Below are positions 1-64,000 of a stretch of 64,000 nucleotides of DNA, piece after piece. The stretch's first letter is position 1. Each line of letters begins with the position of its first letter. Source of the DNA: Candidatus Thiodiazotropha sp. (lineage in GTDB: Bacteria; Pseudomonadota; Gammaproteobacteria; Chromatiales; Chromatiaceae); contig OZ242974.1 of assembly GCA_965211775.1 (NCBI GenBank), positions 4,442,188 to 4,506,187 of the forward strand, written 5' to 3'. The position numbers and the translations under genes were made by a program. The notes below the pieces were generated by a model. That model saw nothing but the letters and a program-made list of their open reading frames with translations. It was not told the origin of the DNA and did not search any database.

Positions 1-5
1 CTTTC

Positions 6-1259
6 TTAACGATCTATTTCACCGAACACCACATCCATGGTGCCGATCACCGCGACCACATCGGCCAGCATATGCCCCTTGACCATCTCATCCATGGCTG
101 CAAGATGGGGAAATCCAGGTGCGCGTATCTTCAGGCGATAGGGTTTGTTGGCGCCATCGGAGATGATATAACAACCGAACTCCCCTTTGGGCGCCTCGAC
201 CGCCGCATACGCCTCGCCTACGGGTGGGCAGTATCCCTCAGTGAAAAGCTTGAAGTGGTGTATCAGTCCTTCCATGTCCTCCTTCATGTCATTCCTTGAG
301 GGTGCGACAATCTTGTTGTCATCCAGCATCACCGGACCCGGATTGGCCCGCAACCAATCGATGCACTGTTTGATAATGCGGTTGGATTGACGCATCTCCT
401 CGATCCGCACCAGGTAACGGTCGTAACAGTCGCCGTTTTTCCCGATGGGGATATCGAAGTCCACCTGATCGTAAGCGGCGTAGGACTGCTTTTTGCGAAG
501 GTCCCAGGCCACACCTGAACCACGCAGCATGGGGCCGGTAAAACCGAGTTGCATCGCCCGCTCCGGCGAGACGACACCGATGCCCACTGTACGCTGTTTC
601 CAGATACGGTTGTCGGTCAGCAGGGTTTCGTACTCATCCACCAGCCCGGGGAAACGGTTGCTGAAATCTTCGATGAAATCGAGTACCGATCCCTGCCTGG
701 CCTCATTTCTTATCTCTACGTCGCGACCGGTAACCCACTGACTGGCCTGGTATTGGGGCATCTGATCCGGCAGATCCCGATAGACACCGCCCGGTCTGTA
801 GTAGGCCGCATGCATACGTGCGCCGGACACGGCTTCGTAACAGTCGAACAGATCCTCTCGCTCACGAAAGGCATACAGAAAAACGGTCATGGCACCGACA
901 TCCAGGGCATGGGTGCCCAGCCACATCAGATGATTGAGGACGCGCGTTATCTCGTCGAACATGGTACGGATATATTGCGCGCGTACAGGCGCCTCTATAC
1001 CCAGCAGCTTTTCAATCGCCCTGACATATCCGTGCTCGTTACACATCATCGATACATAATCGAGGCGGTCCATGTAGGGAATGCTTTGATTGTAGGGCTT
1101 GCTCTCGGCCAGTTTCTCGGTGGCGCGATGGAGTAGACCGACATGCGGGTCGGCTCGTTCGATCACTTCCCCATCCATCTCCAGCACCAGGCGCAGAACG
1201 CCGTGGGCCGCGGGGTGCTGAGGGCCGAAATTGAGGGTGTAGTTATGGATCTCAGGCAT
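6..1259 (-). CDS. nuoD: NADH-quinone oxidoreductase subunit D
   Basis: ORF 6..1289 carries the NuoD-type N-terminus [24 protein letters not shown] and the C-terminal GEIDR. The start is placed at the internal Met (1259) next to the nuoC stop. The gene sits in nuoA-B-C-D order. Confidence 0.95.
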
Positions 1260-1971
1260 CGCTGGTATCCTGCATGGCGCTATCCTCATCGAGATAGCGA
1301 TTGTCCTCTCGTGTCACTCGCGGTACCAGAGTACGCGGATCGATGCTCACAGGCTCGTAAATGACACGCTTCAGATTCGGGTCATAGCGCATCTCCACCT
1401 GGCCGATAAGCGGGAAGTCCTTGCGGAATGGATGACCGATAAAGCCGTAGTCGGTAAGAATTCGTCGCAGATCGGGGTGACCGTCGAACAGAATGCCGTA
1501 GAGATCGAATGCCTCTCGCTCAAACCAATCCGCACTCTGCCACACCGGGACTACCGAGGCGACGATCGGTTGTTCGGTATCGACAAATACCCGCAAACGC
1601 AATCGTGTGTTTTGGCTGATGGAGAGCAGATGATAGACGGCCGCAAAACGATTCGACTCCATCGACTCCAACTCTCCCAGCGGAGTCACACCTCGCCCGA
1701 ATCCGCTATTGGGGGCGCTGTCGGTTTGCCATTCGGATTGACCACAGGCGGAATAGTCGACACCGCAGACGTCGATCAACTCCTCAAAACCGAACTGCCG
1801 GTCATCCCTGAGTCGTAACGCCACATCGCTCAGCTGTTCTGCCGGCACCACCAGAGTCACTTCGCCACAGCTGCGTTCGACGCTGCAGCCTGTCTCTTCA
1901 AATGCGCGGTTAAGATCCTCCGCCAGCCGGTCAAGGCGATCATGCATCCCGTTCTGTGCACTGCTGCTCAT
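1252..1971 (-). CDS. nuoC: NADH-quinone oxidoreductase subunit C
   Basis: The 239-aa ORF lies between nuoB and nuoD and has a 30-kDa-subunit-like core ([29 protein letters not shown]). Confidence 0.9.
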
Positions 1972-1983
1972 GTTATCTCCACC

Positions 1984-2475
1984 TTAGCGTGCAATGGTAC
2001 TGGTACGGCGAATCTTGTCCTGAAGTTGGAGCACGCCATACAGCAGTGCTTCGGCGGTAGGCGGACAACCCGGTACGTAAATATCGACCGGGACCACCCG
2101 GTCGCAGCCCCTTACGACGGAGTAGGAGTAGTGGTAGTAACCACCTCCGTTGGCGCACGAACCCATGGAGATGACCCAACGAGGCTCTGCCATCTGATCG
2201 TAGACCTTGCGCAGAGCGGGGGCCATTTTATTAACCAGGGTGCCCGCTACAATCATCACGTCTGACTGCCGGGGGCTGGGCCGGAAGATGATGCCGAAGC
2301 GATCCATGTCGTACCGTGCCGCTGCGGCATGCATCATCTCCACCGCGCAGCATGCCAGGCCGAAAGTCATCGGCCACATCGAACCGGTGCGTGCCCAGTT
2401 GATCAATTTATCTGCAGAAGTGGTAATGACTCCCTTCTCCAGAATACCCTCAATTCCCACTATCAACCTCCACAA
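1984..2475 (-). CDS. nuoB: NADH-quinone oxidoreductase subunit B
   Basis: The ORF has NuoB Fe-S cluster N2 motifs ([27 protein letters not shown]). Confidence 0.95.
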
Positions 2476-2508
2476 ACAGTCGTGAATACTCTCCTGATTC
2501 CGCGCCGA

Positions 2509-2865
2509 TTATTCCCATTCCAAGGCTCCCTTCTTCCACTCATAAATGAAGCCTATGACGAGAATGACGAGAAAAACCATCATGGCGATGAATCCGACCA
2601 TACCGATCTGATCCAATACCACAGCCCAGGGAAAGAGGAAGGCGATCTCAAGATCGAAGATAATGAACAGGATGGCAACCAGGTAGTAGCGCACATCGAA
2701 TTTCATGCGTGAATTCTCGAATGCCTCGAATCCACATTCATAGGGAGAGAGTTTTTCGTCATCGGGTTTTCTTGTACCCAACAGAAAACCGAGTGCTATT
2801 ACAACACCACCCATCACAAAGGCTACTGAGAGAAATATCAAGATGGGTAGATAGTTTTCGAGCAT
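2509..2865 (-). CDS. nuoA: NADH-quinone oxidoreductase subunit A
   Basis: The 118-aa protein has three predicted membrane helices, carries [10 protein letters not shown], and is the first gene of the nuo block. Confidence 0.9.
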
Positions 2866-3065
2866 CAGTATGCTGCCCCCTCGTGTCGTTCAATCATTAT
2901 ATTTTTAAGCGAATTCCAGGGAAGGTCCGCAGTCTATCCTTTGCTGCATTATCGTGTCAAGTAGCAAGAAAAGTAATATCCCCAATGAATTCAATCAGTT
3001 ATTATACTTTTGCATCCATAAAAAAACGGTATTGGGTAGAAATTACCCAATACCGTTTTCATTGT

Positions 3066-3150
3066 TGGTACCGATGGCCGGATTTGAACCGGCACGGCTT
3101 TCGCCACTACCCCCTCAAGATAGCGTGTCTACCAATTCCACCACATCGGC
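3066..3150 (-). tRNA. tRNA-Leu (anticodon GAG), class II with long variable arm
   Basis: I folded it by hand from the reverse complement GCCGATGTGGTGGAATTGGTAGACACGCTATCTTGAGGGGGTAGTGGCGAAAGCCGTGCCGGTTCAAATCCGGCCATCGGTACCA. Acceptor stem is GCCGATG/CATCGGT, anticodon stem CTATC/GGTAG with loop TT-GAG-GG, variable arm GGC-GAAA-GCC, T arm GCCGG-TTCAAAT-CCGGC, with an encoded CCA. It lies directly downstream of secG, as in many gammaproteobacteria. Confidence 0.85.
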
Positions 3151-3167
3151 AAAAATCCAATCGACAG

Positions 3168-3638
3168 TTACTCCTTCAGCTGCCCCTTCGACTCCTCCGC
3201 AGTTGCAGCAGCCTCGGTTTGTGAGGTCGTCTCAGCCGGCTCGACCGGCGGCGCTGCCTCGATCACAGGCGTCGCCTCCTCAGCCGGTGGGATAATGGCG
3301 GGTATGTCGCTCTCTACCGGCACAGGCGGTATGTCGCTCTGCTGAATCTCCTCCACCTGAACTGCAGGCGCCTGATCCAGCGCCTCCATGACACCGACCT
3401 GTTCGTTTCTCTGAGAAGCAAAATAGGCCATCACCATACTGGTGATAAAAAACAGGGTCGCCAGCAAGGCTGTTGTCCGGGTCAGAAACGAGGCGGACCC
3501 CTTGGCACCAAATACCGTACCCGAGGCACCACTGCCGAAGGCAGCACCCATGTCCGCACCTTTCCCGTGCTGTATCAGGATCAATCCCACCAGGCCAACG
3601 GCCAGGAAGATATGAAACACGGTCAATATAGTTTGCAT
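3168..3638 (-). CDS. secG: preprotein translocase subunit SecG (with a Pro/Ala/Glu-rich C-terminal tail)
   Basis: The N-terminus MQTILTVFHIFLAVGLVGLILIQHGKGADMGAAFGSGASGTVFGAKG is SecG-like. Its position between tpiA and tRNA-Leu matches conserved synteny. Confidence 0.9.
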   Translation of the reverse strand: MQTILTVFHIFLAVGLVGLILIQHGKGADMGAAFGSGASGTVFGAKGSASFLTRTTALLATLFFITSMVMAYFASQRNEQVGVMEALDQAPAVQVEEIQQSDIPPVPVESDIPAIIPPAEEATPVIEAAPPVEPAETTSQTEAAATAEESKGQLKE

Positions 3639-3674
3639 TTGCTTAATGTCCTAGTAGGGCCTGTTATCACGAAT

Positions 3675-4427
3675 TCAATCCGCTGCGCTACAGATACCCA
3701 GGAAATCCTCGGCCGCAAGGGAGGCTCCCCCGATCAAACCACCATCGATATCGGGCTTCCCGATCAATTCTGCGGCGTTACCAGGCTTCATGGAGCCGCC
3801 ATAGAGTATACGCAACCCTTCCGCGACTTCACTACTCTTCTCAGCCACCCGGGAACGAATGAACGCATGTACTTCCTGTGCCTGATCGGGGGTAGCTGTC
3901 ATCCCGGTGCCTATGGCCCAAACCGGCTCATAGGCGATAACACCGTCAGCCAGGGCATCGACACCCTCAAGCGCAATCACTGCATCGAGCTGTCGGGCCA
4001 CGACTTCGTTAGTGGTGCCCGCTTCCCGTTCCTCAAGCGTCTCGCCGATGCAGAGGATGGGTACCAATCCGGCAGCACGCGCCACTGCGTATTTCTTTGC
4101 CACCAGTTGATCGCTCTCGGCATGGTAGGTGCGACGCTCGGAGTGTCCCACGATGACATATTTGCATCCGAAATCGTTGAGCATGGAGGCGGCAACCTCA
4201 CCGGTATAGGCACCGGACGACTCTGTCGACAGATCCTGGCCGCCCCATGCGATATCGCTGCCCGAAAGCAGTTTCTCCACCTCAGGTAGGTAGATATAGG
4301 GCGGACAGACGGCCACCTCTGCACGCTTGACATCACCGACACCACGACTGATGCCGTCAAGCAAGCCGCGAACACTCTCGAGAGAACCGTTCATCTTCCA
4401 GTTTCCGGCAACCAGTGGTCTACGCAT
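3675..4427 (-). CDS. tpiA: triosephosphate isomerase
   Basis: TIM motifs are present: VAGNWKMNG, IVGHSERR, AYEPVWAIGTG, YGGS. Confidence 0.95.
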   Translation of the reverse strand: MRRPLVAGNWKMNGSLESVRGLLDGISRGVGDVKRAEVAVCPPYIYLPEVEKLLSGSDIAWGGQDLSTESSGAYTGEVAASMLNDFGCKYVIVGHSERRTYHAESDQLVAKKYAVARAAGLVPILCIGETLEEREAGTTNEVVARQLDAVIALEGVDALADGVIAYEPVWAIGTGMTATPDQAQEVHAFIRSRVAEKSSEVAEGLRILYGGSMKPGNAAELIGKPDIDGGLIGGASLAAEDFLGICSAAD

Positions 4428-4526
4428 GCCTTCACTCCTGCGATCAAAAGAAAGCGCGCCAGCTTAACGGTCAATGGGTTTGAAATCAATCTCAATCGAT
4501 GGCGAACACGCCCAGCTTCGCACTTC

Positions 4527-5873
4527 TTACTCGCTGGTGACCAGTTCCTTCACCGCAGCGGCGATATGGTCCGACAGGTCATCAACCTTTGTCCCGTCGT
4601 TCCCTTCCACCATGACACGTATCAGTGGCTCCGTACCCGAGGGCCTGAGCAGAATTCGTCCACTGTCGCCCATTTCGACCTCAGCTTCACGAACCGAACG
4701 TCTCACCTGTTCAGAATCCATGATCTCTTGCGGGTTTCGGCTGCCGAGATGGACATTTGTCAGTTTTTGCGGATATTTACTCATACCGGCACACAACTCA
4801 CGCAAGGTACTGTTTGTCGCGTACATCTCTTCCAATACCTGCAGGGCGGCGATAATTCCGTCGCCGGTGGTAGTGCGGTCAAGGCAGATGATGTGCCCCG
4901 ACTGTTCGCCGCCGAGCACCCAGCCTTTTTCAGTGAGGCGTTCCATGATGTAGCGATCCCCCACCTGGGTCCGCTCGAAAACCACCCCATGATCCCTCAG
5001 CGCATGTTCGAGTCCGAGATTACTCATCAGGGTACCGACAACCGCTCCCTTGAGCACACCATGCCTCATCCTGGAACAGGCGATGATATAGAGGATTTCA
5101 TCACCATCCACCTCATTGCCCTGATCATCCACCATGATCAGTCGATCGCCATCGCCATCCAGGGCAATGCCCAGGTCCGCTTCGTGTTCCAACACCGCTT
5201 GTTTCAGGTGCTCCGGATAGGTCGAGCCGACACCATCATTGATATTGAATCCATTGGGCTGGTTTCCAATGGCGATCACGTCCGCGCCCATCTCATCAAA
5301 CACATAGGGTGCAATATTATAGGTAGCTCCATTGGCGCAATCGACCACGATCTTCATGCCTTTGAAGCGGGTCTTGAGGGGAATCGTGCTTTTGCAGAAT
5401 TCGATATAGCGACCTTCCGCCGCCATCTTCTCCGCCCTGCCAAGGTCGGATGAGTCGACCGTCAACAACGGCTTCTCCATCTCCGCCTCGATCGCGGTCT
5501 CAAGCTCATCCGGGAGTTTGAGCCCCTCGGCCGAAAAGAATTTGATGCCATTGTCCTGATAGGGATTATGGGAAGCACTGATGACGACTCCGGCCTGCGC
5601 ATGCAGGGTACGGGTCAGATAGGCGACACTGGGAGTCGGCATGGGTCCCAACAAGGTGATGTTCACCCCGGCCGCCGTCAGACCGGCCTCGAGCGCCGAT
5701 TCCAACAAGTAGCCGGAGATACGGGTATCTTTTCCGATCAGTACCCTGCTTTTAGCCTCTGCACCCAGAACCCTGCCCACGGCCCAGCCTAGCTTCAGCA
5801 CAAATTCAGGCGTGATCGGCCCTTCACCGAATCGTCCGCGCACCCCGTCTGTTCCAAAATATTTCCGACTCAC
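4527..5873 (-). CDS. glmM: phosphoglucosamine mutase
   Basis: The ORF has FGTDGVRG, the active-site SASHNP, and DGDGDR. Confidence 0.95.
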
Positions 5874-5891
5874 TAAACCATCCTCAATTAG

Positions 5892-6725
5892 CTAGATGGC
5901 GGATCTGACCGCCGACACCACTTTGAGTGCGTCAACCGTTTCACGTACATCATGTACCCTGATAATAGCGGCGCCTCCCATAACGGCAACCACTGCCGCC
6001 GCGACACTCCCCATGAGTCGTTCGTTCACAGGCAGATTCCCGAGTATCGACCCGATCATCGATTTTCTTGATATCCCCACCAGTACCGGAGCAGCGAGTT
6101 CATCCAACGCCTGCAGTTCTTTCAACAGGATCAGATTATGCTCAAGTGACTTACCGAAGCCAAACCCCGGATCGACTATCATATTATGGCGTGTGATACC
6201 TGCTGCTTCACCCGCGTCCAGACGCTGCCGCAGGAATCGCCTGACCTCATCCACCACGTTCCCGTAGTGAGGCGCATCCTGCATGGTTCTCGGTTTCCCC
6301 TGCATATGCATGAGACAGACCGGAACGGCTATCTCGGCCGCCGTCGCCAATGCACCGGGTTCCTGCAGCGCCAGGACGTCATTGATCATGCCGGCACCGG
6401 CAGAAACCGCTTCACGCATCACCAACGGTTTACTGGTATCGATGGAGATCGGTACGGGAATGGCCTGCGCCAGCCTTTCTATGATGGGAATAACTCGATC
6501 CAGTTCTTCATCTACCGATACTGGCTGGGCACCGGGACGGGTGGACTCCCCGCCAATATCGATAACGGCTGCACCCTCCTCCACCATGTTCAGGGCGTGC
6601 TTTAATGCCACATCTGGATTCAGGAAAAGCCCGCCATCCGAAAACGAGTCGGGTGTCAGGTTGAGAATGCCCATGACCTGGGGTGAGCCCAGGTCCAGTA
6701 GTTTTCCTGCACAATCGAGAATCAA
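5892..6725 (-). CDS. folP: dihydropteroate synthase
   Basis: The ORF has MGILNLTPDSFSDGG and DIGGESTRPG, in the conserved ftsH-folP-glmM order. Confidence 0.95.
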   Translation of the reverse strand: MILDCAGKLLDLGSPQVMGILNLTPDSFSDGGLFLNPDVALKHALNMVEEGAAVIDIGGESTRPGAQPVSVDEELDRVIPIIERLAQAIPVPISIDTSKPLVMREAVSAGAGMINDVLALQEPGALATAAEIAVPVCLMHMQGKPRTMQDAPHYGNVVDEVRRFLRQRLDAGEAAGITRHNMIVDPGFGFGKSLEHNLILLKELQALDELAAPVLVGISRKSMIGSILGNLPVNERLMGSVAAAVVAVMGGAAIIRVHDVRETVDALKVVSAVRSAI

Positions 6726-6740
6726 TGAGAAACAGCTATA

Positions 6741-8672
6741 TCAGTGCTGACCGGTGGGACCGCCGATAGTCCCCGAGACATCATCAGAAGAGGGGGATTC
6801 GCCGGACGGACGGGTATCATCATCAGAACCGATATCGCCCTCATCCCAATCCTTTGGCGGTCGTGGCGTCTTGCCTGCCATGATGTCGTCGATCTGCTCC
6901 GTATCGATGGTCTCGTATTTCATCAACGCCTTGGCCATGACATGGAGCTTTTCCAGATTCTCGTCGAGTATCTTCTCGGCGCGCTCATAGTTACGGTCTA
7001 TAAAGCTACGGATCTCCTCATCGATGGTATGCGCCGTATCGTCGGATACATTTTTGTGCTGGGTCACCGAGCGCCCGAGAAAGACTTCCTCTTCCTCCTC
7101 GCTGTACATCAGCGGTCCGAGGCGTTCCGACAAGCCCCATTTGGTAACCATGTTGCGTGCCAGATCGGTGGCACGCTTGATATCGTTGGAGGCGCCGGTG
7201 GTAACCTTGTCGATTCCGAAGATCAGCTCTTCGGCGATACGCCCACCGAACAGAGTGGATATCTGACTCTCCAGATGCTCTTTACTGTAGCTGTAACGAT
7301 CAGCCTCGGGGAGAAACATGGTAACGCCAAGCGCCCTACCACGGGGGATGATACTCACTTTGTAGACCGGATCGTGAGACGGCACCAGGCGGCCGACGAT
7401 GGCATGACCCGACTCATGATAGGCGGTCAGTTTCTTCTCGTCTTCACTCATCACCATGGTACGGCGCTCCGTACCCATCATGATCTTGTCTTTCGCCTTC
7501 TCCATCTCCTCCATGCCGACCAGGGTCTTGTTGGCGCGGGCGGCAAACAGGGCGGCCTCATTCACCAGATTGGCCAGATCGGCGCCGGAGAAACCGGGTG
7601 TGCCACGGGCAATGATGGCGGGTTTCACATCTTCGGATGCAGCCACCTTGCGCAGATGGACCTTGAGAATCTGTTCACGTCCGCGCACATCAGGCAGAGG
7701 CACCACCACCTGGCGGTCGAATCGGCCCGGGCGCAGCAACGCCGGATCCAACACGTCCGGACGGTTGGTCGCAGCAATCACGATAACCCCTTCATTACCC
7801 TCGAAACCATCCATCTCCACCAGCAGTTGGTTGAGGGTCTGCTCGCGCTCATCATGACCGCCGCCGAGCCCCGCGCCACGATGCCGTCCCACCGCATCGA
7901 TCTCGTCGATAAAAATGATGCAGGGCGCATGCTTCTTGGCCTGTTCGAACATATCGCGCACCCGGGAGGCACCGACACCCACGAACATCTCCACGAAGTC
8001 TGAACCCGAGATGGTGAAGAACGGTACCTTGGCTTCACCGGCGATCGCCTTTGCAAGCAGGGTCTTACCGGTACCGGGAGAACCGACCATCAACACACCT
8101 TTGGGGATCTTGCCGCCGAGTTTCTGGAATTTTGAGGGATCACGCAGGAAGTCGACCATCTCGGATACCTCTTCCTTGGCCTCCTCGACACCCGCCACAT
8201 CGTTAAAGGTCACCTTGACCTGGTCCTCACTCAACATCCGAGCCTTGCTCTTACCGAATGACATGGCGCCACGTCCAGCCCCACCACCCTGCATTTGACG
8301 CATGAAAAATATCCATAGACCGATCAGCACGAACAGCGGAAACCAGTTGATCAGAATGTTCATCAACAGAGAGGGCTTCTCCGGTGGATTTGCCTTGATC
8401 TCAACATTACTGTTGAGCAGGTCGCTGACCAGCATGTCGTCACCCGGACTGTAGGTGGAGAAGCGCTGCCCTGAGGTCAATGTGCCGGTAATATCGCGTC
8501 CGTTGCCGCTGAACTCGACCTCTTTCACCTGCCCCGATTTCACATTGACAATAAACTCGGAGTAGCTCATTGGCTGTACCTTCGGCTGGGTAGTCGAGAA
8601 ATTATTGACGACCGTCATCAAAACGATGGCGATCACTACCCAGAGAATCAAATTTTTTGCCATGTCGTTCAA
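6741..8672 (-). CDS. ftsH: ATP-dependent zinc metalloprotease FtsH
   Basis: The ORF has Walker A GSPGTGKT, Walker B IIFIDEID, the second region of homology, and the HESGH zinc site. Confidence 0.97.
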
Positions 8673-8836
8673 AATCTAAAAACCTCTTTATCAATCCCGT
8701 CATAGTGCGGGATCTAAATCATCCAAATCGGCATTTGCAGATCGGGGGACGGCTTTACACCATCCGGCACGGCCGATTTGTCAATAATACCCCGAAAAAA
8801 CCCTAATTATCTGTGCAAATTACTGATTTTTTGGAC

Positions 8837-9475
8837 TTACTGGTTGGTACGGTACACCATCTTAAAGTTCCCTGCTACCAGATAGACCTCACGGCTTTTG
8901 GCCCGTGATGAGCTGGGTTTACGGCTCACCACCCGCATAAAATCGTGACGAAGCGCCTTCAGATAAGCGTCGAATCCCTCTCCCTGGAATATCTTAACGA
9001 CAAAACAGCCGCCTGGCTTTAACACTTCGCGAGCAAAATCAAGGGCCAGCTCGCAAAGATAGATAGCCCTTGGCTGATCAACGCTCGCTATACCTGTAAC
9101 ATTGGGCGCCATATCTGAAATTACAAGGTCCACGGCCTCCCCATCCAGGGATTTCTCCAGTTCTTCAAGTGGCTGCGTTTCACGAAAATCACCCTGAATA
9201 AACTCCACACCGGCCATGGGGTCCATCGGCAGTATATCCATCGCCACGATGCGCCCCTTCTCCCCTACCAGTTTCCGGGCCACCTGACACCACCCACCAG
9301 GGGCGGCACCCAGATCCACAACCTTCATGCCTGGCTTGAAAATATTATCTTTTTGCTGGATTTCCAGTAACTTAAATGCAGCCCGGGAACGATAACCCGC
9401 CTTTTGCGCCTGCTTTACATATTCGTCTTTGAAATGACGATCCAGCCATTGGCGACTGCTTTTACTGCGCTTCAT
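8837..9475 (-). CDS. rlmE: 23S rRNA (uridine-2'-O)-methyltransferase RlmE/FtsJ
   Basis: The ORF has YRSRAAFKL and the SAM motif [11 protein letters not shown], and lies upstream of ftsH. Confidence 0.95.
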
Positions 9476-9602
9476 GAGACTGCTGAGTCCTTAATGACTG
9501 TATAACCTACAGGTTAGATGATAATTGGCGTTCATTTCACACCAAATTGCATGGATTGGATAATTTAACCGAATCCCATTCCTTAAAACCTATTATTTTA
9601 GA

Positions 9603-9637
9603 GCAGCAAATGAACGCGAATCACCGCAAATGTACGC
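9603..9637 (+). repeat. ~35-bp element built from phased CGCAAAT-like sub-repeats (family also at 10804, 15629, 16068)
   Basis: The sequence is GCAGCAAATGAACGCGAATCACCGCAAATGTACGC. It forms an inverted pair with 10804..10843. Confidence 0.7.
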
Positions 9638-9758
9638 TTAATATAGCGAAAAGCATACCTGGCATTGATCGATGTTGATTGCTTGGTGAGCCCTTTTCTC
9701 GACTTTTAAAGAATAATCAGGATTTGGCCTATTTCAATCGCCGGATTTCATAAGCTTA

Positions 9759-10787
9759 CCTGATTACTCATGAGGCTCAGCTATTGAGCCTGTGGTGCAA
9801 GCATAATGGAACCTACTGAATAAAAGAGGATTTCATCATGCCGAGAAATACTATTCAATTTCAAAAAGGTCTTGGTTTGCACGATTTTCTGGAACAATAT
9901 GGGACCGAGGATCAGTGTCGACAGGCATTGTATGATTTGCGCTGGCCGACGGGCTATGTCTGCCCTGAGTGCGGCAACACAACAGGCTGTGAACTCAAAA
10001 AGCGTCAGATATATCAATGTCACAAGTGCCATCATCAGACTTCCCTGACCGCCGGCAGCATCTTCCATGGCACCAAGCTGCCGCTGAGAACGTGGTTTCT
10101 TGCGATCTATCTGTTGACCCAACGCAAGAAAAGTATCTCGGCGCTGCAACTTTCCCGCGAAATCGGGGTGAACTACAATACGGCCTGGCGACTCAAGCAT
10201 AAGTTGATGCAGGTGATGATGGAACGTGAGCGTGGAAAAAAACTGGCCGGTCGCATCGAATTGGATGATGCTTATCTCGGAGGCGAGCAAGCCGGTAAGC
10301 GTGGTCGTGGGTCGCGCAACAAAATCCCTTTCGTAGCTGCTGTTGAGACGACGCGGGACGGCAGGCCCATGAAAATTCAACTGCGTCGTGTAAGGGGCTT
10401 CCGCAAACGTGAAATCGCCCGCTACGCCCGCTCCTGCTTGATGCCTGGCAGCGAAGTCTTTACCGATGGGCTTTGGTGCTTTAGTGGCGTGACAACCGCT
10501 GATTGCCATCATAACCCCATGGTGACGGGTGGTGGGCGCCAAAGTGTCCAGTATTCGTGCTTCAAATGGGTAAACACGATGTTGGGTAATGTCAAAAACA
10601 GTCTGTTGGGTACTTTTCATGCGATTCGAGATAAACATGTGTCGCGTTATCTTGCTGAGTTCGAATATCGGTTTAACCGCCGTTTCGATTTACCCGCCAT
10701 GATTGAACGATTGCTTTTTGCCGCTCTTCGCACTCCACCTATGCCATATCGCCTCTTGAGAATGGCTGAGGTTTAGGGGTAATCAGG
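9759..10787 (+). mobile_element. IS1595-family insertion sequence, copy 1 (1029 bp)
   Basis: The termini are CCTGATTAC...GTAATCAGG. A perfect 8-bp target duplication TAAGCTTA is present at 9751..9758 and 10788..10795. It encodes one transposase and is near-identical to the copies at 28544 and 38372. Confidence 0.9.
9838..10776 (+). CDS. IS1595-family (ISXO2-like) DDE transposase with N-terminal zinc ribbon
   Basis: The 312-aa protein has CPECG...CHKCHH and a C-terminal ...YLAEFEYRFNRR typical of this family. Three copies occur in the window. Confidence 0.88.
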   Translation: MPRNTIQFQKGLGLHDFLEQYGTEDQCRQALYDLRWPTGYVCPECGNTTGCELKKRQIYQCHKCHHQTSLTAGSIFHGTKLPLRTWFLAIYLLTQRKKSISALQLSREIGVNYNTAWRLKHKLMQVMMERERGKKLAGRIELDDAYLGGEQAGKRGRGSRNKIPFVAAVETTRDGRPMKIQLRRVRGFRKREIARYARSCLMPGSEVFTDGLWCFSGVTTADCHHNPMVTGGGRQSVQYSCFKWVNTMLGNVKNSLLGTFHAIRDKHVSRYLAEFEYRFNRRFDLPAMIERLLFAALRTPPMPYRLLRMAEV

Positions 10788-10803
10788 TAAGCTTATGTTT
10801 TTT

Positions 10804-10843
10804 AATTTGCGCATATTTCCGGTGATTCGCGTCCATTTGCGGC
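10804..10843 (-). repeat. phased CGCAAAT-like repeat element, inverted partner of 9603..9637
   Basis: The reverse complement reads GGCCGCAAATGGACGCGAATCACCGGAAATATGCGCAAAT. Confidence 0.7.
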
Positions 10844-10947
10844 CTGCTTTTCTCTTACAAACCGTTAACACTAATCCAGCCTCAATGTTCCACTCGACGG
10901 GGAAAAGATATAGAATCCGCCTCCCCATTCATAACAAGATCTCCGCC

Positions 10948-11244
10948 ATGCCGCTTACAGCCGCACAAAACCGTTCATTGAAAAAACTCGCCCACGACCT
11001 CAAGCCAGTGGTTATCGTAGGTCAGCACGGCCTGACTGAAAATGTGCTCAAAGAGATCGACACCACACTCAACACCCATGAACTGATCAAGGTCAAACTG
11101 GCGGGTGCCGACAAGGAGGACCGGAAAGCACTCAGCAGCGAAATCATCGCACGCCTGTCAGCGGAGCTGGTGCAGATCATTGGCCGGGTGGCTATCTTCT
11201 ATCGCCCCAATCCAAAGAAAAAGAAGAACAGAATCGTGGTTTAA
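10948..11244 (+). CDS. yhbY: RNA-binding protein YhbY (CRM domain)
   Basis: The translation is MPLTAAQNRSLKKLAHDLKPVVIVGQHGLTENVLKEIDTTLNTHELIKVKL. The start is set at the internal ATG (10948), because the longer ORF runs into the repeat and IS flank. It is divergent from rlmE, as in E. coli. Confidence 0.88.
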   Translation: MPLTAAQNRSLKKLAHDLKPVVIVGQHGLTENVLKEIDTTLNTHELIKVKLAGADKEDRKALSSEIIARLSAELVQIIGRVAIFYRPNPKKKKNRIVV

Positions 11245-11251
11245 TTTTGGA

Positions 11252-11562
11252 ACCTCCGAAGAATTTTTGGATAGACTTTACTGATCCTGTCATTCCGGCG
11301 CAAGCCGGAATCCAGATACTCCACACGATTGTCGACCGCCTCTCTTTCAGCAAAGAACACTACCCATCAGATCAGTTCCGGATACAATTTCCGCCAACCT
11401 AGGTTCAGCGCCTCAATCGTCTTTAGCTTCCATACCCTTTCCAATGCCTGATGGCTTTTCCCCGCTCAATCGCGCATGCCATCGTCTCATGCATCCCATA
11501 CCACCTCCCTGGCATTCTCTCTAGATTCCGGCATGCGCCGGAATGACGTGATCATAGGATAT
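11252..11562. repeat. MITE-like element, copy A (~0.3 kb) with ~35-bp terminal inverted repeats
   Basis: The left TIR is TGATCCTGTCATTCCGGCGCAAGCCGGAATCCAGA (11282..) and the right TIR reverse complement is TGATCACGTCATTCCGGCGCATGCCGGAATCTAGA (..11554). Each TIR contains its own hairpin ATTCCGGC/GCCGGAAT. There is no credible ORF. Copy A is homologous to 38122..38371. Confidence 0.75.
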
Positions 11563-11680
11563 TGGTTTGTCCGTTACTTAGGTAACGTCAGGTAGTCAGA
11601 ACTGGCCCGTAAAAAAATATTACTGATGATTCCAATATTGTGCGTGAAACGCACATAACTCAATACATCATTCAATATTC

Positions 11681-12157
11681 CTATTCGTATCTCACTTCCA
11701 GTATCTCGAACTCTCTCGGCCCGCCCGGGGTCTCGAGGAACACATCATCCCCCTCCTGTTTGCCGATCAGCGCACGTGCGATTGGTGAACTGATAGAGAC
11801 CAGGCCATGCTTGATGTCGGCTTCGTCATCGCCGACTATCTGATAGGTAAACTCCTCGTCATTGTCCAGCTCCAACACCACAACCGTTGCACCGAATACC
11901 ACCTTCCCGCCGGCATCCAGTTTTGTCACATCGATGATCTGGGCATGGGAGAGTTTGCCTTCAATATCCTTTATACGTCCCTCGACGAAACCCTGCTGCT
12001 CACGGGCGGCATGATACTCCGCATTCTCCTTCAGATCGCCATGCGCTCTCGCTTCCGCAATAGCTTTGATGACTTTCGGCCGCTCGACGATTTTCAACTG
12101 CTTCAGTTCCTCTTGCAGTTTTGCAGCGCCTTTGGCTGTCAACGGTACCTTACTCAT
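11681..12157 (-). CDS. greA: transcription elongation factor GreA
   Basis: The 158-aa protein begins PLT..G...L..EL..L and carries [20 protein letters not shown]. Confidence 0.95.
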
Positions 12158-12408
12158 CGGATCTATCCTCGTAATCCTGTCTTTCTCTATCAGAAAAAAC
12201 CGTTAATACTCAATCCGCAAATGTCAATAAAAAATTAGGCTGTTTCAGTGGCGCTCAGGTTATAGGCACTATGAATCTCTCACTATCAATTTGATAAGGT
12301 TTGATTGCAAGCAATCTATTTCCCGTAACCCTCAAATGTCTAATGTTTGCGTCAATTGGCGGTGACTAGCGTCTATTTGCGGCTTATTTTGCCTGTTTCT
12401 AAATGCAT

Positions 12409-15400
12409 CTATTGATGCAGGTCCTGCAGTCGGTTGGCGTTCAGATCATCCAGCTGTTTCAGCGCTAGACAGGTCGCTTCTGCACCTGAGATTGTGGTGG
12501 TATAGCTGACCTTGTACTGCAGTGCGGTACGGCGTATCTCTGCCGAGTCGGCTATCGCCTGGGCGCCTTCAGTGGTATTCACGATAAAACTGACTTCCTG
12601 GTTCTTGATGGAGTCGACGATATGCGGCCTTCCCTCCATCACCTTGTTGATCCGCGCGCATTCGAGACCGGCATCCTGAATCGCCTTACAGGTGCCCCCG
12701 GTAGCCATCAGGGTAAAACCCAGATCGATCAGATCCTGCGCCACCTGTACGGCCCTCGCCTTGTCGGCGTTACGTACACTCAACAGTGCCCGCCCCCCCT
12801 GGGGAAGTACGGAGCCGGCGCCCATAATCGACTTATTGTAGGCCTCACCGAAGGTCCTGCCGACCCCCATCACTTCACCGGTGGATTTCATCTCGGGTCC
12901 GAGTACGGTATCCACACCGGGAAATTTCACAAAGGGGAAGACCGCCTCTTTGACGAAATAGTTCTCCGGAATCACCTCTTTTGTGATGCCCTGCTGCTTG
13001 AGGGATGTTCCCGCCATGCAGCGGGCGGCGACCTTCGCCAACTGCACACCGGTCGCCTTGGAGACGAACGGCACGGTGCGCGAGGCGCGGGGATTGACCT
13101 CCAACAGATAGATCATGTCATCCTTGATCGCAAACTGTGCGTTCATCAGCCCGATTACCTTCAGTTCCAGGGCCATCTTGCGCATCTGTTCCCGCATACG
13201 ATCCTGTACCGCCGCCGACAGGGTGTAGGGGGGCAGTGAGCATGCAGAGTCCCCGGAGTGGACGCCTGCCTGTTCGATATGCTCCATGATACCGCCGATG
13301 AGCACTTCCTTGCCGTCACTGATGGCGTCGATATCGACCTCGATGGCGTCGTCCAGAAACCGATCCAGCAGTACCGGCGAATCGTTTGAGACACTCACCG
13401 CCTCACGCATGTATCGCCGCAGTTCGTTCTCGTTATAGACGATCTCCATGGCCCGGCCGCCCAGTACATAGGAGGGACGCACCACCAGGGGATAGCCGAT
13501 CTCATCGGCCAGTTGCACCGCGCTCTCGGTATCTCTTGCCGTCCTGTTGGGCGGCTGCCTGAGGTTGAGCTTTTCCACCAGTTGCTGAAAACGTTCGCGA
13601 TCCTCGGCGAGATCGATCGAGTCGGGGCTGGTGCCGATGATCGGCGCACCCGCCGCCTCCAGGTCATTTGCCAGCTTGAGCGGGGTCTGGCCGCCGTACT
13701 GCACGATCACGCCGGCGGGTTGTTCCTTGTGGATGACTTCCAGCACATCCTCCAGGGTGAGGGGCTCGAAATAGAGCCGGTCGGAGGTGTCGTAATCGGT
13801 GGAGACCGTCTCCGGGTTACAGTTGACCATGATCGTTTCATAGCCGTCGTCGCGCATCGCGAAGGCCGCGTGGACACAACAGTAGTCGAATTCAATACCC
13901 TGTCCGATACGGTTGGGCCCGCCACCCAGGACCATGATCTTTTTCCGCTTCGAAGGTTCGGCCTCGCACTCCTCCTCATAGGTGGAATACATATAGGCGG
14001 TACTGGTGGCAAATTCGGCGGCGCAGGTGTCGACCCGTTTGAAGACCGGCCGGATGCCGGCATCGTGACGCCGCTGACGAATCTCGGCCTCACTGCCGTC
14101 AACCAGTTCGGCGATACGCCGGTCGGCGAAGCCCTTACGCTTGAGAAAGCGCAGCCGCTCACCGTCCAGCGCCTCCAGCCCCTGGCCGGAGAGTTCACGT
14201 TCGATATTCACAAGCTCCTCGATCTGCACCAGGAACCAGGGGTCGATGGCGCATATCTCGAAGATCTCTTCCAGGCTCATGCCGAAGCGGAAGCACTCGG
14301 CCACGTACCAGAGCCGCTCAGGACCGGGCAGGCGGATCTCCCTGACCAGGGTGTCGCGCACATCCTCTTCGTTGAGATCGAGGATCTCGTTGAGACCGTA
14401 TTTCCCCGTCTCCAGGCCACGCAGCGCCTTTTGCAGCGACTCCTGGAAGGTGCGGCCAATGGCCATTACCTCGCCCACCGACTTCATCTGCGTGGTCAGG
14501 CGATCGTCGGCCAGGGGAAACTTCTCGAAGGCGAAGCGGGGTACCTTGGTCACCACATAATCGATACTGGGCTCAAAGGAGGCCGGCGTGGCGCCGCCGG
14601 TGATCTCGTTCTGCAGTTCGTCCAGGGTATAGCCCACCGCCAACTTGGCCGCCACCTTGGCGATGGGAAAGCCGGTGGCCTTGGAAGCCAGCGCGGAGGA
14701 GCGGGAGACCCGGGGATTCATCTCGATGATGATCATGCGCCCGTTCTCCGGATTTATCGCGAACTGGACGTTGGAACCACCGGTCTCCACGCCGATCTCG
14801 CGCAACACCGCCAGCGAGGCGTCGCGCATGATCTGGTACTCCTTATCGGTCAGGGTCTGGGCCGGAGCCACGGTGATGGAGTCGCCGGTATGCACGCCCA
14901 TGGGGTCCAGGTTCTCGATGGAGCAGATGATGATGCAGTTGTCGTTGCGGTCCCGCACCACCTCCATCTCATACTCTTTCCAACCGAGGATCGACTCCTC
15001 GATCAGCAATTCATTGGTGGGTGAGAGGTCGAGGCCGCGCTCGCAGATCTCCTCGAACTCATCCGGATTATAGGCGATGCCGCCGCCGCTGCCGCCCATA
15101 GTGAAAGAGGGACGGATAATGGTGGGGAAGCCGATCTGCGCCTGAACCTGTTGCGCCTCCTCCATGCTGTGGGCGATGGCGGACCGGGGCATGTCGAGGC
15201 CGATCTTGCGCATCGCCTGGCGGAACAGGTCCCGGTCCTCCGCCTTGTCGATCGCTTCCCGCGAGGCGCCGATCATCTCCACACCGTACTTCTCCAGCAC
15301 CCCTTCGCGCACCAGGTCGAGGGCAGAGTTGAGCGCGGTCTGCCCGCCCATGGTGGGCAGCAGGACATCCGGCCGCTCCTTTTCGATGATACGCTCGAGG

Positions 15401-15618
15401 GTCTTCCAGGTGATCGGTTCGATATAGATCGCATCCGCCATGTCCGGATCGGTCATGATCGTCGCCGGGTTGGAGTTCACCAGTACCACCCGGAAACCCT
15501 CCTCCCGCAACGCCTTACAGGCCTGCGCCCCGGAGTAGTCGAATTCACACGCCTGCCCGATAACGATCGGACCGGCGCCTATGATCATGATGCTGTTTAT
15601 GTCTGTACGTTTTGGCAT
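12409..15618 (-). CDS. carB: carbamoyl-phosphate synthase large subunit
   Basis: The 1069-aa protein has duplicated ATP-grasp halves and the N-terminus [30 protein letters not shown]. Confidence 0.97.
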
Positions 15619-15628
15619 TTAAAACTTC

Positions 15629-15659
15629 AGTCCGCAAATGAACGCGAATGGACGCAAAT
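15629..15659 (+). repeat. phased repeat element (left flank of GxxExxY gene)
   Basis: The sequence AGTCCGCAAATGAACGCGAATGGACGCAAAT contains three CGC(A/G)AAT units at 10-bp spacing. Confidence 0.75.
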
Positions 15660-15666
15660 TAAAAAG

Positions 15667-16062
15667 TCAGATTATGGAAGCATCATCATGCTGCCACACG
15701 AGTCTCCGCACACCTAGTCGAGGTGTGCCAAAATTGAGCAACAAACCAACCTTGAGTCCGGTTGCCCGAAGATAATTCATCACTTGAGCATCATGCTCGT
15801 TCGTCAGTGCCGATAGTGCCTTGAGTTCCAAAAGCAACCTGTTCTCCACAATAAAATCTGCCACATAATGACCGACAACCCGCCCCTTGTACCTGACCTC
15901 TAAATGCTTCTGCCTTTCAAAGGACAGTCCCTGGCGCTCAAACTCAAGGCATAGAGCATTCTCATACACTGCTTCAAAAAAACCAGCACCTAACTCATTA
16001 CTGACTTCATACCCGCAACCAATGACTCGCTTGCTAACAGCCTCTCTCTGTTTCTTCATCAC
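15667..16062 (-). CDS. GxxExxY-family protein (PD-(D/E)XK-like fold family)
   Basis: The 131-aa protein has GAGFFEAVYENAL (the GxxExxY motif), DFIVENRLLLELKA, and a NFG... tail. Confidence 0.8.
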   Translation of the reverse strand: MMKKQREAVSKRVIGCGYEVSNELGAGFFEAVYENALCLEFERQGLSFERQKHLEVRYKGRVVGHYVADFIVENRLLLELKALSALTNEHDAQVMNYLRATGLKVGLLLNFGTPRLGVRRLVWQHDDASII

Positions 16063-16067
16063 AATTC

Positions 16068-16099
16068 CATTTGCGTTTATTTGCGTTCATTCGCGGACT
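16068..16099 (-). repeat. phased repeat element (right flank of GxxExxY gene), overlaps the carA stop
   Basis: The reverse complement AAGTCCGCGAATGAACGCAAATAAACGCAAATGG is the inverted partner of 15629..15659. The last carA codons K-V-R-E-stop lie inside it. Confidence 0.75.
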
Positions 16100-17241
16100 T
16101 TCATCAATTCGATAAAATGATCGAATACCGGCGCCACATCATGGGGTCCCGGACTGGCTTCCGGGTGGCCCTGGAAGCTGAAGGCGGGTTTGTCGCTGCG
16201 ATGTATGCCCTGCAGCGTGCCGTCGAACAGGGACCGATGGGTGGCGGTCAGGTGATCGGGAAGGCTCTGCTCGTCCACCGCAAAACCGTGGTTCTGGCTG
16301 CTGATCATCACCGTGCCCTGCGCCAGATCCTGCACCGGATGGTTGGCGCCGTGATGGCCGAATTTCATCTTCATGGTCTTGGCACCGGAGGCCAATGCCA
16401 GCAACTGGTGCCCCAAACAGATGCCGAACACAGGCATGCCTGTTTCGACGATCTTGCCGATGGCATCGATGGCGTAGTCGCAGGGCTCCGGATCACCCGG
16501 CCCATTGGAGAGAAAGACCCCATCGGGCTGCAACGCCAGAACATCTTCCGCCGGCATCTGCGCCGGCACCACGGTGACGCGGCACTCTCTGTCGACCAAC
16601 ATACGCAGGATATTGCGCTTGATACCGTAATCGTAAGCCACTACATGATACGGCAGCTTCTCGTCGATCGGATGGGGCGCCTCGGGATGGCCCTCTTCCA
16701 GCGACCAGGAGCCCTGAGCCCATTCATAGGGTAATGAGGTAGTGACTTCCTTTGCCAAGTCCATACCTTTCAGCCCGGGGAATCCCTTGGCCAACTCCAG
16801 TCCCCTGGCGGGATCGATATTGTCTCCCGCTATGATTGCGCCGTTTTGTGCGCCCTTCTCCCGCAGGATACGGGTCAGTTTGCGGGTATCGATGCCGGCA
16901 ATGGCAACGATGCCGTGACGCTGCAGGTAGTGCTCGAGGGACTCCTCGGAACGCCAATTGCTGGTGATCAGCGGCAGGTCCCGTATCACCAGGCCGGCGG
17001 CATGGATCTGGGTGGACTCTTCATCCTCCTGATTGATGCCTGTATTGCCGATATGGGGATAGGTCAGGGTAACGATCTGCTGGCGATAGGAGGGATCGGT
17101 CAGAATCTCCTGATAGCCGGTCATCGCCGTATTGAAAACCACTTCGCCGACGGTCTCACCCTCGGCGCCGATGGCTTCGCCCCTGAAACGGCTGCCATCT
17201 TCCAGGACCAGAATTGCGGGTTTTCTCAAGAGTCTCTCCAC
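16087..17241 (-). CDS. carA: carbamoyl-phosphate synthase small (glutaminase) subunit
   Basis: The ORF has the GATase active site GICLGHQLL and the HGANHPV motif, and lies upstream of carB. Confidence 0.96.
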
Positions 17242-17566
17242 TACAGGCGTGCAAAAAGGGGCAGGTCACGAAGTGCCTGCCCCAATGTCTGCGTAAATCA
17301 GTAGGTTCCGGGCGTGTCGATCGAGGAGAACACCCGAAATAGTTGAGCGGGTATTGTACTGATGGGGGGGGAGGCTGTCTATTATGAAACGGATCTAACC
17401 ATGCATGATTACCGGTAGGCGAATTAGTGTGGATTATCTATCTTTCGCTACATACTGACTGAAGATAGTAGTCTGGGTGGCGATTGAAACCGTTACAATG
17501 AAGACGGTCTACTAAAAACATAAGGATACACCACAATACATCACTGGAGTTGCCCTGTACCTTGTA

Positions 17567-17620
17567 CAAATACTCGAAGACCTCTATACTTGTACAATAT
17601 ACAGTACAAGTAGAGGTATA
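17567..17620 (+). promoter_or_regulatory. putative yefM-yoeB operator/promoter with TGTACA-core palindromes
   Basis: The sequence CCTTGTACAAATAC...CCTCTATACTTGTACAATATACAGTACAAGTAGAGG contains the inverted repeat TACTTGTAC/GTACAAGTA and ends at a GAGG Shine-Dalgarno 6 nt before the yefM ATG. Confidence 0.6.
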
Positions 17621-17622
17621 AT

Positions 17623-17877
17623 ATGCGTATCGTTTCATTTACTGAAGCGCGTAATAGACTGAAATCCATTTTGGATCAAGTAGTCAACGATGCTGATTTC
17701 ACAGTAATCACCCGCCGTGACAGCGAAGATGCCATTGTCATGTCCTTGGATTATTACAATAGCCTCATGGAAACAGTACATTTGTTGAAATCACCGGCAA
17801 ACGCAAAACACCTAAGTAAATCCATCGAACAATACCGAGAGGGTCATGTTCAGGTAAGGGATATGGTGGATGAGTAG
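17623..17877 (+). CDS. yefM: type II antitoxin, Phd/YefM family
   Basis: The 84-aa protein reads MRIVSFTEARNRLKSILDQVVNDADFTVITRR...MSLDYYNSLMETVHLL. It overlaps the toxin gene by 8 nt. Confidence 0.9.
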   Translation: MRIVSFTEARNRLKSILDQVVNDADFTVITRRDSEDAIVMSLDYYNSLMETVHLLKSPANAKHLSKSIEQYREGHVQVRDMVDE

Positions 17878-18133
17878 AGAGTTAGCCTGGACCGAAGCCG
17901 CCTGGTCGGATTATCTCTACTGGCAGGGCCAAGACAAAAAGACATTAAAAAGAATAAACAAACTGATTGCCGATGTTATGCGCTCACCCTTTGAAGGTAT
18001 CGGCAAGCCAGAACCTTTGAAAGAAAATTTATCCGGCTTTTGGTCAAGGCGTATCGATGATACGCATAGGCTTGTCTACGCAGTTACCGATATCCGGATA
18101 ACAATCATAGCTTGTAGATATCATTATGAGTAA
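17870..18133 (+). CDS. yoeB: type II toxin, YoeB/Txe mRNA interferase
   Basis: The 87-aa protein has W...AW.DY.YWQ..DKK...RIN.LI, SRRIDDTHRLVY, and a RYHY end. Confidence 0.9.
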   Translation: MSRELAWTEAAWSDYLYWQGQDKKTLKRINKLIADVMRSPFEGIGKPEPLKENLSGFWSRRIDDTHRLVYAVTDIRITIIACRYHYE

Positions 18134-18233
18134 CCAATACGAGACACTGCCCCATGATCAACCATGCCGCAAACCTAACACCACCCACTAAGCCGTTATA
18201 AAAAACCTGTTAAATTGGGCTTAAATACAGCCA

Positions 18234-21200
18234 CTAAGCAATCGCCTGCCAATTTTCAGCTAAAAACGGCTGCAGGTCATCCTGCACATTCTGCGGTATC
18301 ACATTACCTACACCCGACGGTACATCGTAGGACGCCATGGCGGCGACCAGTTGATCCACTTGATTGTTGAGCAACACCGATCCTGCCGCCTCGATCCTGT
18401 CAACCTCGTTGGCCGGCAGATCGTACCAATGGGCCAGTGTTACCCGGTCATCGGTACCTGCCTGGGTGATCATAAGATCATTGCCCTCGCGACTGAACCA
18501 GAGTTCCTCAATGGCTGCCGTCTCGAAACACAGGGTATCGCTCCCCGTATCATCGGCATCATGATTGTTGATGATGTCATGACCCGAAGCGGCGCCGACC
18601 CGATAGGTGTCGCTGCCGTACCCACCGATCAGGTAGTCGTTGCCTACACCACCGTCAAGCAGATCATCACCCGCTCCGGCATCGATGAAGTCGGCGTCGG
18701 ATCCGGCCAGGTAGTTGTCATTGCCCGCACCACCCAACGTTATCGTGCCGTAGTTACGTTCGTCCGGTAAACCGGAATAGTTGGGAGAACCGGCCGGATC
18801 GGGATCGGTCACGCCGAAGACGCCAAAGAGCTGGGCGGATGACAACTCGCCACCACTGGCAAAGACAATCCGGTCGACTGCATGATCACCGCCTTTGAAA
18901 TAGTCCTGCAAGGTCACCTGATCACTGCCGCCGCTCACCCGCAGAATCAGATTATCCCCCGAGCGCATCAAACCGCTGGCCACCTGATTGAAATCGATAC
19001 CCTCGAAGCGCAGGGTATCGAGCCCGCCACCCAGGTTGTCGATGGTGTCCTGACCATCACCCGCGTTGAAGATATAGGTATCGTTACCTCTTCCGCCCAC
19101 AAGTTGATCGTTGCCGGCGCCCCCCGTAAGCGTATCGGCGCCATTGCCTCCTTCAAGGCGATCATCTCCGGCACCACCGACCAAGGCGTCGTCGCCGTTG
19201 TAGCCGGCGATCAAATCAGCCTGGTCACCGCCGCTTAATGCACCGTCGCTAGCGGAAGTCCCATCGATGGTTTGTACAAAGTCACTCGTCTCAGCCGGCA
19301 TGGCAAGACCAAAGGCGCCGAAGATCTGCTCTGCCGTCAACGCACCGCCTGTGGCGAACTCGATAGTCTCAACCAGATGATCGCCACCCAGGAAGAAGTT
19401 GCGCAGGGTGATCTGGTCCGGGCCGCCATTGACCCGCAAGACCAGGTCGTCACCAGACTTGAGCAGGCCGGAAGCAACCTGACCGAAGGTTATACCGTTT
19501 TCAAAACGCAGGCGATCGATACCCGCCGTCTCCTCCAGTGTATCCTGGCCGCCGGTATAGATGTAGCTGTCGTCACCCTCGCCGCCCAAAAGACGGTCGT
19601 TGCCAAGACCGCCACCCAGGCTGTCATTACCCGCACCTGCGATCAGGATCTCATCTGCCCCTGAGCCGACCAGTGTGTCATCACCACCAGGCTGTGGCGG
19701 AGTGACTTGATCGGTCCCTGTGTCACCGCTTCCAGTCGAACCATCGCCACCGCTACTGTTGTCGGTATCCCCGGAACCCGTATCTCCGCCGGATTGGCCC
19801 GACAACAATGCCGAAACATCACTGGCCGTGAGAGCAGCACTACCACTTGGCTGGATATAGTCAATCTCACTTTCACCACCCAGAAAGTGGCTTATAATCT
19901 GTATCGATTGTGCTGGATCACCATCTATCGATACAAGCAAATCATCCCCATCCTGGCTGAAACTGAGCCGGTCGCTTGTAACATCGGCAAAATAGAGCCA
20001 GTCCACGCCACCGCCCGTATTGTCGATGACGTCCATCCCGCTCCCGGCGCTATAAACATAGATATCATCGCCACCACCACCTTCAAGATGATCACTTCCC
20101 AGGCCACCATTCAGTTGGTCATTCTGGTCTCCGCCAACAAGACGATCATTTCCCTCACCACCCGCAAGATTGTCATCACCAGCGGCGCCAATGAGGATAT
20201 CGTCGCCTGCCTCGCCGGCCAGATAATCTTCTCCGCCGTCACCGCGGATCTCATCATTGCCACCTCGGCCCCAAACCTGATCGTTTCCAGCACCGGCCTG
20301 GATGGTATCACTCGACTCTGTTCCTTGTAGGGTATCGTTCCCGGCAGTACCCATAGTGACCGTCAACTGATCGATATCGGTAATCACACTGCCATCGGCA
20401 AACACAAATCTCAGGGTTTTACCCCGTCCCTGGCTGATGAACCAATCGGTGATTGTGATCTGATCGTTGCCGCTACCGTAATATACGATGAGAGTGTTTT
20501 GTTGTTGTTCGAAACGGACATCCGCCTGTGTAATCCCATCACCAAAGGCAATGACATCCTGTTGCATGGCTGAGGCCGAATAGTCCCAGAGATTGTGACT
20601 TAATACATCAACACCATCCCCCAGATTGAAATTGAATGTGACAGCGATGTGGCCGCCCACTAGATTATCATCACCTCTACCACCACTGATGAGAGTCGTA
20701 TCGAGGCTACCGTCGGTACCTAGCCGGATGCTGTCGTTACCGTCACCGCCATCGATGGTACCGTAGCCGATCAGTTCGTCGTTGCCATCACCGCCATAGA
20801 GCTCTCCTTGACCATACAGGTAATCGTTTCCAGGACCACCATGCAGATGATCAAAATTATCATCTCTAAAGGCATCTAACTCATAGCGGCTGCCACCATA
20901 GAGATGATCATCTCCATCGCCGCCAAACAACTGGTCGTGTGCGGTCTCAACATAGCTGTGTCCCGGTCCGTAGTAGTCTATGTCACCATCACCATAGAGC
21001 AGATCGTTCCCCGCACCGCCATCAAGCAGATCATTGCCGGCGCTTCCGTCAAGGGTATCGTCTCCCGATCCACCGGCCAGGGTATCATTACCACTACCCC
21101 CATCGATCTGATCGAACCCATCCCCTCCTTGAACATTGTCGTCACCACCGAACGTCTGAATCGTGTCATTGCCGGCCAGGCCATCGATGGTTTCCGCGCT

Positions 21201-21860
21201 GTCGTTGCCCTGTATGGCATCGTCACCGGAAGTGCCGGGTGTTATGCGGGACAACAACTCAGCAGCGTTCAGGACCACTCCATCGGAAAAGCTGATCTCT
21301 TGGATGCTGATGCTGACATTGACGCTGTCAGCGCCATTGAATTGGCTGATCACAGTCACCTGGTCAGTATTATTAGGGTTGGAAATAACCAGATTGTCCC
21401 CGTCACGCCGCACCTGCACATCGGTTGAGGGCAGATCGGAAAATACAATGGTGTTATTGCCTAGCAGGTCATCGATGGTGTCTTGTCCGTGGCCAGTTTG
21501 AAAAACGTATCGGTCATCCCCATGAGAGCCGGACAGTCGATCATCACCTGCCCCACCAATCAGCTCATCATTGCCTTGCCACCCTGCCAGGGTATCGTCG
21601 CCCACACCGCCATCCAGTAGATCATTGCCATTGCCACCATCAAGGGTGTCGTTACCCGTTCCACCCATGAGTTGATCGTTTCCATCGGCACCGCTGATGG
21701 TGTCGTTGCCCGCCCCGCCATCGATCAGATCGGCGGTTTCATATCCCGTCAAGACCTGACCGGTATCATTCCCCTGCAGCAACATCGCCCTGATGTCGTC
21801 GTACGTCCACTGGGTGCCATCGTGAAATTGTAATGAGTCTACTCTGCTGTGCTCGTCAGT
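18234..21860 (-). CDS. continuation of the same RTX reading frame after the TAG (1208 codons; first ATG at 21785), with a C-terminal non-repeat tail
   Basis: The phase is the same as 21861..27659 (21863-21785=78). The RTX modules continue across the stop (ITGFF*TDEHSRVDSLQFHDGTQWTYDDI). The C-terminus ...VDQLVAAMASYDVPSG...AENWQAIA resembles an uncleaved T1SS substrate end. Confidence 0.85.
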   Translation of the reverse strand, partial: TDEHSRVDSLQFHDGTQWTYDDIRAMLLQGNDTGQVLTGYETADLIDGGAGNDTISGADGNDQLMGGTGNDTLDGGNGNDLLDGGVGDDTLAGWQGNDELIGGAGDDRLSGSHGDDRYVFQTGHGQDTIDDLLGNNTIVFSDLPSTDVQVRRDGDNLVISNPNNTDQVTVISQFNGADSVNVSISIQEISFSDGVVLNAAELLSRITPGTSGDDAIQGNDSAETIDGLAGNDTIQTFGGDDNVQGGDGFDQIDGGSGNDTLAGGSGDDTLDGSAGNDLLDGGAGNDLLYGDGDIDYYGPGHSYVETAHDQLFGGDGDDHLYGGSRYELDAFRDDNFDHLHGGPGNDYLYGQGELYGGDGNDELIGYGTIDGGDGNDSIRLGTDGSLDTTLISGGRGDDNLVGGHIAVTFNFNLGDGVDVLSHNLWDYSASAMQQDVIAFGDGITQADVRFEQQQNTLIVYYGSGNDQITITDWFISQGRGKTLRFVFADGSVITDIDQLTVTMGTAGNDTLQGTESSDTIQAGAGNDQVWGRGGNDEIRGDGGEDYLAGEAGDDILIGAAGDDNLAGGEGNDRLVGGDQNDQLNGGLGSDHLEGGGGDDIYVYSAGSGMDVIDNTGGGVDWLYFADVTSDRLSFSQDGDDLLVSIDGDPAQSIQIISHFLGGESEIDYIQPSGSAALTASDVSALLSGQSGGDTGSGDTDNSSGGDGSTGSGDTGTDQVTPPQPGGDDTLVGSGADEILIAGAGNDSLGGGLGNDRLLGGEGDDSYIYTGGQDTLEETAGIDRLRFENGITFGQVASGLLKSGDDLVLRVNGGPDQITLRNFFLGGDHLVETIEFATGGALTAEQIFGAFGLAMPAETSDFVQTIDGTSASDGALSGGDQADLIAGYNGDDALVGGAGDDRLEGGNGADTLTGGAGNDQLVGGRGNDTYIFNAGDGQDTIDNLGGGLDTLRFEGIDFNQVASGLMRSGDNLILRVSGGSDQVTLQDYFKGGDHAVDRIVFASGGELSSAQLFGVFGVTDPDPAGSPNYSGLPDERNYGTITLGGAGNDNYLAGSDADFIDAGAGDDLLDGGVGNDYLIGGYGSDTYRVGAASGHDIINNHDADDTGSDTLCFETAAIEELWFSREGNDLMITQAGTDDRVTLAHWYDLPANEVDRIEAAGSVLLNNQVDQLVAAMASYDVPSGVGNVIPQNVQDDLQPFLAENWQAIA

Positions 21861-31416: not shown

Positions 31417-33397
31417 TTATGCCGCTAATAAGGTACTGTCAGTGAACGCGCCATCATTGCCTTCACCGCCGGACAGGGTATCGTCTCCATCTCCACCCTG
31501 CACAAGATCATGGCCTCCACAGCCCTCCAGCGAATCATCCGCCACCGTGCCTTCGATCAGGTCGTCGGCATCCCCACTCGGTCGCAACAGTTCGATGACT
31601 TGCGCCACATCCCACGCGGCGCCGTTTGCAAACTCGATCCGGTCGACGGCATAGGGGCTATCGCCCCCGTCCAGAAAGTAGCCGAGCACCGTAATAACCT
31701 CTGCGCCACTCCCTACCGTGAGCAGCAGATCGTCGCCGGTGCGGCCGACCCGGACATCGTCCGGTTCGATACCGGGGAGAAACCGGAGCGTATCCTCGCT
31801 TTCATGCAGGGCATCGAAGTTATTGATCAGGGTATTGCCGTCCCCCGCGCCGAACAGATAGGTGTCGCTGCCGACACCCCCCTTAAGCAGGTCGCCATCA
31901 CCCGGGCCACCGCGCAGAAGATCATCGCCATAGCCTCCATCCAAGGTATCTTGTCCCTCACCCCCCTCAAGGTCGTCATTGCCCTCGCCGCCATTGAGCC
32001 AGTCGTCGCCCGCGGCTCCCGTCAGGAGGTCATCGCCCCGGCCGCCATGCATGCGGTCGATTTCATCACTGCCCGTCATTTCATTATCCCGATCGTCTCC
32101 CTGCACGATGTCTATACCTCCATCGTCCAGCACTATTTCCCACGTTCTCGGTACTTTTATTAAACCCGACTCAAACTTGACCGCATCGTCAAACAAATTG
32201 AAGGCCCAAGGCCACCAGACGTCGTATTCATCGCCAGGGTTGTATTCGGTGTCCCAATACCAGTCGAACCAATAACTGACATGTACCCAGCTTTGCCAGT
32301 TGGGGCTGTTGTACTCCTCACCAATATTGATGCCCAGTCGGCGGTCACTGAAATTTTCGATGGTAATCGTGTTGAAGCCGCCCCCCCAATTCGCTGACGG
32401 TAAGCGTTCCATTACCGTTGACGGTATAGCGGATGGTAGCATCGCATGAGGGGTTGTACTCCTCGTATACATTGGAGCTACCGGCCTGGCGGATCAGATT
32501 GAGGCCCAGCATCACATAGCTCTGTTCGCCACTGCCGGTGGTGATGTCCATGCACACACTGCCCAGGCCGTCGGCGTCGTTGATTACATCACCCGCGCCA
32601 GCGTAATAGAGATCATCGCCCAGGCCGCCCTCCAAGCGGTCGGATACGCCGTCGTCGACCAATACATACCGGTTGTTCGCTTGATCGAAATAGCGGTTGT
32701 CGCCGTAGAGGTTGTCGAATCCGTCGCCGCCGATCAGGTGATCCTGCCCGAGGCCGCCTACCAACAGGTCACGACCAGTGCCGCCGTCGAGAGTGTCGTG
32801 ACCGGCTTCGCCGTATAAGGCGTCATCGCCTGCGCCGCCATAGAGTCCGGCGTTGTGAATGCGCGCATCATCTCCCGATCCCCCGTGCAATTCATCATTT
32901 CCGATACCGCCATCCAGTTTATCGATTCCGGCGTTGCCTTCCAGATAGTCGTCGCCTGTGTTGCCATTCAGGGTATCGTCGCCGCCACCCCCAAATAGAC
33001 GATCATGGTTAGACATTCCCGACAATGCTTCACCCTCATCTCCCCCAAAATAAATACGGTGCGGTGGCTGCAAATAGTTGTCGTAGTGGGCATCGATGTC
33101 TCTTACAACATCATAGAACTCGACGTCTTCACCCGGTACAGGCTCGCCTGTGACATTGCCTTGGTTCAACAGCGCAAGAAAGGCTGAACGGCTTTCCAGA
33201 TAGGCTTGGGTTATCTCGCCTGTTTGGGTAATTGGGTCGTAAAGCTCAAGCTCGTCGTTTTGGTTGTGATCGTCGTAGAGCGATTCACTTCCGGTAATGG
33301 CAAAGGGGTTAAGATGAGCAAGCGCATAGCGGTAGGCGATATCGTTGTCGGCGTGATTTACGGTCTCTGTACGGGTAAGATTGGGGAGTGAAACCAC
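31417..33397 (-). pseudogene. partial RTX paralog (5' and 3' truncated relative to the giant gene, frameshifted)
   Basis: ORFs 32345..33397 and 31417..32472 together are colinear with residues ~430-1080 of the giant RTX gene. DNA is near-identical over ~31452-32800 versus ~24478-25822. The frame breaks at a C7 run (32381..32387) that is C6 in the intact copy. There is no C-terminal secretion end. Confidence 0.8.
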
Positions 33398-33446
33398 TTC
33401 CAGATTTTGATAGGCCGGTTTGACTTGTGGGTCACATGTTTACCCA

Positions 33447-34862
33447 CTACCTTTCTCTCAAACTCTCCTGCCCATGCCTTAACAAAGGCGCTAAAAAGTA
33501 CTCAATCAACCGCCGCTCTCCGGTTTTTATCTCCGCTGTCACTTCCATACCCGGCATCAATCGCACCTCTTTCCCATCAACATCAATAGTCTTCTTTTTC
33601 ATCGCCAACAGCATGCTGTAGGTAAAGCCACGCTTTTCATCGAAGATGGCGTCATCGGATATATTCTCAACTTCTGCCTCTACAACACCATACTTGGTAA
33701 ACGGAAAGGTATAAATCTTCACTTCCGCCGGCATATGTTTTTCAACGAAACCGATGTCCTTGTTCTCAAGAAACACCTCGACTACCAGCGATGCTTCATC
33801 CGGTACAATCTTCATCAAGGGTTCGGCCTCGGTTACCACGCCACCCTCGGTGTTCACCACCAGTTCCTGAACTTGACCCGATACCGGCGCATAGAGGATA
33901 TGTCGTTCATTTACATCTCTTGCTTTGATTAGCTCTTCTTGAAACCCGGTTATTTCACGCCGGTTCTCTGTAATCTCAGCCAAAATGCCTGCTTTGGTCT
34001 CAGCCTGAAGTGTATCTATCTGTTGCTGTGCCTGGTTTCTCGTCGCTTGTAACTGACTCAATCGTTGTTTTTCCGCCCCCAGTTGGTGAGATTGCTCGAT
34101 TCGTTCCTGCTCGAGTTGCAAGTATTCTGTTTCAGATGCGAACTTTTTGTCATAAAGCCCCCTGATAATCTTGGCCCTTTTGGTAATAATCGGCAGTGTC
34201 TTCTTCAGTTTCGTTATTTCGATCTTGGTCGCCTCATATTCCGCATCAGCTGCTTCACGTGCGCTGACTAATGTGGAAATTCTTGCCTGATATTGCCGCC
34301 ACTTCTCGTGCAGTAAATTTTTGAAGTGCGTTTGCTCATCAGTAGAGCCATGCGACCATTTTTTCGATTCGAGTTTGACTCTCTCCGATTGTTCGTTTTG
34401 ATCATCTTCACCATTCAGCCTTTTCAGCAACACCTCATTGACTATCAGCTTCATCTTTGCGTTAACCAGTTCGCTGTTCAGTCTGTTCTCATCGGCACGT
34501 GTCCGGGTTCCATCAAGTTCGATCAACGCTTCGCCTCTGGCGACATATTCACCCTCACTGACAAGAATTTTCTTGATGACGCCCTTTTGCAAAGGCTGAA
34601 CGACTTTCACCCGTGAACCGGGCAGAATCTTACCCTGCGCACTGGCAACGATATTGACCTCGCCAAACAACGCCCATAGCAGAAACAATATGAGTAACAC
34701 CACAATGCTTCTCGCCAGCCATTGCGTGATGGGATTGGGCGGGGTCGCCTCTATCTCCAGTGCGGCTGGAAGAAAGGCGCTCAACTCACGGCTTTTTTCA
34801 CTGTCGCCCATTGCATGCCGGTTGTTCCAGGCATCCTTGAATCTGTCGAACAATCCATTCAT
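33447..34862 (-). CDS. hlyD: type I secretion periplasmic adaptor (HlyD family)
   Basis: The 471-aa protein has an N-terminal TM segment, a long coiled-coil region, and an HlyD-type C-terminus (...ITAEIKTGERRLIEYFLAPL). Confidence 0.9.
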   Translation of the reverse strand: MNGLFDRFKDAWNNRHAMGDSEKSRELSAFLPAALEIEATPPNPITQWLARSIVVLLILFLLWALFGEVNIVASAQGKILPGSRVKVVQPLQKGVIKKILVSEGEYVARGEALIELDGTRTRADENRLNSELVNAKMKLIVNEVLLKRLNGEDDQNEQSERVKLESKKWSHGSTDEQTHFKNLLHEKWRQYQARISTLVSAREAADAEYEATKIEITKLKKTLPIITKRAKIIRGLYDKKFASETEYLQLEQERIEQSHQLGAEKQRLSQLQATRNQAQQQIDTLQAETKAGILAEITENRREITGFQEELIKARDVNERHILYAPVSGQVQELVVNTEGGVVTEAEPLMKIVPDEASLVVEVFLENKDIGFVEKHMPAEVKIYTFPFTKYGVVEAEVENISDDAIFDEKRGFTYSMLLAMKKKTIDVDGKEVRLMPGMEVTAEIKTGERRLIEYFLAPLLRHGQESLRER

Positions 34863-34919
34863 TGCTTCAAGCCAAATTCCTTGTATGAACAGCTGTCATG
34901 AATAGCTGATACATTCAGT

Positions 34920-37295
34920 CTACTGCTTTGCCCTGTTTTCATTCTCCCTGTCTTCCCTCTCAAGCGCCTCGAGCATTTCAATCGCCCAGCTTTCATCGAC
35001 CTCCTCTATCTCTGTCGCGCCGCTGATGACACCCTGACTGACGTCCACACTCGGCTTTATAGATATACCTTTTCCCCCGTTATCCACGTTTGTGGCTTTT
35101 GTTCCTACTACCGGGTCTTGCTTTTCGTTTCTTTGGAGTACCTGGCGCAACACAGGTGTATGATTCTGATAACTGTGCAGTTTGGCATAGTAGCCGTTCG
35201 CCTTGAGCAGGCCTTCGTGACCCCCTTGCTCAACGATGCGCCCCTTCTCCAATACGATGATGCGGTCGCACTGCCTGACTGTGCTGAGGCGATGGGCGAT
35301 GATGAACACGGTGCGACCCCGGCAGATCGTCGCCATGTTGTCCTGGATCAGCCGTTCCGATTCATAGTCCAGGGCGCTGGTGGCCTCGTCGAAGATCAGT
35401 AACCTTGGATTGCCGATCAACGCCCGGGCTATCGCAAGGCGTTGCCGTTGTCCGCCGGAGAGGTTACTGCCCTGCTCACCCACCAGGGTGTCGTAGCCTT
35501 CGGGCAGATCGACGATAAATTCATGGGCGCCGGAAAGTTTCGCCGCATGGATGACCTGTTCCATCGGTAACGCGGGATTGGCCAGTGCGATATTCTCCCG
35601 GATGGTGCGGTTGAAGAGGAAGTTCTCCTGCAACACCACGCCGATCTGCTGGCGCAGCCAGGTGGTGTCGATCATGGAGAGATCGACCCCGTCGATGAGC
35701 ACCCGTCCCGATTCGGGGATGTAGAGCCTTTGAATCAGTTTGGTGATGGTGCTCTTGCCGGAGCCGGAACGGCCGACGATGCCGATCACCTCCCCCGGCC
35801 GGCAGCGCAGGTTGAGATCGTCGAGGATGACCGGACCGTCGGGACGGTAGCGAAAACGGAGATGCTCCAGGGACACTTCGCCCTTCAAGGCCGGCAACCG
35901 GGAGCGGTTGGGATTGAAGCCGGGCTCACGTGGGGTATTCAGGATGTCCCCCAACCGTGCCAGGGAGATGCCGGCCTGCTGGAAATCCTGCCACAGTTGC
36001 ACCAGTTTGAGGATCGGGCTGCTGACCCGCCCCGCCAGCATGTTGAAGGCCACCAACTGACCGACGGTGAGTTCGTTGGCGATCACCAGGTGGGCGCCCC
36101 ACCAGATGATGCCGAGGGTCATCAGCTTGTTGATCAGCCCCGCCACCTGGTTGGCCACATTGTTGAGATTCTGGCTACGGAACGAGGCGTGGACATAATT
36201 GGCGAGGTGGTCTTCCAGTTTTCTCTGCATCTGCGGTTCCACCGCCATCGACTTGACGGTACCGATACCGGTGATCGATTCGGTGAGAAAGGCGGTGTTG
36301 GCGGCACCATGCTTGAACTTGTCGTTGAGGCGGTGGCGCAGGATGGGGGTAATGAAGATGGAAAGCGCCACATACAGGGGTATGGTCGCCAGCACGATCC
36401 AGGTCAGCGTGGGGCTGTAGTACCACATCACCGCGAGGAAGACGAAGACGAAAAAGAGGTCGATGACCAGGGTCAGGGCGGTGCCGGTGATGAAGTTGCG
36501 GATGGTGTCGAGTTCCCGCACCCGGGCCACATTCTGCCCCACCTGGCGTGACTCGAAATAGGCCATCGGCAAGGCCATCAAATGATTGTAGAGCCGGGAA
36601 CCCAGGGTGACATCCACCCGGTTGGTGGTGTGGCTGAACAGGTAGTTGCGGATACCGCCCATCAGGGCATCGAAGACCACCAGGACAAAGAAACCCACCG
36701 CCAACACGTCCAAGGTAGTGAAACCGCGATGCACAAGCACCTTGTCCATCACCACCTGAAAGAAGAGCGGCGTAACCAGGGCGAATAGCTGGAGGAAAAA
36801 CGAGGCGATCAGCACCTCGGCGAAGAGCTTCCGGTATTTGACCAGGGCGGGGATGAACCAGGAGATATCGAACTTCTGTTGCAGACTCTCGCCCAAACCC
36901 TGCCTTCTGGCCAACAGGATCAGTTCGCCAGACCAGATGGCATCGAAAGCCTCCAACACCATACTCTTCGGGCTGCTTTCACGAAGATCGTGCACCAATA
37001 CGCCGGTTTCTGCCGGCTGCCGGTCGCCATGCGGATCCGGTTTGGCGATGCGCGCGAGAATGAGATAGCTGCCATCCTTTAGCTTCGCAATCGCCGGTAA
37101 TACGCTGTTATCCAGGTCCGCCAATGAAGGCTTCAGGCGCCTGGCCTTCAGGGTGAGGGCCTTGGCCGCCTGTAACAGTTCACTATCGGCAAAGGGTAGA
37201 CCGGGTTTACCGAACTGATGGGCTATCTGCTCGGGTTCGGCGGGCAGCTGGTGGAAGCGCGCGATGGCAATGAGCGTACTGAGTCCGGTATCCAT
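34920..37295 (-). CDS. hlyB: type I secretion ABC transporter (HlyB family) with an N-terminal C39-like domain and ~80-aa C-terminal extension
   Basis: It has Walker A GRSGSGKST, the signature LSGGQRQRLAIARAL, and Walker B LLIFDEATSALD. The N-terminal domain has no Cys at the C39 catalytic position (DTGLSTLIAIARFH). Confidence 0.92.
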   Translation of the reverse strand: MDTGLSTLIAIARFHQLPAEPEQIAHQFGKPGLPFADSELLQAAKALTLKARRLKPSLADLDNSVLPAIAKLKDGSYLILARIAKPDPHGDRQPAETGVLVHDLRESSPKSMVLEAFDAIWSGELILLARRQGLGESLQQKFDISWFIPALVKYRKLFAEVLIASFFLQLFALVTPLFFQVVMDKVLVHRGFTTLDVLAVGFFVLVVFDALMGGIRNYLFSHTTNRVDVTLGSRLYNHLMALPMAYFESRQVGQNVARVRELDTIRNFITGTALTLVIDLFFVFVFLAVMWYYSPTLTWIVLATIPLYVALSIFITPILRHRLNDKFKHGAANTAFLTESITGIGTVKSMAVEPQMQRKLEDHLANYVHASFRSQNLNNVANQVAGLINKLMTLGIIWWGAHLVIANELTVGQLVAFNMLAGRVSSPILKLVQLWQDFQQAGISLARLGDILNTPREPGFNPNRSRLPALKGEVSLEHLRFRYRPDGPVILDDLNLRCRPGEVIGIVGRSGSGKSTITKLIQRLYIPESGRVLIDGVDLSMIDTTWLRQQIGVVLQENFLFNRTIRENIALANPALPMEQVIHAAKLSGAHEFIVDLPEGYDTLVGEQGSNLSGGQRQRLAIARALIGNPRLLIFDEATSALDYESERLIQDNMATICRGRTVFIIAHRLSTVRQCDRIIVLEKGRIVEQGGHEGLLKANGYYAKLHSYQNHTPVLRQVLQRNEKQDPVVGTKATNVDNGGKGISIKPSVDVSQGVISGATEIEEVDESWAIEMLEALEREDRENENRAKQ

Positions 37296-37468
37296 ACCAT
37301 TTCCGCATTGAACGGCCCAACCTTGGGTAGTCCCTGCGTTTGTCCTTATTAAACATCACTAAGAAATGAGCGGTTAATAATATAATGGTATTGATTTGTG
37401 TCAAGACCCATTCACATAAATTCCGCCGATCACACTGTACAATACCGCCCGGCGCCCTGCCGACGGGA

Positions 37469-38035
37469 CTAGCTATCCGCAAGCTTGGTTTCCACAATCG
37501 ACTGAATGAGGGCCGGTGCACTTTCCAGCTGGCGCACACGCTTCCATAACCGTCCCGGCCTGTTCGCGTAGAGGGCAAGCAATTCATCCGATGCCACCCA
37601 CGTCAGCTCGCGTCTTTTCTTGAATCTGCCCACCGAGTCCTGCTGCCATTCACGATTCAGCGCTCGGATATCCCGGTACGGAAATTCAATGAAATAGGTC
37701 CTCCATTTTTTAGGCTTCAACCGGCTGCCTGGCGCCCTGTTGCACCACCAATCGGGATGCTCCGAGAGGGTTTTTTCAAACAAGGTGTCCACTATTGGAA
37801 TCTGATGATCGACCTTTTCGGCATTCCGTCTCGCCTGTTGCAGATCGTCGGAGAAATACATGGTTTCCGTCTCCTCGACGAATTCCCTGACCGCGGTCTG
37901 TCTGAAACTCTCACCTTCGCCCAGGCCACCGCCAAAATCGATCAGATAGCCCGTCTTGCGGCCACTGAAAGTTGATTGAAACAGGAAGCGGACATCATCT
38001 TCATGTAGAGAAAAGGGTATAACACCGGCACCCAT
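37469..38035 (-). CDS. NUDIX-family hydrolase
   Basis: A Nudix box is present: GGGLGEGESFRQTAVREFVEETE. Confidence 0.75.
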   Translation of the reverse strand: MGAGVIPFSLHEDDVRFLFQSTFSGRKTGYLIDFGGGLGEGESFRQTAVREFVEETETMYFSDDLQQARRNAEKVDHQIPIVDTLFEKTLSEHPDWWCNRAPGSRLKPKKWRTYFIEFPYRDIRALNREWQQDSVGRFKKRRELTWVASDELLALYANRPGRLWKRVRQLESAPALIQSIVETKLADS

Positions 38036-38121
38036 ATCGACTCCTCCTCATGGCGGCTTGGTATTGTTGGCATCCGCCGGAGACGGTGACGCAACAGAGA
38101 CGCGGCCTCTTATAAAAAAGA

Positions 38122-38371
38122 TCCTCCGAAGAGTTTGTGGGCAGGCTTCACTGATCCCGTCATTCCGGCGCAGGCCGGAATCCAGATGCTCCACACGATT
38201 GTCGACCATCTCTCTTTCAGCAAAGAATACAGCTCGTCAAATCAGCTCCGGATAAAATCCCGCCAGCGTGGGATCAGCACTGCAATCGCATTTAACTACC
38301 ACCTACGGTTGTCTCTCCATACCACCTCTCTGGATTCCGACCTGCGCCGGAATAACATGATCATAGGATTT
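38122..38371. repeat. MITE-like element, copy B, with its distal end interrupted by IS1595 copy 3
   Basis: It is homologous to 11252..11562 and has the same TIRs (CTGATCCCGTCATTCCGGCGCAGGCCGGAATCCAGA ... GGATTCCGACCTGCGCCGGAATAACATGATCATAGGAT). The IS target duplication lies at the ATAGGAT end. Confidence 0.75.
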
Positions 38372-39400
38372 CCTGATTACCCCTAAACCTCAGCCATTCT
38401 CAAGAGGCGATATGGCATAGGTGGAGTGCGAAGAGCGGCAAAAAGCAATCGTTCAATCATGGCGGGTAAATCGAAACGGCGGTTAAACCGATATTCGAAC
38501 TCAGCAAGATAACGCGACACATGTTTATCTCGAATCGCATGAAAAGTACCCAACAGACTGTTTTTGACATTACCCAACATCGTGTTTACCCATTTGAAGC
38601 ACGAATACTGGACACTTTGGCGCCCACCACCCGTCACCATGGGGTTATGATGGCAATCAGCGGTTGTCACGTCACTAAAGCACCAAAGCCCATCGGTAAA
38701 GACTTCGCTGCCAGGCATCAAGCAGGAGCGGGCGTAGCGGGCGATTTCACGTTTGCGGAAGCCCCTTACACGACGCAGTTGAATTTTCATGGGCCTGCCG
38801 TCCCGCGTCGTCTCAACAGCAGCTACGAAAGGGATTTTGTTGCGCGACCCACGACCACGCTTACCGGCTTGCTCGCCTCCGAGATAAGCATCATCCAATT
38901 CGATGCGACCGGCCAGTTTTTTTCCACGCTCACGTTCCATCATCACCTGCATCAACTTATGCTTGAGTCGCCAGGCCGTATTGTAGTTCACCCCGATTTC
39001 GCGGGAAAGTTGCAGCGCCGAGATACTTTTCTTGCGTTGGGTCAACAGATAGATCGCAAGAAACCACGTTCTCAGCGGCAGCTTGGTGCCATGGAAGATG
39101 CTGCCGGCGGTCAGGGAAGTCTGATGATGGCACTTGTGACATTGATATATCTGACGCTTTTTGAGTTCACAGCCTGTTGTGTTGCCGCACTCAGGGCAGA
39201 CATAGCCCGTCGGCCAGCGCAAATCATACAATGCCTGTCGACACTGATCCTCGGTCCCATATTGTTCCAGAAAATCGTGCAAACCAAGACCTTTTTGAAA
39301 TTGAATAGTATTTCTCGGCATGATGAAATCCTCTTTTATTCAGTAGGTTCCATTATGCTTGCACCACAGGCTCAATAGCTGAGCCTCATGAGTAATCAGG
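38372..39400 (-). mobile_element. IS1595-family insertion sequence, copy 3 (1029 bp)
   Basis: It has the same termini as the other copies. The 8-bp TSD TAGGATTT is at 38364..38371 and 39401..39408. Confidence 0.9.
38383..39321 (-). CDS. IS1595-family transposase (intact; one Gly-to-Asp difference from copy 1)
   Basis: The 312-aa protein matches copy 1 except WCFSDVTT in place of WCFSGVTT. Confidence 0.88.
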   Translation of the reverse strand: MPRNTIQFQKGLGLHDFLEQYGTEDQCRQALYDLRWPTGYVCPECGNTTGCELKKRQIYQCHKCHHQTSLTAGSIFHGTKLPLRTWFLAIYLLTQRKKSISALQLSREIGVNYNTAWRLKHKLMQVMMERERGKKLAGRIELDDAYLGGEQAGKRGRGSRNKIPFVAAVETTRDGRPMKIQLRRVRGFRKREIARYARSCLMPGSEVFTDGLWCFSDVTTADCHHNPMVTGGGRQSVQYSCFKWVNTMLGNVKNSLLGTFHAIRDKHVSRYLAEFEYRFNRRFDLPAMIERLLFAALRTPPMPYRLLRMAEV

Positions 39401-39450
39401 TAGGATTTTAAGGCCTGTTGACACTAATCCGTCGGAATGGGGAAACGGCC

Positions 39451-39603
39451 TCAATAGACGCCCTGCTGCGCATGCTCGCATTTACAGACCTTATAGGGAT
39501 CTTTCCAGCACATGATCTCCTTAAACTGAGCATCGCTCGAGCCCGGTTTGGCTTCAGCCTGCTGCTGTTGATCGGTATCAAGATCGGATTGTTTGGTCGT
39601 CAT
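39451..39603 (-). CDS. possible 50-aa hydrophilic Cys-containing peptide
   Basis: I hand-translated it as MTTKQSDLDTDQQQQAEAKPGSSDAQFKEIMCWKDPYKVCKCEHAQQGVY. A GAGGAGG sits ~12 nt upstream. The ORF is below the track cut-off, and I recognise no family. Confidence 0.25.
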   Translation of the reverse strand: MTTKQSDLDTDQQQQAEAKPGSSDAQFKEIMCWKDPYKVCKCEHAQQGVY

Positions 39604-39809
39604 TAATTTCCAATGCCTCCTCACACTGAGTCATACCGGCATCTGACGTCCACTCTTTTAAAAGCTTATTTATACTGTCCCTGAATCGGCTTGCCGGCCC
39701 TGCATCACTCATCGAAATGAGACGATGCTCATCTGAAACAATAGTCCATCAACTGCACAATTGTTGGTTTGATCGAAAAATCGAGCAGGATGATTCCTGA
39801 CCCTTGATG

Positions 39810-39986
39810 TTAGTCCCGCTCCTTCTGACTTGACGTGGAATGAGCGCAGGAACCACATCCCGAGCAGTTGTCCGAGGACGCTTCTCTCTCAGGATCGAGT
39901 CTGTTCAACCACAATTGGAATACCACCCAGCCTGCACACAAGGCCACTAATCCCAATATGGCTGACACGTGTATCCACATGGTCAT
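39810..39986 (-). CDS. 58-aa single-TM Cys-rich membrane protein, translationally coupled to rnfA
   Basis: I hand-translated it as MTMWIHVSAILGLVALCAGWVVFQLWLNRLDPEREASSDNCSGCGSCAHSTSSQKERD. Its ATG overlaps the rnfA TGA (ATGA). It is not in the ORF track because it is under 60 aa. Confidence 0.55.
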   Translation of the reverse strand: MTMWIHVSAILGLVALCAGWVVFQLWLNRLDPEREASSDNCSGCGSCAHSTSSQKERD

Positions 39987-40561
39987 GCCGCACTGAACAA
40001 ACCGGCAAATCCCATGAATGCCATGGAGAGTATACCGGCAATAATCAGGTTCATGGCAGTCCCTTTAATCAGTCGAGGCACTTCCGCCAGCTCGGTCTCC
40101 TCCCGCAATCCGGCCATCAGCACCAGAGCCAGGGTAAAACCCAACCCTGCCCCCAAAGCATAGGTCATGCCCTGTATGAATCCATACCCTTTGTTGGTGG
40201 CGAAGATGGCCAGACCGAGAATCGCGCAGTTGGTGGTGATCAGGGGCAGGAATATCCCCAATGCCTTGAACAGGCCCGGACTCAGCTTTTTTATCACCAT
40301 CTCGATGAATTGAACCGTGCTGGCAATCACCACGATAAAACTGATCAACCTTAGATAAGGTGCATAAATCAGAATATAGGTGTTGAGCAGCCAGGCGCAC
40401 AATGCGGTAATCAGCATCACGAATATGGTGGCCAGGCCCAATCGGAAGGCGGTTTCCAATCGCTGCGATACGCCCAGAAAAGGACACAAGCCGAGAAAAT
40501 AGGCCAATACAAAATTATTGATTAGCAGGGCGCTGATGAAAATCCACACAAGTTCGTTCAT
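39983..40561 (-). CDS. rnfA: Rnf electron transport complex subunit A
   Basis: The 192-aa protein has NNFVL..FLGLCPFLGVS and LPLITTNCAILG. Confidence 0.93.
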   Translation of the reverse strand: MNELVWIFISALLINNFVLAYFLGLCPFLGVSQRLETAFRLGLATIFVMLITALCAWLLNTYILIYAPYLRLISFIVVIASTVQFIEMVIKKLSPGLFKALGIFLPLITTNCAILGLAIFATNKGYGFIQGMTYALGAGLGFTLALVLMAGLREETELAEVPRLIKGTAMNLIIAGILSMAFMGFAGLFSAA

Positions 40562-41217
40562 GGTGCTTCAATCTCCATCTGATCCAGTTGTTGCGCCAGT
40601 CTGTCCTTACGCTCTTTCAGCCAGTTGAAGAAAAGCAATAAAAGGCCCAAGGTGATGAAACCGCCGGGCGGCAGGATCATGATCACCCAGGGTTCGAAGT
40701 TCTCACTGAAGAGTTTGAATCCGAACAGCGCTCCCTCTCCCAGTAATTCACGAACCGCACCCAGGGAGAACAGGGCGAACAGAAAACCACTGGCCATGCC
40801 CAGCGCATCCACCAGGGCGAAACGTACCGAGTTGCGAGAAGCAAAGGCCTCCTGCCGTCCCAGGATCATGCAGTTGGCCACGATCAAGGGTATGAAGGCC
40901 CCCAGCTCTTTGTGGACCTTTGGCATCAGCGCCTCAAGGGTAAAGTCGGTGACGGTGACAAAGGTTGCGATGATAATGATATACGTGGAGATACGTACCT
41001 GTTTGGGTATCCAGTTTTTCAGTGATGAAACGAAAAAACTCGAGGCCACCAGCACAAAAAAAGTCGCCCCTCCCATAACCAGTGCATTCATCGCAGAGTT
41101 GGTGACCGCAAGCATGGGACACATACCCAGCACTTGAACAAAAACCGGGTTGTCGCGCCAAAGCCCCTTGATGAACTCCTGATAAGCGTCTTGTTTTTTC
41201 TCAGGCATGCTCTTCAC
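40558..41217 (-). CDS. rnfE: Rnf electron transport complex subunit E
   Basis: The ORF has VQVLGMCPMLAVT and IPLIVANCMILGR. It shares an ATGA overlap with rnfA. Confidence 0.93.
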   Translation of the reverse strand: MKSMPEKKQDAYQEFIKGLWRDNPVFVQVLGMCPMLAVTNSAMNALVMGGATFFVLVASSFFVSSLKNWIPKQVRISTYIIIIATFVTVTDFTLEALMPKVHKELGAFIPLIVANCMILGRQEAFASRNSVRFALVDALGMASGFLFALFSLGAVRELLGEGALFGFKLFSENFEPWVIMILPPGGFITLGLLLLFFNWLKERKDRLAQQLDQMEIEAP

Positions 41218-41235
41218 CCTGTTTGAACAATAATC

Positions 41236-41862
41236 CTAGAAACGCTGTAACCACTGCTGGTTCGCCTGGTTGATAATCCGCACCACCGCCTTGGAGGAGA
41301 TAGTCGCCCCGGTGATGGCGTCAACCTCGTTCGGCGCGGCTTTGGCGCCTCGCTTCACGGTCACGATTTCCGGTTCGACGGATAAGGCATCGAAATTCGA
41401 AACGAACTCGGCATCCTTGTAGATCTTGTCCCCCAGACCCGGCGTTTCCCGGCTCTCGAGTATCTCCATGCCGACCACTTTGCGCTGCTTAGGCTGATAG
41501 CCATAGAGCAATCGAATGGTGTCCTGGAAACCGGGACCTGATCCGGGAATGGCATACCCCACCAAAACACCTTGCGCATCTTGGCCGCCGAAGACGAATT
41601 CCTCACCCTTCCCGACCTCTTCCACCGGCGTCAATCGACCATCCCGGTAGACCAATCGCTGCAGTTGCGTGGAGCCGGGTAACACTTTGAATACCGCCTC
41701 CTGCAAAACCTTCGCCTTATAGGCGGTAATAGTGGGCAGGGTGGCTTCAAATACGGAAACGATGATCAGGCCGGATAGCAGTCCTGCAAAGCCAAGGGTC
41801 GCCACCAAACGGGTGGATCCGGGTTCACTGACCTTTATCTGTTGTCGGCTCTGCTGATTCAA
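41236..41862 (-). CDS. rnfG: Rnf electron transport complex subunit G (FMN-binding)
   Basis: It has an N-terminal TM segment, a C-terminal DAITGATISSKAV flavinylation-type motif, and lies between rnfD and rnfE. Confidence 0.88.
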   Translation of the reverse strand: MNQQSRQQIKVSEPGSTRLVATLGFAGLLSGLIIVSVFEATLPTITAYKAKVLQEAVFKVLPGSTQLQRLVYRDGRLTPVEEVGKGEEFVFGGQDAQGVLVGYAIPGSGPGFQDTIRLLYGYQPKQRKVVGMEILESRETPGLGDKIYKDAEFVSNFDALSVEPEIVTVKRGAKAAPNEVDAITGATISSKAVVRIINQANQQWLQRF

Positions 41863-41869
41863 CTGAATG

Positions 41870-42877
41870 TCACTCCTTGCCGAACACGCGGGGCTGAGTG
41901 TAGCGGTCGATCAGTGGCGTGGCCGCATTCATCAACAAGATGGCGTACATCACCCCCTCGGGAAAACCGCCGAAAAGCCTGATCAGTACAACCAGCAGTC
42001 CGATACCTATGGCGAAGATCCAGGCGCCGCGCGGGGTCAGGGGGGATGTAACCGGATCCGTCGCCATATAGAAAGCCGCCAGCAACAATCCCCCGGATAA
42101 CAGGGTGAATAAAGGATCCGGATACCGCGCTGTATCGATGGCGTAAAGCACACCCGAAAAGAGTGCTGCTGATAGCATGATGCCCACCGGGATACGCCAG
42201 TCGATATCGCGACGCAACAGCAGATAGATCCCTCCCGCCAGCAACAACACCCCACTGGTCTCGCCGATACAGCCCGCGCTATTACCCAACGCCAAATCGA
42301 CCAGCGGGGTCGGCTGCTGCTCGAATTTCATCAATCCCAGGGGGGTGGCTGCGGATACCGCATCGTAGTGGGGTTGCATGAATGGCAGTGCGAAGTTGGA
42401 GGGATACCACAACAGAAAGCCTTCACCGCTTGCCTGGACACTCCAGGTCGTCATGGCATTCGGGAAGGTCGCGAGCAGGAAGGCCCGCCCGACCAGAGCC
42501 GGATTGAACAGGTTGTGTCCCAGCCCGCCCCAGATCACCTTGCCTATACCAATGGAGACTACCCCACCGAGAAAAGCCATCCACAGCGGTAGCGCGGGAG
42601 GCAGGGTCAGGCCCAGCAACAGCCCCGTCAGCACGCCGCTGCCATCCAGCAGCCGCTGCCATCGCTGGTCTCCCGGGGAGAAGAGCCATTCTGCAAGCAC
42701 CGCCCCCAAGACACTCGCCACAACAACCAGAAGCGCTCCCAGACCGAACAGCCAAATTCCAGCCAGAGTGGCTGGCAACAACGCATACAGCAGATCCTTC
42801 ATGGTCTGAGCGGTTGTCATCTCCTGTTTCAGCAGGGGGGATGGCTGCACCAGTAATCTCGGATCCTTGTCGTTCAT
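41870..42877 (-). CDS. rnfD: Rnf electron transport complex subunit D
   Basis: The 335-aa polytopic protein of the NqrB/RnfD type has YMATDPVTSP. Its start overlaps the rnfC stop (TGATG). Confidence 0.92.
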   Translation of the reverse strand: MNDKDPRLLVQPSPLLKQEMTTAQTMKDLLYALLPATLAGIWLFGLGALLVVVASVLGAVLAEWLFSPGDQRWQRLLDGSGVLTGLLLGLTLPPALPLWMAFLGGVVSIGIGKVIWGGLGHNLFNPALVGRAFLLATFPNAMTTWSVQASGEGFLLWYPSNFALPFMQPHYDAVSAATPLGLMKFEQQPTPLVDLALGNSAGCIGETSGVLLLAGGIYLLLRRDIDWRIPVGIMLSAALFSGVLYAIDTARYPDPLFTLLSGGLLLAAFYMATDPVTSPLTPRGAWIFAIGIGLLVVLIRLFGGFPEGVMYAILLMNAATPLIDRYTQPRVFGKE

Positions 42878-44217
42878 CAGTGCCTGCCCCGTTTACCGCG
42901 CAGCTCACTTTTAGCGCTGCGTATCAGTTGCACGATGGGAATACCCGAGGGACAGGAGTAGGTGCACGAGCCACACTCCACACACTCCGTGACATTGGCC
43001 TGTTTGATCTGATCGAACTGACGCGCTCTGGCCAGACGGGCCAGTTTGGACGGATTGAGAAAATAGGGGCATGCCTCCACACACCGACCACAGCGTATGC
43101 AGGGGTACTCCTTAGGACGAGCTGTCTGTTCCGCGGTAAAGGCCAGTATTCCGGAGCTGGACTTGATGATCGGCGCATCCAGGCTGGCAATGGGAGTACC
43201 CATCATGGGACCCCCCATGAGTACCTCTTTGGTATCCTGCTTGAGCCCGCCGCAGAATCGAAGCACCTCCCGGACGGGGGTACCCAGTGGGACGATCAGG
43301 TTGGCGGGATATTCAATACCGGGCCCTGATACCGTCACCATGCGGTCGATATAGGGCATGCCGGACTCGAAATAGTCAGCGATAGCGACAAGGGTGCTGA
43401 CATTGTTCATGATGATTCCCATGTCCGCCGCATGCAGTCCCTTGGGTATCTCTACATTCAGCAGGGATTTGATCATCATTTTGGAGTCCCCCTGTGGGTA
43501 TTTGACCCTCAGGGGAGCCACACGGAACGGCTTGCCGGAGGGGATACGCCTATCCAGGGCCTCGATGGCGTCCGGCTTGTTGAGTTCGATACCGAGAATG
43601 GACTCCTCGGCCCCCAACAGGGTGTGCAGAATCTCGACCCCCCGCAGTAACGCCTCAGGACGCTCCACCATGATTCGATGGTCGTTGGTCAGATAAGGTT
43701 CGCACTCGGCGCCGTTGGCAATCAGGTGTTTGATCTTCACACCTTCACGCAAAGAGTATTTGACATGCGCGGGAAGCGAAGCCCCTCCCAGCCCCACGAT
43801 GCCCGTCTGTTGAATAACGGAAACCAAATCCTCCAGTGAAAGTCCCCGCCAGTCGGGCGGCTGCTCAACATTGAGACGCTGGGTGGCATACAGATCGGCT
43901 TCGATCTCGATGGCCTGTTCATATCGTCCACCGGGAAAACGCCGTCTACCGATGGCCTTGACCCAGCCGGTGACCGGGCTATGCAGACTGGCGGATACGA
44001 ATGCCCCGGGCTCGGCAATCAGCTGACCCCGCCCTACCTGTTGCCCTGCCTCCACCACCGCCTTCGCGGGTGCTCCCAAGTGCTGATGCAACGGCAGTAT
44101 GTAGCGCTCAACAAAGGGCATTCTCTGGGTATGCAGGGCGGCGGTCCGGTGCTTGTATTCCTGCGGGTGAATACCGTGTGAGAAGCTGCGTTTGAACAGT
44201 GTGGAGAGCGTTGGCAT
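42877..44217 (-). CDS. rnfC: Rnf electron transport complex subunit C
   Basis: It has two 4Fe-4S motifs (CIRCGRCVEACP, CVECGSCTYSCP) and a GGIHP-type N-terminus. The start is chosen at 44217 (MPTLSTLFKRSFSHGIHPQ), with an alternative ATG at 44253. Confidence 0.92.
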   Translation of the reverse strand: MPTLSTLFKRSFSHGIHPQEYKHRTAALHTQRMPFVERYILPLHQHLGAPAKAVVEAGQQVGRGQLIAEPGAFVSASLHSPVTGWVKAIGRRRFPGGRYEQAIEIEADLYATQRLNVEQPPDWRGLSLEDLVSVIQQTGIVGLGGASLPAHVKYSLREGVKIKHLIANGAECEPYLTNDHRIMVERPEALLRGVEILHTLLGAEESILGIELNKPDAIEALDRRIPSGKPFRVAPLRVKYPQGDSKMMIKSLLNVEIPKGLHAADMGIIMNNVSTLVAIADYFESGMPYIDRMVTVSGPGIEYPANLIVPLGTPVREVLRFCGGLKQDTKEVLMGGPMMGTPIASLDAPIIKSSSGILAFTAEQTARPKEYPCIRCGRCVEACPYFLNPSKLARLARARQFDQIKQANVTECVECGSCTYSCPSGIPIVQLIRSAKSELRGKRGRH

Positions 44218-44224
44218 ATTGTGT

Positions 44225-47200
44225 TTACTGCGCCGGTTCCCTATACCCGGCAAGCTTCAACAGACGCTCATGCACCGCTTTGCGGGTCTCCTGTTGGAGT
44301 TGATCGGTTAGGTCACTGATGCGTTGTTCATACTTGTCCGCCTGCATCTGCAGCGCCTCTTCATGCTCTGCAGCCACGGCTGCTTGCGCCTCCTCGCGCA
44401 CCCGTGCGGTAAACGGCGTCACCAGTCCCGCCAGCTCCTGCAGCATGCGCCATGTCCGTTGCCGCTTCTCGGTGATCTCCAGCAAATGCCTGTCTATACT
44501 GAAACGCCGGACCTCATCCCCCTGCCGGTTCAGTTCAACGTAAACCGACTCCTCTACTCTCTCCCCGGCTGACAGACCGAGATACTCAGCAAGCCTTACA
44601 GCTTCCTCGTCACGATTGAGCGGTGAAAAATAGCCACGGAAGCGTGTCTCGCCGAGTGCCCAATCGACAGGTGTATACACCCCCACCCCGGCATCTCTTA
44701 CCCACGGCTCCGTAAGCGCCGGATTGCCCTGCAGACTGATCCGGGAGCCGAACACGCCTTCCGCTTGCGGATCGTATCGGAACAGGGGGAAGAGTCGGCT
44801 CATCACTGCCGTCCGGGCACGATGCAGTGTCTGATCGGGTGCGAAACCGTGTCGCGAGGGGCTCGGGGCATGCAAGTGCACCAGCGCCGGACCCTTGTGG
44901 GCCAGGGCAGACTGGATGCATGCTGCAAAATGCTCCCTATCACTGATTGAGGTCTGGGCAATAAATGACTCCCGCTGAACGAGCGACAGCAGCGCCAGAT
45001 CGATAGCCACGTCATCCACAGAGGTCAGCGGCGACTCCAGACCCGTCCGTTCTGCAAGCCCCAGATCCAGGTCGGCGAGCAATACTGTTTTTATCGGCAG
45101 CTCACTACCCAAAACCCGGATCAGCTGGCCTAATCCGTGACCTGCCAGCTGACCGCTGTCGCCCACCAGCAGCAGGGTTGGACACAATGCTCTCTCTTCA
45201 TCATCGAGATCGCGCCAGGTCATTGTCTCGAGATCGGACCAGAGGCGCGCCGCATCCGCGGACTGTTCCAATTCCGCACGCGCCTTGCGCATCAGCACGA
45301 AACCTTCCGTCGCCTGCCGCAGTTGGCCCTCCAGCAGACCGGCGGCCAACTGTGCACCGTCACCTGTGGCATCGAGTGTGACGGGTGTTGAGAAAGGGTT
45401 GTGAGGAAAACTACCGGCCCAGCCAACCACTGCACCTGGTGAAAGCACAAGGCTTACCCTGGCGCGCCCCATGTCCTGACGTCCACTGCTGAGTCGCCAG
45501 GCGAGATCGATCAGGTCACGGGCCAGATCCACCAGGCGGCGTAATCGGGCTGCATCCACCTGATTGCTGATGGCATCCTCCGCTTCACCGATCAGGCTGC
45601 TCATGTCAGCCTGCCTCGCGTCGCTCTTTTCCAGGCCGCGTGAGAGTGCATCCAGGTCATCGGCAGGAAGGGCATCCGCCAATAGAGCGCAGATCGATCC
45701 GGTGATTTTTTCCCGGGTTGTCTCGACCTGTTGCAGAAACGACTCAAACCGCGGTGTCTGTTGAGCCTCGACAATGGCAAGTGCCAGGCGCAGCGCCAAT
45801 TTCGCCCCGCTTCCGGGTTCGACGCCATCGCCACCGGCCATCGCCAACCCTGCGCTGTGCGCCAGATGGGCGGCGGCCGCCACACCGACATGCGGATCCT
45901 CTGCCAGCCTGCGAATCGTATTCAGCTCACTGTCGGGCAACCCATGCCACGCCTTCTGAATCCGGCGCGCTCGGGATAGAGATTGGGTACTTTGCGGCAT
46001 GAGCTGCAACGCTTGCTCTCCACAGGCCTGAATACAGATTCCGCAACCCTTGCAACCATCCGGCTCCACGGCGAGCGCCAATAATTCACCACTCCCCCTG
46101 TTTTCTGTGTCAGGTTCAATGAACATGGGATTGGTGACGGCAACCTGCAGACTGCCCATGTCGCTTCGCAACTGCTCTATACCCTGCGCAATCGCTTGTT
46201 TGCGGTCTTGAGGAAAGGGCAGTTTCTCTTTGATCCCGTCATAACTGATGACAAGCATCTCTTCCAGTGTGGAATAGCCCGTCTCCTGCTGTCGACAGAG
46301 TGAAATAATAGCGGCGGCGAGTTTCGAGGCCACCGGTCTGAGCGCCTCGGCGCCACTGCACCGGATTGCGGCATCCATCAGGCGCGTGGGGGAAATCGAG
46401 ACGGCCTTGATGGCAGAATCGGGACAGGCGCACCAGCAGTCGCCGCATCCGGTGCATAACAGCGGATTGAATTGCGGCAGTTGCTTGCGAAACCTGCTCA
46501 GATCACGAAATCCCGCTGACAAGGGTGGTACGGCCCCAACCGCGAGATAGGGATCAGGCGCCAGTTCACCGCTCTTGCCCTGTTTATACAATACCCCGAC
46601 CTGATCCCAGAACCTGGGCAGGCTGTCATAGGCGTCATCCAGGCTTCCCAATCGGCGAACCAGGGCCGGGACTTCATCGCCGACATCCGAAATCGAGCGC
46701 GCCGGAACCAGAGGAAGACGTTTCAGGCTGATCTCCCTGACCTGATCCATGCCCCCTTCGAAATGCTGCAAACAGGCATCGACATCGGCCACTGACTCTC
46801 CCAGCAGCTCTTCACGCAGACTCAGCAGTCTACGCGGTGTCGTCGTCAACCGCTCAGTCTTGATCAATACGGCGGAAACAGCGCCTAACAGATATTCATT
46901 CGGCAGGGATCTGGATTCCTCTGTCGGGGCCACTCTAAACAGGCGTATCCCGCTTTCCCTGATGTGGGCGCGTGCCTCCCTGGGCAGCTGCGTCCAAACC
47001 GATTCATCGGGAAGCGCGCTCTGCACAAGCAGCGTTCCGCCCTTCGCGAGGCCATGGTGCGGCATCAACCGCTGCATGCCGGTGGTCGTCACCAGTATCG
47101 ACAGATCCACTGGGGCGTCGTCACCGGGATCTCTAAGTTCATCGCTGCAGAAGCTGATCCGATCGCTGCAGACACCGCTCCAGGATTTGCTGAACAACGC

Positions 47201-48805
47201 CGGTCGGCTACGCACGCCACCACCGAAGATTCGATGCAGGAAGGCGGCCGTTTCCACCAACAAGCCCTCTCCGGCCGCCCCCGACAATCTGTGCAGCGCC
47301 AGCGTCAGGGCGCCATCAGGCCGCAGGTCGGGTGAGACGGCTTCATCGTAGAGCCCCATCGACTCGAGCCCCGGATAGCTGCGGCGCAAACGGTCCAACA
47401 AGACCTGTCGTTTCGGATAGTCGCTGGATGTTTGAGAAAAGTTGATGCCCAGATAGACCTGCTGCTGTTTGATCCTATCCAGATTTCTGCACAGTGAAGC
47501 CAGATCCGAACCGCGCAGGGGAAGCCCGCCCAACCCATAGATGGCCGAGAGAAACCTGGGGCGCTGTTTATCGCTTATCGATGGATAGCCCGGATGCGCT
47601 TCGAGCCCGAACCGATGGTTTTCCGCGGCATGATCAAACGCACCACGCACCTCCCTCATCAATGGCGGGTCCGTTGCCAGCGGGACATCCATGCGCTCCA
47701 GTACGCAAACGCTGGCGCCGCCTGCGAGACAGCGTGCTATCTCTTTTGCGGGGAAGGGACGCAGACAGCGCACACCCAACACGCCAACCTTCAAACGGTC
47801 GCTGGCACGCAGATAGTCCGCCACTGCCTCGAGGACCTCTATTGCCGCACCCTGCGCCACCAGAATCAGTTTGGCGTCATCAACCCGGTAAGCTGAAAGT
47901 GATCGATATCGCCGACCCGTCTGTTCGGAAAAAAGATCAAAGGCATCATCAAGGCAATCCGACAGCGCATCGTCAAAGAAGACACGCCCCGACGCTTTGG
48001 CCTGCCCCCACACATCCGGGGCCTGAAGCCCACCCAGCATGACAGGCCGGTCAGGGTTATGCCAACGGGTTACCCGTCGGCGCGACTCACCCAGCAACAA
48101 CTGCTGCGCCGCGGTCGGGGATGCAATCAGATCATCCGGCCGCCCCAGGTAGCGCTCCACCAAGCCCGGAGGCGGCAGGCTGACCTCCTGCAGTGCCAGC
48201 GCTGTCTGTTCACCATCCATACCGACCAGGCCAGGCATCAGTGACTGCTCTGCTGCGCGTCGCACGATCAGGGAGAAATCCACCGCCTCCTGGACATTCG
48301 CTGCAATCAACTGGAAACAGCCGGAATCAGCTGCCAGATGAAAGGCTTCATGGCCACTGCCCAGCGCCGGTGCATGACCGGCAAGACTGCGTGCAGTGAG
48401 GTGTATGACCAACGGCAGCCTGAGACCGGCGGCGATGGTCAACAGGTCACTGCTGCGGGCCAGATCGGGCCCGGATAAAAAGCCGGTTGCCCGTACGCCG
48501 CTCATCGACATACCGATGCCGGCAGCCAGCACCCCACGCGCCCCTTCCGTTGACTGCATGCTGACAGGTGAACCGAGGAAATTCAGCCGTTGCTGCTGCA
48601 GTTCACTGCGCCAGGCCAGGTCAGCTGTCAGTGCCGGGTAGGATGCCCCCAGACCGGCCCCTTCACTGATTCCCGCTTCCACTACAGACACGGCCGTATT
48701 ACCGTCCAACAGTGTGCTGTTGCCCGCATAAGGACCCTGCGTGCGCGGGGGTGTCCCAAGCAGGCGTTTCAATAACCGTAAAGCCGAATTAACCAGTTCG
48801 GGCAT
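44225..48805 (-). CDS. very large pyruvate:ferredoxin-oxidoreductase (PFOR/NifJ)-like protein with degenerate TPP-binding motif, encoded inside the rnf operon
   Basis: It has a PFOR domain-I-like N-terminus (GNTAVSVVEAG...STEGARGVLAAGIGMSMSG...LPLVIHLTARSL), two Cys clusters (CTGCGDCWCACP, CKGCGICIQAC), and a domain-VI-like region LLLVGDSGQLAGHGLGQLIRVLGSELPIKTVLLADLD. It also carries the PFOR hallmark SRLFPLFRYDPQAEG and a coiled-coil C-terminus. The start is taken at 48805 (MPELVNS); the ORF is open to 48934. Confidence 0.75.
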   Translation of the reverse strand: MPELVNSALRLLKRLLGTPPRTQGPYAGNSTLLDGNTAVSVVEAGISEGAGLGASYPALTADLAWRSELQQQRLNFLGSPVSMQSTEGARGVLAAGIGMSMSGVRATGFLSGPDLARSSDLLTIAAGLRLPLVIHLTARSLAGHAPALGSGHEAFHLAADSGCFQLIAANVQEAVDFSLIVRRAAEQSLMPGLVGMDGEQTALALQEVSLPPPGLVERYLGRPDDLIASPTAAQQLLLGESRRRVTRWHNPDRPVMLGGLQAPDVWGQAKASGRVFFDDALSDCLDDAFDLFSEQTGRRYRSLSAYRVDDAKLILVAQGAAIEVLEAVADYLRASDRLKVGVLGVRCLRPFPAKEIARCLAGGASVCVLERMDVPLATDPPLMREVRGAFDHAAENHRFGLEAHPGYPSISDKQRPRFLSAIYGLGGLPLRGSDLASLCRNLDRIKQQQVYLGINFSQTSSDYPKRQVLLDRLRRSYPGLESMGLYDEAVSPDLRPDGALTLALHRLSGAAGEGLLVETAAFLHRIFGGGVRSRPALFSKSWSGVCSDRISFCSDELRDPGDDAPVDLSILVTTTGMQRLMPHHGLAKGGTLLVQSALPDESVWTQLPREARAHIRESGIRLFRVAPTEESRSLPNEYLLGAVSAVLIKTERLTTTPRRLLSLREELLGESVADVDACLQHFEGGMDQVREISLKRLPLVPARSISDVGDEVPALVRRLGSLDDAYDSLPRFWDQVGVLYKQGKSGELAPDPYLAVGAVPPLSAGFRDLSRFRKQLPQFNPLLCTGCGDCWCACPDSAIKAVSISPTRLMDAAIRCSGAEALRPVASKLAAAIISLCRQQETGYSTLEEMLVISYDGIKEKLPFPQDRKQAIAQGIEQLRSDMGSLQVAVTNPMFIEPDTENRGSGELLALAVEPDGCKGCGICIQACGEQALQLMPQSTQSLSRARRIQKAWHGLPDSELNTIRRLAEDPHVGVAAAAHLAHSAGLAMAGGDGVEPGSGAKLALRLALAIVEAQQTPRFESFLQQVETTREKITGSICALLADALPADDLDALSRGLEKSDARQADMSSLIGEAEDAISNQVDAARLRRLVDLARDLIDLAWRLSSGRQDMGRARVSLVLSPGAVVGWAGSFPHNPFSTPVTLDATGDGAQLAAGLLEGQLRQATEGFVLMRKARAELEQSADAARLWSDLETMTWRDLDDEERALCPTLLLVGDSGQLAGHGLGQLIRVLGSELPIKTVLLADLDLGLAERTGLESPLTSVDDVAIDLALLSLVQRESFIAQTSISDREHFAACIQSALAHKGPALVHLHAPSPSRHGFAPDQTLHRARTAVMSRLFPLFRYDPQAEGVFGSRISLQGNPALTEPWVRDAGVGVYTPVDWALGETRFRGYFSPLNRDEEAVRLAEYLGLSAGERVEESVYVELNRQGDEVRRFSIDRHLLEITEKRQRTWRMLQELAGLVTPFTARVREEAQAAVAAEHEEALQMQADKYEQRISDLTDQLQQETRKAVHERLLKLAGYREPAQ

Positions 48806-49652
48806 AACGGCTCTCACTCTGAATCCGTGAACGGGCCCGGTTTGCGAACTGGCCCCCTTCCAACCATTGAATGGCGCCGGTAGGACAGCGGTAGGTCGCC
48901 GCAGGTCGGGCCGGTCCACCCCCTGAGTAGTCAACGACCGGCAGGTTATCCTTCATGTGGATCAGACCGGGCGCCGCATCCGCCACGCAGCGCCCACAGG
49001 CATCGCACGCCGTGGTGCAGAGCGCCACCGCCATATCACCGGCAAGGGGCGCCATGCATTGTACGAAGAGATGCTGGCTCAACGGCACCAGTTCGAACAG
49101 ATCCCTTGGACAGACATCCACACAATCACCACAGGCGGTACACTGCTCGATATCGACCACAGGCAACCCGTTTGAATTGGTAGTGATCGCATTGAAGCTG
49201 CAGGCTCGCTGACAGTCACCGAGGCCGAAACACCCCCAGGAGCAACCTTTGCCGCCGCCGGAAACCACGGATGCCGCAAGACAGCTTTCGAATCCCCTGT
49301 ATTCGGCAATCTGGTATGCCTGGCCTTTCCCCCCGGCACAATGCAGTCGCGCCACCCGCTTCTCTTGCTGCCCCGGATCCACATCCAGCAGTTCAGCCAC
49401 GGCATCGATCGTCTCCTGGCTTGCTACAGTGCACTTGCTCGGTGATGTCGTGAGTTGCACCAGCTGCTCGGCAAATGCATGGCACCCCGGTTGCCCACAG
49501 GCGCCGCAATTTGAACCGGGCAGCAGATCCTCGGTCTCTTCGATCCGGGGATCCTCCTGCACTTTCAGAAATCTGTAGGCCACCGCCAGGATAACCGCAA
49601 AAACCAGACCGATGCCGGTCATGATGGCGGGTGCGATAACAAAGCTGTTCAT
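48789..49652 (-). CDS. rnfB: Rnf electron transport complex subunit B (polyferredoxin type)
   Basis: It has an N-terminal TM segment, a CGACGQPGC cluster, and several additional Cys clusters (CTACGDCVDVCP and others). Confidence 0.88.
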   Translation of the reverse strand: MNSFVIAPAIMTGIGLVFAVILAVAYRFLKVQEDPRIEETEDLLPGSNCGACGQPGCHAFAEQLVQLTTSPSKCTVASQETIDAVAELLDVDPGQQEKRVARLHCAGGKGQAYQIAEYRGFESCLAASVVSGGGKGCSWGCFGLGDCQRACSFNAITTNSNGLPVVDIEQCTACGDCVDVCPRDLFELVPLSQHLFVQCMAPLAGDMAVALCTTACDACGRCVADAAPGLIHMKDNLPVVDYSGGGPARPAATYRCPTGAIQWLEGGQFANRARSRIQSESRYARTG

Positions 49653-52171
49653 TGGTTGAACGGCGCCGCTCGTTCAATCAATGAGTCCAGATCGGGCTCA
49701 TCGTGATTGAGGGGCTTCCCAGGATGAATGCATTTCGCCGGACAGAGTTCAGCCGCCTGCACCAGCTGAGCATAAGTGGCATTGCCGAGATCCCCGAGCA
49801 TGGCCTGCTTCTCGTCGTTATAGATGAAGAGCTGCGGATTGATCGGCAGGCAGTCATTGCAACTGGTGCAGAGAGGGGTATCGATCCAGGGGTCGTCAAA
49901 ACTTAGGCTCTCTTGTTCTTCTTCATCAGGCGGCTCGCTCTCCTCGGCTTCCTCGCTCTGTTGTTCCGGCATCACTTCATCACTGCCCATGGCGACTGGC
50001 CCGGAGGGCATGTCGCCGCGACGCACCCCCCCCTCGACATCCAGGCCAAGCAGCACATCCGTGAGTCGCTGCATGGCCTCGCCGGCGGCTTCGTTTCTCA
50101 CCCGCTCCACCTCTTCGGCATGTGCAGCCTGTATGCGAACCAGCTCGTTGCTGGCCAGCTCACGCTCCTCCGCACGGGTTTTTTCCACCGCCATATCGAC
50201 ATAGCGGTTGCGCACGCCCGCCATCTCCTGCAGGGTGTGCCAATAGTTGAGGCGGTCACGGCAAGCCAGCGCGAGCTCTCTCGAGATCACCACGCGGTGC
50301 AGCATGGCGTTGCCGTCGATGGCCCAGACAAACGGCACCCGTCTATAGGCCTCCTCCGGGCTCATGGCCAGATAGTCCTGTATCGATAACAGCCCGTCTG
50401 AATCGCAGCCGGCCGGGATCAGTCGAAAGTGGTCTCGTAGACGCTCGATCAGCAGGGCGTAATCGGCAAAGGTGAATGCCAGTTCTGTGGTGACACTATT
50501 GCCGTTGTCATCCAGGTACCGAAACGGGTGCAAGGGCCAGTCCCGATCAGCCTGTGGATTACCGCTGAAATCCATCCGCACCGCTGCCGAATCGCCCGCC
50601 TCCGGGTTGATGCGGAAAAAGGGGTGGGCCCGGCTTTCGATGGCGGCGCCAGCCACCAACCAGGCATTCAGCGGAAGCAGTCTGCCGGGTGGACGCATGC
50701 CCGTATTGATGACATGCAGACTGGTGCGGGTGGCGTCCAAAGCCATCAGGTAGCACTTCAACAGGTGCTGATGCCGGGCAGCGGATGACTGGTCGACAAC
50801 GGCTTGACGATGACTGATGCCCAGATAACTCAATTCGGTCCGGTAACTCTTGAGCGGATCGCCATCGAGAGCGGCACCGGGATCGGCATGCGCCAACACC
50901 CGGATCAGAATCTGTACAGGCCGCCCCGAGCTGAGCAGCCGGGAAAAGGTACGCAATCCCTCGCCGGCCACCTGATCGGCCGATCCCAACGCGATCACCG
51001 AGGGCACCATTCGCAGCTCTTCTTGCGAAAAGGCCTCCCAGCTGAAATTGGCGAACCAGGGATCGTGAATCTCCGGGTTGTAGATGGCGTCGATCTCCAG
51101 CTGTGCGATACGCACCGCACTGTAGATCGAGGTCAGCTTCTCAGCCTCGCGATCGAATATCTCCATCGCTTTGGCGCAGGGATCATGATCGGTGATCTCC
51201 TGGCAGAAATCGACCTCCTGAAGCCAGGGATCGGTAAGCGTGCCAATGTGCAGAAAACGGACCAGCACCGGGTCGGGATGCCAACCTTGCATGATCTCCA
51301 GCGCATGTTCGATACGCTCGCGCCGCTCCTCTGAAATAGACCGGGTGCCCCGGGAATGATCCATCACCGCGGAGAGTATCACGGGGTCGAAGCGTTCACC
51401 GCCCAGGCCGACACTGTCTCGGGCCATCTTGGGTTCGATCGACTCATCGGATTTGATCCATTCGACTTCGAGGAGCTCCTTCAGGCCGCGTATGGAGGCA
51501 TCGATTCGCTCCTGAAAACGTTGTTGCATGTGGGTAAACTGACTGCGTACCGCATGAATCAGAAGATGGAGTGCGGGATAGCGGCCATAACCCAGCAGCT
51601 GGGCGCCTTCCGGCACAGACTGCAGCAACAGGTTCAGGTCATCTTCCAGTCTCTTTCTCTCCTGTTCATCGAGACCTAGATGCGTCTGTAGCGCGATGCA
51701 GGACTCCGCCAATGTCGCTCCGGCATCCACCGGGCCTTCGCGTTGCTGCAACGACTTGCGAATATGATGCTCCAGCCATGGCAGATGGTGTTTCAGAATC
51801 CTTGCCTTCCCCTCCTCCGGTGCATTGGCGGCCACGGCCTCCTGAAGCCATTGCACAAGGGGACAGGCAAGTTCTTCGGCTGTCTGATAGGTCTCTTCGG
51901 TATTGGGAGGAAAAAGGAACAGGGGGTAGTCATAGCGTAGCCTGGACGTATCGCGGTAGGGATCGAGCAGGGCCGGGAGATAGTCGTCGCCAATCGATTC
52001 CAACTGTGCCTTGGCCGCAGGATCACCCAGGTGGAAATGGCGCAGAAGAAACATCAACTCACGGGTTGCACGGGCATCCTTGACTGCCGTCGGCAGGGAT
52101 GGCACACGCCCCGATTCATTGCTGGGCAACTGGGTCGATTGCTCCTCTGCGGCCTTTTGTATCGTTGTCAT
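49649..52171 (-). CDS. 840-aa uncharacterised protein: PFOR domain-VI-like region, coiled coil, acidic linker and C-terminal ferredoxin-like domain
   Basis: It is a paralog of the C-terminal half of the 44225..48805 protein (VIALGSADQVAGEGLRTFSRLLSSGRPVQILI; SRAHPFFRINPEAGD; YWHTLQEMAG). The C-terminus is PLCTSCNDCLPINPQLF...AELCPAKCIHPG. Its stop overlaps the rnfB ATG (ATGA). Confidence 0.7.
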   Translation of the reverse strand: MTTIQKAAEEQSTQLPSNESGRVPSLPTAVKDARATRELMFLLRHFHLGDPAAKAQLESIGDDYLPALLDPYRDTSRLRYDYPLFLFPPNTEETYQTAEELACPLVQWLQEAVAANAPEEGKARILKHHLPWLEHHIRKSLQQREGPVDAGATLAESCIALQTHLGLDEQERKRLEDDLNLLLQSVPEGAQLLGYGRYPALHLLIHAVRSQFTHMQQRFQERIDASIRGLKELLEVEWIKSDESIEPKMARDSVGLGGERFDPVILSAVMDHSRGTRSISEERRERIEHALEIMQGWHPDPVLVRFLHIGTLTDPWLQEVDFCQEITDHDPCAKAMEIFDREAEKLTSIYSAVRIAQLEIDAIYNPEIHDPWFANFSWEAFSQEELRMVPSVIALGSADQVAGEGLRTFSRLLSSGRPVQILIRVLAHADPGAALDGDPLKSYRTELSYLGISHRQAVVDQSSAARHQHLLKCYLMALDATRTSLHVINTGMRPPGRLLPLNAWLVAGAAIESRAHPFFRINPEAGDSAAVRMDFSGNPQADRDWPLHPFRYLDDNGNSVTTELAFTFADYALLIERLRDHFRLIPAGCDSDGLLSIQDYLAMSPEEAYRRVPFVWAIDGNAMLHRVVISRELALACRDRLNYWHTLQEMAGVRNRYVDMAVEKTRAEERELASNELVRIQAAHAEEVERVRNEAAGEAMQRLTDVLLGLDVEGGVRRGDMPSGPVAMGSDEVMPEQQSEEAEESEPPDEEEQESLSFDDPWIDTPLCTSCNDCLPINPQLFIYNDEKQAMLGDLGNATYAQLVQAAELCPAKCIHPGKPLNHDEPDLDSLIERAAPFNQ

Positions 52172-52225
52172 TTCAGAAAAACTCTCGTTGCGATCAGGAG
52201 TTCGTCAAGCTTTCCGATTTCGTGA

Positions 52226-53179
52226 TCAGATAGTGATTCGGTCCAACACTGCGTTGAAGCCCTCCAGCCTTTTCTCAGGCGTCATCTCCACACCCTGACT
52301 CGACAGATCCTCGTAACACTGGGCATCCGGGTTATGGTAAAGCAGTCCCAACGGCAGTCTCGCGGTGTCTGCTGCGAGCTGGAAGGCCCGGGCCAGATCG
52401 GAGGGATCGTGTTCCGTCCGATTGGGGAATTGACGGCTGACACTCTTGTCCACTGGAATTCCCCGCTGATGCTGCAACAGCAGGAACCGGTCCGGGTTCT
52501 GCTGCAGCTCCTTTGAAAAACTGTCCGCATAGACCGGGCAACGCTGAATAATGCGGACAAACCCAGTTCCCTTGTGTCGGTATGCGGCTTTTAATGTTTC
52601 GTAGAGTAAAGGGGGATTCCAGTCAGCCACCTGTGCCACGAAAGAGACGTTGGTAACACCCAGCGTTACCGTCAACGGATTATGCGGCTCGAGTATGGCG
52701 CCGAAAGGATGGGTGTTGGTCTTGAAGCCATGGGGGCTGGTGGGAGATGTCTGGGCCTTGGTCAAGCCGTAGATGGCATTGTCAAACACCATCAGAGTCA
52801 TATCCATGTTGTAGCGCAGAGCATGGATCCAATGAGCGGTGCCGATAGAAAAACAATCACCGTCTCCCGTCGCCACCCACACATCCAGTTCAGGCCGTCT
52901 GGCCTTGATGCCGCAGGCAACGGGCAGCGCACGTCCGTGCAGGCCGTGAAAACCGAACGTGCCGAGGTAATGGGGCATACGGCTGGAACAGCCGATACCG
53001 GAAACACATACGGACATCTCCGGCCGCTGCTGCTCGTCGCGCAAGACCTTTTGTGCGGCTGTCAGCACCGCATGATCACCGCAGCCGGGACACCATCTGG
53101 CCTCGCCGCCCGCATAGTCGCCCATGGTGAAATAGCGCTCAAAGACTTCGAGTGACCAGTCAGCTTTCAATCCGAACAT
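52226..53179 (-). CDS. korB: 2-oxoglutarate/2-oxoacid:ferredoxin oxidoreductase beta subunit (TPP-binding)
   Basis: It has WCPGCGDH and the TPP motif GDGDCFSIG...MVFDNAIYGLTKAQ. Confidence 0.9.
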   Translation of the reverse strand: MFGLKADWSLEVFERYFTMGDYAGGEARWCPGCGDHAVLTAAQKVLRDEQQRPEMSVCVSGIGCSSRMPHYLGTFGFHGLHGRALPVACGIKARRPELDVWVATGDGDCFSIGTAHWIHALRYNMDMTLMVFDNAIYGLTKAQTSPTSPHGFKTNTHPFGAILEPHNPLTVTLGVTNVSFVAQVADWNPPLLYETLKAAYRHKGTGFVRIIQRCPVYADSFSKELQQNPDRFLLLQHQRGIPVDKSVSRQFPNRTEHDPSDLARAFQLAADTARLPLGLLYHNPDAQCYEDLSSQGVEMTPEKRLEGFNAVLDRITI

Positions 53180-55080
53180 CAGCCCTCTCCTTGCAATGCT
53201 TCGAGTCTTTTTACGAGTTCATTCTTGATCATTCCCGGCTGCAGCGGGTGTCCATATACCACCGACCAGCAATCGATATCGATCAGGGTATGGGCGCGTA
53301 ACAGCAGGGCAAGCTGGGCATAACGGCGTGTCTCGTCGGTAATCAGGGGTGAACCGGGATCATCACTGTAGTTGATCTCCACCGTCATCACTTTGCGAAA
53401 ACCCTTGAATATCTCTTTCAGCCCGGGCTCCATGGGTAAAATAAAGCGAAGATGCAGGGAAGAGACTCGATGGCCGTCAGCACGCGCACGATCCACCGCC
53501 TCCTCAATGGCGCCAAGGGTTGAGCCCCACCCGACCACCAGCAGATCGCCGGAATCATCGCCGTGCACGACGGGGGGTTTCAGGGTACTGGCCAGGGCGG
53601 CAAATTTACGACTGCGCATATTCGCGCCGTGCTGGTTTGAATCGGAATCGTAGGCCACCTTGCTGTGGTTGGTGTGGGCAAGGCCGGTGAGGATGTACTG
53701 ACCACCCTGCATGCCCGGTACGGGTCGGGGGGAGAGCCCACTCTCCGAATCCCAATTGTAGGGAGGAATATGCTCATCCCAGTCCGATTGGTCGATGGGC
53801 GGCGCCATCCAGTCCAGGCTTGGCTCCGGTCTCTGGTAGGGTTGAACCCCGGTTGCCAGATTCGCGTCTGTCAGCAGTATCACCGGAGTTCGGAACGCTT
53901 CGGCAAGCCGTCGCGACATCACCACAAAATGCAGGCACTCCTCAATCGTGGCTGCGGCGATCACCACCTTGGGTGCATCGCCAGGCTCCCCGAAAAGCGC
54001 AGCCAGCAAGTCACCCTGCTCTACCTTGGTGGGCAGGCCGGTGGATGGGCCGCCCCGCTGCACGACACACACCACCAGGGGGAGTTCCGCCATCACCGCC
54101 AATGCCAGCATCTCTGTCTTAAGGGCCAGTCCCGGTCCTGAGGTGATGGTACAGGCGGTCTTTCCGGCAAACGAGGATCCAATGGCGAAACCGGCGGCGG
54201 CTATCTCATCCTCGGCCTGATGCACAAAGCCCCCAACCTCATGGTAGACATCCGCCAGGTAGTGGGATGCGGAGGTCGCCGGCGTGATCGGGTACATGGA
54301 AACCAGTTCCATACCGGATGCCATCACCCCGAGTCCCAATGCTGTATTCCCATTGGTGACGATATAACGCTTCCCCTCCCTGTCCTCTGCCGGCTGAGCT
54401 GGAACCTGGTAACTCAGACCCAGTCTCTCTGCGGCAAACCGGTAACCGGCGTCGAACAAGCGGTGATTCATGTCGATCGCCTTGTCGCCCTTGCGTTTGA
54501 AGGTGGTGGCGATCTCGCCTTTGGCAAGTTCCACATCCCGCGAATAGATACGGCACAACATCCCCAGCACGAACATATTCTTACCACGCCGGGGATTCGG
54601 CGTGATCTCCAGACAGGCCGTTTCAATCGGCAATTCGTGAACGATCAGGCCGTTTCTACGAAACTCGGCAACCGCCTTCGCATACTGCTCACGGATTTCA
54701 GGCACGCTGTCGTCGCGCCATTTATCCTCCAGCAGCACTTGGGTGCCCTCTTTGTATGCGCCGTTGACGATGCGTGAATAGAGAACCTGTTCGTTGAAGG
54801 CGACCACAATATCGGCTTCGTCGCCCATATTGGTAACCGCATGTGACGCCAGACGAATCCGGATACCGCTGGCGCCGGCCGGTGAGCGTGCGGGGGATTG
54901 AATCTCGGCGGGAATGATCTCCACCGTCCAGACACCATTGCCCATTCGGGCGGATACCGTGCCAAAGGTCTGGCCGGCTTTTTGTGCGCCTTCACCGGAG
55001 TCGCTGACGATCTCCACGATGTGCTCACGGGTTAGCGTCAACCTCGGAGCAAGCTCCTCGGCAGTTGTTGCATCCACCAC
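53179..55080 (-). CDS. korA: 2-oxoglutarate/2-oxoacid:ferredoxin oxidoreductase alpha subunit (gamma-alpha fusion type)
   Basis: The 633-aa protein has an N-terminal gamma-like domain (GEGAQKAGQ) followed by an alpha domain (MYPITPATS, QAEDEIAA). It overlaps korB by 1 nt. Confidence 0.9.
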   Translation of the reverse strand: MVDATTAEELAPRLTLTREHIVEIVSDSGEGAQKAGQTFGTVSARMGNGVWTVEIIPAEIQSPARSPAGASGIRIRLASHAVTNMGDEADIVVAFNEQVLYSRIVNGAYKEGTQVLLEDKWRDDSVPEIREQYAKAVAEFRRNGLIVHELPIETACLEITPNPRRGKNMFVLGMLCRIYSRDVELAKGEIATTFKRKGDKAIDMNHRLFDAGYRFAAERLGLSYQVPAQPAEDREGKRYIVTNGNTALGLGVMASGMELVSMYPITPATSASHYLADVYHEVGGFVHQAEDEIAAAGFAIGSSFAGKTACTITSGPGLALKTEMLALAVMAELPLVVCVVQRGGPSTGLPTKVEQGDLLAALFGEPGDAPKVVIAAATIEECLHFVVMSRRLAEAFRTPVILLTDANLATGVQPYQRPEPSLDWMAPPIDQSDWDEHIPPYNWDSESGLSPRPVPGMQGGQYILTGLAHTNHSKVAYDSDSNQHGANMRSRKFAALASTLKPPVVHGDDSGDLLVVGWGSTLGAIEEAVDRARADGHRVSSLHLRFILPMEPGLKEIFKGFRKVMTVEINYSDDPGSPLITDETRRYAQLALLLRAHTLIDIDCWSVVYGHPLQPGMIKNELVKRLEALQGEG

Positions 55081-55330
55081 ATCATTGGCCCTCGTTACAA
55101 AGAAGTGAAACGATTTCCTGCGCCCTGTTAATTCTGGTTCTGTCAGGGCTTCGTCATGAAAAAAGCCTTGTATCTTCCCTGCTGTTTATGTCCACATTAA
55201 ACGCAGTGGTATTAAGAAGTCAATTTTGAAAAATCCGATCGGCTAGCGAATCGGGCAGAACCAGGGCAAGAATTGACCGGTCTTTTTACAGCTAAAACTT
55301 CGGCTTACCGGCAACCAGCATCAGTGGCCT

Positions 55331-55870
55331 TCACCACATCAAATCGTCAGGCACGATATAGTCGGCATAGGGATCGTCGCCATCATCCTGCTGTTCACGA
55401 TCATTGCGTACAACGATACAATCGCGGTTTCTCATACTGATTTTGTCTGCCACTGCGGTAGGGATGACGTCATAGCGATCATCTATCTTGACAATCGCCA
55501 GCCGCCCGCCGATCAGTTGGCCATGAATCTCGTCTGTGATAAGAATCCGCCGCACCTTGGCTTCGTCATTGAAATGGTAAACCACCTCGCCCTCCTCCAA
55601 CGAAAGACGATTCATCTCAATCAACTGCCTGATCTGGGCGGCAATCGCTTTTTGCTTCGCCTGCTCATTCTTTTTCTGATTCAGCGCACGATCCCGTTCG
55701 ACATCCTCGGCTTTCGCCTGTTTTGCCCAACGCACGGCTTGGTCTTCCGTTTTCTGCTTGCGATGCCGCTGCTCTTTCTCCCTGCGTTGTTTTGCCTTCT
55801 TCGCCTTGTTGACTTTGTTCTTGTCAGTTAAGCCGGCCTTGAGCAGCTGATCCTGTAGTGAGTTAGCCAA
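55331..55870 (-). CDS. DUF2058-family (YaiL-like) protein
   Basis: It has the N-terminus SLQDQLLKAGL.DK, a lysine-rich coiled region, and an acidic C-terminus ending DDLMW. Confidence 0.7.
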   Translation of the reverse strand: MANSLQDQLLKAGLTDKNKVNKAKKAKQRREKEQRHRKQKTEDQAVRWAKQAKAEDVERDRALNQKKNEQAKQKAIAAQIRQLIEMNRLSLEEGEVVYHFNDEAKVRRILITDEIHGQLIGGRLAIVKIDDRYDVIPTAVADKISMRNRDCIVVRNDREQQDDGDDPYADYIVPDDLMW

Positions 55871-55894
55871 TACAATCTCCGGTACTAGACAAAA

Positions 55895-56530
55895 ATGGAG
55901 ACCCCCCAGCTCTGCTGGGGAGGCATCAACAGTTTGACAGAAACAGGAGTCTCATAGTAACCCCAAAGCGTGAGCCGCCAAGCAACACGCTAAGGAGAAA
56001 CCATGAGACAAGTAGAAAGTTTAAGCCACACGAGATGGGAGTGTAAGTACCATATTGTGTTTATCCCGAAGTACCGGAGGAAGACGCTTTTTGGGCAGAT
56101 CAGGCAGGAGCTTGGAGAGGTATTTCATCGGCTGGCGAGGCAGAAAGAGAGTTTGATAGAGGAAGGGCATGTTATGGCTGATCATGTTCATATGATGATA
56201 TCGATACCACCAAAATATGCGGTATCGCAGGTAGTTGGGTTTATCAAAGGTAAAAGTGCGATCCACATAGCCCGTACCTACCTGGGTCGGAAAAGGAACT
56301 ATGTTGGCCATCATTTCTGGGCCAGGGGATATTTTACCTCGACGGTAGGCAGGGATGAGCAGGTGATTCGGGAGTATATACGGCAGCAGGAAGCGGAAGA
56401 CCGTAGGATTGATCAGTTACAGTTGATGTAACAGCCCCTTTGAGGGGCTCAAGGAGCCAATAGGCTCCGTTTTACAGACCGCTTCGAGCGGTTCACAACT
56501 AAAGCCCCCGGCTTTGCCGGGGGATACTTA
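55895..56530 (+). mobile_element. IS200/IS605-family element (boundaries approximate)
   Basis: A Y1 transposase gene is flanked by hairpins: CCCCAGC-TCT-GCTGGGG (55903..55919) upstream, and AGCCCC-TTTG-AGGGGCT, GGAGCC-AATA-GGCTCC and CCCCCGGC-TTTG-CCGGGGG (56433..56523) downstream. Confidence 0.75.
56003..56431 (+). CDS. tnpA: IS200-family Y1 (HUH) transposase TnpA
   Basis: The 142-aa protein has W.CKYHIVFIPKYRRK, the HUH motif DHVHMMISIPP, and catalytic-Tyr region GYFTSTVG. Confidence 0.92.
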   Translation: MRQVESLSHTRWECKYHIVFIPKYRRKTLFGQIRQELGEVFHRLARQKESLIEEGHVMADHVHMMISIPPKYAVSQVVGFIKGKSAIHIARTYLGRKRNYVGHHFWARGYFTSTVGRDEQVIREYIRQQEAEDRRIDQLQLM

Positions 56531-56902
56531 CTCGTGGTAATAAAGCGCAGATCGATCAGTCAGCATCATACCGCAGTTGCGTATCGCTCTCCATCCAACC
56601 CATCGATAATCTAATGTTTCGCGTTCGGCGCATATGGCGTCGATCAACGTGGCCGAACCTTAAATTTCACACATCATATTCCCCTGAATCTGATATTGCT
56701 CTGTAGCCGCTTGATGACTATTCCTTTGTTGCGTGAAGCGTAATCACGCTACACATTTTTTTAACGACCTGGACGTTATCCACAATTTACTACCTAATCT
56801 GTTTATTTCTGCTAAAGTCAGCATTTGGGCATAATACCGTTGCCCGGCCGCTTCATAACTGTACCTTGGAATGAATCCTGATCGCCATATGGATTTCTAG
56901 AA

Positions 56903-57829
56903 ATGACAAAAAAAAACAAATCACCTGCACCCATCGATACTGATCAAACCGTCAGCGAAGCTGTCCAGATCATTCTCAAACATAATTACAATTATCTGCT
57001 TGCATGGGAACAGAGTGCACGTTCCTGGGACGACATAGAGGGCGTGCACCAAACACGGGGCGCGTTCAGGCGGATGCGTTCAGCCCTGTCGGCCTTTCGT
57101 GCAGCCATTCCTCGCAAAGTCAGTAAACCCTGGTCCAACGAGTTACGGGACCTTGCCGGTCGATTGGGGATGGCGCGGGACCTGGATGTCTTCATCGACG
57201 AAGGGCTTGGTGCGATACGAGGCAAACTGCCGCTGCGGGGGGAAGAGGGGGTTACCCAAATCGCCCACCAGCACAGGGAACAGGCCTACCTGCAAGTCAA
57301 CGCCATGCTCGACAGCGACCAATACAAACACTTCAAAGATAATTTTCCTATATGGATCGACGGTAAGGAGTGGGAACAGGCGGAATTGAAGACTAAACAC
57401 CGAAACAACTTATCAACCAACATTGTCCCCTTTTCCCGTAAGTTGCTGGACAGCCTTGAACGAGGTGTATTGGAAGCCGGCAGTCATGTGAATAAGGAAT
57501 CAGCGCACGAAATGCATAAGCTGCGCATCGAATGCAAAAAACTACGTTATGCAGCCGAATTCTTCATTCCGGTCCTGAAGGGGTTGGATGACTTTATACG
57601 CCACATGAAAAGATTGCAGGATCTGCTGGGCATCTTGAACGATGTATCGGTCATGAAGCATCTTCTGGATATCATGATGGAAAATGAAGACAACCATGAA
57701 ATCCTGGAGTATGCCGGAGGCCTGGTCGGCTGGCGTACGCGTCAATATTATGAAATGCTGGATACCTTTGATGAGCGTTGGGATGAGTTCATCAATGCAA
57801 AGCAACCCTGGTGGAGAAAACATCCCTGA
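56903..57829 (+). CDS. CHAD domain-containing protein
   Basis: The 308-aa helical protein has CHAD-type motifs (VHQTRGAFRRMRSAL..F, ARDLDVF, HKLRIECKKLRYAAEFF, LQDLLGILNDV). Confidence 0.8.
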   Translation: MTKKNKSPAPIDTDQTVSEAVQIILKHNYNYLLAWEQSARSWDDIEGVHQTRGAFRRMRSALSAFRAAIPRKVSKPWSNELRDLAGRLGMARDLDVFIDEGLGAIRGKLPLRGEEGVTQIAHQHREQAYLQVNAMLDSDQYKHFKDNFPIWIDGKEWEQAELKTKHRNNLSTNIVPFSRKLLDSLERGVLEAGSHVNKESAHEMHKLRIECKKLRYAAEFFIPVLKGLDDFIRHMKRLQDLLGILNDVSVMKHLLDIMMENEDNHEILEYAGGLVGWRTRQYYEMLDTFDERWDEFINAKQPWWRKHP

Positions 57830-57832
57830 TAG

Positions 57833-58915
57833 TTAGTGGATCTCTGCTGAAAATTCACTCTGATCGGCAGCAAGGTATTCAGATACGGTTCTGCGCTGTT
57901 TTTTAGACTTGTTTTTGGTATTGATGAACAGAATATCGGTATTCCCGTCTGCACACGACCGAATCACGGTTGCACCCAATCCTTTACGCCTCACCATGGT
58001 GTCATTACCGATCATTCTTACATCCGGAAGCCACTTACTGAACTCATAGTCAATCTGCACACCTGAACGTTGCGGCCTGTGTCCGTGGATCACGACTTCT
58101 ATTTTCAATGTCTTGAAAAGCATATTTATCGATTTACCGTGCTTCTTATAATACTGCGCTGCATCCTTAACGTCATAGAGTAGATAATTCTTCCGTTTGT
58201 TGTCTCGCGCGTAGGCATACAGCTGCATTGCTTCAGGGCTTTTGAAGGCTTTCTCATAGTGGTCCGAATTGAATTGATTCAGATTATTTCCCGTCACCTC
58301 ACCGTAGTGTTGCAATGTACGCAAAAACTCCAGCGTCGGATAACCATGAATAAAAATAATTCCTCTCTCCAGATGAAACAGATCCAGAGATTCAATGAAC
58401 AGCTTTAAATCCTCCAAGTGACCCGCTTCAAGACCGATATTCTTGCCGGCCTCGATTTTTTGCCAGATCTCCTGTTCATGATTACCGACAATTATCTTCA
58501 CTCGCCCTCCTTTCAACTCCGCTTGTCGCCGAATCTGACACCAGAAATCCACAACCGAAGGATCGGGGTTCTTTTTATCCACCAGGTCGCCCGTGTGAAA
58601 TAGAGTGATACCATTCAGATCGTCTGCCAGCTCTTCCCGGTCATTGAGGAGTGTGGCGTAACCCAATGTATTTTTGACTGAGACAATTTCATTGTCAGTA
58701 TCGGACAGCACGATGCATCTGAGGTGTTTTTCAACAGGTTGATCAGAAGATTCCGTTTCTTGCTTTTGAATCGGCGCCGTTGATTGTGTCGATGACTCAG
58801 TATCTTCTTGTCTCTTTACTGAAGGGGGATTTGGGCGTTTCAACAGGTGCCGTGCTAGACGGAATAATGGTTGAAAAAGGCTGAGCAGGCCTGCCTCCTT
58901 TATTCGTTTATTCAT
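57833..58915 (-). CDS. metallophosphoesterase-family protein with ~70-aa N-terminal extension
   Basis: Calcineurin-like motifs are present: VLSDTD, TGDLVDK, GNHEQE, IHGY, HGHRP. Confidence 0.7.
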   Translation of the reverse strand: MNKRIKEAGLLSLFQPLFRLARHLLKRPNPPSVKRQEDTESSTQSTAPIQKQETESSDQPVEKHLRCIVLSDTDNEIVSVKNTLGYATLLNDREELADDLNGITLFHTGDLVDKKNPDPSVVDFWCQIRRQAELKGGRVKIIVGNHEQEIWQKIEAGKNIGLEAGHLEDLKLFIESLDLFHLERGIIFIHGYPTLEFLRTLQHYGEVTGNNLNQFNSDHYEKAFKSPEAMQLYAYARDNKRKNYLLYDVKDAAQYYKKHGKSINMLFKTLKIEVVIHGHRPQRSGVQIDYEFSKWLPDVRMIGNDTMVRRKGLGATVIRSCADGNTDILFINTKNKSKKQRRTVSEYLAADQSEFSAEIH

Positions 58916-58918
58916 CGT

Positions 58919-64000: not shown

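Follow-up and report, generated by a model that had tools for sequence, protein, structure and literature searches.

Two PFOR-derived proteins in a conserved korAB-rnf gene cluster of Candidatus Thiodiazotropha

The window analysed here, a 64,000-nucleotide stretch from Candidatus Thiodiazotropha, a sulfur-oxidising clam symbiont, encodes two large paralogous proteins that descend from pyruvate:ferredoxin oxidoreductase (PFOR). These proteins, hereafter the giant and X840, lie among the genes for a two-subunit 2-oxoacid:ferredoxin oxidoreductase (KorAB) and for the ion-translocating Rnf complex. Both proteins lack the thiamine-diphosphate/Mg site and the proximal [4Fe-4S] cluster of PFOR and retain clusters for electron transfer, both are under purifying selection, and the gene order is maintained across phyla. 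We propose, at roughly even odds (about 0.5), that the two proteins have no catalytic role and serve as iron-sulfur adaptors between KorAB and Rnf within one conserved transcription unit.

Gene content and layout

The cluster comprises eleven open reading frames at 39810-55080 in the order korA-korB-X840-rnfB-giant-rnfC-D-G-E-A-orf58 (Table 1). The initial annotation had described eleven same-strand genes with coupling-type junctions, and this description is confirmed, with the minus strand as the coding strand. All of the overlaps that it listed can be read in the sequence: korA and korB share 1 nt in TGATG, X840 and rnfB meet in ATGA, rnfB and the giant overlap by 17 nt, rnfC and rnfD form TGATG, and rnfE/rnfA and rnfA/orf58 are both ATGA junctions. 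The other spacings are 7 nt from the giant to rnfC (provided that rnfC starts at ATG 44217), 7 nt from rnfD to rnfG and 18 nt from rnfG to rnfE. korB and X840 do not overlap and are separated by 54 nt. The start of the giant at ATG 48805, which yields the 1526-aa protein, is shared in position by its homologues. A weak hairpin beyond orf58 is a possible operon end; it is only suggestive, since at least as many such sites in this region are expected after shuffling.

Table 1 Features of the cluster, with positions in the window
Feature	Position	Strand	Description
korA	53179..55080	-	633 aa; alpha subunit (fused gamma+alpha) of two-subunit 2-oxoacid:ferredoxin oxidoreductase
korB	52226..53179	-	317 aa; TPP- and [4Fe-4S]-binding beta subunit
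X840	49649..52171	-	840 aa; PFOR-derived, predicted non-catalytic; paralogue of giant C-terminal half
X840 acidic flexible linker	49901..50044	-	aa about 710-757; pLDDT <50 in both models
X840 C-terminal single-cluster ferredoxin domain	49652..49894	-	CxxCxxC...CP; Fer4_13
rnfB	48789..49652	-	287 aa; membrane-anchored polyferredoxin subunit; Pfam FeS (PF04060) and Fer4
giant	44225..48805	-	1526 aa; PFOR-derived, without TPP/Mg or proximal-cluster motifs
giant domains I-II (POR_N and PFOR_II)	47486..48709	-	aa 33-440; E 3.5e-21 and 1.2e-12
giant ferredoxin-like domain	46022..46456	-	two CxxCxxCxxxC motifs, C784-C794 and C918-C928; insert of roughly 120 aa between them
giant degenerate PorB-like module (PFOR domain VI/VII) and C-terminal long helix	44246..45361	-	aa 1149-1520
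rnfC	42877..44217	-	NADH/FMN subunit; Pfam RnfC_N, Complex1_51K, SLBB
rnfD	41870..42877	-	TIGR01946 339, cutoff 207
rnfG	41236..41862	-	Pfam FMN_bind, 64 bits; contains DAITGATISS
rnfE	40558..41217	-	TIGR01948 239, cutoff 213
rnfA	39983..40561	-	TIGR01943 241, cutoff 229
orf58	39810..39986	-	small; one N-terminal transmembrane helix, CxGCGxC tail; ATGA-coupled to rnfA
weak terminator-like hairpin and T-run	39786..39799	-	just 3' of orf58 stop

By its sequence, KorAB is a 2-oxoacid:ferredoxin oxidoreductase with all cluster and TPP motifs intact. KorA matches POR, POR_N and PFOR_II in Pfam and exceeds the TIGR03710 cutoff (488.9 versus 482.75), and its best solved relative is the Magnetococcus marinus OGOR (MmOGOR; 6n2n_A, E 2e-81). 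KorB matches TPP_enzyme_C at 88 bits, and carries the motifs WCPGCGD, SGIGCS, TGDGD...DNAIYGLTKAQ and RCPVY, all of which line up with those of StOFOR (5b46_B). Judged from similarity only, the substrate is most likely 2-oxoglutarate. The enzyme has no delta or ferredoxin subunit of its own.

Rnf couples ferredoxin:NAD+ oxidoreduction to ion translocation. As judged from its genes the complex is complete, with all six subunits encoded and each matching its own family; RnfB and RnfC exceed their family cutoffs (TIGR01944, 80.4 versus 68.7; TIGR01945, 495 versus 246), and RnfG scores 90.7 against TIGR01947, under the cutoff of 102. The orf58 product matches no Pfam family, and its homologues directly follow rnfA in many loci, including those of Riflebacteria (L082) and a metagenome (L085).

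Two proteins derived from PFOR

The gene between rnfB and rnfC had been annotated initially as an approximately 1530-aa PFOR-like gene, with profile searches suggested for both large proteins; PFOR descent is upheld for each. The giant matches POR_N, PFOR_II and Fer4 in Pfam and aligns colinearly with PFOR, in five segments with Escherichia coli YdbK and likewise with 6cin, so that domains I-II, III, V and VI are covered. It has no Pfam match to TPP_enzyme_C and scores 153 against TIGR02176, far below the cutoff of 911. Only ten cysteines are conserved, of which eight lie within the two ferredoxin-type motifs; these eight are invariant in 18 sequences, align with the cluster motifs of YdbK and are also kept in giants from Riflebacteria, Acidobacteriota and metagenomes.

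The PorB-like module of the giant, aligning to PFOR 960-1106 and YdbK 955-1104, is altered at three motifs: GGDG has become VG[DSGN][SAGD], SNTGG has become DLGL and SPC has become an invariant APSP. Neither the GDG...N signature for thiamine diphosphate and Mg nor any of the four cysteines of the proximal cluster is kept, these positions being replaced or unconserved, with the same losses in the Riflebacteria, Acidobacteriota and metagenome giants. In domain I, the equivalent of the PFOR substrate arginine (R139) is invariant among gammaproteobacterial members, and the position of the TPP-activating glutamate (E87) holds Glu in only 14 of 18 of them; both residues are lost in giants of distant phyla. 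The kept arginine and mostly kept glutamate could represent a residual or altered ligand site. A GGDGxE[PA]GSG motif, C439 and C1208 are also invariant in the giant.

X840, initially read as a PFOR fragment joined to a ferredoxin, proves to be a paralogue of the C-terminal half of the giant with a PorB-like fold. Its sole Pfam match is Fer4_13 (30 bits, cutoff 24.5), with none to TPP_enzyme_C, and the PFOR descent of its body is revealed by profile and structure comparison. With hhalign, aa 60-711 of X840 align to aa 754-1520 of the giant (probability 100%, E 1.9e-52), and a Foldseek search with the AF2 model (pLDDT 90.5; structure predictions were of single chains only) returned PorB 9bt4_C (E 3e-7) and PFOR 6cin as top matches. 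Beyond a Glu/Asp-rich linker of variable length, the C-terminal domain resembles Desulfovibrio africanus ferredoxin I (1dax, E 1.4e-5; 1fxr, TM 0.83). Its cysteines C768, C771, C774 and C810 are invariant across 101 sequences, in which no further cysteine outside this domain is conserved. Within the PorB-like fold of the family, E385 and R514 are invariant and H369, R455 and Q461 nearly so. X840 homologues of other phyla retain an N-terminal POR_N/PFOR_II region. No membrane anchor is apparent in the sequence of either large protein or in the AF2 model of X840.

Conservation and a candidate electron path

Whether the large genes are syntenic with rnf elsewhere had been posed initially as a test of their association, and such synteny is seen in many genomes of several phyla. 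We compared 80 genome loci that contain X840, many of them truncated by contig ends. Of those with enough sequence, 56 of 69 have korB immediately upstream of X840 and 54 of 68 have rnfB immediately downstream; the giant comes next after rnfB in 53/53 and rnfC next after the giant in 37/45. The complete order is found in 34 of the 80, and the identical order surrounds all seven distant representatives of the X840 family that were looked up, including those of Riflebacteria and Acidobacteriota (7/7). This arrangement is far beyond chance. Where clusters are split, rnfB stays joined to the giant and korAB to X840. In Beggiatoaceae X840 is apart from kor and rnf, and in tubeworm symbionts rnfCDGEA is not downstream of the giant; tight co-location is therefore not obligatory.

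Purifying selection acts on all eleven genes in the four genomes compared, with dN/dS of 0.07-0.12 for X840, 0.12-0.20 for the giant and 0.14-0.21 for orf58. Although the loss of catalytic motifs might suggest decaying PFOR relics riding in the operon, which the initial annotation had named as a refuting outcome, these selection and conservation data refute that reading: neither large gene has internal stops in the four genomes, full-length homologues occur in hundreds of clusters, and in the symbiont of Escarpia laminata the transcript levels of their homologues resemble those of ATP synthase (PMC6315080 Table S1).

In the adaptor reading, the giant, with two [4Fe-4S] clusters, and X840, with one cluster in its tethered ferredoxin domain, would pair through their paralogous PorB-like/C-terminal modules, in the manner of the paired subunits of a PFOR homodimer. 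The giant would associate with RnfB and X840 with KorAB, together forming a dedicated iron-sulfur route that connects the KorB cluster with Rnf. The whole unit may then operate as an ion-coupled 2-oxoglutarate:NAD+ oxidoreductase independent of the free ferredoxin pool, conserving energy on 2-oxoglutarate oxidation in the forward direction or, in reverse, using NADH and the ion gradient to drive succinyl-CoA carboxylation. Both directions are equally permitted by the sequence, which does not decide between them, and the reverse flow suggested initially is one of the two. Dedicated electron modules with a predicted docking on Rnf fit the data because of the rnfB-giant and korAB-X840 sub-modules and the loss of catalytic motifs. 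Counting against the adaptors are the korB/X840 gap, which has no translational coupling, the split clusters of Beggiatoaceae and tubeworm symbionts, the domain-I Arg and mostly kept Glu of gammaproteobacterial giants, the 2-oxoglutarate specificity of KorAB, which is judged from similarity only, and the invariant GGDGxE[PA]GSG and several invariant polar residues of the degenerate fold, which the proposal leaves unaccounted for. If correct, it would wire 2-oxoglutarate chemistry directly to NADH and membrane potential.

The splitting of the cluster in some lineages, together with the exclusively ferredoxin-type clusters and the missing membrane anchors, speaks for a reading in which the genes are co-regulated and their products form no complex, the giant and X840 moving electrons among Rnf, Kor and other consumers of ferredoxin (nitrogenase, for example), either as large soluble iron-sulfur carriers or as oxygen-protective or regulatory partners. 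We consider this unlikely, if worth serious attention: keeping a PFOR scaffold of roughly 1500 aa, with its paralogous modules of the dimerisation type, is a high price for a simple electron carrier, the overlapping rnfB and giant are never separated in the loci compared, and gene order is identical across phyla. The improbable reading of the giant as a genuine, divergent PFOR (pyruvate synthase), with Rnf recycling a free ferredoxin pool for two co-located carboxylases, was published for tubeworm symbionts, where the giant is named por and taken as functional (Rubin-Blum et al. 2019, PMC6315080). Database names including "pyruvate ferredoxin oxidoreductase", the well-conserved POR_N and PFOR_II and the invariant R139 agree with it, whereas the TIGR02176 score, the lacking TPP_enzyme_C, GDG...N motif and proximal-cluster cysteines, and the same-operon distant homologues without the domain-I Glu and Arg speak against it. 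There is a similarly small chance that the giant and X840 have gained, on the PFOR scaffold, a novel catalytic or ligand-binding role that does not involve TPP and through which a non-2-oxoacid substrate supplies electrons to Rnf or takes them from it. The invariant residues of both families and purifying selection over the full length would suit such a role; however, Pfam and TIGR profiles recognise no cofactor or catalytic domain besides Fer4, the intact KorAB already provides the substrate-level reaction, and the conserved residues could equally well lie at interfaces.

Comparison with known systems

The architecture is already known in part from Rubin-Blum, Dubilier and Kleiner 2019 (PMC6315080), who listed korA, korB, por-like, rnfB and por as "rTCA cycle cluster 2" of vestimentiferan tubeworm symbionts and linked the por genes to rnf clusters. 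The genes and their order are those of the window, with por-like corresponding to X840 and por to the giant, as also seen in the E. laminata symbiont (locus L063); in the tubeworm symbionts sucCD follows the giant, whereas rnfCDGEA follows it here. That account does not mention the loss of motifs, that the giant and X840 are paralogues, or the conservation across phyla.

Characterised KorAB enzymes share their domain order, single [4Fe-4S] site and intact TPP site with the KorAB of the window but use free ferredoxin, whereas this enzyme is encoded in an rnf operon beside a tethered-ferredoxin protein. Compared with PFOR (PFOR/NifJ/YdbK; 1b0p, 6cin), the giant has its domains in the same order (I-II-III-V-VI-VII) and keeps both clusters of the ferredoxin domain, lacks the GDG...N motif and the proximal cluster, and adds two inserts (about 120 and about 100 aa) and the C-terminal long helix; X840 keeps the PorB-like fold and has, besides, neither the clusters of domain V nor, in Gammaproteobacteria, domains I-II.

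As in the Rnf complexes of Acetobacterium woodii, Clostridium tetanomorphum (7zc6) and Azotobacter vinelandii, the window encodes all six subunits with family-level scores, among them an RnfB of the long polyferredoxin type and an FMN-binding RnfG. Known operons are ordered rnfABCDGE(H) or rnfCDGEAB, whereas the order here is B-[giant]-C-D-G-E-A, in which the gene for the giant overlaps the end of rnfB and lies ahead of rnfC, with korAB and a second PFOR-derived gene added upstream and a conserved Cys-rich mini-protein downstream. The open-access literature searched yielded no account of an Rnf hard-wired to a substrate dehydrogenase. By analogy only, the fold and the complex being unrelated, a precedent for a pseudo-enzyme subunit in a respiratory complex is offered by NuoG/Nqo3 of Complex I, whose C-terminal domain has a molybdopterin oxidoreductase fold that lost its cofactor and now forms a structural or iron-sulfur part of the complex.

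An operon of kor, rnf and PFOR-derived genes

Eleven consecutive minus-strand ORFs run from korA to orf58, a 58-aa reading frame that follows rnfA, and two of them encode large PFOR-derived proteins: X840, between korB and rnfB, and a protein between rnfB and rnfC that we refer to as the giant. Direct reading of the sequence bears out the tight junctions listed in the initial annotation: korA/korB and rnfC/rnfD form TGATG, X840/rnfB, rnfE/rnfA and rnfA/orf58 form ATGA, and rnfB overlaps the giant gene by 17 nt. A gap of 54 nt separates korB from X840, and the remaining gaps measure 7-18 nt. Every gene named in that annotation was also confirmed by Pfam and NCBIfam. Consensus scans of 39000-56500 found promoter- and terminator-like sites in counts not above those of shuffled sequence, with weak hairpins only, just beyond both cluster ends, and an Rfam scan of 38000-57000 returned zero matches.

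The operon is bracketed by an IS200-like Y1 and an IS1595-family transposase gene, with a DUF2058 gene between the IS200 copy and korA. Elsewhere in the window lie four RTX ORFs, two of which encode very large RTX/HCBP-repeat proteins of 1183 and 1932 aa and two of which are smaller; next to them is a type I secretion pair made up of a C39-peptidase ABC transporter and an HlyD-family protein. Housekeeping genes of the window include ftsH, carAB and, at its edge, a gene for a NuoD-like complex I 49-kDa subunit.

Coordinates of the operon, of other features in the window and of features at related loci
Feature	Positions	Strand	Remark
Operon	39810-55080	-	eleven ORFs
korA	53179-55080	-	633 aa
korB	52226-53179	-	317 aa
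X840	49649-52171	-	840 aa
rnfB	48789-49652	-	287 aa
giant	44225-48805	-	1526 aa, counted from ATG
GGDGxE[PA]GSG motif	45805-45834		giant aa 991-1000
rnfC	42877-44217	-
rnfD	41870-42877	-
rnfG	41236-41862	-
rnfE	40558-41217	-
rnfA	39983-40561	-
orf58	39810-39986	-	58 aa
IS200-like Y1 transposase	56003-56431	+
DUF2058 gene	55331-55870	-
IS1595-family transposase	38383-39321	-
RTX region and type I secretion pair	18234-27659, 31417-33397, 33447-37295	-
NuoD-like subunit	6-1289	-	window edge
ftsH	6741-8672	-
carAB	12409-17241	-
orf58 counterpart	L082 18885-19094
orf58 counterpart	L085 23314-23475
NspV and N6 DNA methylase genes between rnfB and giant	L092 3408-5519		Ca. Thiosymbion oneisti
Second rnf cluster	L026 1739-4592		opposite strand
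Second rnf cluster	L033 1500-4384		opposite strand

KorAB is an intact enzyme of the two-subunit type, because the alpha-family score of KorA and the cluster and TPP motifs of KorB are all in place. KorA scores 488.9 with TIGR03710 (2-oxoacid:acceptor oxidoreductase alpha family; cutoff 482.75). Its substrate may be 2-oxoglutarate: the closest solved relative is the OGOR of Magnetococcus marinus (E = 2e-81), and no equivalog model is at cutoff. KorB scores 229.9 with TIGR02177, under the cutoff of 261.9, and 88 bits with TPP_enzyme_C; it carries CPGCG, GIGCS, the thiamine-diphosphate motif GDGD...N and RCP with the fourth cysteine, and each of these motifs lines up with its counterpart in a solved OFOR beta subunit. 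The pair thereby combines the features of a two-subunit OFOR, namely an alpha subunit with gamma and alpha parts and a beta subunit with the TPP motif and four cluster cysteines. Enzymes of the two-subunit KorAB type hold a single cluster and have no ferredoxin-like delta subunit.

Subunits A, B, C, D, G and E of Rnf are all encoded in the operon, with NCBIfam scores (cutoffs in brackets) of 241 (229) for rnfA, 80 (69) for rnfB, 495 (246) for rnfC, 339 (207) for rnfD and 239 (213) for rnfE; rnfG reaches 90.7, slightly under its cutoff of 102, and Pfam FMN_bind 64 versus 22. The orf58 product consists of an N-terminal transmembrane helix and a CxGCGxC tail and belongs to no Pfam family. Its homologues lie directly 3' of rnfA in Gammaproteobacteria, Riflebacteria and a metagenome lineage. 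The protein could be an additional small subunit of this Rnf variant, or a partner that handles metals or clusters for it.

Motif loss and common ancestry of the two large proteins

The giant is colinear with the PFOR of M. thermoacetica and with E. coli YdbK, our canonical reference for motif comparison. Five segments align: domains I-II, each of the two domain V cluster motifs, the C-terminal half of domain VI and, weakly, domain III. The Pfam profiles proposed in the initial annotation divide, with POR_N (E = 3.5e-21), PFOR_II (E = 1.2e-12) and Fer4-type motifs found in the giant and TPP_enzyme_C matching neither the giant nor X840. With the PFOR equivalog TIGR02176 the giant attains 153 bits versus a cutoff of 911, and X840 has no match. 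Both proteins lack the GDG-X(25-30)-N TPP/Mg motif of the PP domain: where YdbK has GGDG and SNTGG, the giant reads VG[DSGN][SAGD] and DLGL, and the corresponding place in X840 reads ALGSADQ. Both also lack the four domain VI cysteines of the proximal [4Fe-4S] cluster. C1208 is the only conserved cysteine in this region of the giant, the fourth cluster position is an invariant APSP, and the CSGCGE and ATGC motifs of YdbK face non-cysteine residues under both alternative alignments.

Ten cysteines are conserved across an 18-member alignment of the giant family. Eight of these form two invariant CxxCxxCxxxC motifs in domain V (C784/787/790/794 and C918/921/924/928), with an unusual insert of about 120 residues between the two; C439 and C1208 are invariant too. 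A second, family-specific insert of about 100-150 aa between the ferredoxin-like and PorB-like parts carries GGDGxE[PA]GSG followed by [AE][KR]LA, a motif that does not vary among 18 gammaproteobacterial giants and that other phyla largely retain. Its derivation from the CxGCGE loop of PFOR is ambiguous, as CSGCGE falls at different places in two MAFFT runs, with no cysteine either way. The same catalytic motifs are missing from giant-type proteins in the same operon of Riflebacteria, Acidobacteriota and metagenomes, and the domain-I glutamate and arginine are mostly kept in gammaproteobacterial giants and gone in those of distant phyla. Judged by its motifs, the giant is a PFOR derivative without the defining catalytic features that has retained the ferredoxin-domain clusters.

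X840 is more reduced in terms of recognizable domains, and Pfam finds none of the other PFOR-family domains in it, only a C-terminal single-cluster ferredoxin domain (aa 763-816; Fer4_13 30 bits versus a cutoff of 24.5) with CxxCxxC...CP, which resembles D. africanus ferredoxin I (1dax, E = 1.4e-5; 1fxr, TM 0.83, rmsd 1.3). The body of the protein is nevertheless a paralogue of the giant: aa 375-653 match giant aa 1194-1461 by BLAST (E = 2e-16), and a profile-profile comparison with a 101-sequence profile extends the match to aa 60-711 and 754-1520, respectively (E = 1.9e-52), with both domain V cluster motifs deleted in X840. An AF2 model from the 101-sequence alignment (pLDDT 90.5, pTM 0.81) has as its top Foldseek matches the beta or PP domains of the OFOR family, led by M. 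acetivorans PorB (E = 3e-7), along with M. thermoacetica PFOR, oxalate oxidoreductase beta and OGOR beta; a model from 16 close sequences reached a pLDDT of 60.6 and matched in the ferredoxin domain only. When the single KorB sequence was compared with the giant and X840 profiles in hhalign, the matches were not significant, with a register that agrees with the HMMER alignments.

Among the 101 sequences, the X family has no GDG motif and no conserved cysteine outside the ferredoxin domain, and its degenerate PP fold holds invariant or nearly invariant polar residues. Residues 710-757 of X840 are acidic, variable and disordered, and the ferredoxin domain is therefore tethered. X proteins of other phyla measure 1300-1565 aa and retain an N-terminal POR_N/PFOR_II region, domains I-II being present only in these non-gammaproteobacterial fusion forms. 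X and the giant are therefore duplicates of one PFOR-like ancestor, the gammaproteobacterial X having lost its front half.

Conservation, expression and earlier description

Candidatus Thiodiazotropha is a gill symbiont of lucinid clams, and X840 is 100% identical to a "Ca. Thiodiazotropha sp." protein and 98% identical to its counterpart in Ca. T. endolucinida. Scanning one genome per species, we found X840 relatives in at least 256 genomes, and mapped gene order by tblastn in the best 80 loci, which belong to Thiodiazotropha, Sedimenticolaceae, Chromatiaceae, Thiohalomonadaceae, Thiosymbion, tubeworm symbionts and Beggiatoaceae. Within these, X840 has korB immediately 5' in 56 of 69 loci and rnfB immediately 3' in 54 of 68; the next gene after rnfB is the giant in 53 of 53, and the next after the giant is rnfC in 37 of 45. 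All ten genes stand in the full order in 34 of 80 loci, early contig ends being common. In broken clusters of Thiorhodococcus, Parabeggiatoa and Thiosymbion, rnfB and the giant stay paired, with two mobile-type genes (NspV and an N6 DNA methylase) inserted between them in Ca. Thiosymbion oneisti. The latter locus also has toxin-antitoxin and integrase genes after rnfC, illustrating cluster break-up in symbiont genomes. Several of the loci that have no rnfB-giant pair next to X840, among them those of Thiorhodococcus minor and Thiosymbion, keep korAB directly 5' of X840. In Beggiatoaceae X840 has only unrelated genes around it, and Pfam scans beside two stand-alone copies (L055, L029) found unrelated neighbours in place of functional partners.

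In an exhaustive HMMER search, 2015 cluster representatives (50% identity) match the X family with E of 1e-3 or better, and 911 of them with E of 1e-30 or better. All seven distant representatives looked up, among them one MAG each of Riflebacteria and Acidobacteriota, an unclassified bacterium and several metagenome contigs, lie within korA-korB-X-rnfB-giant-rnfCDGEA, sometimes with a small ORF 3' of rnfA or with ApbE and hemerythrin genes upstream. Homologues of both large genes thus co-occur with rnf in several phyla, as the initial annotation's reading had demanded, and the operon is real and more widespread than that annotation could tell.

The genes upstream of korA vary. A NuoF-like gene, 23-25% identical to RnfC and equivalent to the "nuoF*" of Rubin-Blum 2019, occupies this position in L042, L044, L050, L058, L061, L063, L065, L068, L072 and L078; ApbE (a flavin transferase) and hemerythrin replace it in Acidobacteriota and one metagenome lineage (L083-L086), and the window has neither. 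Two MAGs carry a second, divergent rnf cluster just upstream of korA (L026, L033), its rnfA/E/D about 33-42% identical, and therefore have more than one Rnf.

The large genes are also under constraint. Against four Thiodiazotropha-group genomes, dN/dS is 0.07-0.12 for X840, 0.12-0.20 for the giant, 0.14-0.21 for orf58 and 0.00-0.18 for the kor and rnf genes, with no internal stops in the compared genes. [quoted passage not shown]

The "rTCA cycle cluster 2" of that symbiont was listed as sucD, sucC, por, rnfB, por-like, korB, korA, nuoF*, frdx*, ferredoxin and gltA (PMC6315080), matching the gene order of the corresponding locus here (L063); the adjacency was therefore noted before by Rubin-Blum, Dubilier and Kleiner 2019, who read it as a genuine PFOR plus Rnf. 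The initial annotation had left open whether the architecture was already described, and it was in part, in the supplement of this one paper. Four points were absent from the open-access literature that we searched: that the giant and X840 are paralogues, that the TPP and proximal-cluster motifs have been lost, that the cluster is fully fused with rnfCDGEA, and that it is conserved across phyla. In that literature on rnf together with PFOR, korAB or OGOR in sulfur oxidisers, the cluster is given by Rubin-Blum et al. 2019 alone; papers on Thiomargarita, Ifremeria, Kentron, Riftia co-expression and Ferrigenium treat Rnf and OGOR in generic terms.

A candidate link between KorAB and Rnf

The locus is best classed as an Rnf system into which KorAB and two pseudo-PFOR iron-sulfur subunits are integrated. 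We infer, on good grounds, that KorAB is biochemically coupled to Rnf, and assign a probability of about 0.5 to the giant and X840 acting as non-catalytic Fe-S links between them. By motif, two electron-transfer clusters are kept in the giant and one, tethered, in X840; rnfB pairs with the giant throughout, and korAB frequently with X840. That both are instead co-regulated soluble carriers would suit the retained clusters and is unlikely given this pairing. We consider it improbable that the giant is a genuine PFOR, a reading consistent with its POR_N and PFOR_II matches and at odds with its lost TPP and proximal-cluster motifs. Equally improbable is a new non-TPP function on the old PFOR scaffold, which could draw on the invariant GGDGxE[PA]GSG motif and the polar residues of X. 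Decay of the large ORFs into pseudogenes, which the initial annotation had named as fatal to its idea, is contradicted by dN/dS and ruled out by purifying-range values, stop-free frames and transcribed homologues.

In the favoured reading of Fe-S links, the giant and X840 would form a heterodimer through their paralogous PorB-like/C-terminal modules, in the way that PFOR monomers dimerise; the giant would dock on RnfB, and the tethered ferredoxin of X840 would serve the KorB cluster. Electrons could then pass privately between NAD+/NADH and 2-oxoglutarate/succinyl-CoA + CO2, with ion translocation coupled to the transfer. From textbook redox potentials, 2-oxoglutarate oxidation would be exergonic enough for ion pumping, and carboxylation would need the gradient. 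Tubeworm symbionts have no gene for 2-oxoglutarate dehydrogenase E1 (Rubin-Blum et al. 2019, PMC6315080), which fits an oxidative role in those symbionts. Run oxidatively, the system would substitute an ion-pumping step for the non-energy-conserving 2-oxoglutarate dehydrogenase step. Run reductively, it would let microaerobic sulfur oxidisers power ferredoxin-level carboxylation by NADH and membrane potential while keeping the low-potential ferredoxin pool from oxygen. Either direction bears on the TCA or reverse-TCA cycle of chemosynthetic symbionts (lucinid, tubeworm, nematode) and purple sulfur bacteria. Furthermore, proteins of about 1500 aa of this kind are widely mis-annotated as "pyruvate ferredoxin oxidoreductases", and metabolic reconstructions should not treat them as pyruvate synthases; the X840 family is large, uncharacterised and spread over several phyla (about 2000 clusters at 50% identity).

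Canonical rnf operons read rnfABCDGE(H) or rnfCDGEAB without inserts, whereas the order here is rnfB-giant-rnfC-D-G-E-A-orf58, which many genomes keep. In the usual view, Rnf trades electrons with a pool of diffusible ferredoxin and KorAB uses free ferredoxin; two added PFOR-derived Fe-S proteins without catalytic motifs suggest a direct electron path instead. More tentatively, the operon may encode an unrecognised class of respiratory or CO2-fixing supercomplex, in which a pseudo-dimer of giant and X840 with a swinging, tethered ferredoxin bridges KorAB and RnfB to give an ion-translocating 2-oxoglutarate:NAD+ oxidoreductase without free ferredoxin. Just as complex I carries its own dehydrogenase module, such a supercomplex would be its Rnf counterpart.

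Follow-up and report, generated by a model that had tools for sequence, protein, structure and literature searches.

PFL, a conserved and probably non-catalytic PFOR paralogue encoded between rnfB and rnfC

Introduction

PFL, a protein encoded inside an rnf operon of Candidatus Thiodiazotropha sp., has had the catalytic sites of PFOR replaced and eight ferredoxin-type cysteines kept across its relatives, and thus it is a conserved pseudo-PFOR rather than a nifJ. We are confident that it is not a TPP-dependent PFOR, and the predicted loss of catalysis is well supported. It is probably a non-catalytic PFOR paralogue, or pseudoenzyme, acting as an Fe-S transfer or docking subunit that couples Rnf to KorAB, an OFOR of the same operon. 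A sequence-only reading of this DNA had regarded the protein as an altered, or purely electron-transferring or scaffolding, PFOR derivative. The present analysis supports that idea, only the ferredoxin-type clusters being conserved, and the decay, which extends to the proximal cluster and the activating Glu, is wider than first noted.

Gene and Domain Organization of PFL

The window is the whole 64,000-nucleotide stretch of Candidatus Thiodiazotropha sp. DNA that was analysed (GCA_965211775.1 OZ242974.1:4442188-4506187). The maximal PFL ORF was confirmed at 44225..48934 on the minus strand. Translation most likely begins at ATG 48805, or M44 in the numbering of that ORF, where a GAGAG-type RBS is present and the gene overlaps the final 17 nt of rnfB. 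PFL thus comprises 1526 aa, the same as the 93%-identical protein of Ca. Thiodiazotropha endolucinida. The features of the gene are as follows:

44225..48805, minus strand: PFL (pseudo-PFOR gene), 1526 aa plus stop, likely start ATG 48805
47606..48715, minus strand: PFOR domains I-II (PYR domain and domain II), residues 31-400, from Pfam and alignments
46496..47605, minus strand: diverged domain III/IV region, residues 401-770
45926..46495, minus strand: ferredoxin-type domain V with two full CxxCxxCxxxC motifs, residues 771-960
46424-46456, minus strand: first CxxCxxCxxxC motif, C784-C794
46103-46390, minus strand: predicted helical insert between the two cluster motifs, about residues 806-901
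46022-46054, minus strand: second CxxCxxCxxxC motif, C918-C928
44606..45925, minus strand: pseudo-domain VI (TPP PP-domain fold), residues 961-1400
in pseudo-domain VI, residues 991-1002: relic 'GGDGVEPGSGAK' at the PFOR proximal-cluster CxxC site
45047-45166, minus strand: degenerate GDG/Mg loop in pseudo-domain VI, residues 1214-1253
44846-44872, minus strand: 'HAPSPSRHG', residues 1312-1320, with Ser replacing the fourth proximal-cluster Cys
44228..44605, minus strand: C-terminal extension, residues 1401-1526, common to X840
44252-44416, minus strand: 55-residue helix predicted by AF2, residues 1464-1518

No frameshift interrupts PFL. Genome-specific decay, a sequencing artefact or a pseudogene can be dismissed, as full-length relatives, 119 close and 100 distant, carry identical substitutions.

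PFL has the domain order of PFOR, I-II-III-IV-V-VI, and belongs to the OFOR superfamily by Pfam, collinear profile segments and Foldseek, domain III being alignable in part only. The N-terminus, previously assigned by eye to domain I, in fact covers domains I-II (POR_N, 3.5e-21; PFOR_II, 1.2e-12), and residues 76-438 match the Desulfovibrio africanus PFOR 1b0p at 5e-32. A profile of the PFL family matches the Moorella PFOR 6cin at 8.9e-56 in four collinear segments, and likewise Escherichia coli YdbK in four. Confidence in the AF2 models is moderate (pLDDT 69.5 and 61.5); the model of residues 700-1526, covering the C-terminal half, matches in Foldseek both 6cin (E 2.9e-7, probability 1.0) and OFOR beta subunits.

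Conservation along the protein is uneven. Domains I and VI are among the better conserved parts, and FPLFRYDP is conserved in pseudo-domain VI; the YWPLFRYDP-like signature noticed earlier is genuine, 'SRLFPLFRYDP' aligning with 'SGYWPLFRYDP' of 1b0p. The domain III/IV region gave no match in searches with Pfam POR (PF01558) and EKR, whereas the YdbK control scores 126 bits on POR. Only the C-terminal half of domain III aligns to PFOR; the least conserved stretch of PFL (about 576-724) lies within the III/IV region, which is closed by a family-specific invariant motif, YDSLPRFWDQVGVLY (726-740). Pfam TPP_enzyme_C is also absent from PFL, which is not diagnostic because the YdbK control too lacks a match at E<=1e-5. 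The protein exceeds YdbK by 352 aa (1526 vs 1174), in agreement with the 300-400 aa excess over NifJ estimated before. Its C-terminal extension carries an invariant W-R-x-L-Q-E-L-A-G-x-x-T-P-F motif at residues 1452-1465; of the long coiled coil proposed for this end, a single 55-residue helix (1464-1518) appears in the AF2 model, on which a coiled coil is plausible.

Loss of the Catalytic Features

The GDG motif together with Asn/Thr for Mg2+ and the TPP diphosphate is listed among the defining features of OFORs, as are the other features scored here (PMC5020499). Motifs were scored in 119 close relatives and in 100 distant ones, the latter being representatives of clusters at 50% identity. 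PFL reaches 153.2 bits on the nifJ equivalog TIGR02176, whose cutoff is 911.35. In the alignment, 'LLLVGDSGQLAGHGLG...LLADLDLGLAERTG' takes the place of the canonical 'IGGDGWAYDIG...LDTxxYSNTGGQ', and PFL reads G-D-S-G at the GDG site. Degradation of this motif had been recognized by eye, correctly as to the loss but in a register one residue off that of HMMER, which places the canonical Asp at S1217; the column holds S in 49, D in 26 and A in 24 of the 119 relatives, and Asp is unconserved in either register. At the Mg/substrate positions, T991 is D/E among the 119 relatives and N996 is Gly in 107 of them. These GDG/Mg positions are variable in the distant representatives too, where acidic residues at 1245/1247 occur in about 40-56%.

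GASYP replaces YPITP, and the column of its Thr (T31) is F/Y in 107/119 relatives. The TPP-activating N1'-Glu is Ala89 in PFL; its column (E64) holds Pro in 89 and Ala in 25 of the 119 and is never Glu among the 100 distant representatives. Glyoxylate carboligase works without this Glu, and its loss alone is no proof of inactivity. Among close relatives 113/119 have the substrate Arg139 (= Da R114), among distant ones 49/100.

The proximal cluster is gone as well. The column of Cys1071 is Ser in 116/119 close relatives, and Ser in 83 and Cys in three of the 100 distant representatives. Between residues 929 and 1207, not one Cys is invariant in the 31-sequence family alignment. PFL has 'GSGE' where PFORs carry 'GCGE', an assignment made by eye, since the CxxC region is not HMM-alignable, and backed by three representatives with Cys there; a KorB-family profile gives against the C-terminal half of PFL a weak 74-column hhalign match (probability 1.2%). 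Intermediates with a proximal cluster were sought among the representatives, and isolated single Cys were found, never together. The pseudo-site also has conserved acids of its own, in 'LADLDLGL' and in 'GGDG' at 991-994, from which another ligand or metal site could be built. An ordinary nifJ is ruled out by the score under the equivalog cutoff and by the missing catalytic motifs; an alignment with the TPP/Mg ligands conserved, which would have pointed to one, was not seen, the ligands being lost in PFL and throughout its family.

Retained Iron-Sulfur Clusters and Family Distribution

In domain V, C784/787/790/794 and C918/921/924/928 are invariant in 31 sequences, they are 91-100% conserved among the 100 distant representatives, and family-wide, very distant members included, they are the most strictly conserved residues; Pfam Fer4 matches here. 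The wide separation of the two motifs observed earlier holds, with 124 residues from C794 to C918 vs 46 in E. coli YdbK. Two predicted ferredoxin-type [4Fe-4S] clusters are thus, as judged from sequence, the sole conserved cofactor sites of PFL.

Relatives of PFL are found in 445 species genomes of GTDB, and the PFL C-terminal profile matches 1158 clusters (50% identity) at E<=1e-30, a count that may take in X840-type paralogues having the same C-terminal region. PFL is the fastest-evolving gene of its module, with a mean identity of 45.5%, compared with 52.7% for X840 and 63-81% for the remaining genes, and yet it is full length in well over 100 clusters, as expected of an ex-enzyme retained for a less demanding role. 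Database names of the members include 'pyruvate ferredoxin oxidoreductase', 'pyruvate-ferredoxin/flavodoxin oxidoreductase' and '4Fe-4S binding protein'.

Genomic Context and X840

PFL lies between rnfB and rnfC with overlapping stop and start codons, in a ten-gene module, korA-korB-X840-rnfB-PFL-rnfCDGEA:

53179..55080, minus strand: korA, OFOR alpha subunit, domains III-I-II
52226..53179, minus strand: korB, OFOR beta subunit
49649..52171, minus strand: X840, 840 aa, annotated 'ferredoxin'
48789..49652, minus strand: rnfB, long type, its stop codon overlapping the PFL start
39983..44253, minus strand: rnfC-rnfA block
42877-44217/44253, minus strand: rnfC
41870-42877, minus strand: rnfD
41236-41862, minus strand: rnfG
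40558-41217, minus strand: rnfE
39983-40561, minus strand: rnfA

What had first been noted did not include the placing of PFL between these two rnf genes, the co-encoded intact KorAB or X840, a second pseudo-subunit. The module occurs in dozens of genomes, chiefly of sulfur-oxidising Gammaproteobacteria, and in identical gene order in MAGs of Phycisphaerales, Acidobacteriota and Eisenbacteria. Upstream of PFL, rnfB is directly adjacent at 66/72 loci, X840 is present at 53/62 and korAB at 47/56; downstream, rnfC is present at 51/66 and rnfCDGEA at 43/57. In tubeworm symbionts and some others (L039, L041, L045, L075) a korAB-X840-rnfB-PFL block has no rnfCDGEA within 10 kb, and in Beggiatoaceae and Thiosymbion rnfB-PFL alone are adjacent; RnfB, and not the complete Rnf complex, may thus be the obligate partner. 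A promoter/terminator scan of the operon gave counts not above shuffled expectation.

In RnfB, an N-terminal TM helix is accompanied by an FeS domain and a 2x[4Fe-4S] domain, and there is an additional Cys-rich C-terminus. KorAB, with all catalytic motifs kept, serves as an internal control within the operon: KorB has the CPGCG...GCSS...C proximal-cluster motif and the GDG...DN TPP/Mg motif, and KorA has YPITP, Glu and Arg. Residues 188-711 of X840 are paralogous to PFL 992-1519, that is, pseudo-domain VI and the C-terminal extension (hhalign probability 99.85, E 1e-30; BLASTP 2e-16), and are followed by an acidic linker and, at 764-818, a single-[4Fe-4S] ferredoxin resembling D. africanus Fd I. 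By its sequence, X840 is a second PFOR-derived pseudo-domain VI with a tethered, predicted single-cluster ferredoxin. In Endoriftia, korA, korB and the gene after korB, named 'PFOR-like ferredoxin', are co-regulated (PMC11636981 supplement); by locus-tag order the last is the orthologue of X840, not of PFL.

Proposed Role of PFL

An outline of the proposed role is as follows. PFL has kept the scaffold of domains I, II, III/IV, V and VI and lost the TPP/Mg site, the Glu, the Thr and the proximal cluster, its domain V being split by the helical insert and a C-terminal helical extension being gained. Co-translated between rnfB and rnfC, it would exchange electrons through domain V with the membrane-anchored polyferredoxin RnfB, as an active PFOR does with ferredoxin. 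Through PFL and X840 the Rnf complex would then be coupled to KorAB, which is catalytically intact and has no domain V, and the module would drive reductive carboxylation by NADH and ion-motive force, or the reverse, without free ferredoxin. OFORs of the (alpha-beta)2 type lack domain V and have a pocket for external ferredoxin (PMC5020499). Synteny and the analogy with PFOR-ferredoxin docking incline us, by a little, towards this wiring of Rnf to KorAB; cluster occupancy, the contacts of PFL with RnfB, X840 and KorAB and the direction of electron flow are likewise predicted.

Could PFL instead be a working, nifJ-like pyruvate:ferredoxin/flavodoxin oxidoreductase that feeds pyruvate electrons straight into Rnf? 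The current database names imply so, a proposal to this effect exists for the Solemya velum symbiont (PMC4287430), and PFL retains the general fold of PFOR as well as the substrate Arg. However, with 153 bits against a cutoff of 911 on TIGR02176, with the GDG/Mg ligands, N1'-Glu, YPITP Thr and proximal-cluster Cys replaced family-wide, with the path between a TPP site and domain V broken for want of the proximal cluster, with a CoA-binding domain III that escapes Pfam and includes the least conserved stretch, and with an intact OFOR, KorAB, in the same operon, this is highly improbable. Another enzymatic reading, that the domain I/VI cleft has been neo-functionalised to bind another cofactor or substrate for non-TPP chemistry coupled to the two clusters, would make use of the conserved GGDG (991-994), the LADLDLGL acids and His/Arg residues. 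It gains from the relative conservation of domains I and VI and from conserved motifs without PFOR counterpart (YDSLPRFWDQ, GGDGxExGSGE and LxDLDLGL, with D/E at 1245/1247), but those acids fall to about 40-56% in distant representatives, PFL evolves faster than all other module proteins, it has no match to other enzyme families in Pfam, NCBIfam or PDB, and the cleft is far from domain V without a proximal cluster. We consider it improbable.

The synteny and the loss of catalysis fit equally a structural or regulatory pseudoenzyme, either an assembly scaffold or a redox/metabolite sensor gating RnfB/Rnf or KorAB, with Fe-S clusters that are structural or sensory and outside the main electron path. 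A large scaffold (domains I, II and VI) is conserved though the cofactors sit in domain V alone, the C-terminal helix and the WRxLQELAG motif, common to X840, resemble a protein-protein interaction element, and small-molecule binding by Arg139 and a remodelled pocket is still conceivable. This explanation deserves more weight than the two enzymatic ones and is nevertheless unlikely: the eight cluster Cys are the strictest-conserved residues in the whole family, a conserved ligand pocket is disfavoured by the substrate Arg, which is kept in just 49/100 of the distant representatives, and RnfB, X840 and KorB all bear clusters, so that a relay is the simplest reading.

Taken further, the Fe-S transfer reading leads to a tentative model, which we would not yet expect to hold, in which the ten-gene module forms a hard-wired, membrane-bound Rnf-OFOR supercomplex, PFL and X840 bridging KorAB to RnfB for 2-oxoacid synthesis without soluble ferredoxin. 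PFL with its two clusters and X840 with its tethered ferredoxin may pair via their shared C-terminal helices. NADH and ion-motive force would directly power 2-oxoacid synthesis for CO2 fixation or anaplerosis, or in reverse 2-oxoacid oxidation would pump ions, neither direction needing soluble low-potential ferredoxin. Such a supercomplex, if true, would suit microaerobic sulfur oxidisers and chemosynthetic symbionts.

Implications for Metabolic Reconstruction

In the searched literature, metabolic reconstructions of chemosynthetic symbionts and sulfur bacteria treated the PFL gene as a working PFOR, and the search there for a 'PFOR-like' Rnf partner led only to PMC4287430 and PMC11636981. Pyruvate was proposed as electron donor in the Solemya velum symbiont because a PFOR gene, assumed active, lies between rnfB2 and rnfC2 (PMC4287430). 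If PFL is catalytically dead, conclusions drawn from its gene about pyruvate synthase capacity, or about pyruvate as a donor to Rnf, would be wrong. The module points to a CO2-fixing 2-oxoacid synthase that is coupled by dedicated protein wiring to ion-motive force/NADH; such a link, if real, bears on the supply of low-potential electrons in aerobic and microaerobic autotrophs. Cultured Chromatiaceae (Thiorhodococcus, Thiocystis) carry PFL, and thus the idea is directly testable.

Comparison with Known Systems

Homodimeric PFOR/NifJ/YdbK enzymes (1b0p, 6cin, YdbK) are, like PFL, single polypeptides of order I-II-III-IV-V-VI, with homologous domains I-II (about 1e-48 by profile), a domain V with two CxxCxxCxxxC motifs and a domain VI with the PP-domain fold and PLFRYDP. 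Unlike them, PFL lacks the GDG/Mg motif, the N1'-Glu, the YPITP Thr and the proximal [4Fe-4S] cysteines, its domains III/IV are too diverged for Pfam POR/EKR, and it is encoded inside an rnf operon; it is also longer, by 78 residues in the helical insert between the cluster motifs, by about 85 where domain VI begins and by about 125 in the C-terminal extension with the long helix. The (alpha-beta)2 OFORs (Sulfolobus StOFOR, KorAB/OGOR) belong to the same superfamily; the co-encoded KorAB is one of them, and their beta-subunit fold recurs in X840 and in domain VI of PFL. KorAB-type enzymes have TPP and one cluster but no domain V, and PFL is the inverse, with domain V and without TPP or proximal cluster. 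The only cofactor sites conserved in PFL correspond to a 2x[4Fe-4S] ferredoxin, as in PorD/KorD and soluble ferredoxins, and its likely partner is RnfB, the ferredoxin-interacting subunit of Rnf; unlike PorD/KorD, its ferredoxin module is split by a helical insert and sits in a catalytically dead scaffold of about 170 kDa.

Relics of this kind are known in complex I, namely the molybdopterin-enzyme-like domain of NuoG and the [NiFe]-hydrogenase-derived NuoD. Folds and complexes differ from those of PFL, with no homology, and PFL is a putative complex member; the analogy is that of an ex-catalytic subunit that has lost its active-site cofactor and kept Fe-S clusters and/or scaffold in an ion-translocating complex. 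Beside them, PFL would stand as a clear case of an enzyme turned electron-transfer or scaffold subunit.

Gene organization

The 1569-codon open reading frame at 44225..48934 (minus strand) is real. Its TTG start as listed gives a 146-nt overlap with the upstream gene; the PFOR-like protein under study (PFL) likely starts at the ATG at 48805, inside the final 17 nt of rnfB, with a GAGAG-type ribosome-binding site ahead of it. From this codon (M1 in the residue numbering), PFL comprises 1526 aa, a length equal to that of its orthologue from Candidatus Thiodiazotropha endolucinida (93% identical). The stop codon is TAA (44227-44225), and rnfC probably starts at ATG 44217, 10 nt past it. The operon is organized as follows.

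korA, 53179-55080 (-), first gene of the operon
korB, 52226-53179 (-), after korA
X840, 49649-52171 (-), 840-aa ORF after korB
rnfB, 48789-49652 (-), after X840
PFL, 44225-48805 (-), after rnfB
rnfC, rnfD, rnfG, rnfE and rnfA, 39983-44253 (-), after PFL

Start and stop codons overlap in the rnfB-PFL-rnfC stretch. RnfB belongs to the long type, with a transmembrane helix at its N-terminus and additional Cys-rich sequence at the C-terminus. Together, KorA and KorB make up a two-subunit OFOR (TIGR03710, 489 bits) with all catalytic motifs intact. KorA has YPITP, Glu and Arg; the motifs of KorB (CPGCG, GCSS, TGDGD...FDN and the fourth Cys) are invariant in 18 orthologues. Candidate substrates of KorAB include 2-oxoglutarate and pyruvate; KorB falls below the TIGR02177 cutoff (230 vs 262). 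KorAB is an internal control for the motif loss in PFL, and it also means that a real 2-oxoacid enzyme, lacking domain V (the 2x[4Fe-4S] ferredoxin-type domain), is already encoded by the operon.

The window also holds the following features.

55331-55870 (-), DUF2058 protein, directly upstream of korA
56903-57829 (+), CHAD-domain protein, opposite strand
38383-39321 (-), IS1595-family (ISXO2-like) transposase gene, just downstream of rnfA
28657-29559 (+), second IS1595-family (ISXO2-like) transposase gene, in a low-GC stretch (GC about 43-49% at 26-32 kb of the window, 55-60% elsewhere)
18234-27659, 31417-33397 and 33447-37295 (all -), RTX repeat proteins and type I secretion genes: two RTX/BapA-like giant repeat proteins of 1183 and 1932 aa, a further two RTX proteins of smaller size, and a pair of an HlyD-family protein and a C39-peptidase ABC transporter

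Fold of PFL

The sequence-only reading had recognized a PFOR-like N-terminus and a YWPLFRYDP-type signature, and both are borne out: domains I-II match POR_N (3.5e-21) and PFOR_II (1.2e-12) of Pfam as well as D. africanus PFOR (1b0p; 5e-32), and FPLFRYDP of PFL aligns to the canonical WPLFRYDP. The wide spacing that it noticed between the CxxCxxCxxxC motifs amounts to 124 residues in PFL vs 46 in YdbK, the PFOR of E. coli, and the extra length and long helical C-terminus correspond to 352 aa more than YdbK and to an AF2-predicted terminal helix of 55 residues.

A family profile built from 31 members matches Moorella PFOR (6cin; 8.9e-56) and D. africanus PFOR (8e-48). Four collinear segments align: the first spans domains I-II, the next runs from the end of domain III through domain IV and includes the first cluster motif, the third holds the second cluster motif, and the last is the second half of domain VI. 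The canonical reference YdbK aligns to the profile in the same four segments. The structure model that the earlier reading called for was built with AF2 for residues 700-1526 (pLDDT 69.5, pTM 0.61). It matches Moorella PFOR over about 690 columns (E 2.9e-7, probability 1.0); further matches are the oxalate oxidoreductase and archaeal PFOR beta subunits. Taken together, the collinear segments and these model matches indicate that PFL keeps the PFOR architecture, including the thiamine pyrophosphate-domain fold.

In Pfam, PFL has no match to domain III (POR) or domain IV (EKR), for which YdbK scores 126 and 86 bits. Against the nifJ equivalog model it reaches 153 bits, far below the cutoff of 911; this score and the loss of catalytic motifs rule out an ordinary nifJ.

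Two conserved, family-specific segments have no PFOR counterpart and are candidates for docking surfaces: an N-terminal helix (residues 1-30; 48716-48805), in which M1, R10, L11 and R14 are nearly invariant, and, right ahead of the first cluster motif, an invariant YDSLPRFWDQVGVLY at residues 726-740 (46586-46630).

Loss of catalytic sites

By the account of Yan et al. (2016; PMC5020499), OFORs are recognized by several sites: Mg2+ and the TPP diphosphate are bound by a GDG motif plus an Asn, a Glu makes a hydrogen bond with N1' of TPP, the Thr of YPITP and an Arg bind the substrate carboxylate, and the proximal cluster has a CxGC motif. How many of them are left in PFL? These sites were mapped by HMM alignment onto 119 family members, each of at least 1450 aa.

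OFOR sites in 119 PFL family members (D. africanus numbering)
Thr31 of YPITP: Phe/Tyr in 107/119; GASYP in the window PFL
Glu64 (N1' of TPP): Pro in 89/119, Ala in 25/119; Ala89 in the window PFL
Arg114: still Arg in 113/119
Asp of GDG: Ser 49, Asp 26, Ala 24, others
Thr991 (Mg ligand): Asp/Glu
Asn996: Gly in 107/119
Cys1071 (fourth proximal-cluster ligand): Ser in 116/119; HAPSPSRHG in the window PFL vs canonical YAPCxxHG

The region of the other three proximal-cluster Cys cannot be aligned by HMM, and no Cys is invariant there. A conserved GGDGxExGSGE (991-1000) looks like a relic of the canonical GACSGCGET, and GCGE is still found at this site in three distant representatives.

The count was repeated on the output of an exhaustive search, using 100 full-length representatives of clusters at 50% identity. 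Glu is never found in the Glu64 column (0/100); in the Cys1071 column, 83 have Ser and 3 have Cys; the positions of GDG vary, and the substrate Arg is kept in only 49%. None of the 100 has a full set of proximal-cluster Cys, scattered ones never being combined. The ferredoxin-type Cys (C784/787/790/794 and C918/921/924/928) are 91-100% conserved.

The degeneration of the GDG...SNTGGQ region proposed earlier thus holds in alignments to PFORs, and ligand scoring against characterised PFORs extends it: TPP, Mg and proximal-cluster ligands are replaced, and the eight domain V Cys are kept. With these losses in the 119 and the 100 relatives alike, the family as a whole is a pseudo-PFOR that keeps the two predicted domain V clusters and has lost TPP, Mg and the proximal cluster. 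TPP enzymes can be active without the N1'-Glu, as exemplified by glyoxylate carboligase; the call of lost catalysis is based on the loss of all features in combination, not of this Glu alone. PFL is thus very probably not a TPP-dependent PFOR, and that it is a working one is scarcely credible.

X840, a second PFOR relic

In databases, X840 goes only by the name 'ferredoxin', and an NCBIfam search gave no match. Its residues 375-653 resemble PFL 1194-1461 (BLASTP, E 2e-16), and in profile-profile comparison (hhalign, probability 99.85%, E 1e-30) its residues 188-711 resemble PFL 992-1519, a span that takes in all of pseudo-domain VI as well as the FRxxP segment, the WRxLQE(L/M)AG motif and the long helix. 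The best matches of its AF2 model (pLDDT 61.5) are OFOR beta subunits; the GDG motif and the proximal-cluster Cys are absent from its sequence. X840 is a second PFOR relic, a paralogue of the pseudo-domain VI and C-terminal helix of PFL. X840 ends in a ferredoxin with one [4Fe-4S] cluster motif, akin to ferredoxin I of D. africanus (1e-5), and this domain is preceded by an acidic linker of low confidence in the model. No match to anything known was obtained for the first ~190 residues of X840.

Conservation of the module

Each GTDB species was scanned through one genome, and 445 of these genomes have a PFL relative. Neighbourhoods were inspected by tblastn with the ten window proteins at the best 79 loci of the scan and three loci from protein look-ups, counting loci with enough flank.

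Neighbours of PFL
rnfB directly upstream: 66/72 loci
X840 upstream: 53/62 loci
korAB upstream: 47/56 loci
rnfC downstream: 51/66 loci
full rnfCDGEA downstream: 43/57 loci

Carriers at the loci examined are mostly sulfur-oxidising Gammaproteobacteria, including Thiodiazotropha and Sedimenticolaceae, Chromatiaceae, Beggiatoaceae, Thiosymbion, Woeseiaceae, Thiohalomonadaceae, Achromatium and tubeworm symbionts. An identical gene order is found in MAGs of Phycisphaerales (loci L042, L052), Acidobacteriota (L043) and Eisenbacteria (L051, L070), which argues that the module is mobile and functional as a whole; in these five the module is complete, with identities similar to those of distant gammaproteobacterial copies, suggesting horizontal transfer of the whole module.

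In tubeworm symbionts and some Sedimenticolaceae, korAB-X840-rnfB-PFL occurs with no rnfCDGEA nearby: at L039, L041 (Escarpia symbiont), L045 (Lamellibrachia symbiont) and L075, korA-korB-X840-rnfB-PFL is present and no rnfCDGEA lies within 10 kb downstream. PFL and an rnfB-like membrane polyferredoxin may function together there without needing an Rnf core alongside. Only rnfB-PFL stay together in Beggiatoaceae and Thiosymbion. Judging from these variants, rnfB is the most constant partner of PFL.

Two loci carry two PFL copies: L033 (19441-24514), with a second rnfB-PFL pair past rnfA, and L070 (4114-8718 and 10001-14479), in the order X840-PFL-rnfB-PFL.

Among the 34 loci with all ten genes, mean identity to the window proteins is lowest for PFL (45.5%), followed by X840 (52.7%), the others ranging from 63 to 81%. 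Such divergence is in line with a relaxed constraint on onetime enzymes, which are nonetheless kept at full length.

Possible role of PFL

What could a pseudo-PFOR do in this operon? By analogy with active PFORs and ferredoxin, PFL would bind two [4Fe-4S] clusters, and its domain V would exchange electrons with the polyferredoxin RnfB, so that PFL and X840 may connect Rnf to KorAB. OFORs of the (alpha-beta)2 type have a pocket for external ferredoxin in place of domain V, and in every OFOR the dimer interface is built from domains I, II and VI (PMC5020499). Such a pocket is expected in KorAB, an OFOR of this type, and the domains I, II and VI kept in PFL, as well as the C-terminal helix common to X840, could serve assembly. 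We somewhat favour this role in electron wiring between Rnf and KorAB. A further step, a hard-wired, ferredoxin-independent Rnf-OFOR supercomplex in which CO2 fixation would be driven by ion-motive force, is the boldest reading and less likely than not.

That PFL is purely a scaffold or a sensor seems unlikely. Still less probable is a new, non-TPP enzymatic function, which would make use of the conserved GGDG and acidic motifs.

Comparison with known systems

For the Solemya velum symbiont, where a PFOR gene lies between rnfB2 and rnfC2, pyruvate has been proposed as an electron donor of Rnf (Dmytrenko et al.; PMC4287430). Gammaproteobacterial autotrophs commonly carry dimeric korAB (Rubin-Blum et al., 2019; PMC6315080). 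In Endoriftia, KorA(3), KorB(3) and the product of the next gene, a 'PFOR-like ferredoxin', all drop under sulfide limitation (Mitchell et al., 2024; PMC11636981); by locus-tag order, the last is the X840 orthologue. A literature search of incomplete coverage found no published account of the catalytic-site loss in PFL. The fold of PFL and the individual parts are already known. What is new is that a large, widely mis-annotated family appears from its sequences to be a catalytically dead PFOR, that a second PFOR-derived pseudo-subunit, X840, stands alongside it, and that both are fixed in an Rnf-KorAB module.

Follow-up and report, generated by a model that had tools for sequence, protein, structure and literature searches.

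The 840-aa protein T840, encoded with an ATG start at 49649..52171 on the minus strand of the window (the 64,000-nt stretch of Candidatus Thiodiazotropha DNA analysed here), is a pseudoenzyme that descends from PFOR and carries a ferredoxin tethered at its C terminus. We propose, at a probability of about 0.6, that T840 is a non-catalytic accessory subunit or scaffold of a KorAB-Rnf electron-transfer module, and that electrons travel between KorAB and Rnf on its tethered [4Fe-4S] domain. Such a shuttle role fits because most of the genomes analysed have the T840 gene between korB and rnfB, and its stop codon overlaps the start of rnfB. No description of the T840 family was found in the literature searched, and the sources searched name its members only 'ferredoxin' or 'hypothetical protein'; a 100% identical Ca. 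Thiodiazotropha protein is annotated as 'ferredoxin' and nothing more.

The gene order at the locus is korA-korB-T840-rnfB-P1569-rnfCDGEA, and all genes and protein segments described here lie on the minus strand. KorA (53179..55080; Pfam POR, POR_N and PFOR_II; TIGR03710 above cutoff) is the alpha subunit of a two-subunit 2-oxoacid (2-oxoglutarate):ferredoxin oxidoreductase, with M. marinus OGOR (6n2n_A, E 2e-81) as its best solved relative. The translation of the beta subunit KorB (52226..53179; Pfam TPP_enzyme_C and PFO_beta_C) carries intact CPGC...C...GDG...N...C motifs. A gap of 54 nt separates korB from the T840 gene, and the TGA stop of the latter overlaps the ATG of rnfB (ATGA). rnfB (48789..49652) encodes Pfam FeS and Fer4 domains and scores above cutoff for NCBIfam TIGR01944. 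It is followed by P1569, a PFOR-like paralogue of T840 with an ORF of 1569 aa (44225..48934), for which M44 at 48805 is the likely true start, giving 44225..48805. The genes rnfC, rnfD, rnfG, rnfE and rnfA were assigned with Pfam (39983..44253). T840 itself matched no Rnf family in Pfam or NCBIfam and is homologous to none of the six canonical subunits.

Among 80 gammaproteobacterial species genomes, 66 have the order korB-T840-rnfB; six more were undecidable at contig ends, and two more contain rnfB with its upstream side cut off. P1569 follows rnfB in all 63 loci with enough DNA. The ten-gene order was also found in one Acidobacteriota, one Riflebacteria and one Myxococcota (Polyangiaceae) genome, i.e. 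in four phyla in all. The T840 gene is thus part of the rnf operon and inherited together with it. Genomes of Thiocystis, Thiorhodococcus (two) and Thiomargarita (two) show no linkage of the T840 gene to korB and rnfB; in Thiocystis the same 38-kb contig carries the other parts as well. One genome has an intact T840 gene next to remnants of korB and rnfB, which suggests that T840 can be retained without them. Upstream of the operon, hemerythrin genes were observed in three distant lineages.

The AlphaFold2 model of T840 (113 sequences) has a mean pLDDT of 88.8 and a pTM of 0.80. Its N-terminal segment of about 60 residues (1-62; 51986..52171) gave no match in family and structure searches; residues 1-18 are predicted to be disordered (pLDDT <50), and residues 1-30 show low conservation and many gaps among 113 homologues. 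The first-pass annotation had recognised no family in the N-terminal ~400 aa, which proved too wide, since residues 63-375 are collinear with P1569 and with intact PFORs and only residues ~1-62 are left without assignment. Residues 63-186 (51614..51985) are what is left of the ferredoxin-like domain V of PFOR and are now helical (hhalign and motif alignment). They are followed by a body resembling PFOR domain VI with the TPP 'PP' fold (residues 187-655; 50207..51613; hhalign, BLASTP and Foldseek), for which Pfam and NCBIfam contain no model. A long charged E/R/A-rich helix (residues 656-708; 50048..50206; pLDDT ~90-97), with a homologous helix in P1569 (hhalign), possibly serves as a stalk or pairing helix. 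This segment had been read as a coiled coil; the 53-residue helix is predicted with confidence, but the heptad pattern of hydrophobic a/d positions (0.33 in the core vs 0.24 elsewhere) is too weak to support a coiled coil. The acidic linker pointed out earlier is present in the translation as EQQSEEAEESEPPDEEEQE, within a flexible Ala/Pro/Glu-rich segment (residues 709-757; 49901..50047; pLDDT <50). Across the 113 homologues this linker measures 41-77 residues (median 51) and is composed of 23% A, 14% P and 13% E, with a median net charge of -9. A single-cluster [4Fe-4S] ferredoxin domain (residues 758-840; 49652..49900; Pfam Fer4_13) ends the chain.

T840 and P1569 are paralogues, in agreement with the colinearity reported at first pass. 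BLASTP aligned T840 375-653 with P1569 1237-1504 (E 2e-16, 26% identity over 286 aa), and the three motif pairs quoted for the colinearity all lie inside this alignment. The HMM-HMM comparison with hhalign joined T840 187-712 to P1569 1034-1563 (probability 99.8%, E 3.6e-30, 495 columns) and T840 63-186 to P1569 800-926 (probability 91%, E 9e-7), so that overall T840 63-712 is collinear with P1569 800-1563. The TPP motif and the cysteines of the proximal cluster are missing from both proteins, and both possess the long terminal helix. P1569 has kept domains I-II and both domain-V [4Fe-4S] motifs and lost the tail ferredoxin, whereas T840 is the converse. The P1569 family profile matched PFOR 6cin in a PDB profile search (E 1.9e-53), and its alignment to the intact PFORs with a ferredoxin tail stays collinear for ~1500 aa (E 0). 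A search of the PDB with the T840 family profile revealed no direct sequence match to any PFOR. Foldseek searches with the T840 model found PFOR/OFOR beta subunits as top matches, with E ~2e-6 for oxalate oxidoreductase and PFOR beta subunits, ~1e-6 for the M. thermoacetica PFOR (6ciq/6cin) and 1e-4 for that of D. africanus (1b0p). Together with the homology chain via P1569 and intact relatives, this identifies the PP-type fold of T840 as homologous to PFOR domain VI. The PP-type TPP-binding fold, over up to 436 columns, and a (Y/H)P(L/F)FR(Y/I)(D/N)P segment are common to T840, PFOR domain VI (6cin/6ciq, 1b0p) and OFOR beta subunits (5c4i_C, 9bt4_C, 6n2n_B). In contrast to these, T840 has neither a TPP/Mg motif nor proximal [4Fe-4S] ligands, and its chain includes no PYR partner domain; it possesses in addition large helical insertions, the helix, the tether and the ferredoxin.

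Judged from its sequence, T840 is a catalytically dead PFOR remnant. The TPP-diphosphate/Mg2+ motif GDG-x(~25-30)-N is absent: GGDGAMYDIG of intact relatives aligns with GSADQVAGEG and DTQVYSNTGGQ with RVLAHADPGA, and these positions vary among the 113 homologues. All four positions aligned with the cysteines of the proximal [4Fe-4S] cluster are occupied by other residues; the CxxC of GDGACLGCGEKT is changed to LLGYGRYP, NATGCTS is lost and AVCPPEHG is replaced by TGMRPPGR. Outside the tail, the 113 homologues share no invariant Cys and no four-Cys set (best kept are C637 with 75% and C332 with 65%), and motif alignment showed that both domain-V CxxCxxCxxxCP motifs are deleted in T840-type sequences. 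Pfam detected no POR_N, PFOR_II or POR domain in T840, i.e. the chain contains neither PYR (domain I) nor the CoA-binding domain III. The fold of its PP domain and the presence of domain I in the products of adjacent genes would suit a T840 that is still a TPP-dependent beta-like subunit, building a second active site with the PYR domain of KorA or P1569. We regard this as disfavoured and very improbable: GDG...N and the four proximal-cluster cysteines are neither present in T840 nor conserved across its homologues, P1569 lacks both as well, and hhalign of KorB with T840 was not significant (E 0.22). The former TPP-motif positions retain a weak acidic/Asn pattern (E/D at 396 in 66 and N/D at 430 in 74 of the 113 homologues), and T840 may therefore bind some ligand. 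A decaying, functionless duplicate could also have lost its catalytic motifs, and in Gammaproteobacteria its domains I-III; this explanation is effectively refuted by conservation, as T840 is full-length and in frame in 372 species genomes as well as in ~2000 clusters at 50% identity, its ferredoxin cysteines are invariant and its operon position is conserved across four phyla.

The tail is the most strongly constrained part of T840, with the highest column identity among the 113 homologues. Its CTSCNDC...CPAKC motif, which the first-pass annotation had likened to a single-cluster ferredoxin, was found in the translation, and Pfam Fer4_13 matched residues 763-816 (E 8.6e-7, 30.0 bits, gathering cutoff 24.5). 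D. africanus ferredoxin I was recovered both by sequence (E 3e-4 as single sequence, 8.8e-6 as profile) and by fold (Foldseek with 1fxr_A: TM (target) 0.82, rmsd 1.3 A, 59 columns). The predicted ligands C768, C771, C774 and C810 are kept in 113/113 homologues, and a further cysteine, C814, in 102/113. Sequence and model thus predict a single [4Fe-4S] cluster in a ferredoxin of the Fer4_13 or D. africanus ferredoxin I type (1fxr/1dax), with which the tail shares the CxxCxxC...CP pattern and the fold; the D. africanus protein is a free polypeptide of 64 residues, whereas the T840 domain is covalently tethered to a scaffold of 750 residues. Swinging-arm carriers are known from the E2 component of 2-oxoacid dehydrogenases, whose lipoyl domains sit on Ala/Pro-rich linkers. 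As an analogy, such carriers likewise combine a small carrier domain, a long flexible charged linker and a structural core; however, they are not homologous to T840, where the carrier would be an Fe-S cluster instead of a lipoyl group and would presumably be mobile.

The dead PP-fold pocket might instead bind a metabolite (2-oxoacid, CoA or nucleotide), or the cluster might sense redox state or O2, so that T840 would gate Rnf or Kor rather than carry the main flux. The acidic/Asn residues partly kept at the former TPP-motif positions, a body that is well conserved and confidently folded despite its missing cofactor motifs, and the hemerythrin genes upstream of the operon are compatible with such a regulatory or sensing pseudoenzyme. 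We consider it improbable, as conservation is highest in the tail, a canonical CxxCxxC...CP ferredoxin of low-potential type whose tether is long and flexible, an architecture typical of mobile carriers, and no ligand-binding motif was identified in T840.

Intact PFORs with a ferredoxin tail, of which we found no study in the literature searched, are encoded between rnfB and rnfC in metagenomic sequences (P0417, P0419, P0420 and P0421; 1649-1728 aa). They form a newly uncovered class of PFORs with a built-in ferredoxin inside rnf operons. T840 is collinear with them over residues 175-839 (BLASTP E 4e-75 to 4e-79; 4e-79 for P0417 and 4e-76 for P0419) and is much nearer to these proteins (E 4e-79) than to P1569 (E 1e-15 to 1e-17). 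They share with T840 the domain VI-type body, including a family-specific insert after the FRYDP motif, as well as the stalk helix, the linker, the C-terminal Fer4_13 domain and the rnf-operon setting. The tailed PFORs still have domains I-III, the two domain-V clusters, the cysteines of the proximal cluster and the GDG...N motif, and are therefore presumably active enzymes, whereas T840 has none of these left. The genes of the tailed PFORs follow rnfB, whereas that of T840 precedes it. Orthologues of T840 in other phyla are full-length with PFOR domains I-II (POR_N/PFOR_II degenerate), and domains I-III were lost from T840 in Gammaproteobacteria.

As the closest relatives of T840 are ferredoxin-tailed PFORs, the sequences suggest that the tail is probably ancestral and was lost by P1569. 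The first-pass annotation had described T840 as a duplicated and re-tailored module. The paralogy stands, but T840 is not a copy of the C-terminal half of P1569 that gained a ferredoxin, since the stalk, the linker and the Fer4_13 tail already occur in the intact PFORs whose genes lie between rnfB and rnfC. It is more parsimonious that a ferredoxin-tailed PFOR embedded in the rnf operon was duplicated, after which each copy kept a different share of the Fe-S modules and catalysis disappeared from both. An Rnf-coupled ferredoxin-tailed 2-oxoacid oxidoreductase would accordingly be the ancestral arrangement.

The rnf operons with the ancestral tailed PFORs contain no korAB. This is what one would expect if T840 were a general ferredoxin adaptor of Rnf, its tethered Fe-S domain feeding or draining RnfB from several soluble partners and its link to Kor reflecting co-regulation only; the translational overlap with rnfB rather than korB and the persistence of T840 when unlinked from kor point the same way. 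Such an adaptor is nevertheless unlikely, because korAB lies immediately upstream in the 66 genomes and the three other phyla, always together with degenerate forms. For the small number of contexts analysed, TPP motifs were intact where korAB is absent and degenerate where it is present, which suggests that Kor replaced the lost catalysis.

We thus favour T840 as an electron-transfer scaffold between KorAB and Rnf, and infer its physical assembly, the contact partners of its ferredoxin domain, the direction of electron flow and the shuttle function itself from the data above. The body, binding neither TPP nor a proximal cluster, would serve as a scaffold that probably pairs with the paralogous pseudo-PFOR P1569. 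The rigid helix and the flexible acidic Ala/Pro/Glu linker of ~50 residues would bear the [4Fe-4S] ferredoxin domain, which may swing back and forth from the cluster exposed at the KorAB surface to the Fe-S chain in RnfB and P1569. The tethered domain would stand in for free ferredoxin, KorAB being a two-subunit OGOR without a ferredoxin domain of its own; M. marinus OGOR (Chen et al. 2019) reportedly depends on external ferredoxin, with a single cluster in each alpha-beta unit. In a sulfur-oxidising autotroph, electrons would likely flow from NADH, driven by the ion-motive force, through Rnf and the tethered ferredoxin to KorAB, which would then form 2-oxoglutarate by reductive carboxylation of succinyl-CoA; electrons might also flow the opposite way.

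More tentatively, and with the odds somewhat against it, KorAB, T840, P1569 and RnfABCDGE may form one membrane-bound NADH:2-oxoglutarate synthase driven by the ion-motive force, or reversibly an energy-conserving 2-oxoglutarate:NAD+ oxidoreductase. Its two pseudo-PFOR scaffolds and tethered ferredoxin would channel low-potential electrons without free ferredoxin, the whole having evolved from an Rnf-docked ferredoxin-tailed PFOR. To our knowledge, the supply of electrons at low potential (~-500 mV) to oxygen-sensitive 2-oxoacid synthases is an open problem in microaerobic and aerobic chemolithoautotrophs, which include many animal symbionts, e.g. Ca. Thiodiazotropha and Ca. Endoriftia. The conserved operon links an OGOR that has no ferredoxin to Rnf by way of two Fe-S-bearing pseudo-PFORs, one of them with a tethered ferredoxin. 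It points to a hard-wired, leak-protected route by which NADH and membrane potential would drive 2-oxoglutarate synthesis for CO2 fixation or anaplerosis. T840 would then clearly exemplify the conversion of an enzyme into an electron-transfer scaffold.

In keeping with the proposed module, a protein of the P1569 family, called 'PFOR-like', and the dimeric korAB drop together under sulfide limitation in the Riftia symbiont (PMC11636981). The sources searched give P1569-type proteins the name '4Fe-4S binding protein' or 'pyruvate ferredoxin oxidoreductase', and metabolic reconstructions may therefore miscount those proteins as pyruvate synthases.

The target ORF, here termed T840, starts at an ATG and encodes 840 aa on the minus strand (49649..52171). 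According to Pfam and NCBIfam assignments it is the third of ten genes in a minus-strand operon of ~15 kb. It follows korA (53179-55080) and korB (52226-53179), which encode the two-subunit 2-oxoglutarate:ferredoxin oxidoreductase (OGOR) KorAB, and precedes rnfB (48789-49652), a 1569-aa PFOR-like ORF (P1569; 44225-48934) and rnfC, rnfD, rnfG, rnfE and rnfA (39983-44253). The start codon of rnfB overlaps the stop codon of T840 (ATGA). Among solved structures, KorA is closest to the M. marinus OGOR (6n2n_A, E 2e-81), and all cofactor motifs are intact in the window's KorB. The mechanical P1569 ORF begins at a TTG (48934), 146 nt within rnfB; because its homologues have ~1526 aa and the family alignment begins at M44, translation probably begins at the 48805 ATG (M44), with an overlap of 17 nt with rnfB.

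The first-pass annotation had described T840 as a paralogue of the PFOR-like C-terminal half of P1569, and the alignments bore this out. BLASTP matched residues 375-653 with P1569 residues 1237-1504 (26% identity over 286 aa, E 2e-16), and the three motif pairs quoted in that annotation all lie inside this alignment. The profile-profile comparison that it had proposed, performed with 29 sequences for T840 and 20 for P1569, aligned residues 187-712 with 1034-1563 (probability 99.8%, E 3.6e-30, 495 columns). A more diverse alignment of T840 additionally matched its residues 63-186 with P1569 residues 800-926 (probability 91%, E 9e-7), which form the start of PFOR domain V, the cluster motif of which is deleted in T840. 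Since both segments align, T840 is, from its residue 63 onwards, collinear with the C-terminal half of P1569, and of the N-terminal ~400 aa previously regarded as belonging to no recognisable family, ~60 residues remain. The proposed single-cluster ferredoxin at the C-terminus was confirmed by a Pfam Fer4_13 match above the gathering cutoff and by a match to D. africanus ferredoxin I. The supposed coiled coil stood as a confidently predicted 53-residue helix, but its heptad periodicity was weak in a simple heptad analysis, which leaves a canonical coiled coil unsupported; it is better termed a long charged helix.

Compared with PDB sequences, the T840 family profile revealed ferredoxin I as the sole match and no PFOR directly; the link of T840 to PFOR is therefore drawn via intermediates and fold comparison. 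An AlphaFold2 model based on 113 sequences reached a pLDDT of 88.8 and a pTM of 0.80, superseding a run with 29 close homologues (pLDDT 63.5, marginal Foldseek matches at E ~1e-3). The top Foldseek matches of the model were PFOR (6ciq/6cin, E ~1e-6; 1b0p, E 1e-4) and OFOR beta subunits, and its tail matched ferredoxin I (1fxr) with a TM score of 0.82 and an rmsd of 1.3 Å. Residues 710-757 of the linker were predicted to be disordered. By motif, score and predicted fold, the tail thus qualifies as a bona fide Fer4_13-type ferredoxin. T840 displays the PFOR domain VI fold, and it has no TPP motif, no proximal-cluster ligands and no PYR partner in the chain. Because these features define the OFOR catalytic module, T840 is not classed as an OFOR, and by the usual criteria it cannot be a TPP enzyme. 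No NCBIfam model matched T840, and its body is covered by neither Pfam nor NCBIfam. T840 showed no homology to any Rnf subunit, though it is co-inherited with rnf. An origin of T840 as a duplicate of the adjacent korB was also considered and rejected, since hhalign comparison with a KorB alignment was not significant for T840 (E 0.22) and only weak for P1569 (E 0.025).

The P1569 family profile matches the M. thermoacetica PFOR (6cin, E 1.9e-53) over domains I, II, V and VI, and by this measure the family is clearly PFOR-like. P1569 has neither the TPP motif nor the proximal-cluster cysteines, and Pfam POR (domain III) found no match in it; for this reason the names given to P1569-type proteins in databases, such as 'pyruvate ferredoxin oxidoreductase', are probably wrong about function.

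A search of 1.8 billion cluster representatives yielded ~2000 clusters for the T840 family. Some members are 1100-1565 aa long and carry degenerate POR_N and PFOR_II domains ahead of the T840 module. One of these long forms (P0207), used as query, retrieved metagenomic PFORs of 1649-1728 aa (P0417, P0419, P0420, P0421) in which all PFOR domains, TPP_enzyme_C among them, are present together with a Fer4_13 domain at the C-terminus. T840 matched these ferredoxin-tailed PFORs with E values of 4e-79 to ~3e-40, compared with 1e-15 to 1e-17 for P1569, and P1569 is collinear with them over ~1500 aa (E 0). Among the members examined, P0419 and P0420 have their genes between rnfB and rnfC, where P1569 lies in the window, and a partly degenerate relative, P0418, occupies this position too. 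On the metagenomic contigs, apparently intact PFORs of 1650-1730 aa with a tethered C-terminal Fer4_13 lie between rnfB and rnfC at 10001-14962 (L088/L089) and 1327-6513 (L090), a position that suggests a PFOR docked directly to Rnf. A partial gene upstream of rnfB in L090, tried as a T840 relative, was found not to be T840-like. In the small number of contexts inspected, korAB lies upstream of every degenerate form and also of the partly degenerate P0418; P0419, with its TPP motifs intact, lacks korAB in the 10 kb upstream.

Alignment of the motifs distinguished three types. The two domain-V clusters (2 x CxxCxxCxxxCP) are kept in the intact ferredoxin-tailed PFORs and in the P1569 type and deleted in the T840 type, whereas the tail ferredoxin is kept in the intact PFORs and the T840 type and lost from the P1569 type. 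The proximal-cluster cysteines (GDGAC(L/M)GCGEKT, NATGC, AVCPPEHG) and the TPP motif (GGDGAMYDIG...DTQVYSNTGGQ) are kept in the intact PFORs and lost from both P1569 and T840. Among 113 diverse T840 homologues, the four tail cysteines are invariant and the tail is the most conserved segment, the former TPP-motif positions are variable, and the linker comprises 41-77 Ala/Pro/Glu-rich residues with a median net charge of -9. Most parsimoniously, an rnf-embedded ferredoxin-tailed PFOR would have been duplicated, its Fe-S modules split between the copies and catalysis lost in both, the T840 copy additionally losing domains I-III in Gammaproteobacteria. Parsimony and relative similarity also point to the tail ferredoxin as ancestral.

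Scanning one genome per species detected 372 stretches encoding a T840 relative. The best 80 of these loci are all from Gammaproteobacteria, including Sedimenticolaceae, Chromatiaceae, Thiohalomonadaceae, Thiomargarita, Achromatium, Woeseiaceae and Piscirickettsiaceae. The order korB-T840-rnfB is found in 66 of the 80, six are cut by contig ends and eight deviate on at least one side; a P1569 gene follows rnfB in every locus with enough DNA (63/63). One Acidobacteriota, one Riflebacteria and one Polyangiaceae genome share the window's ten-gene order, their T840 orthologue being a long one. In Thiocystis and Thiorhodococcus T840 is detached, and in Thiocystis it shares a 38-kb contig with kor and rnfB-P1569-rnfCDGEA. 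In another genome (L004, 9632-12837) an intact T840 homologue lies between remnants of korB (110 aa) and rnfB (103 aa), with a DDE transposase adjacent; T840 has therefore been retained after the operon broke.

A protein 100% identical to T840 is named only 'ferredoxin' in Ca. Thiodiazotropha, the best genome match being Ca. Thiodiazotropha endolucinida (98% identity), and in the sources searched family members are called 'ferredoxin' or 'hypothetical protein'. The literature searched yielded no account of the T840 family, of ferredoxin-tailed PFORs embedded in rnf operons or of the ten genes as one operon; the only related item for the family was a passing 'PFOR-like' label (PMC11636981). Rubin-Blum et al. 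2019 (PMC6315080) reported dimeric korAB to be common in gammaproteobacterial autotrophs and discussed Rnf, without connecting the two through T840- or P1569-type proteins.

The tethered single-cluster ferredoxin is the sole conserved redox element of T840, which is co-inherited with a ferredoxin-less two-subunit OGOR, with Rnf and with a paralogue keeping two clusters. T840 is best read as a pseudoenzyme of the PFOR superfamily that would serve Rnf and Kor as an accessory. We consider a role as adaptor or relay in a Kor-Rnf module somewhat favoured (probability about 0.6), in line with the Kor-RnfB electron shuttle proposed at first pass. T840 would serve as a scaffold, probably paired with P1569 as the relic of a PFOR dimer, and its tethered ferredoxin domain would take the place of a soluble ferredoxin by swinging between the cluster of KorB and the Fe-S chain of RnfB and P1569. 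For an autotroph that oxidises sulfur, the useful direction would be Rnf in reverse, with NADH and the ion gradient providing low-potential electrons for the reductive carboxylation of succinyl-CoA; the oxidative direction is mechanistically equally possible. In the Riftia symbiont, 'PFOR-like', presumably a P1569-type gene, and dimeric korAB drop together with nirB and glnL under limiting sulfide (PMC11636981), a pattern that fits, as a hint and no more, a supply of 2-oxoglutarate to nitrogen assimilation at times of ample energy. A physical Kor-Rnf supercomplex, if true, would be a substantially new system.

Several further features accompany these operons. The rnf-embedded PFOR of the P0418 operon keeps the ferredoxin tail and part of the TPP motif, and in that operon a 331-aa protein with no Pfam match (8148-9143) takes the place of T840 between korB and rnfB; it may represent an intermediate stage or else an unrelated adaptor. 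Two CTSCxEC motifs in the long Riflebacteria orthologue (P0176; L086, 4398-9095), at residues 1399 and 1494, suggest a tandem pair of ferredoxin domains in its tail. Next after the detached T840 homologue of Thiorhodococcus mannitoliphagus comes a 795-aa ORF without a Pfam match (L003, 13326-15713). The Acidobacteriota (L085, 2537-3010), Polyangiaceae and P0418 versions of the operon have a hemerythrin gene immediately upstream of korA, and the Polyangiaceae operon additionally has a rubrerythrin gene (L091, 6346-6801 and 5726-6211 for the two upstream genes) and a V-type ATPase cluster; the hemerythrin and rubrerythrin neighbours may have to do with sensing oxygen or protecting against it. 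An RnfC-like gene (~24% identity, some 300 aa), absent from the window, recurs in loci of Thiohalomonadaceae, Piscirickettsiaceae and Sedimenticola, upstream of korA by about 0.5-6 kb (L039, L041, L046, L055, L067, L068, L077, L081, L082).

In the window, transposase genes flank the operon, an IS200-like (Y1_Tnp) one upstream (56003-56431, plus strand) and one of the IS1595 family downstream (38383-39321, minus strand); korA is separated from the IS200-like gene by a DUF2058 gene (55331-55870). A minus-strand type I secretion cluster within 18234-37295 comprises a C39-peptidase ABC exporter (34920-37295) and HlyD (33447-34862), adjoined by a number of proteins with RTX repeats, among them giants of 1932 aa (21861-27659) and 1183 aa (18234-21785). 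The GC content is 0.43-0.49 around 26-32 kb, compared with 0.55-0.61 in the operon.
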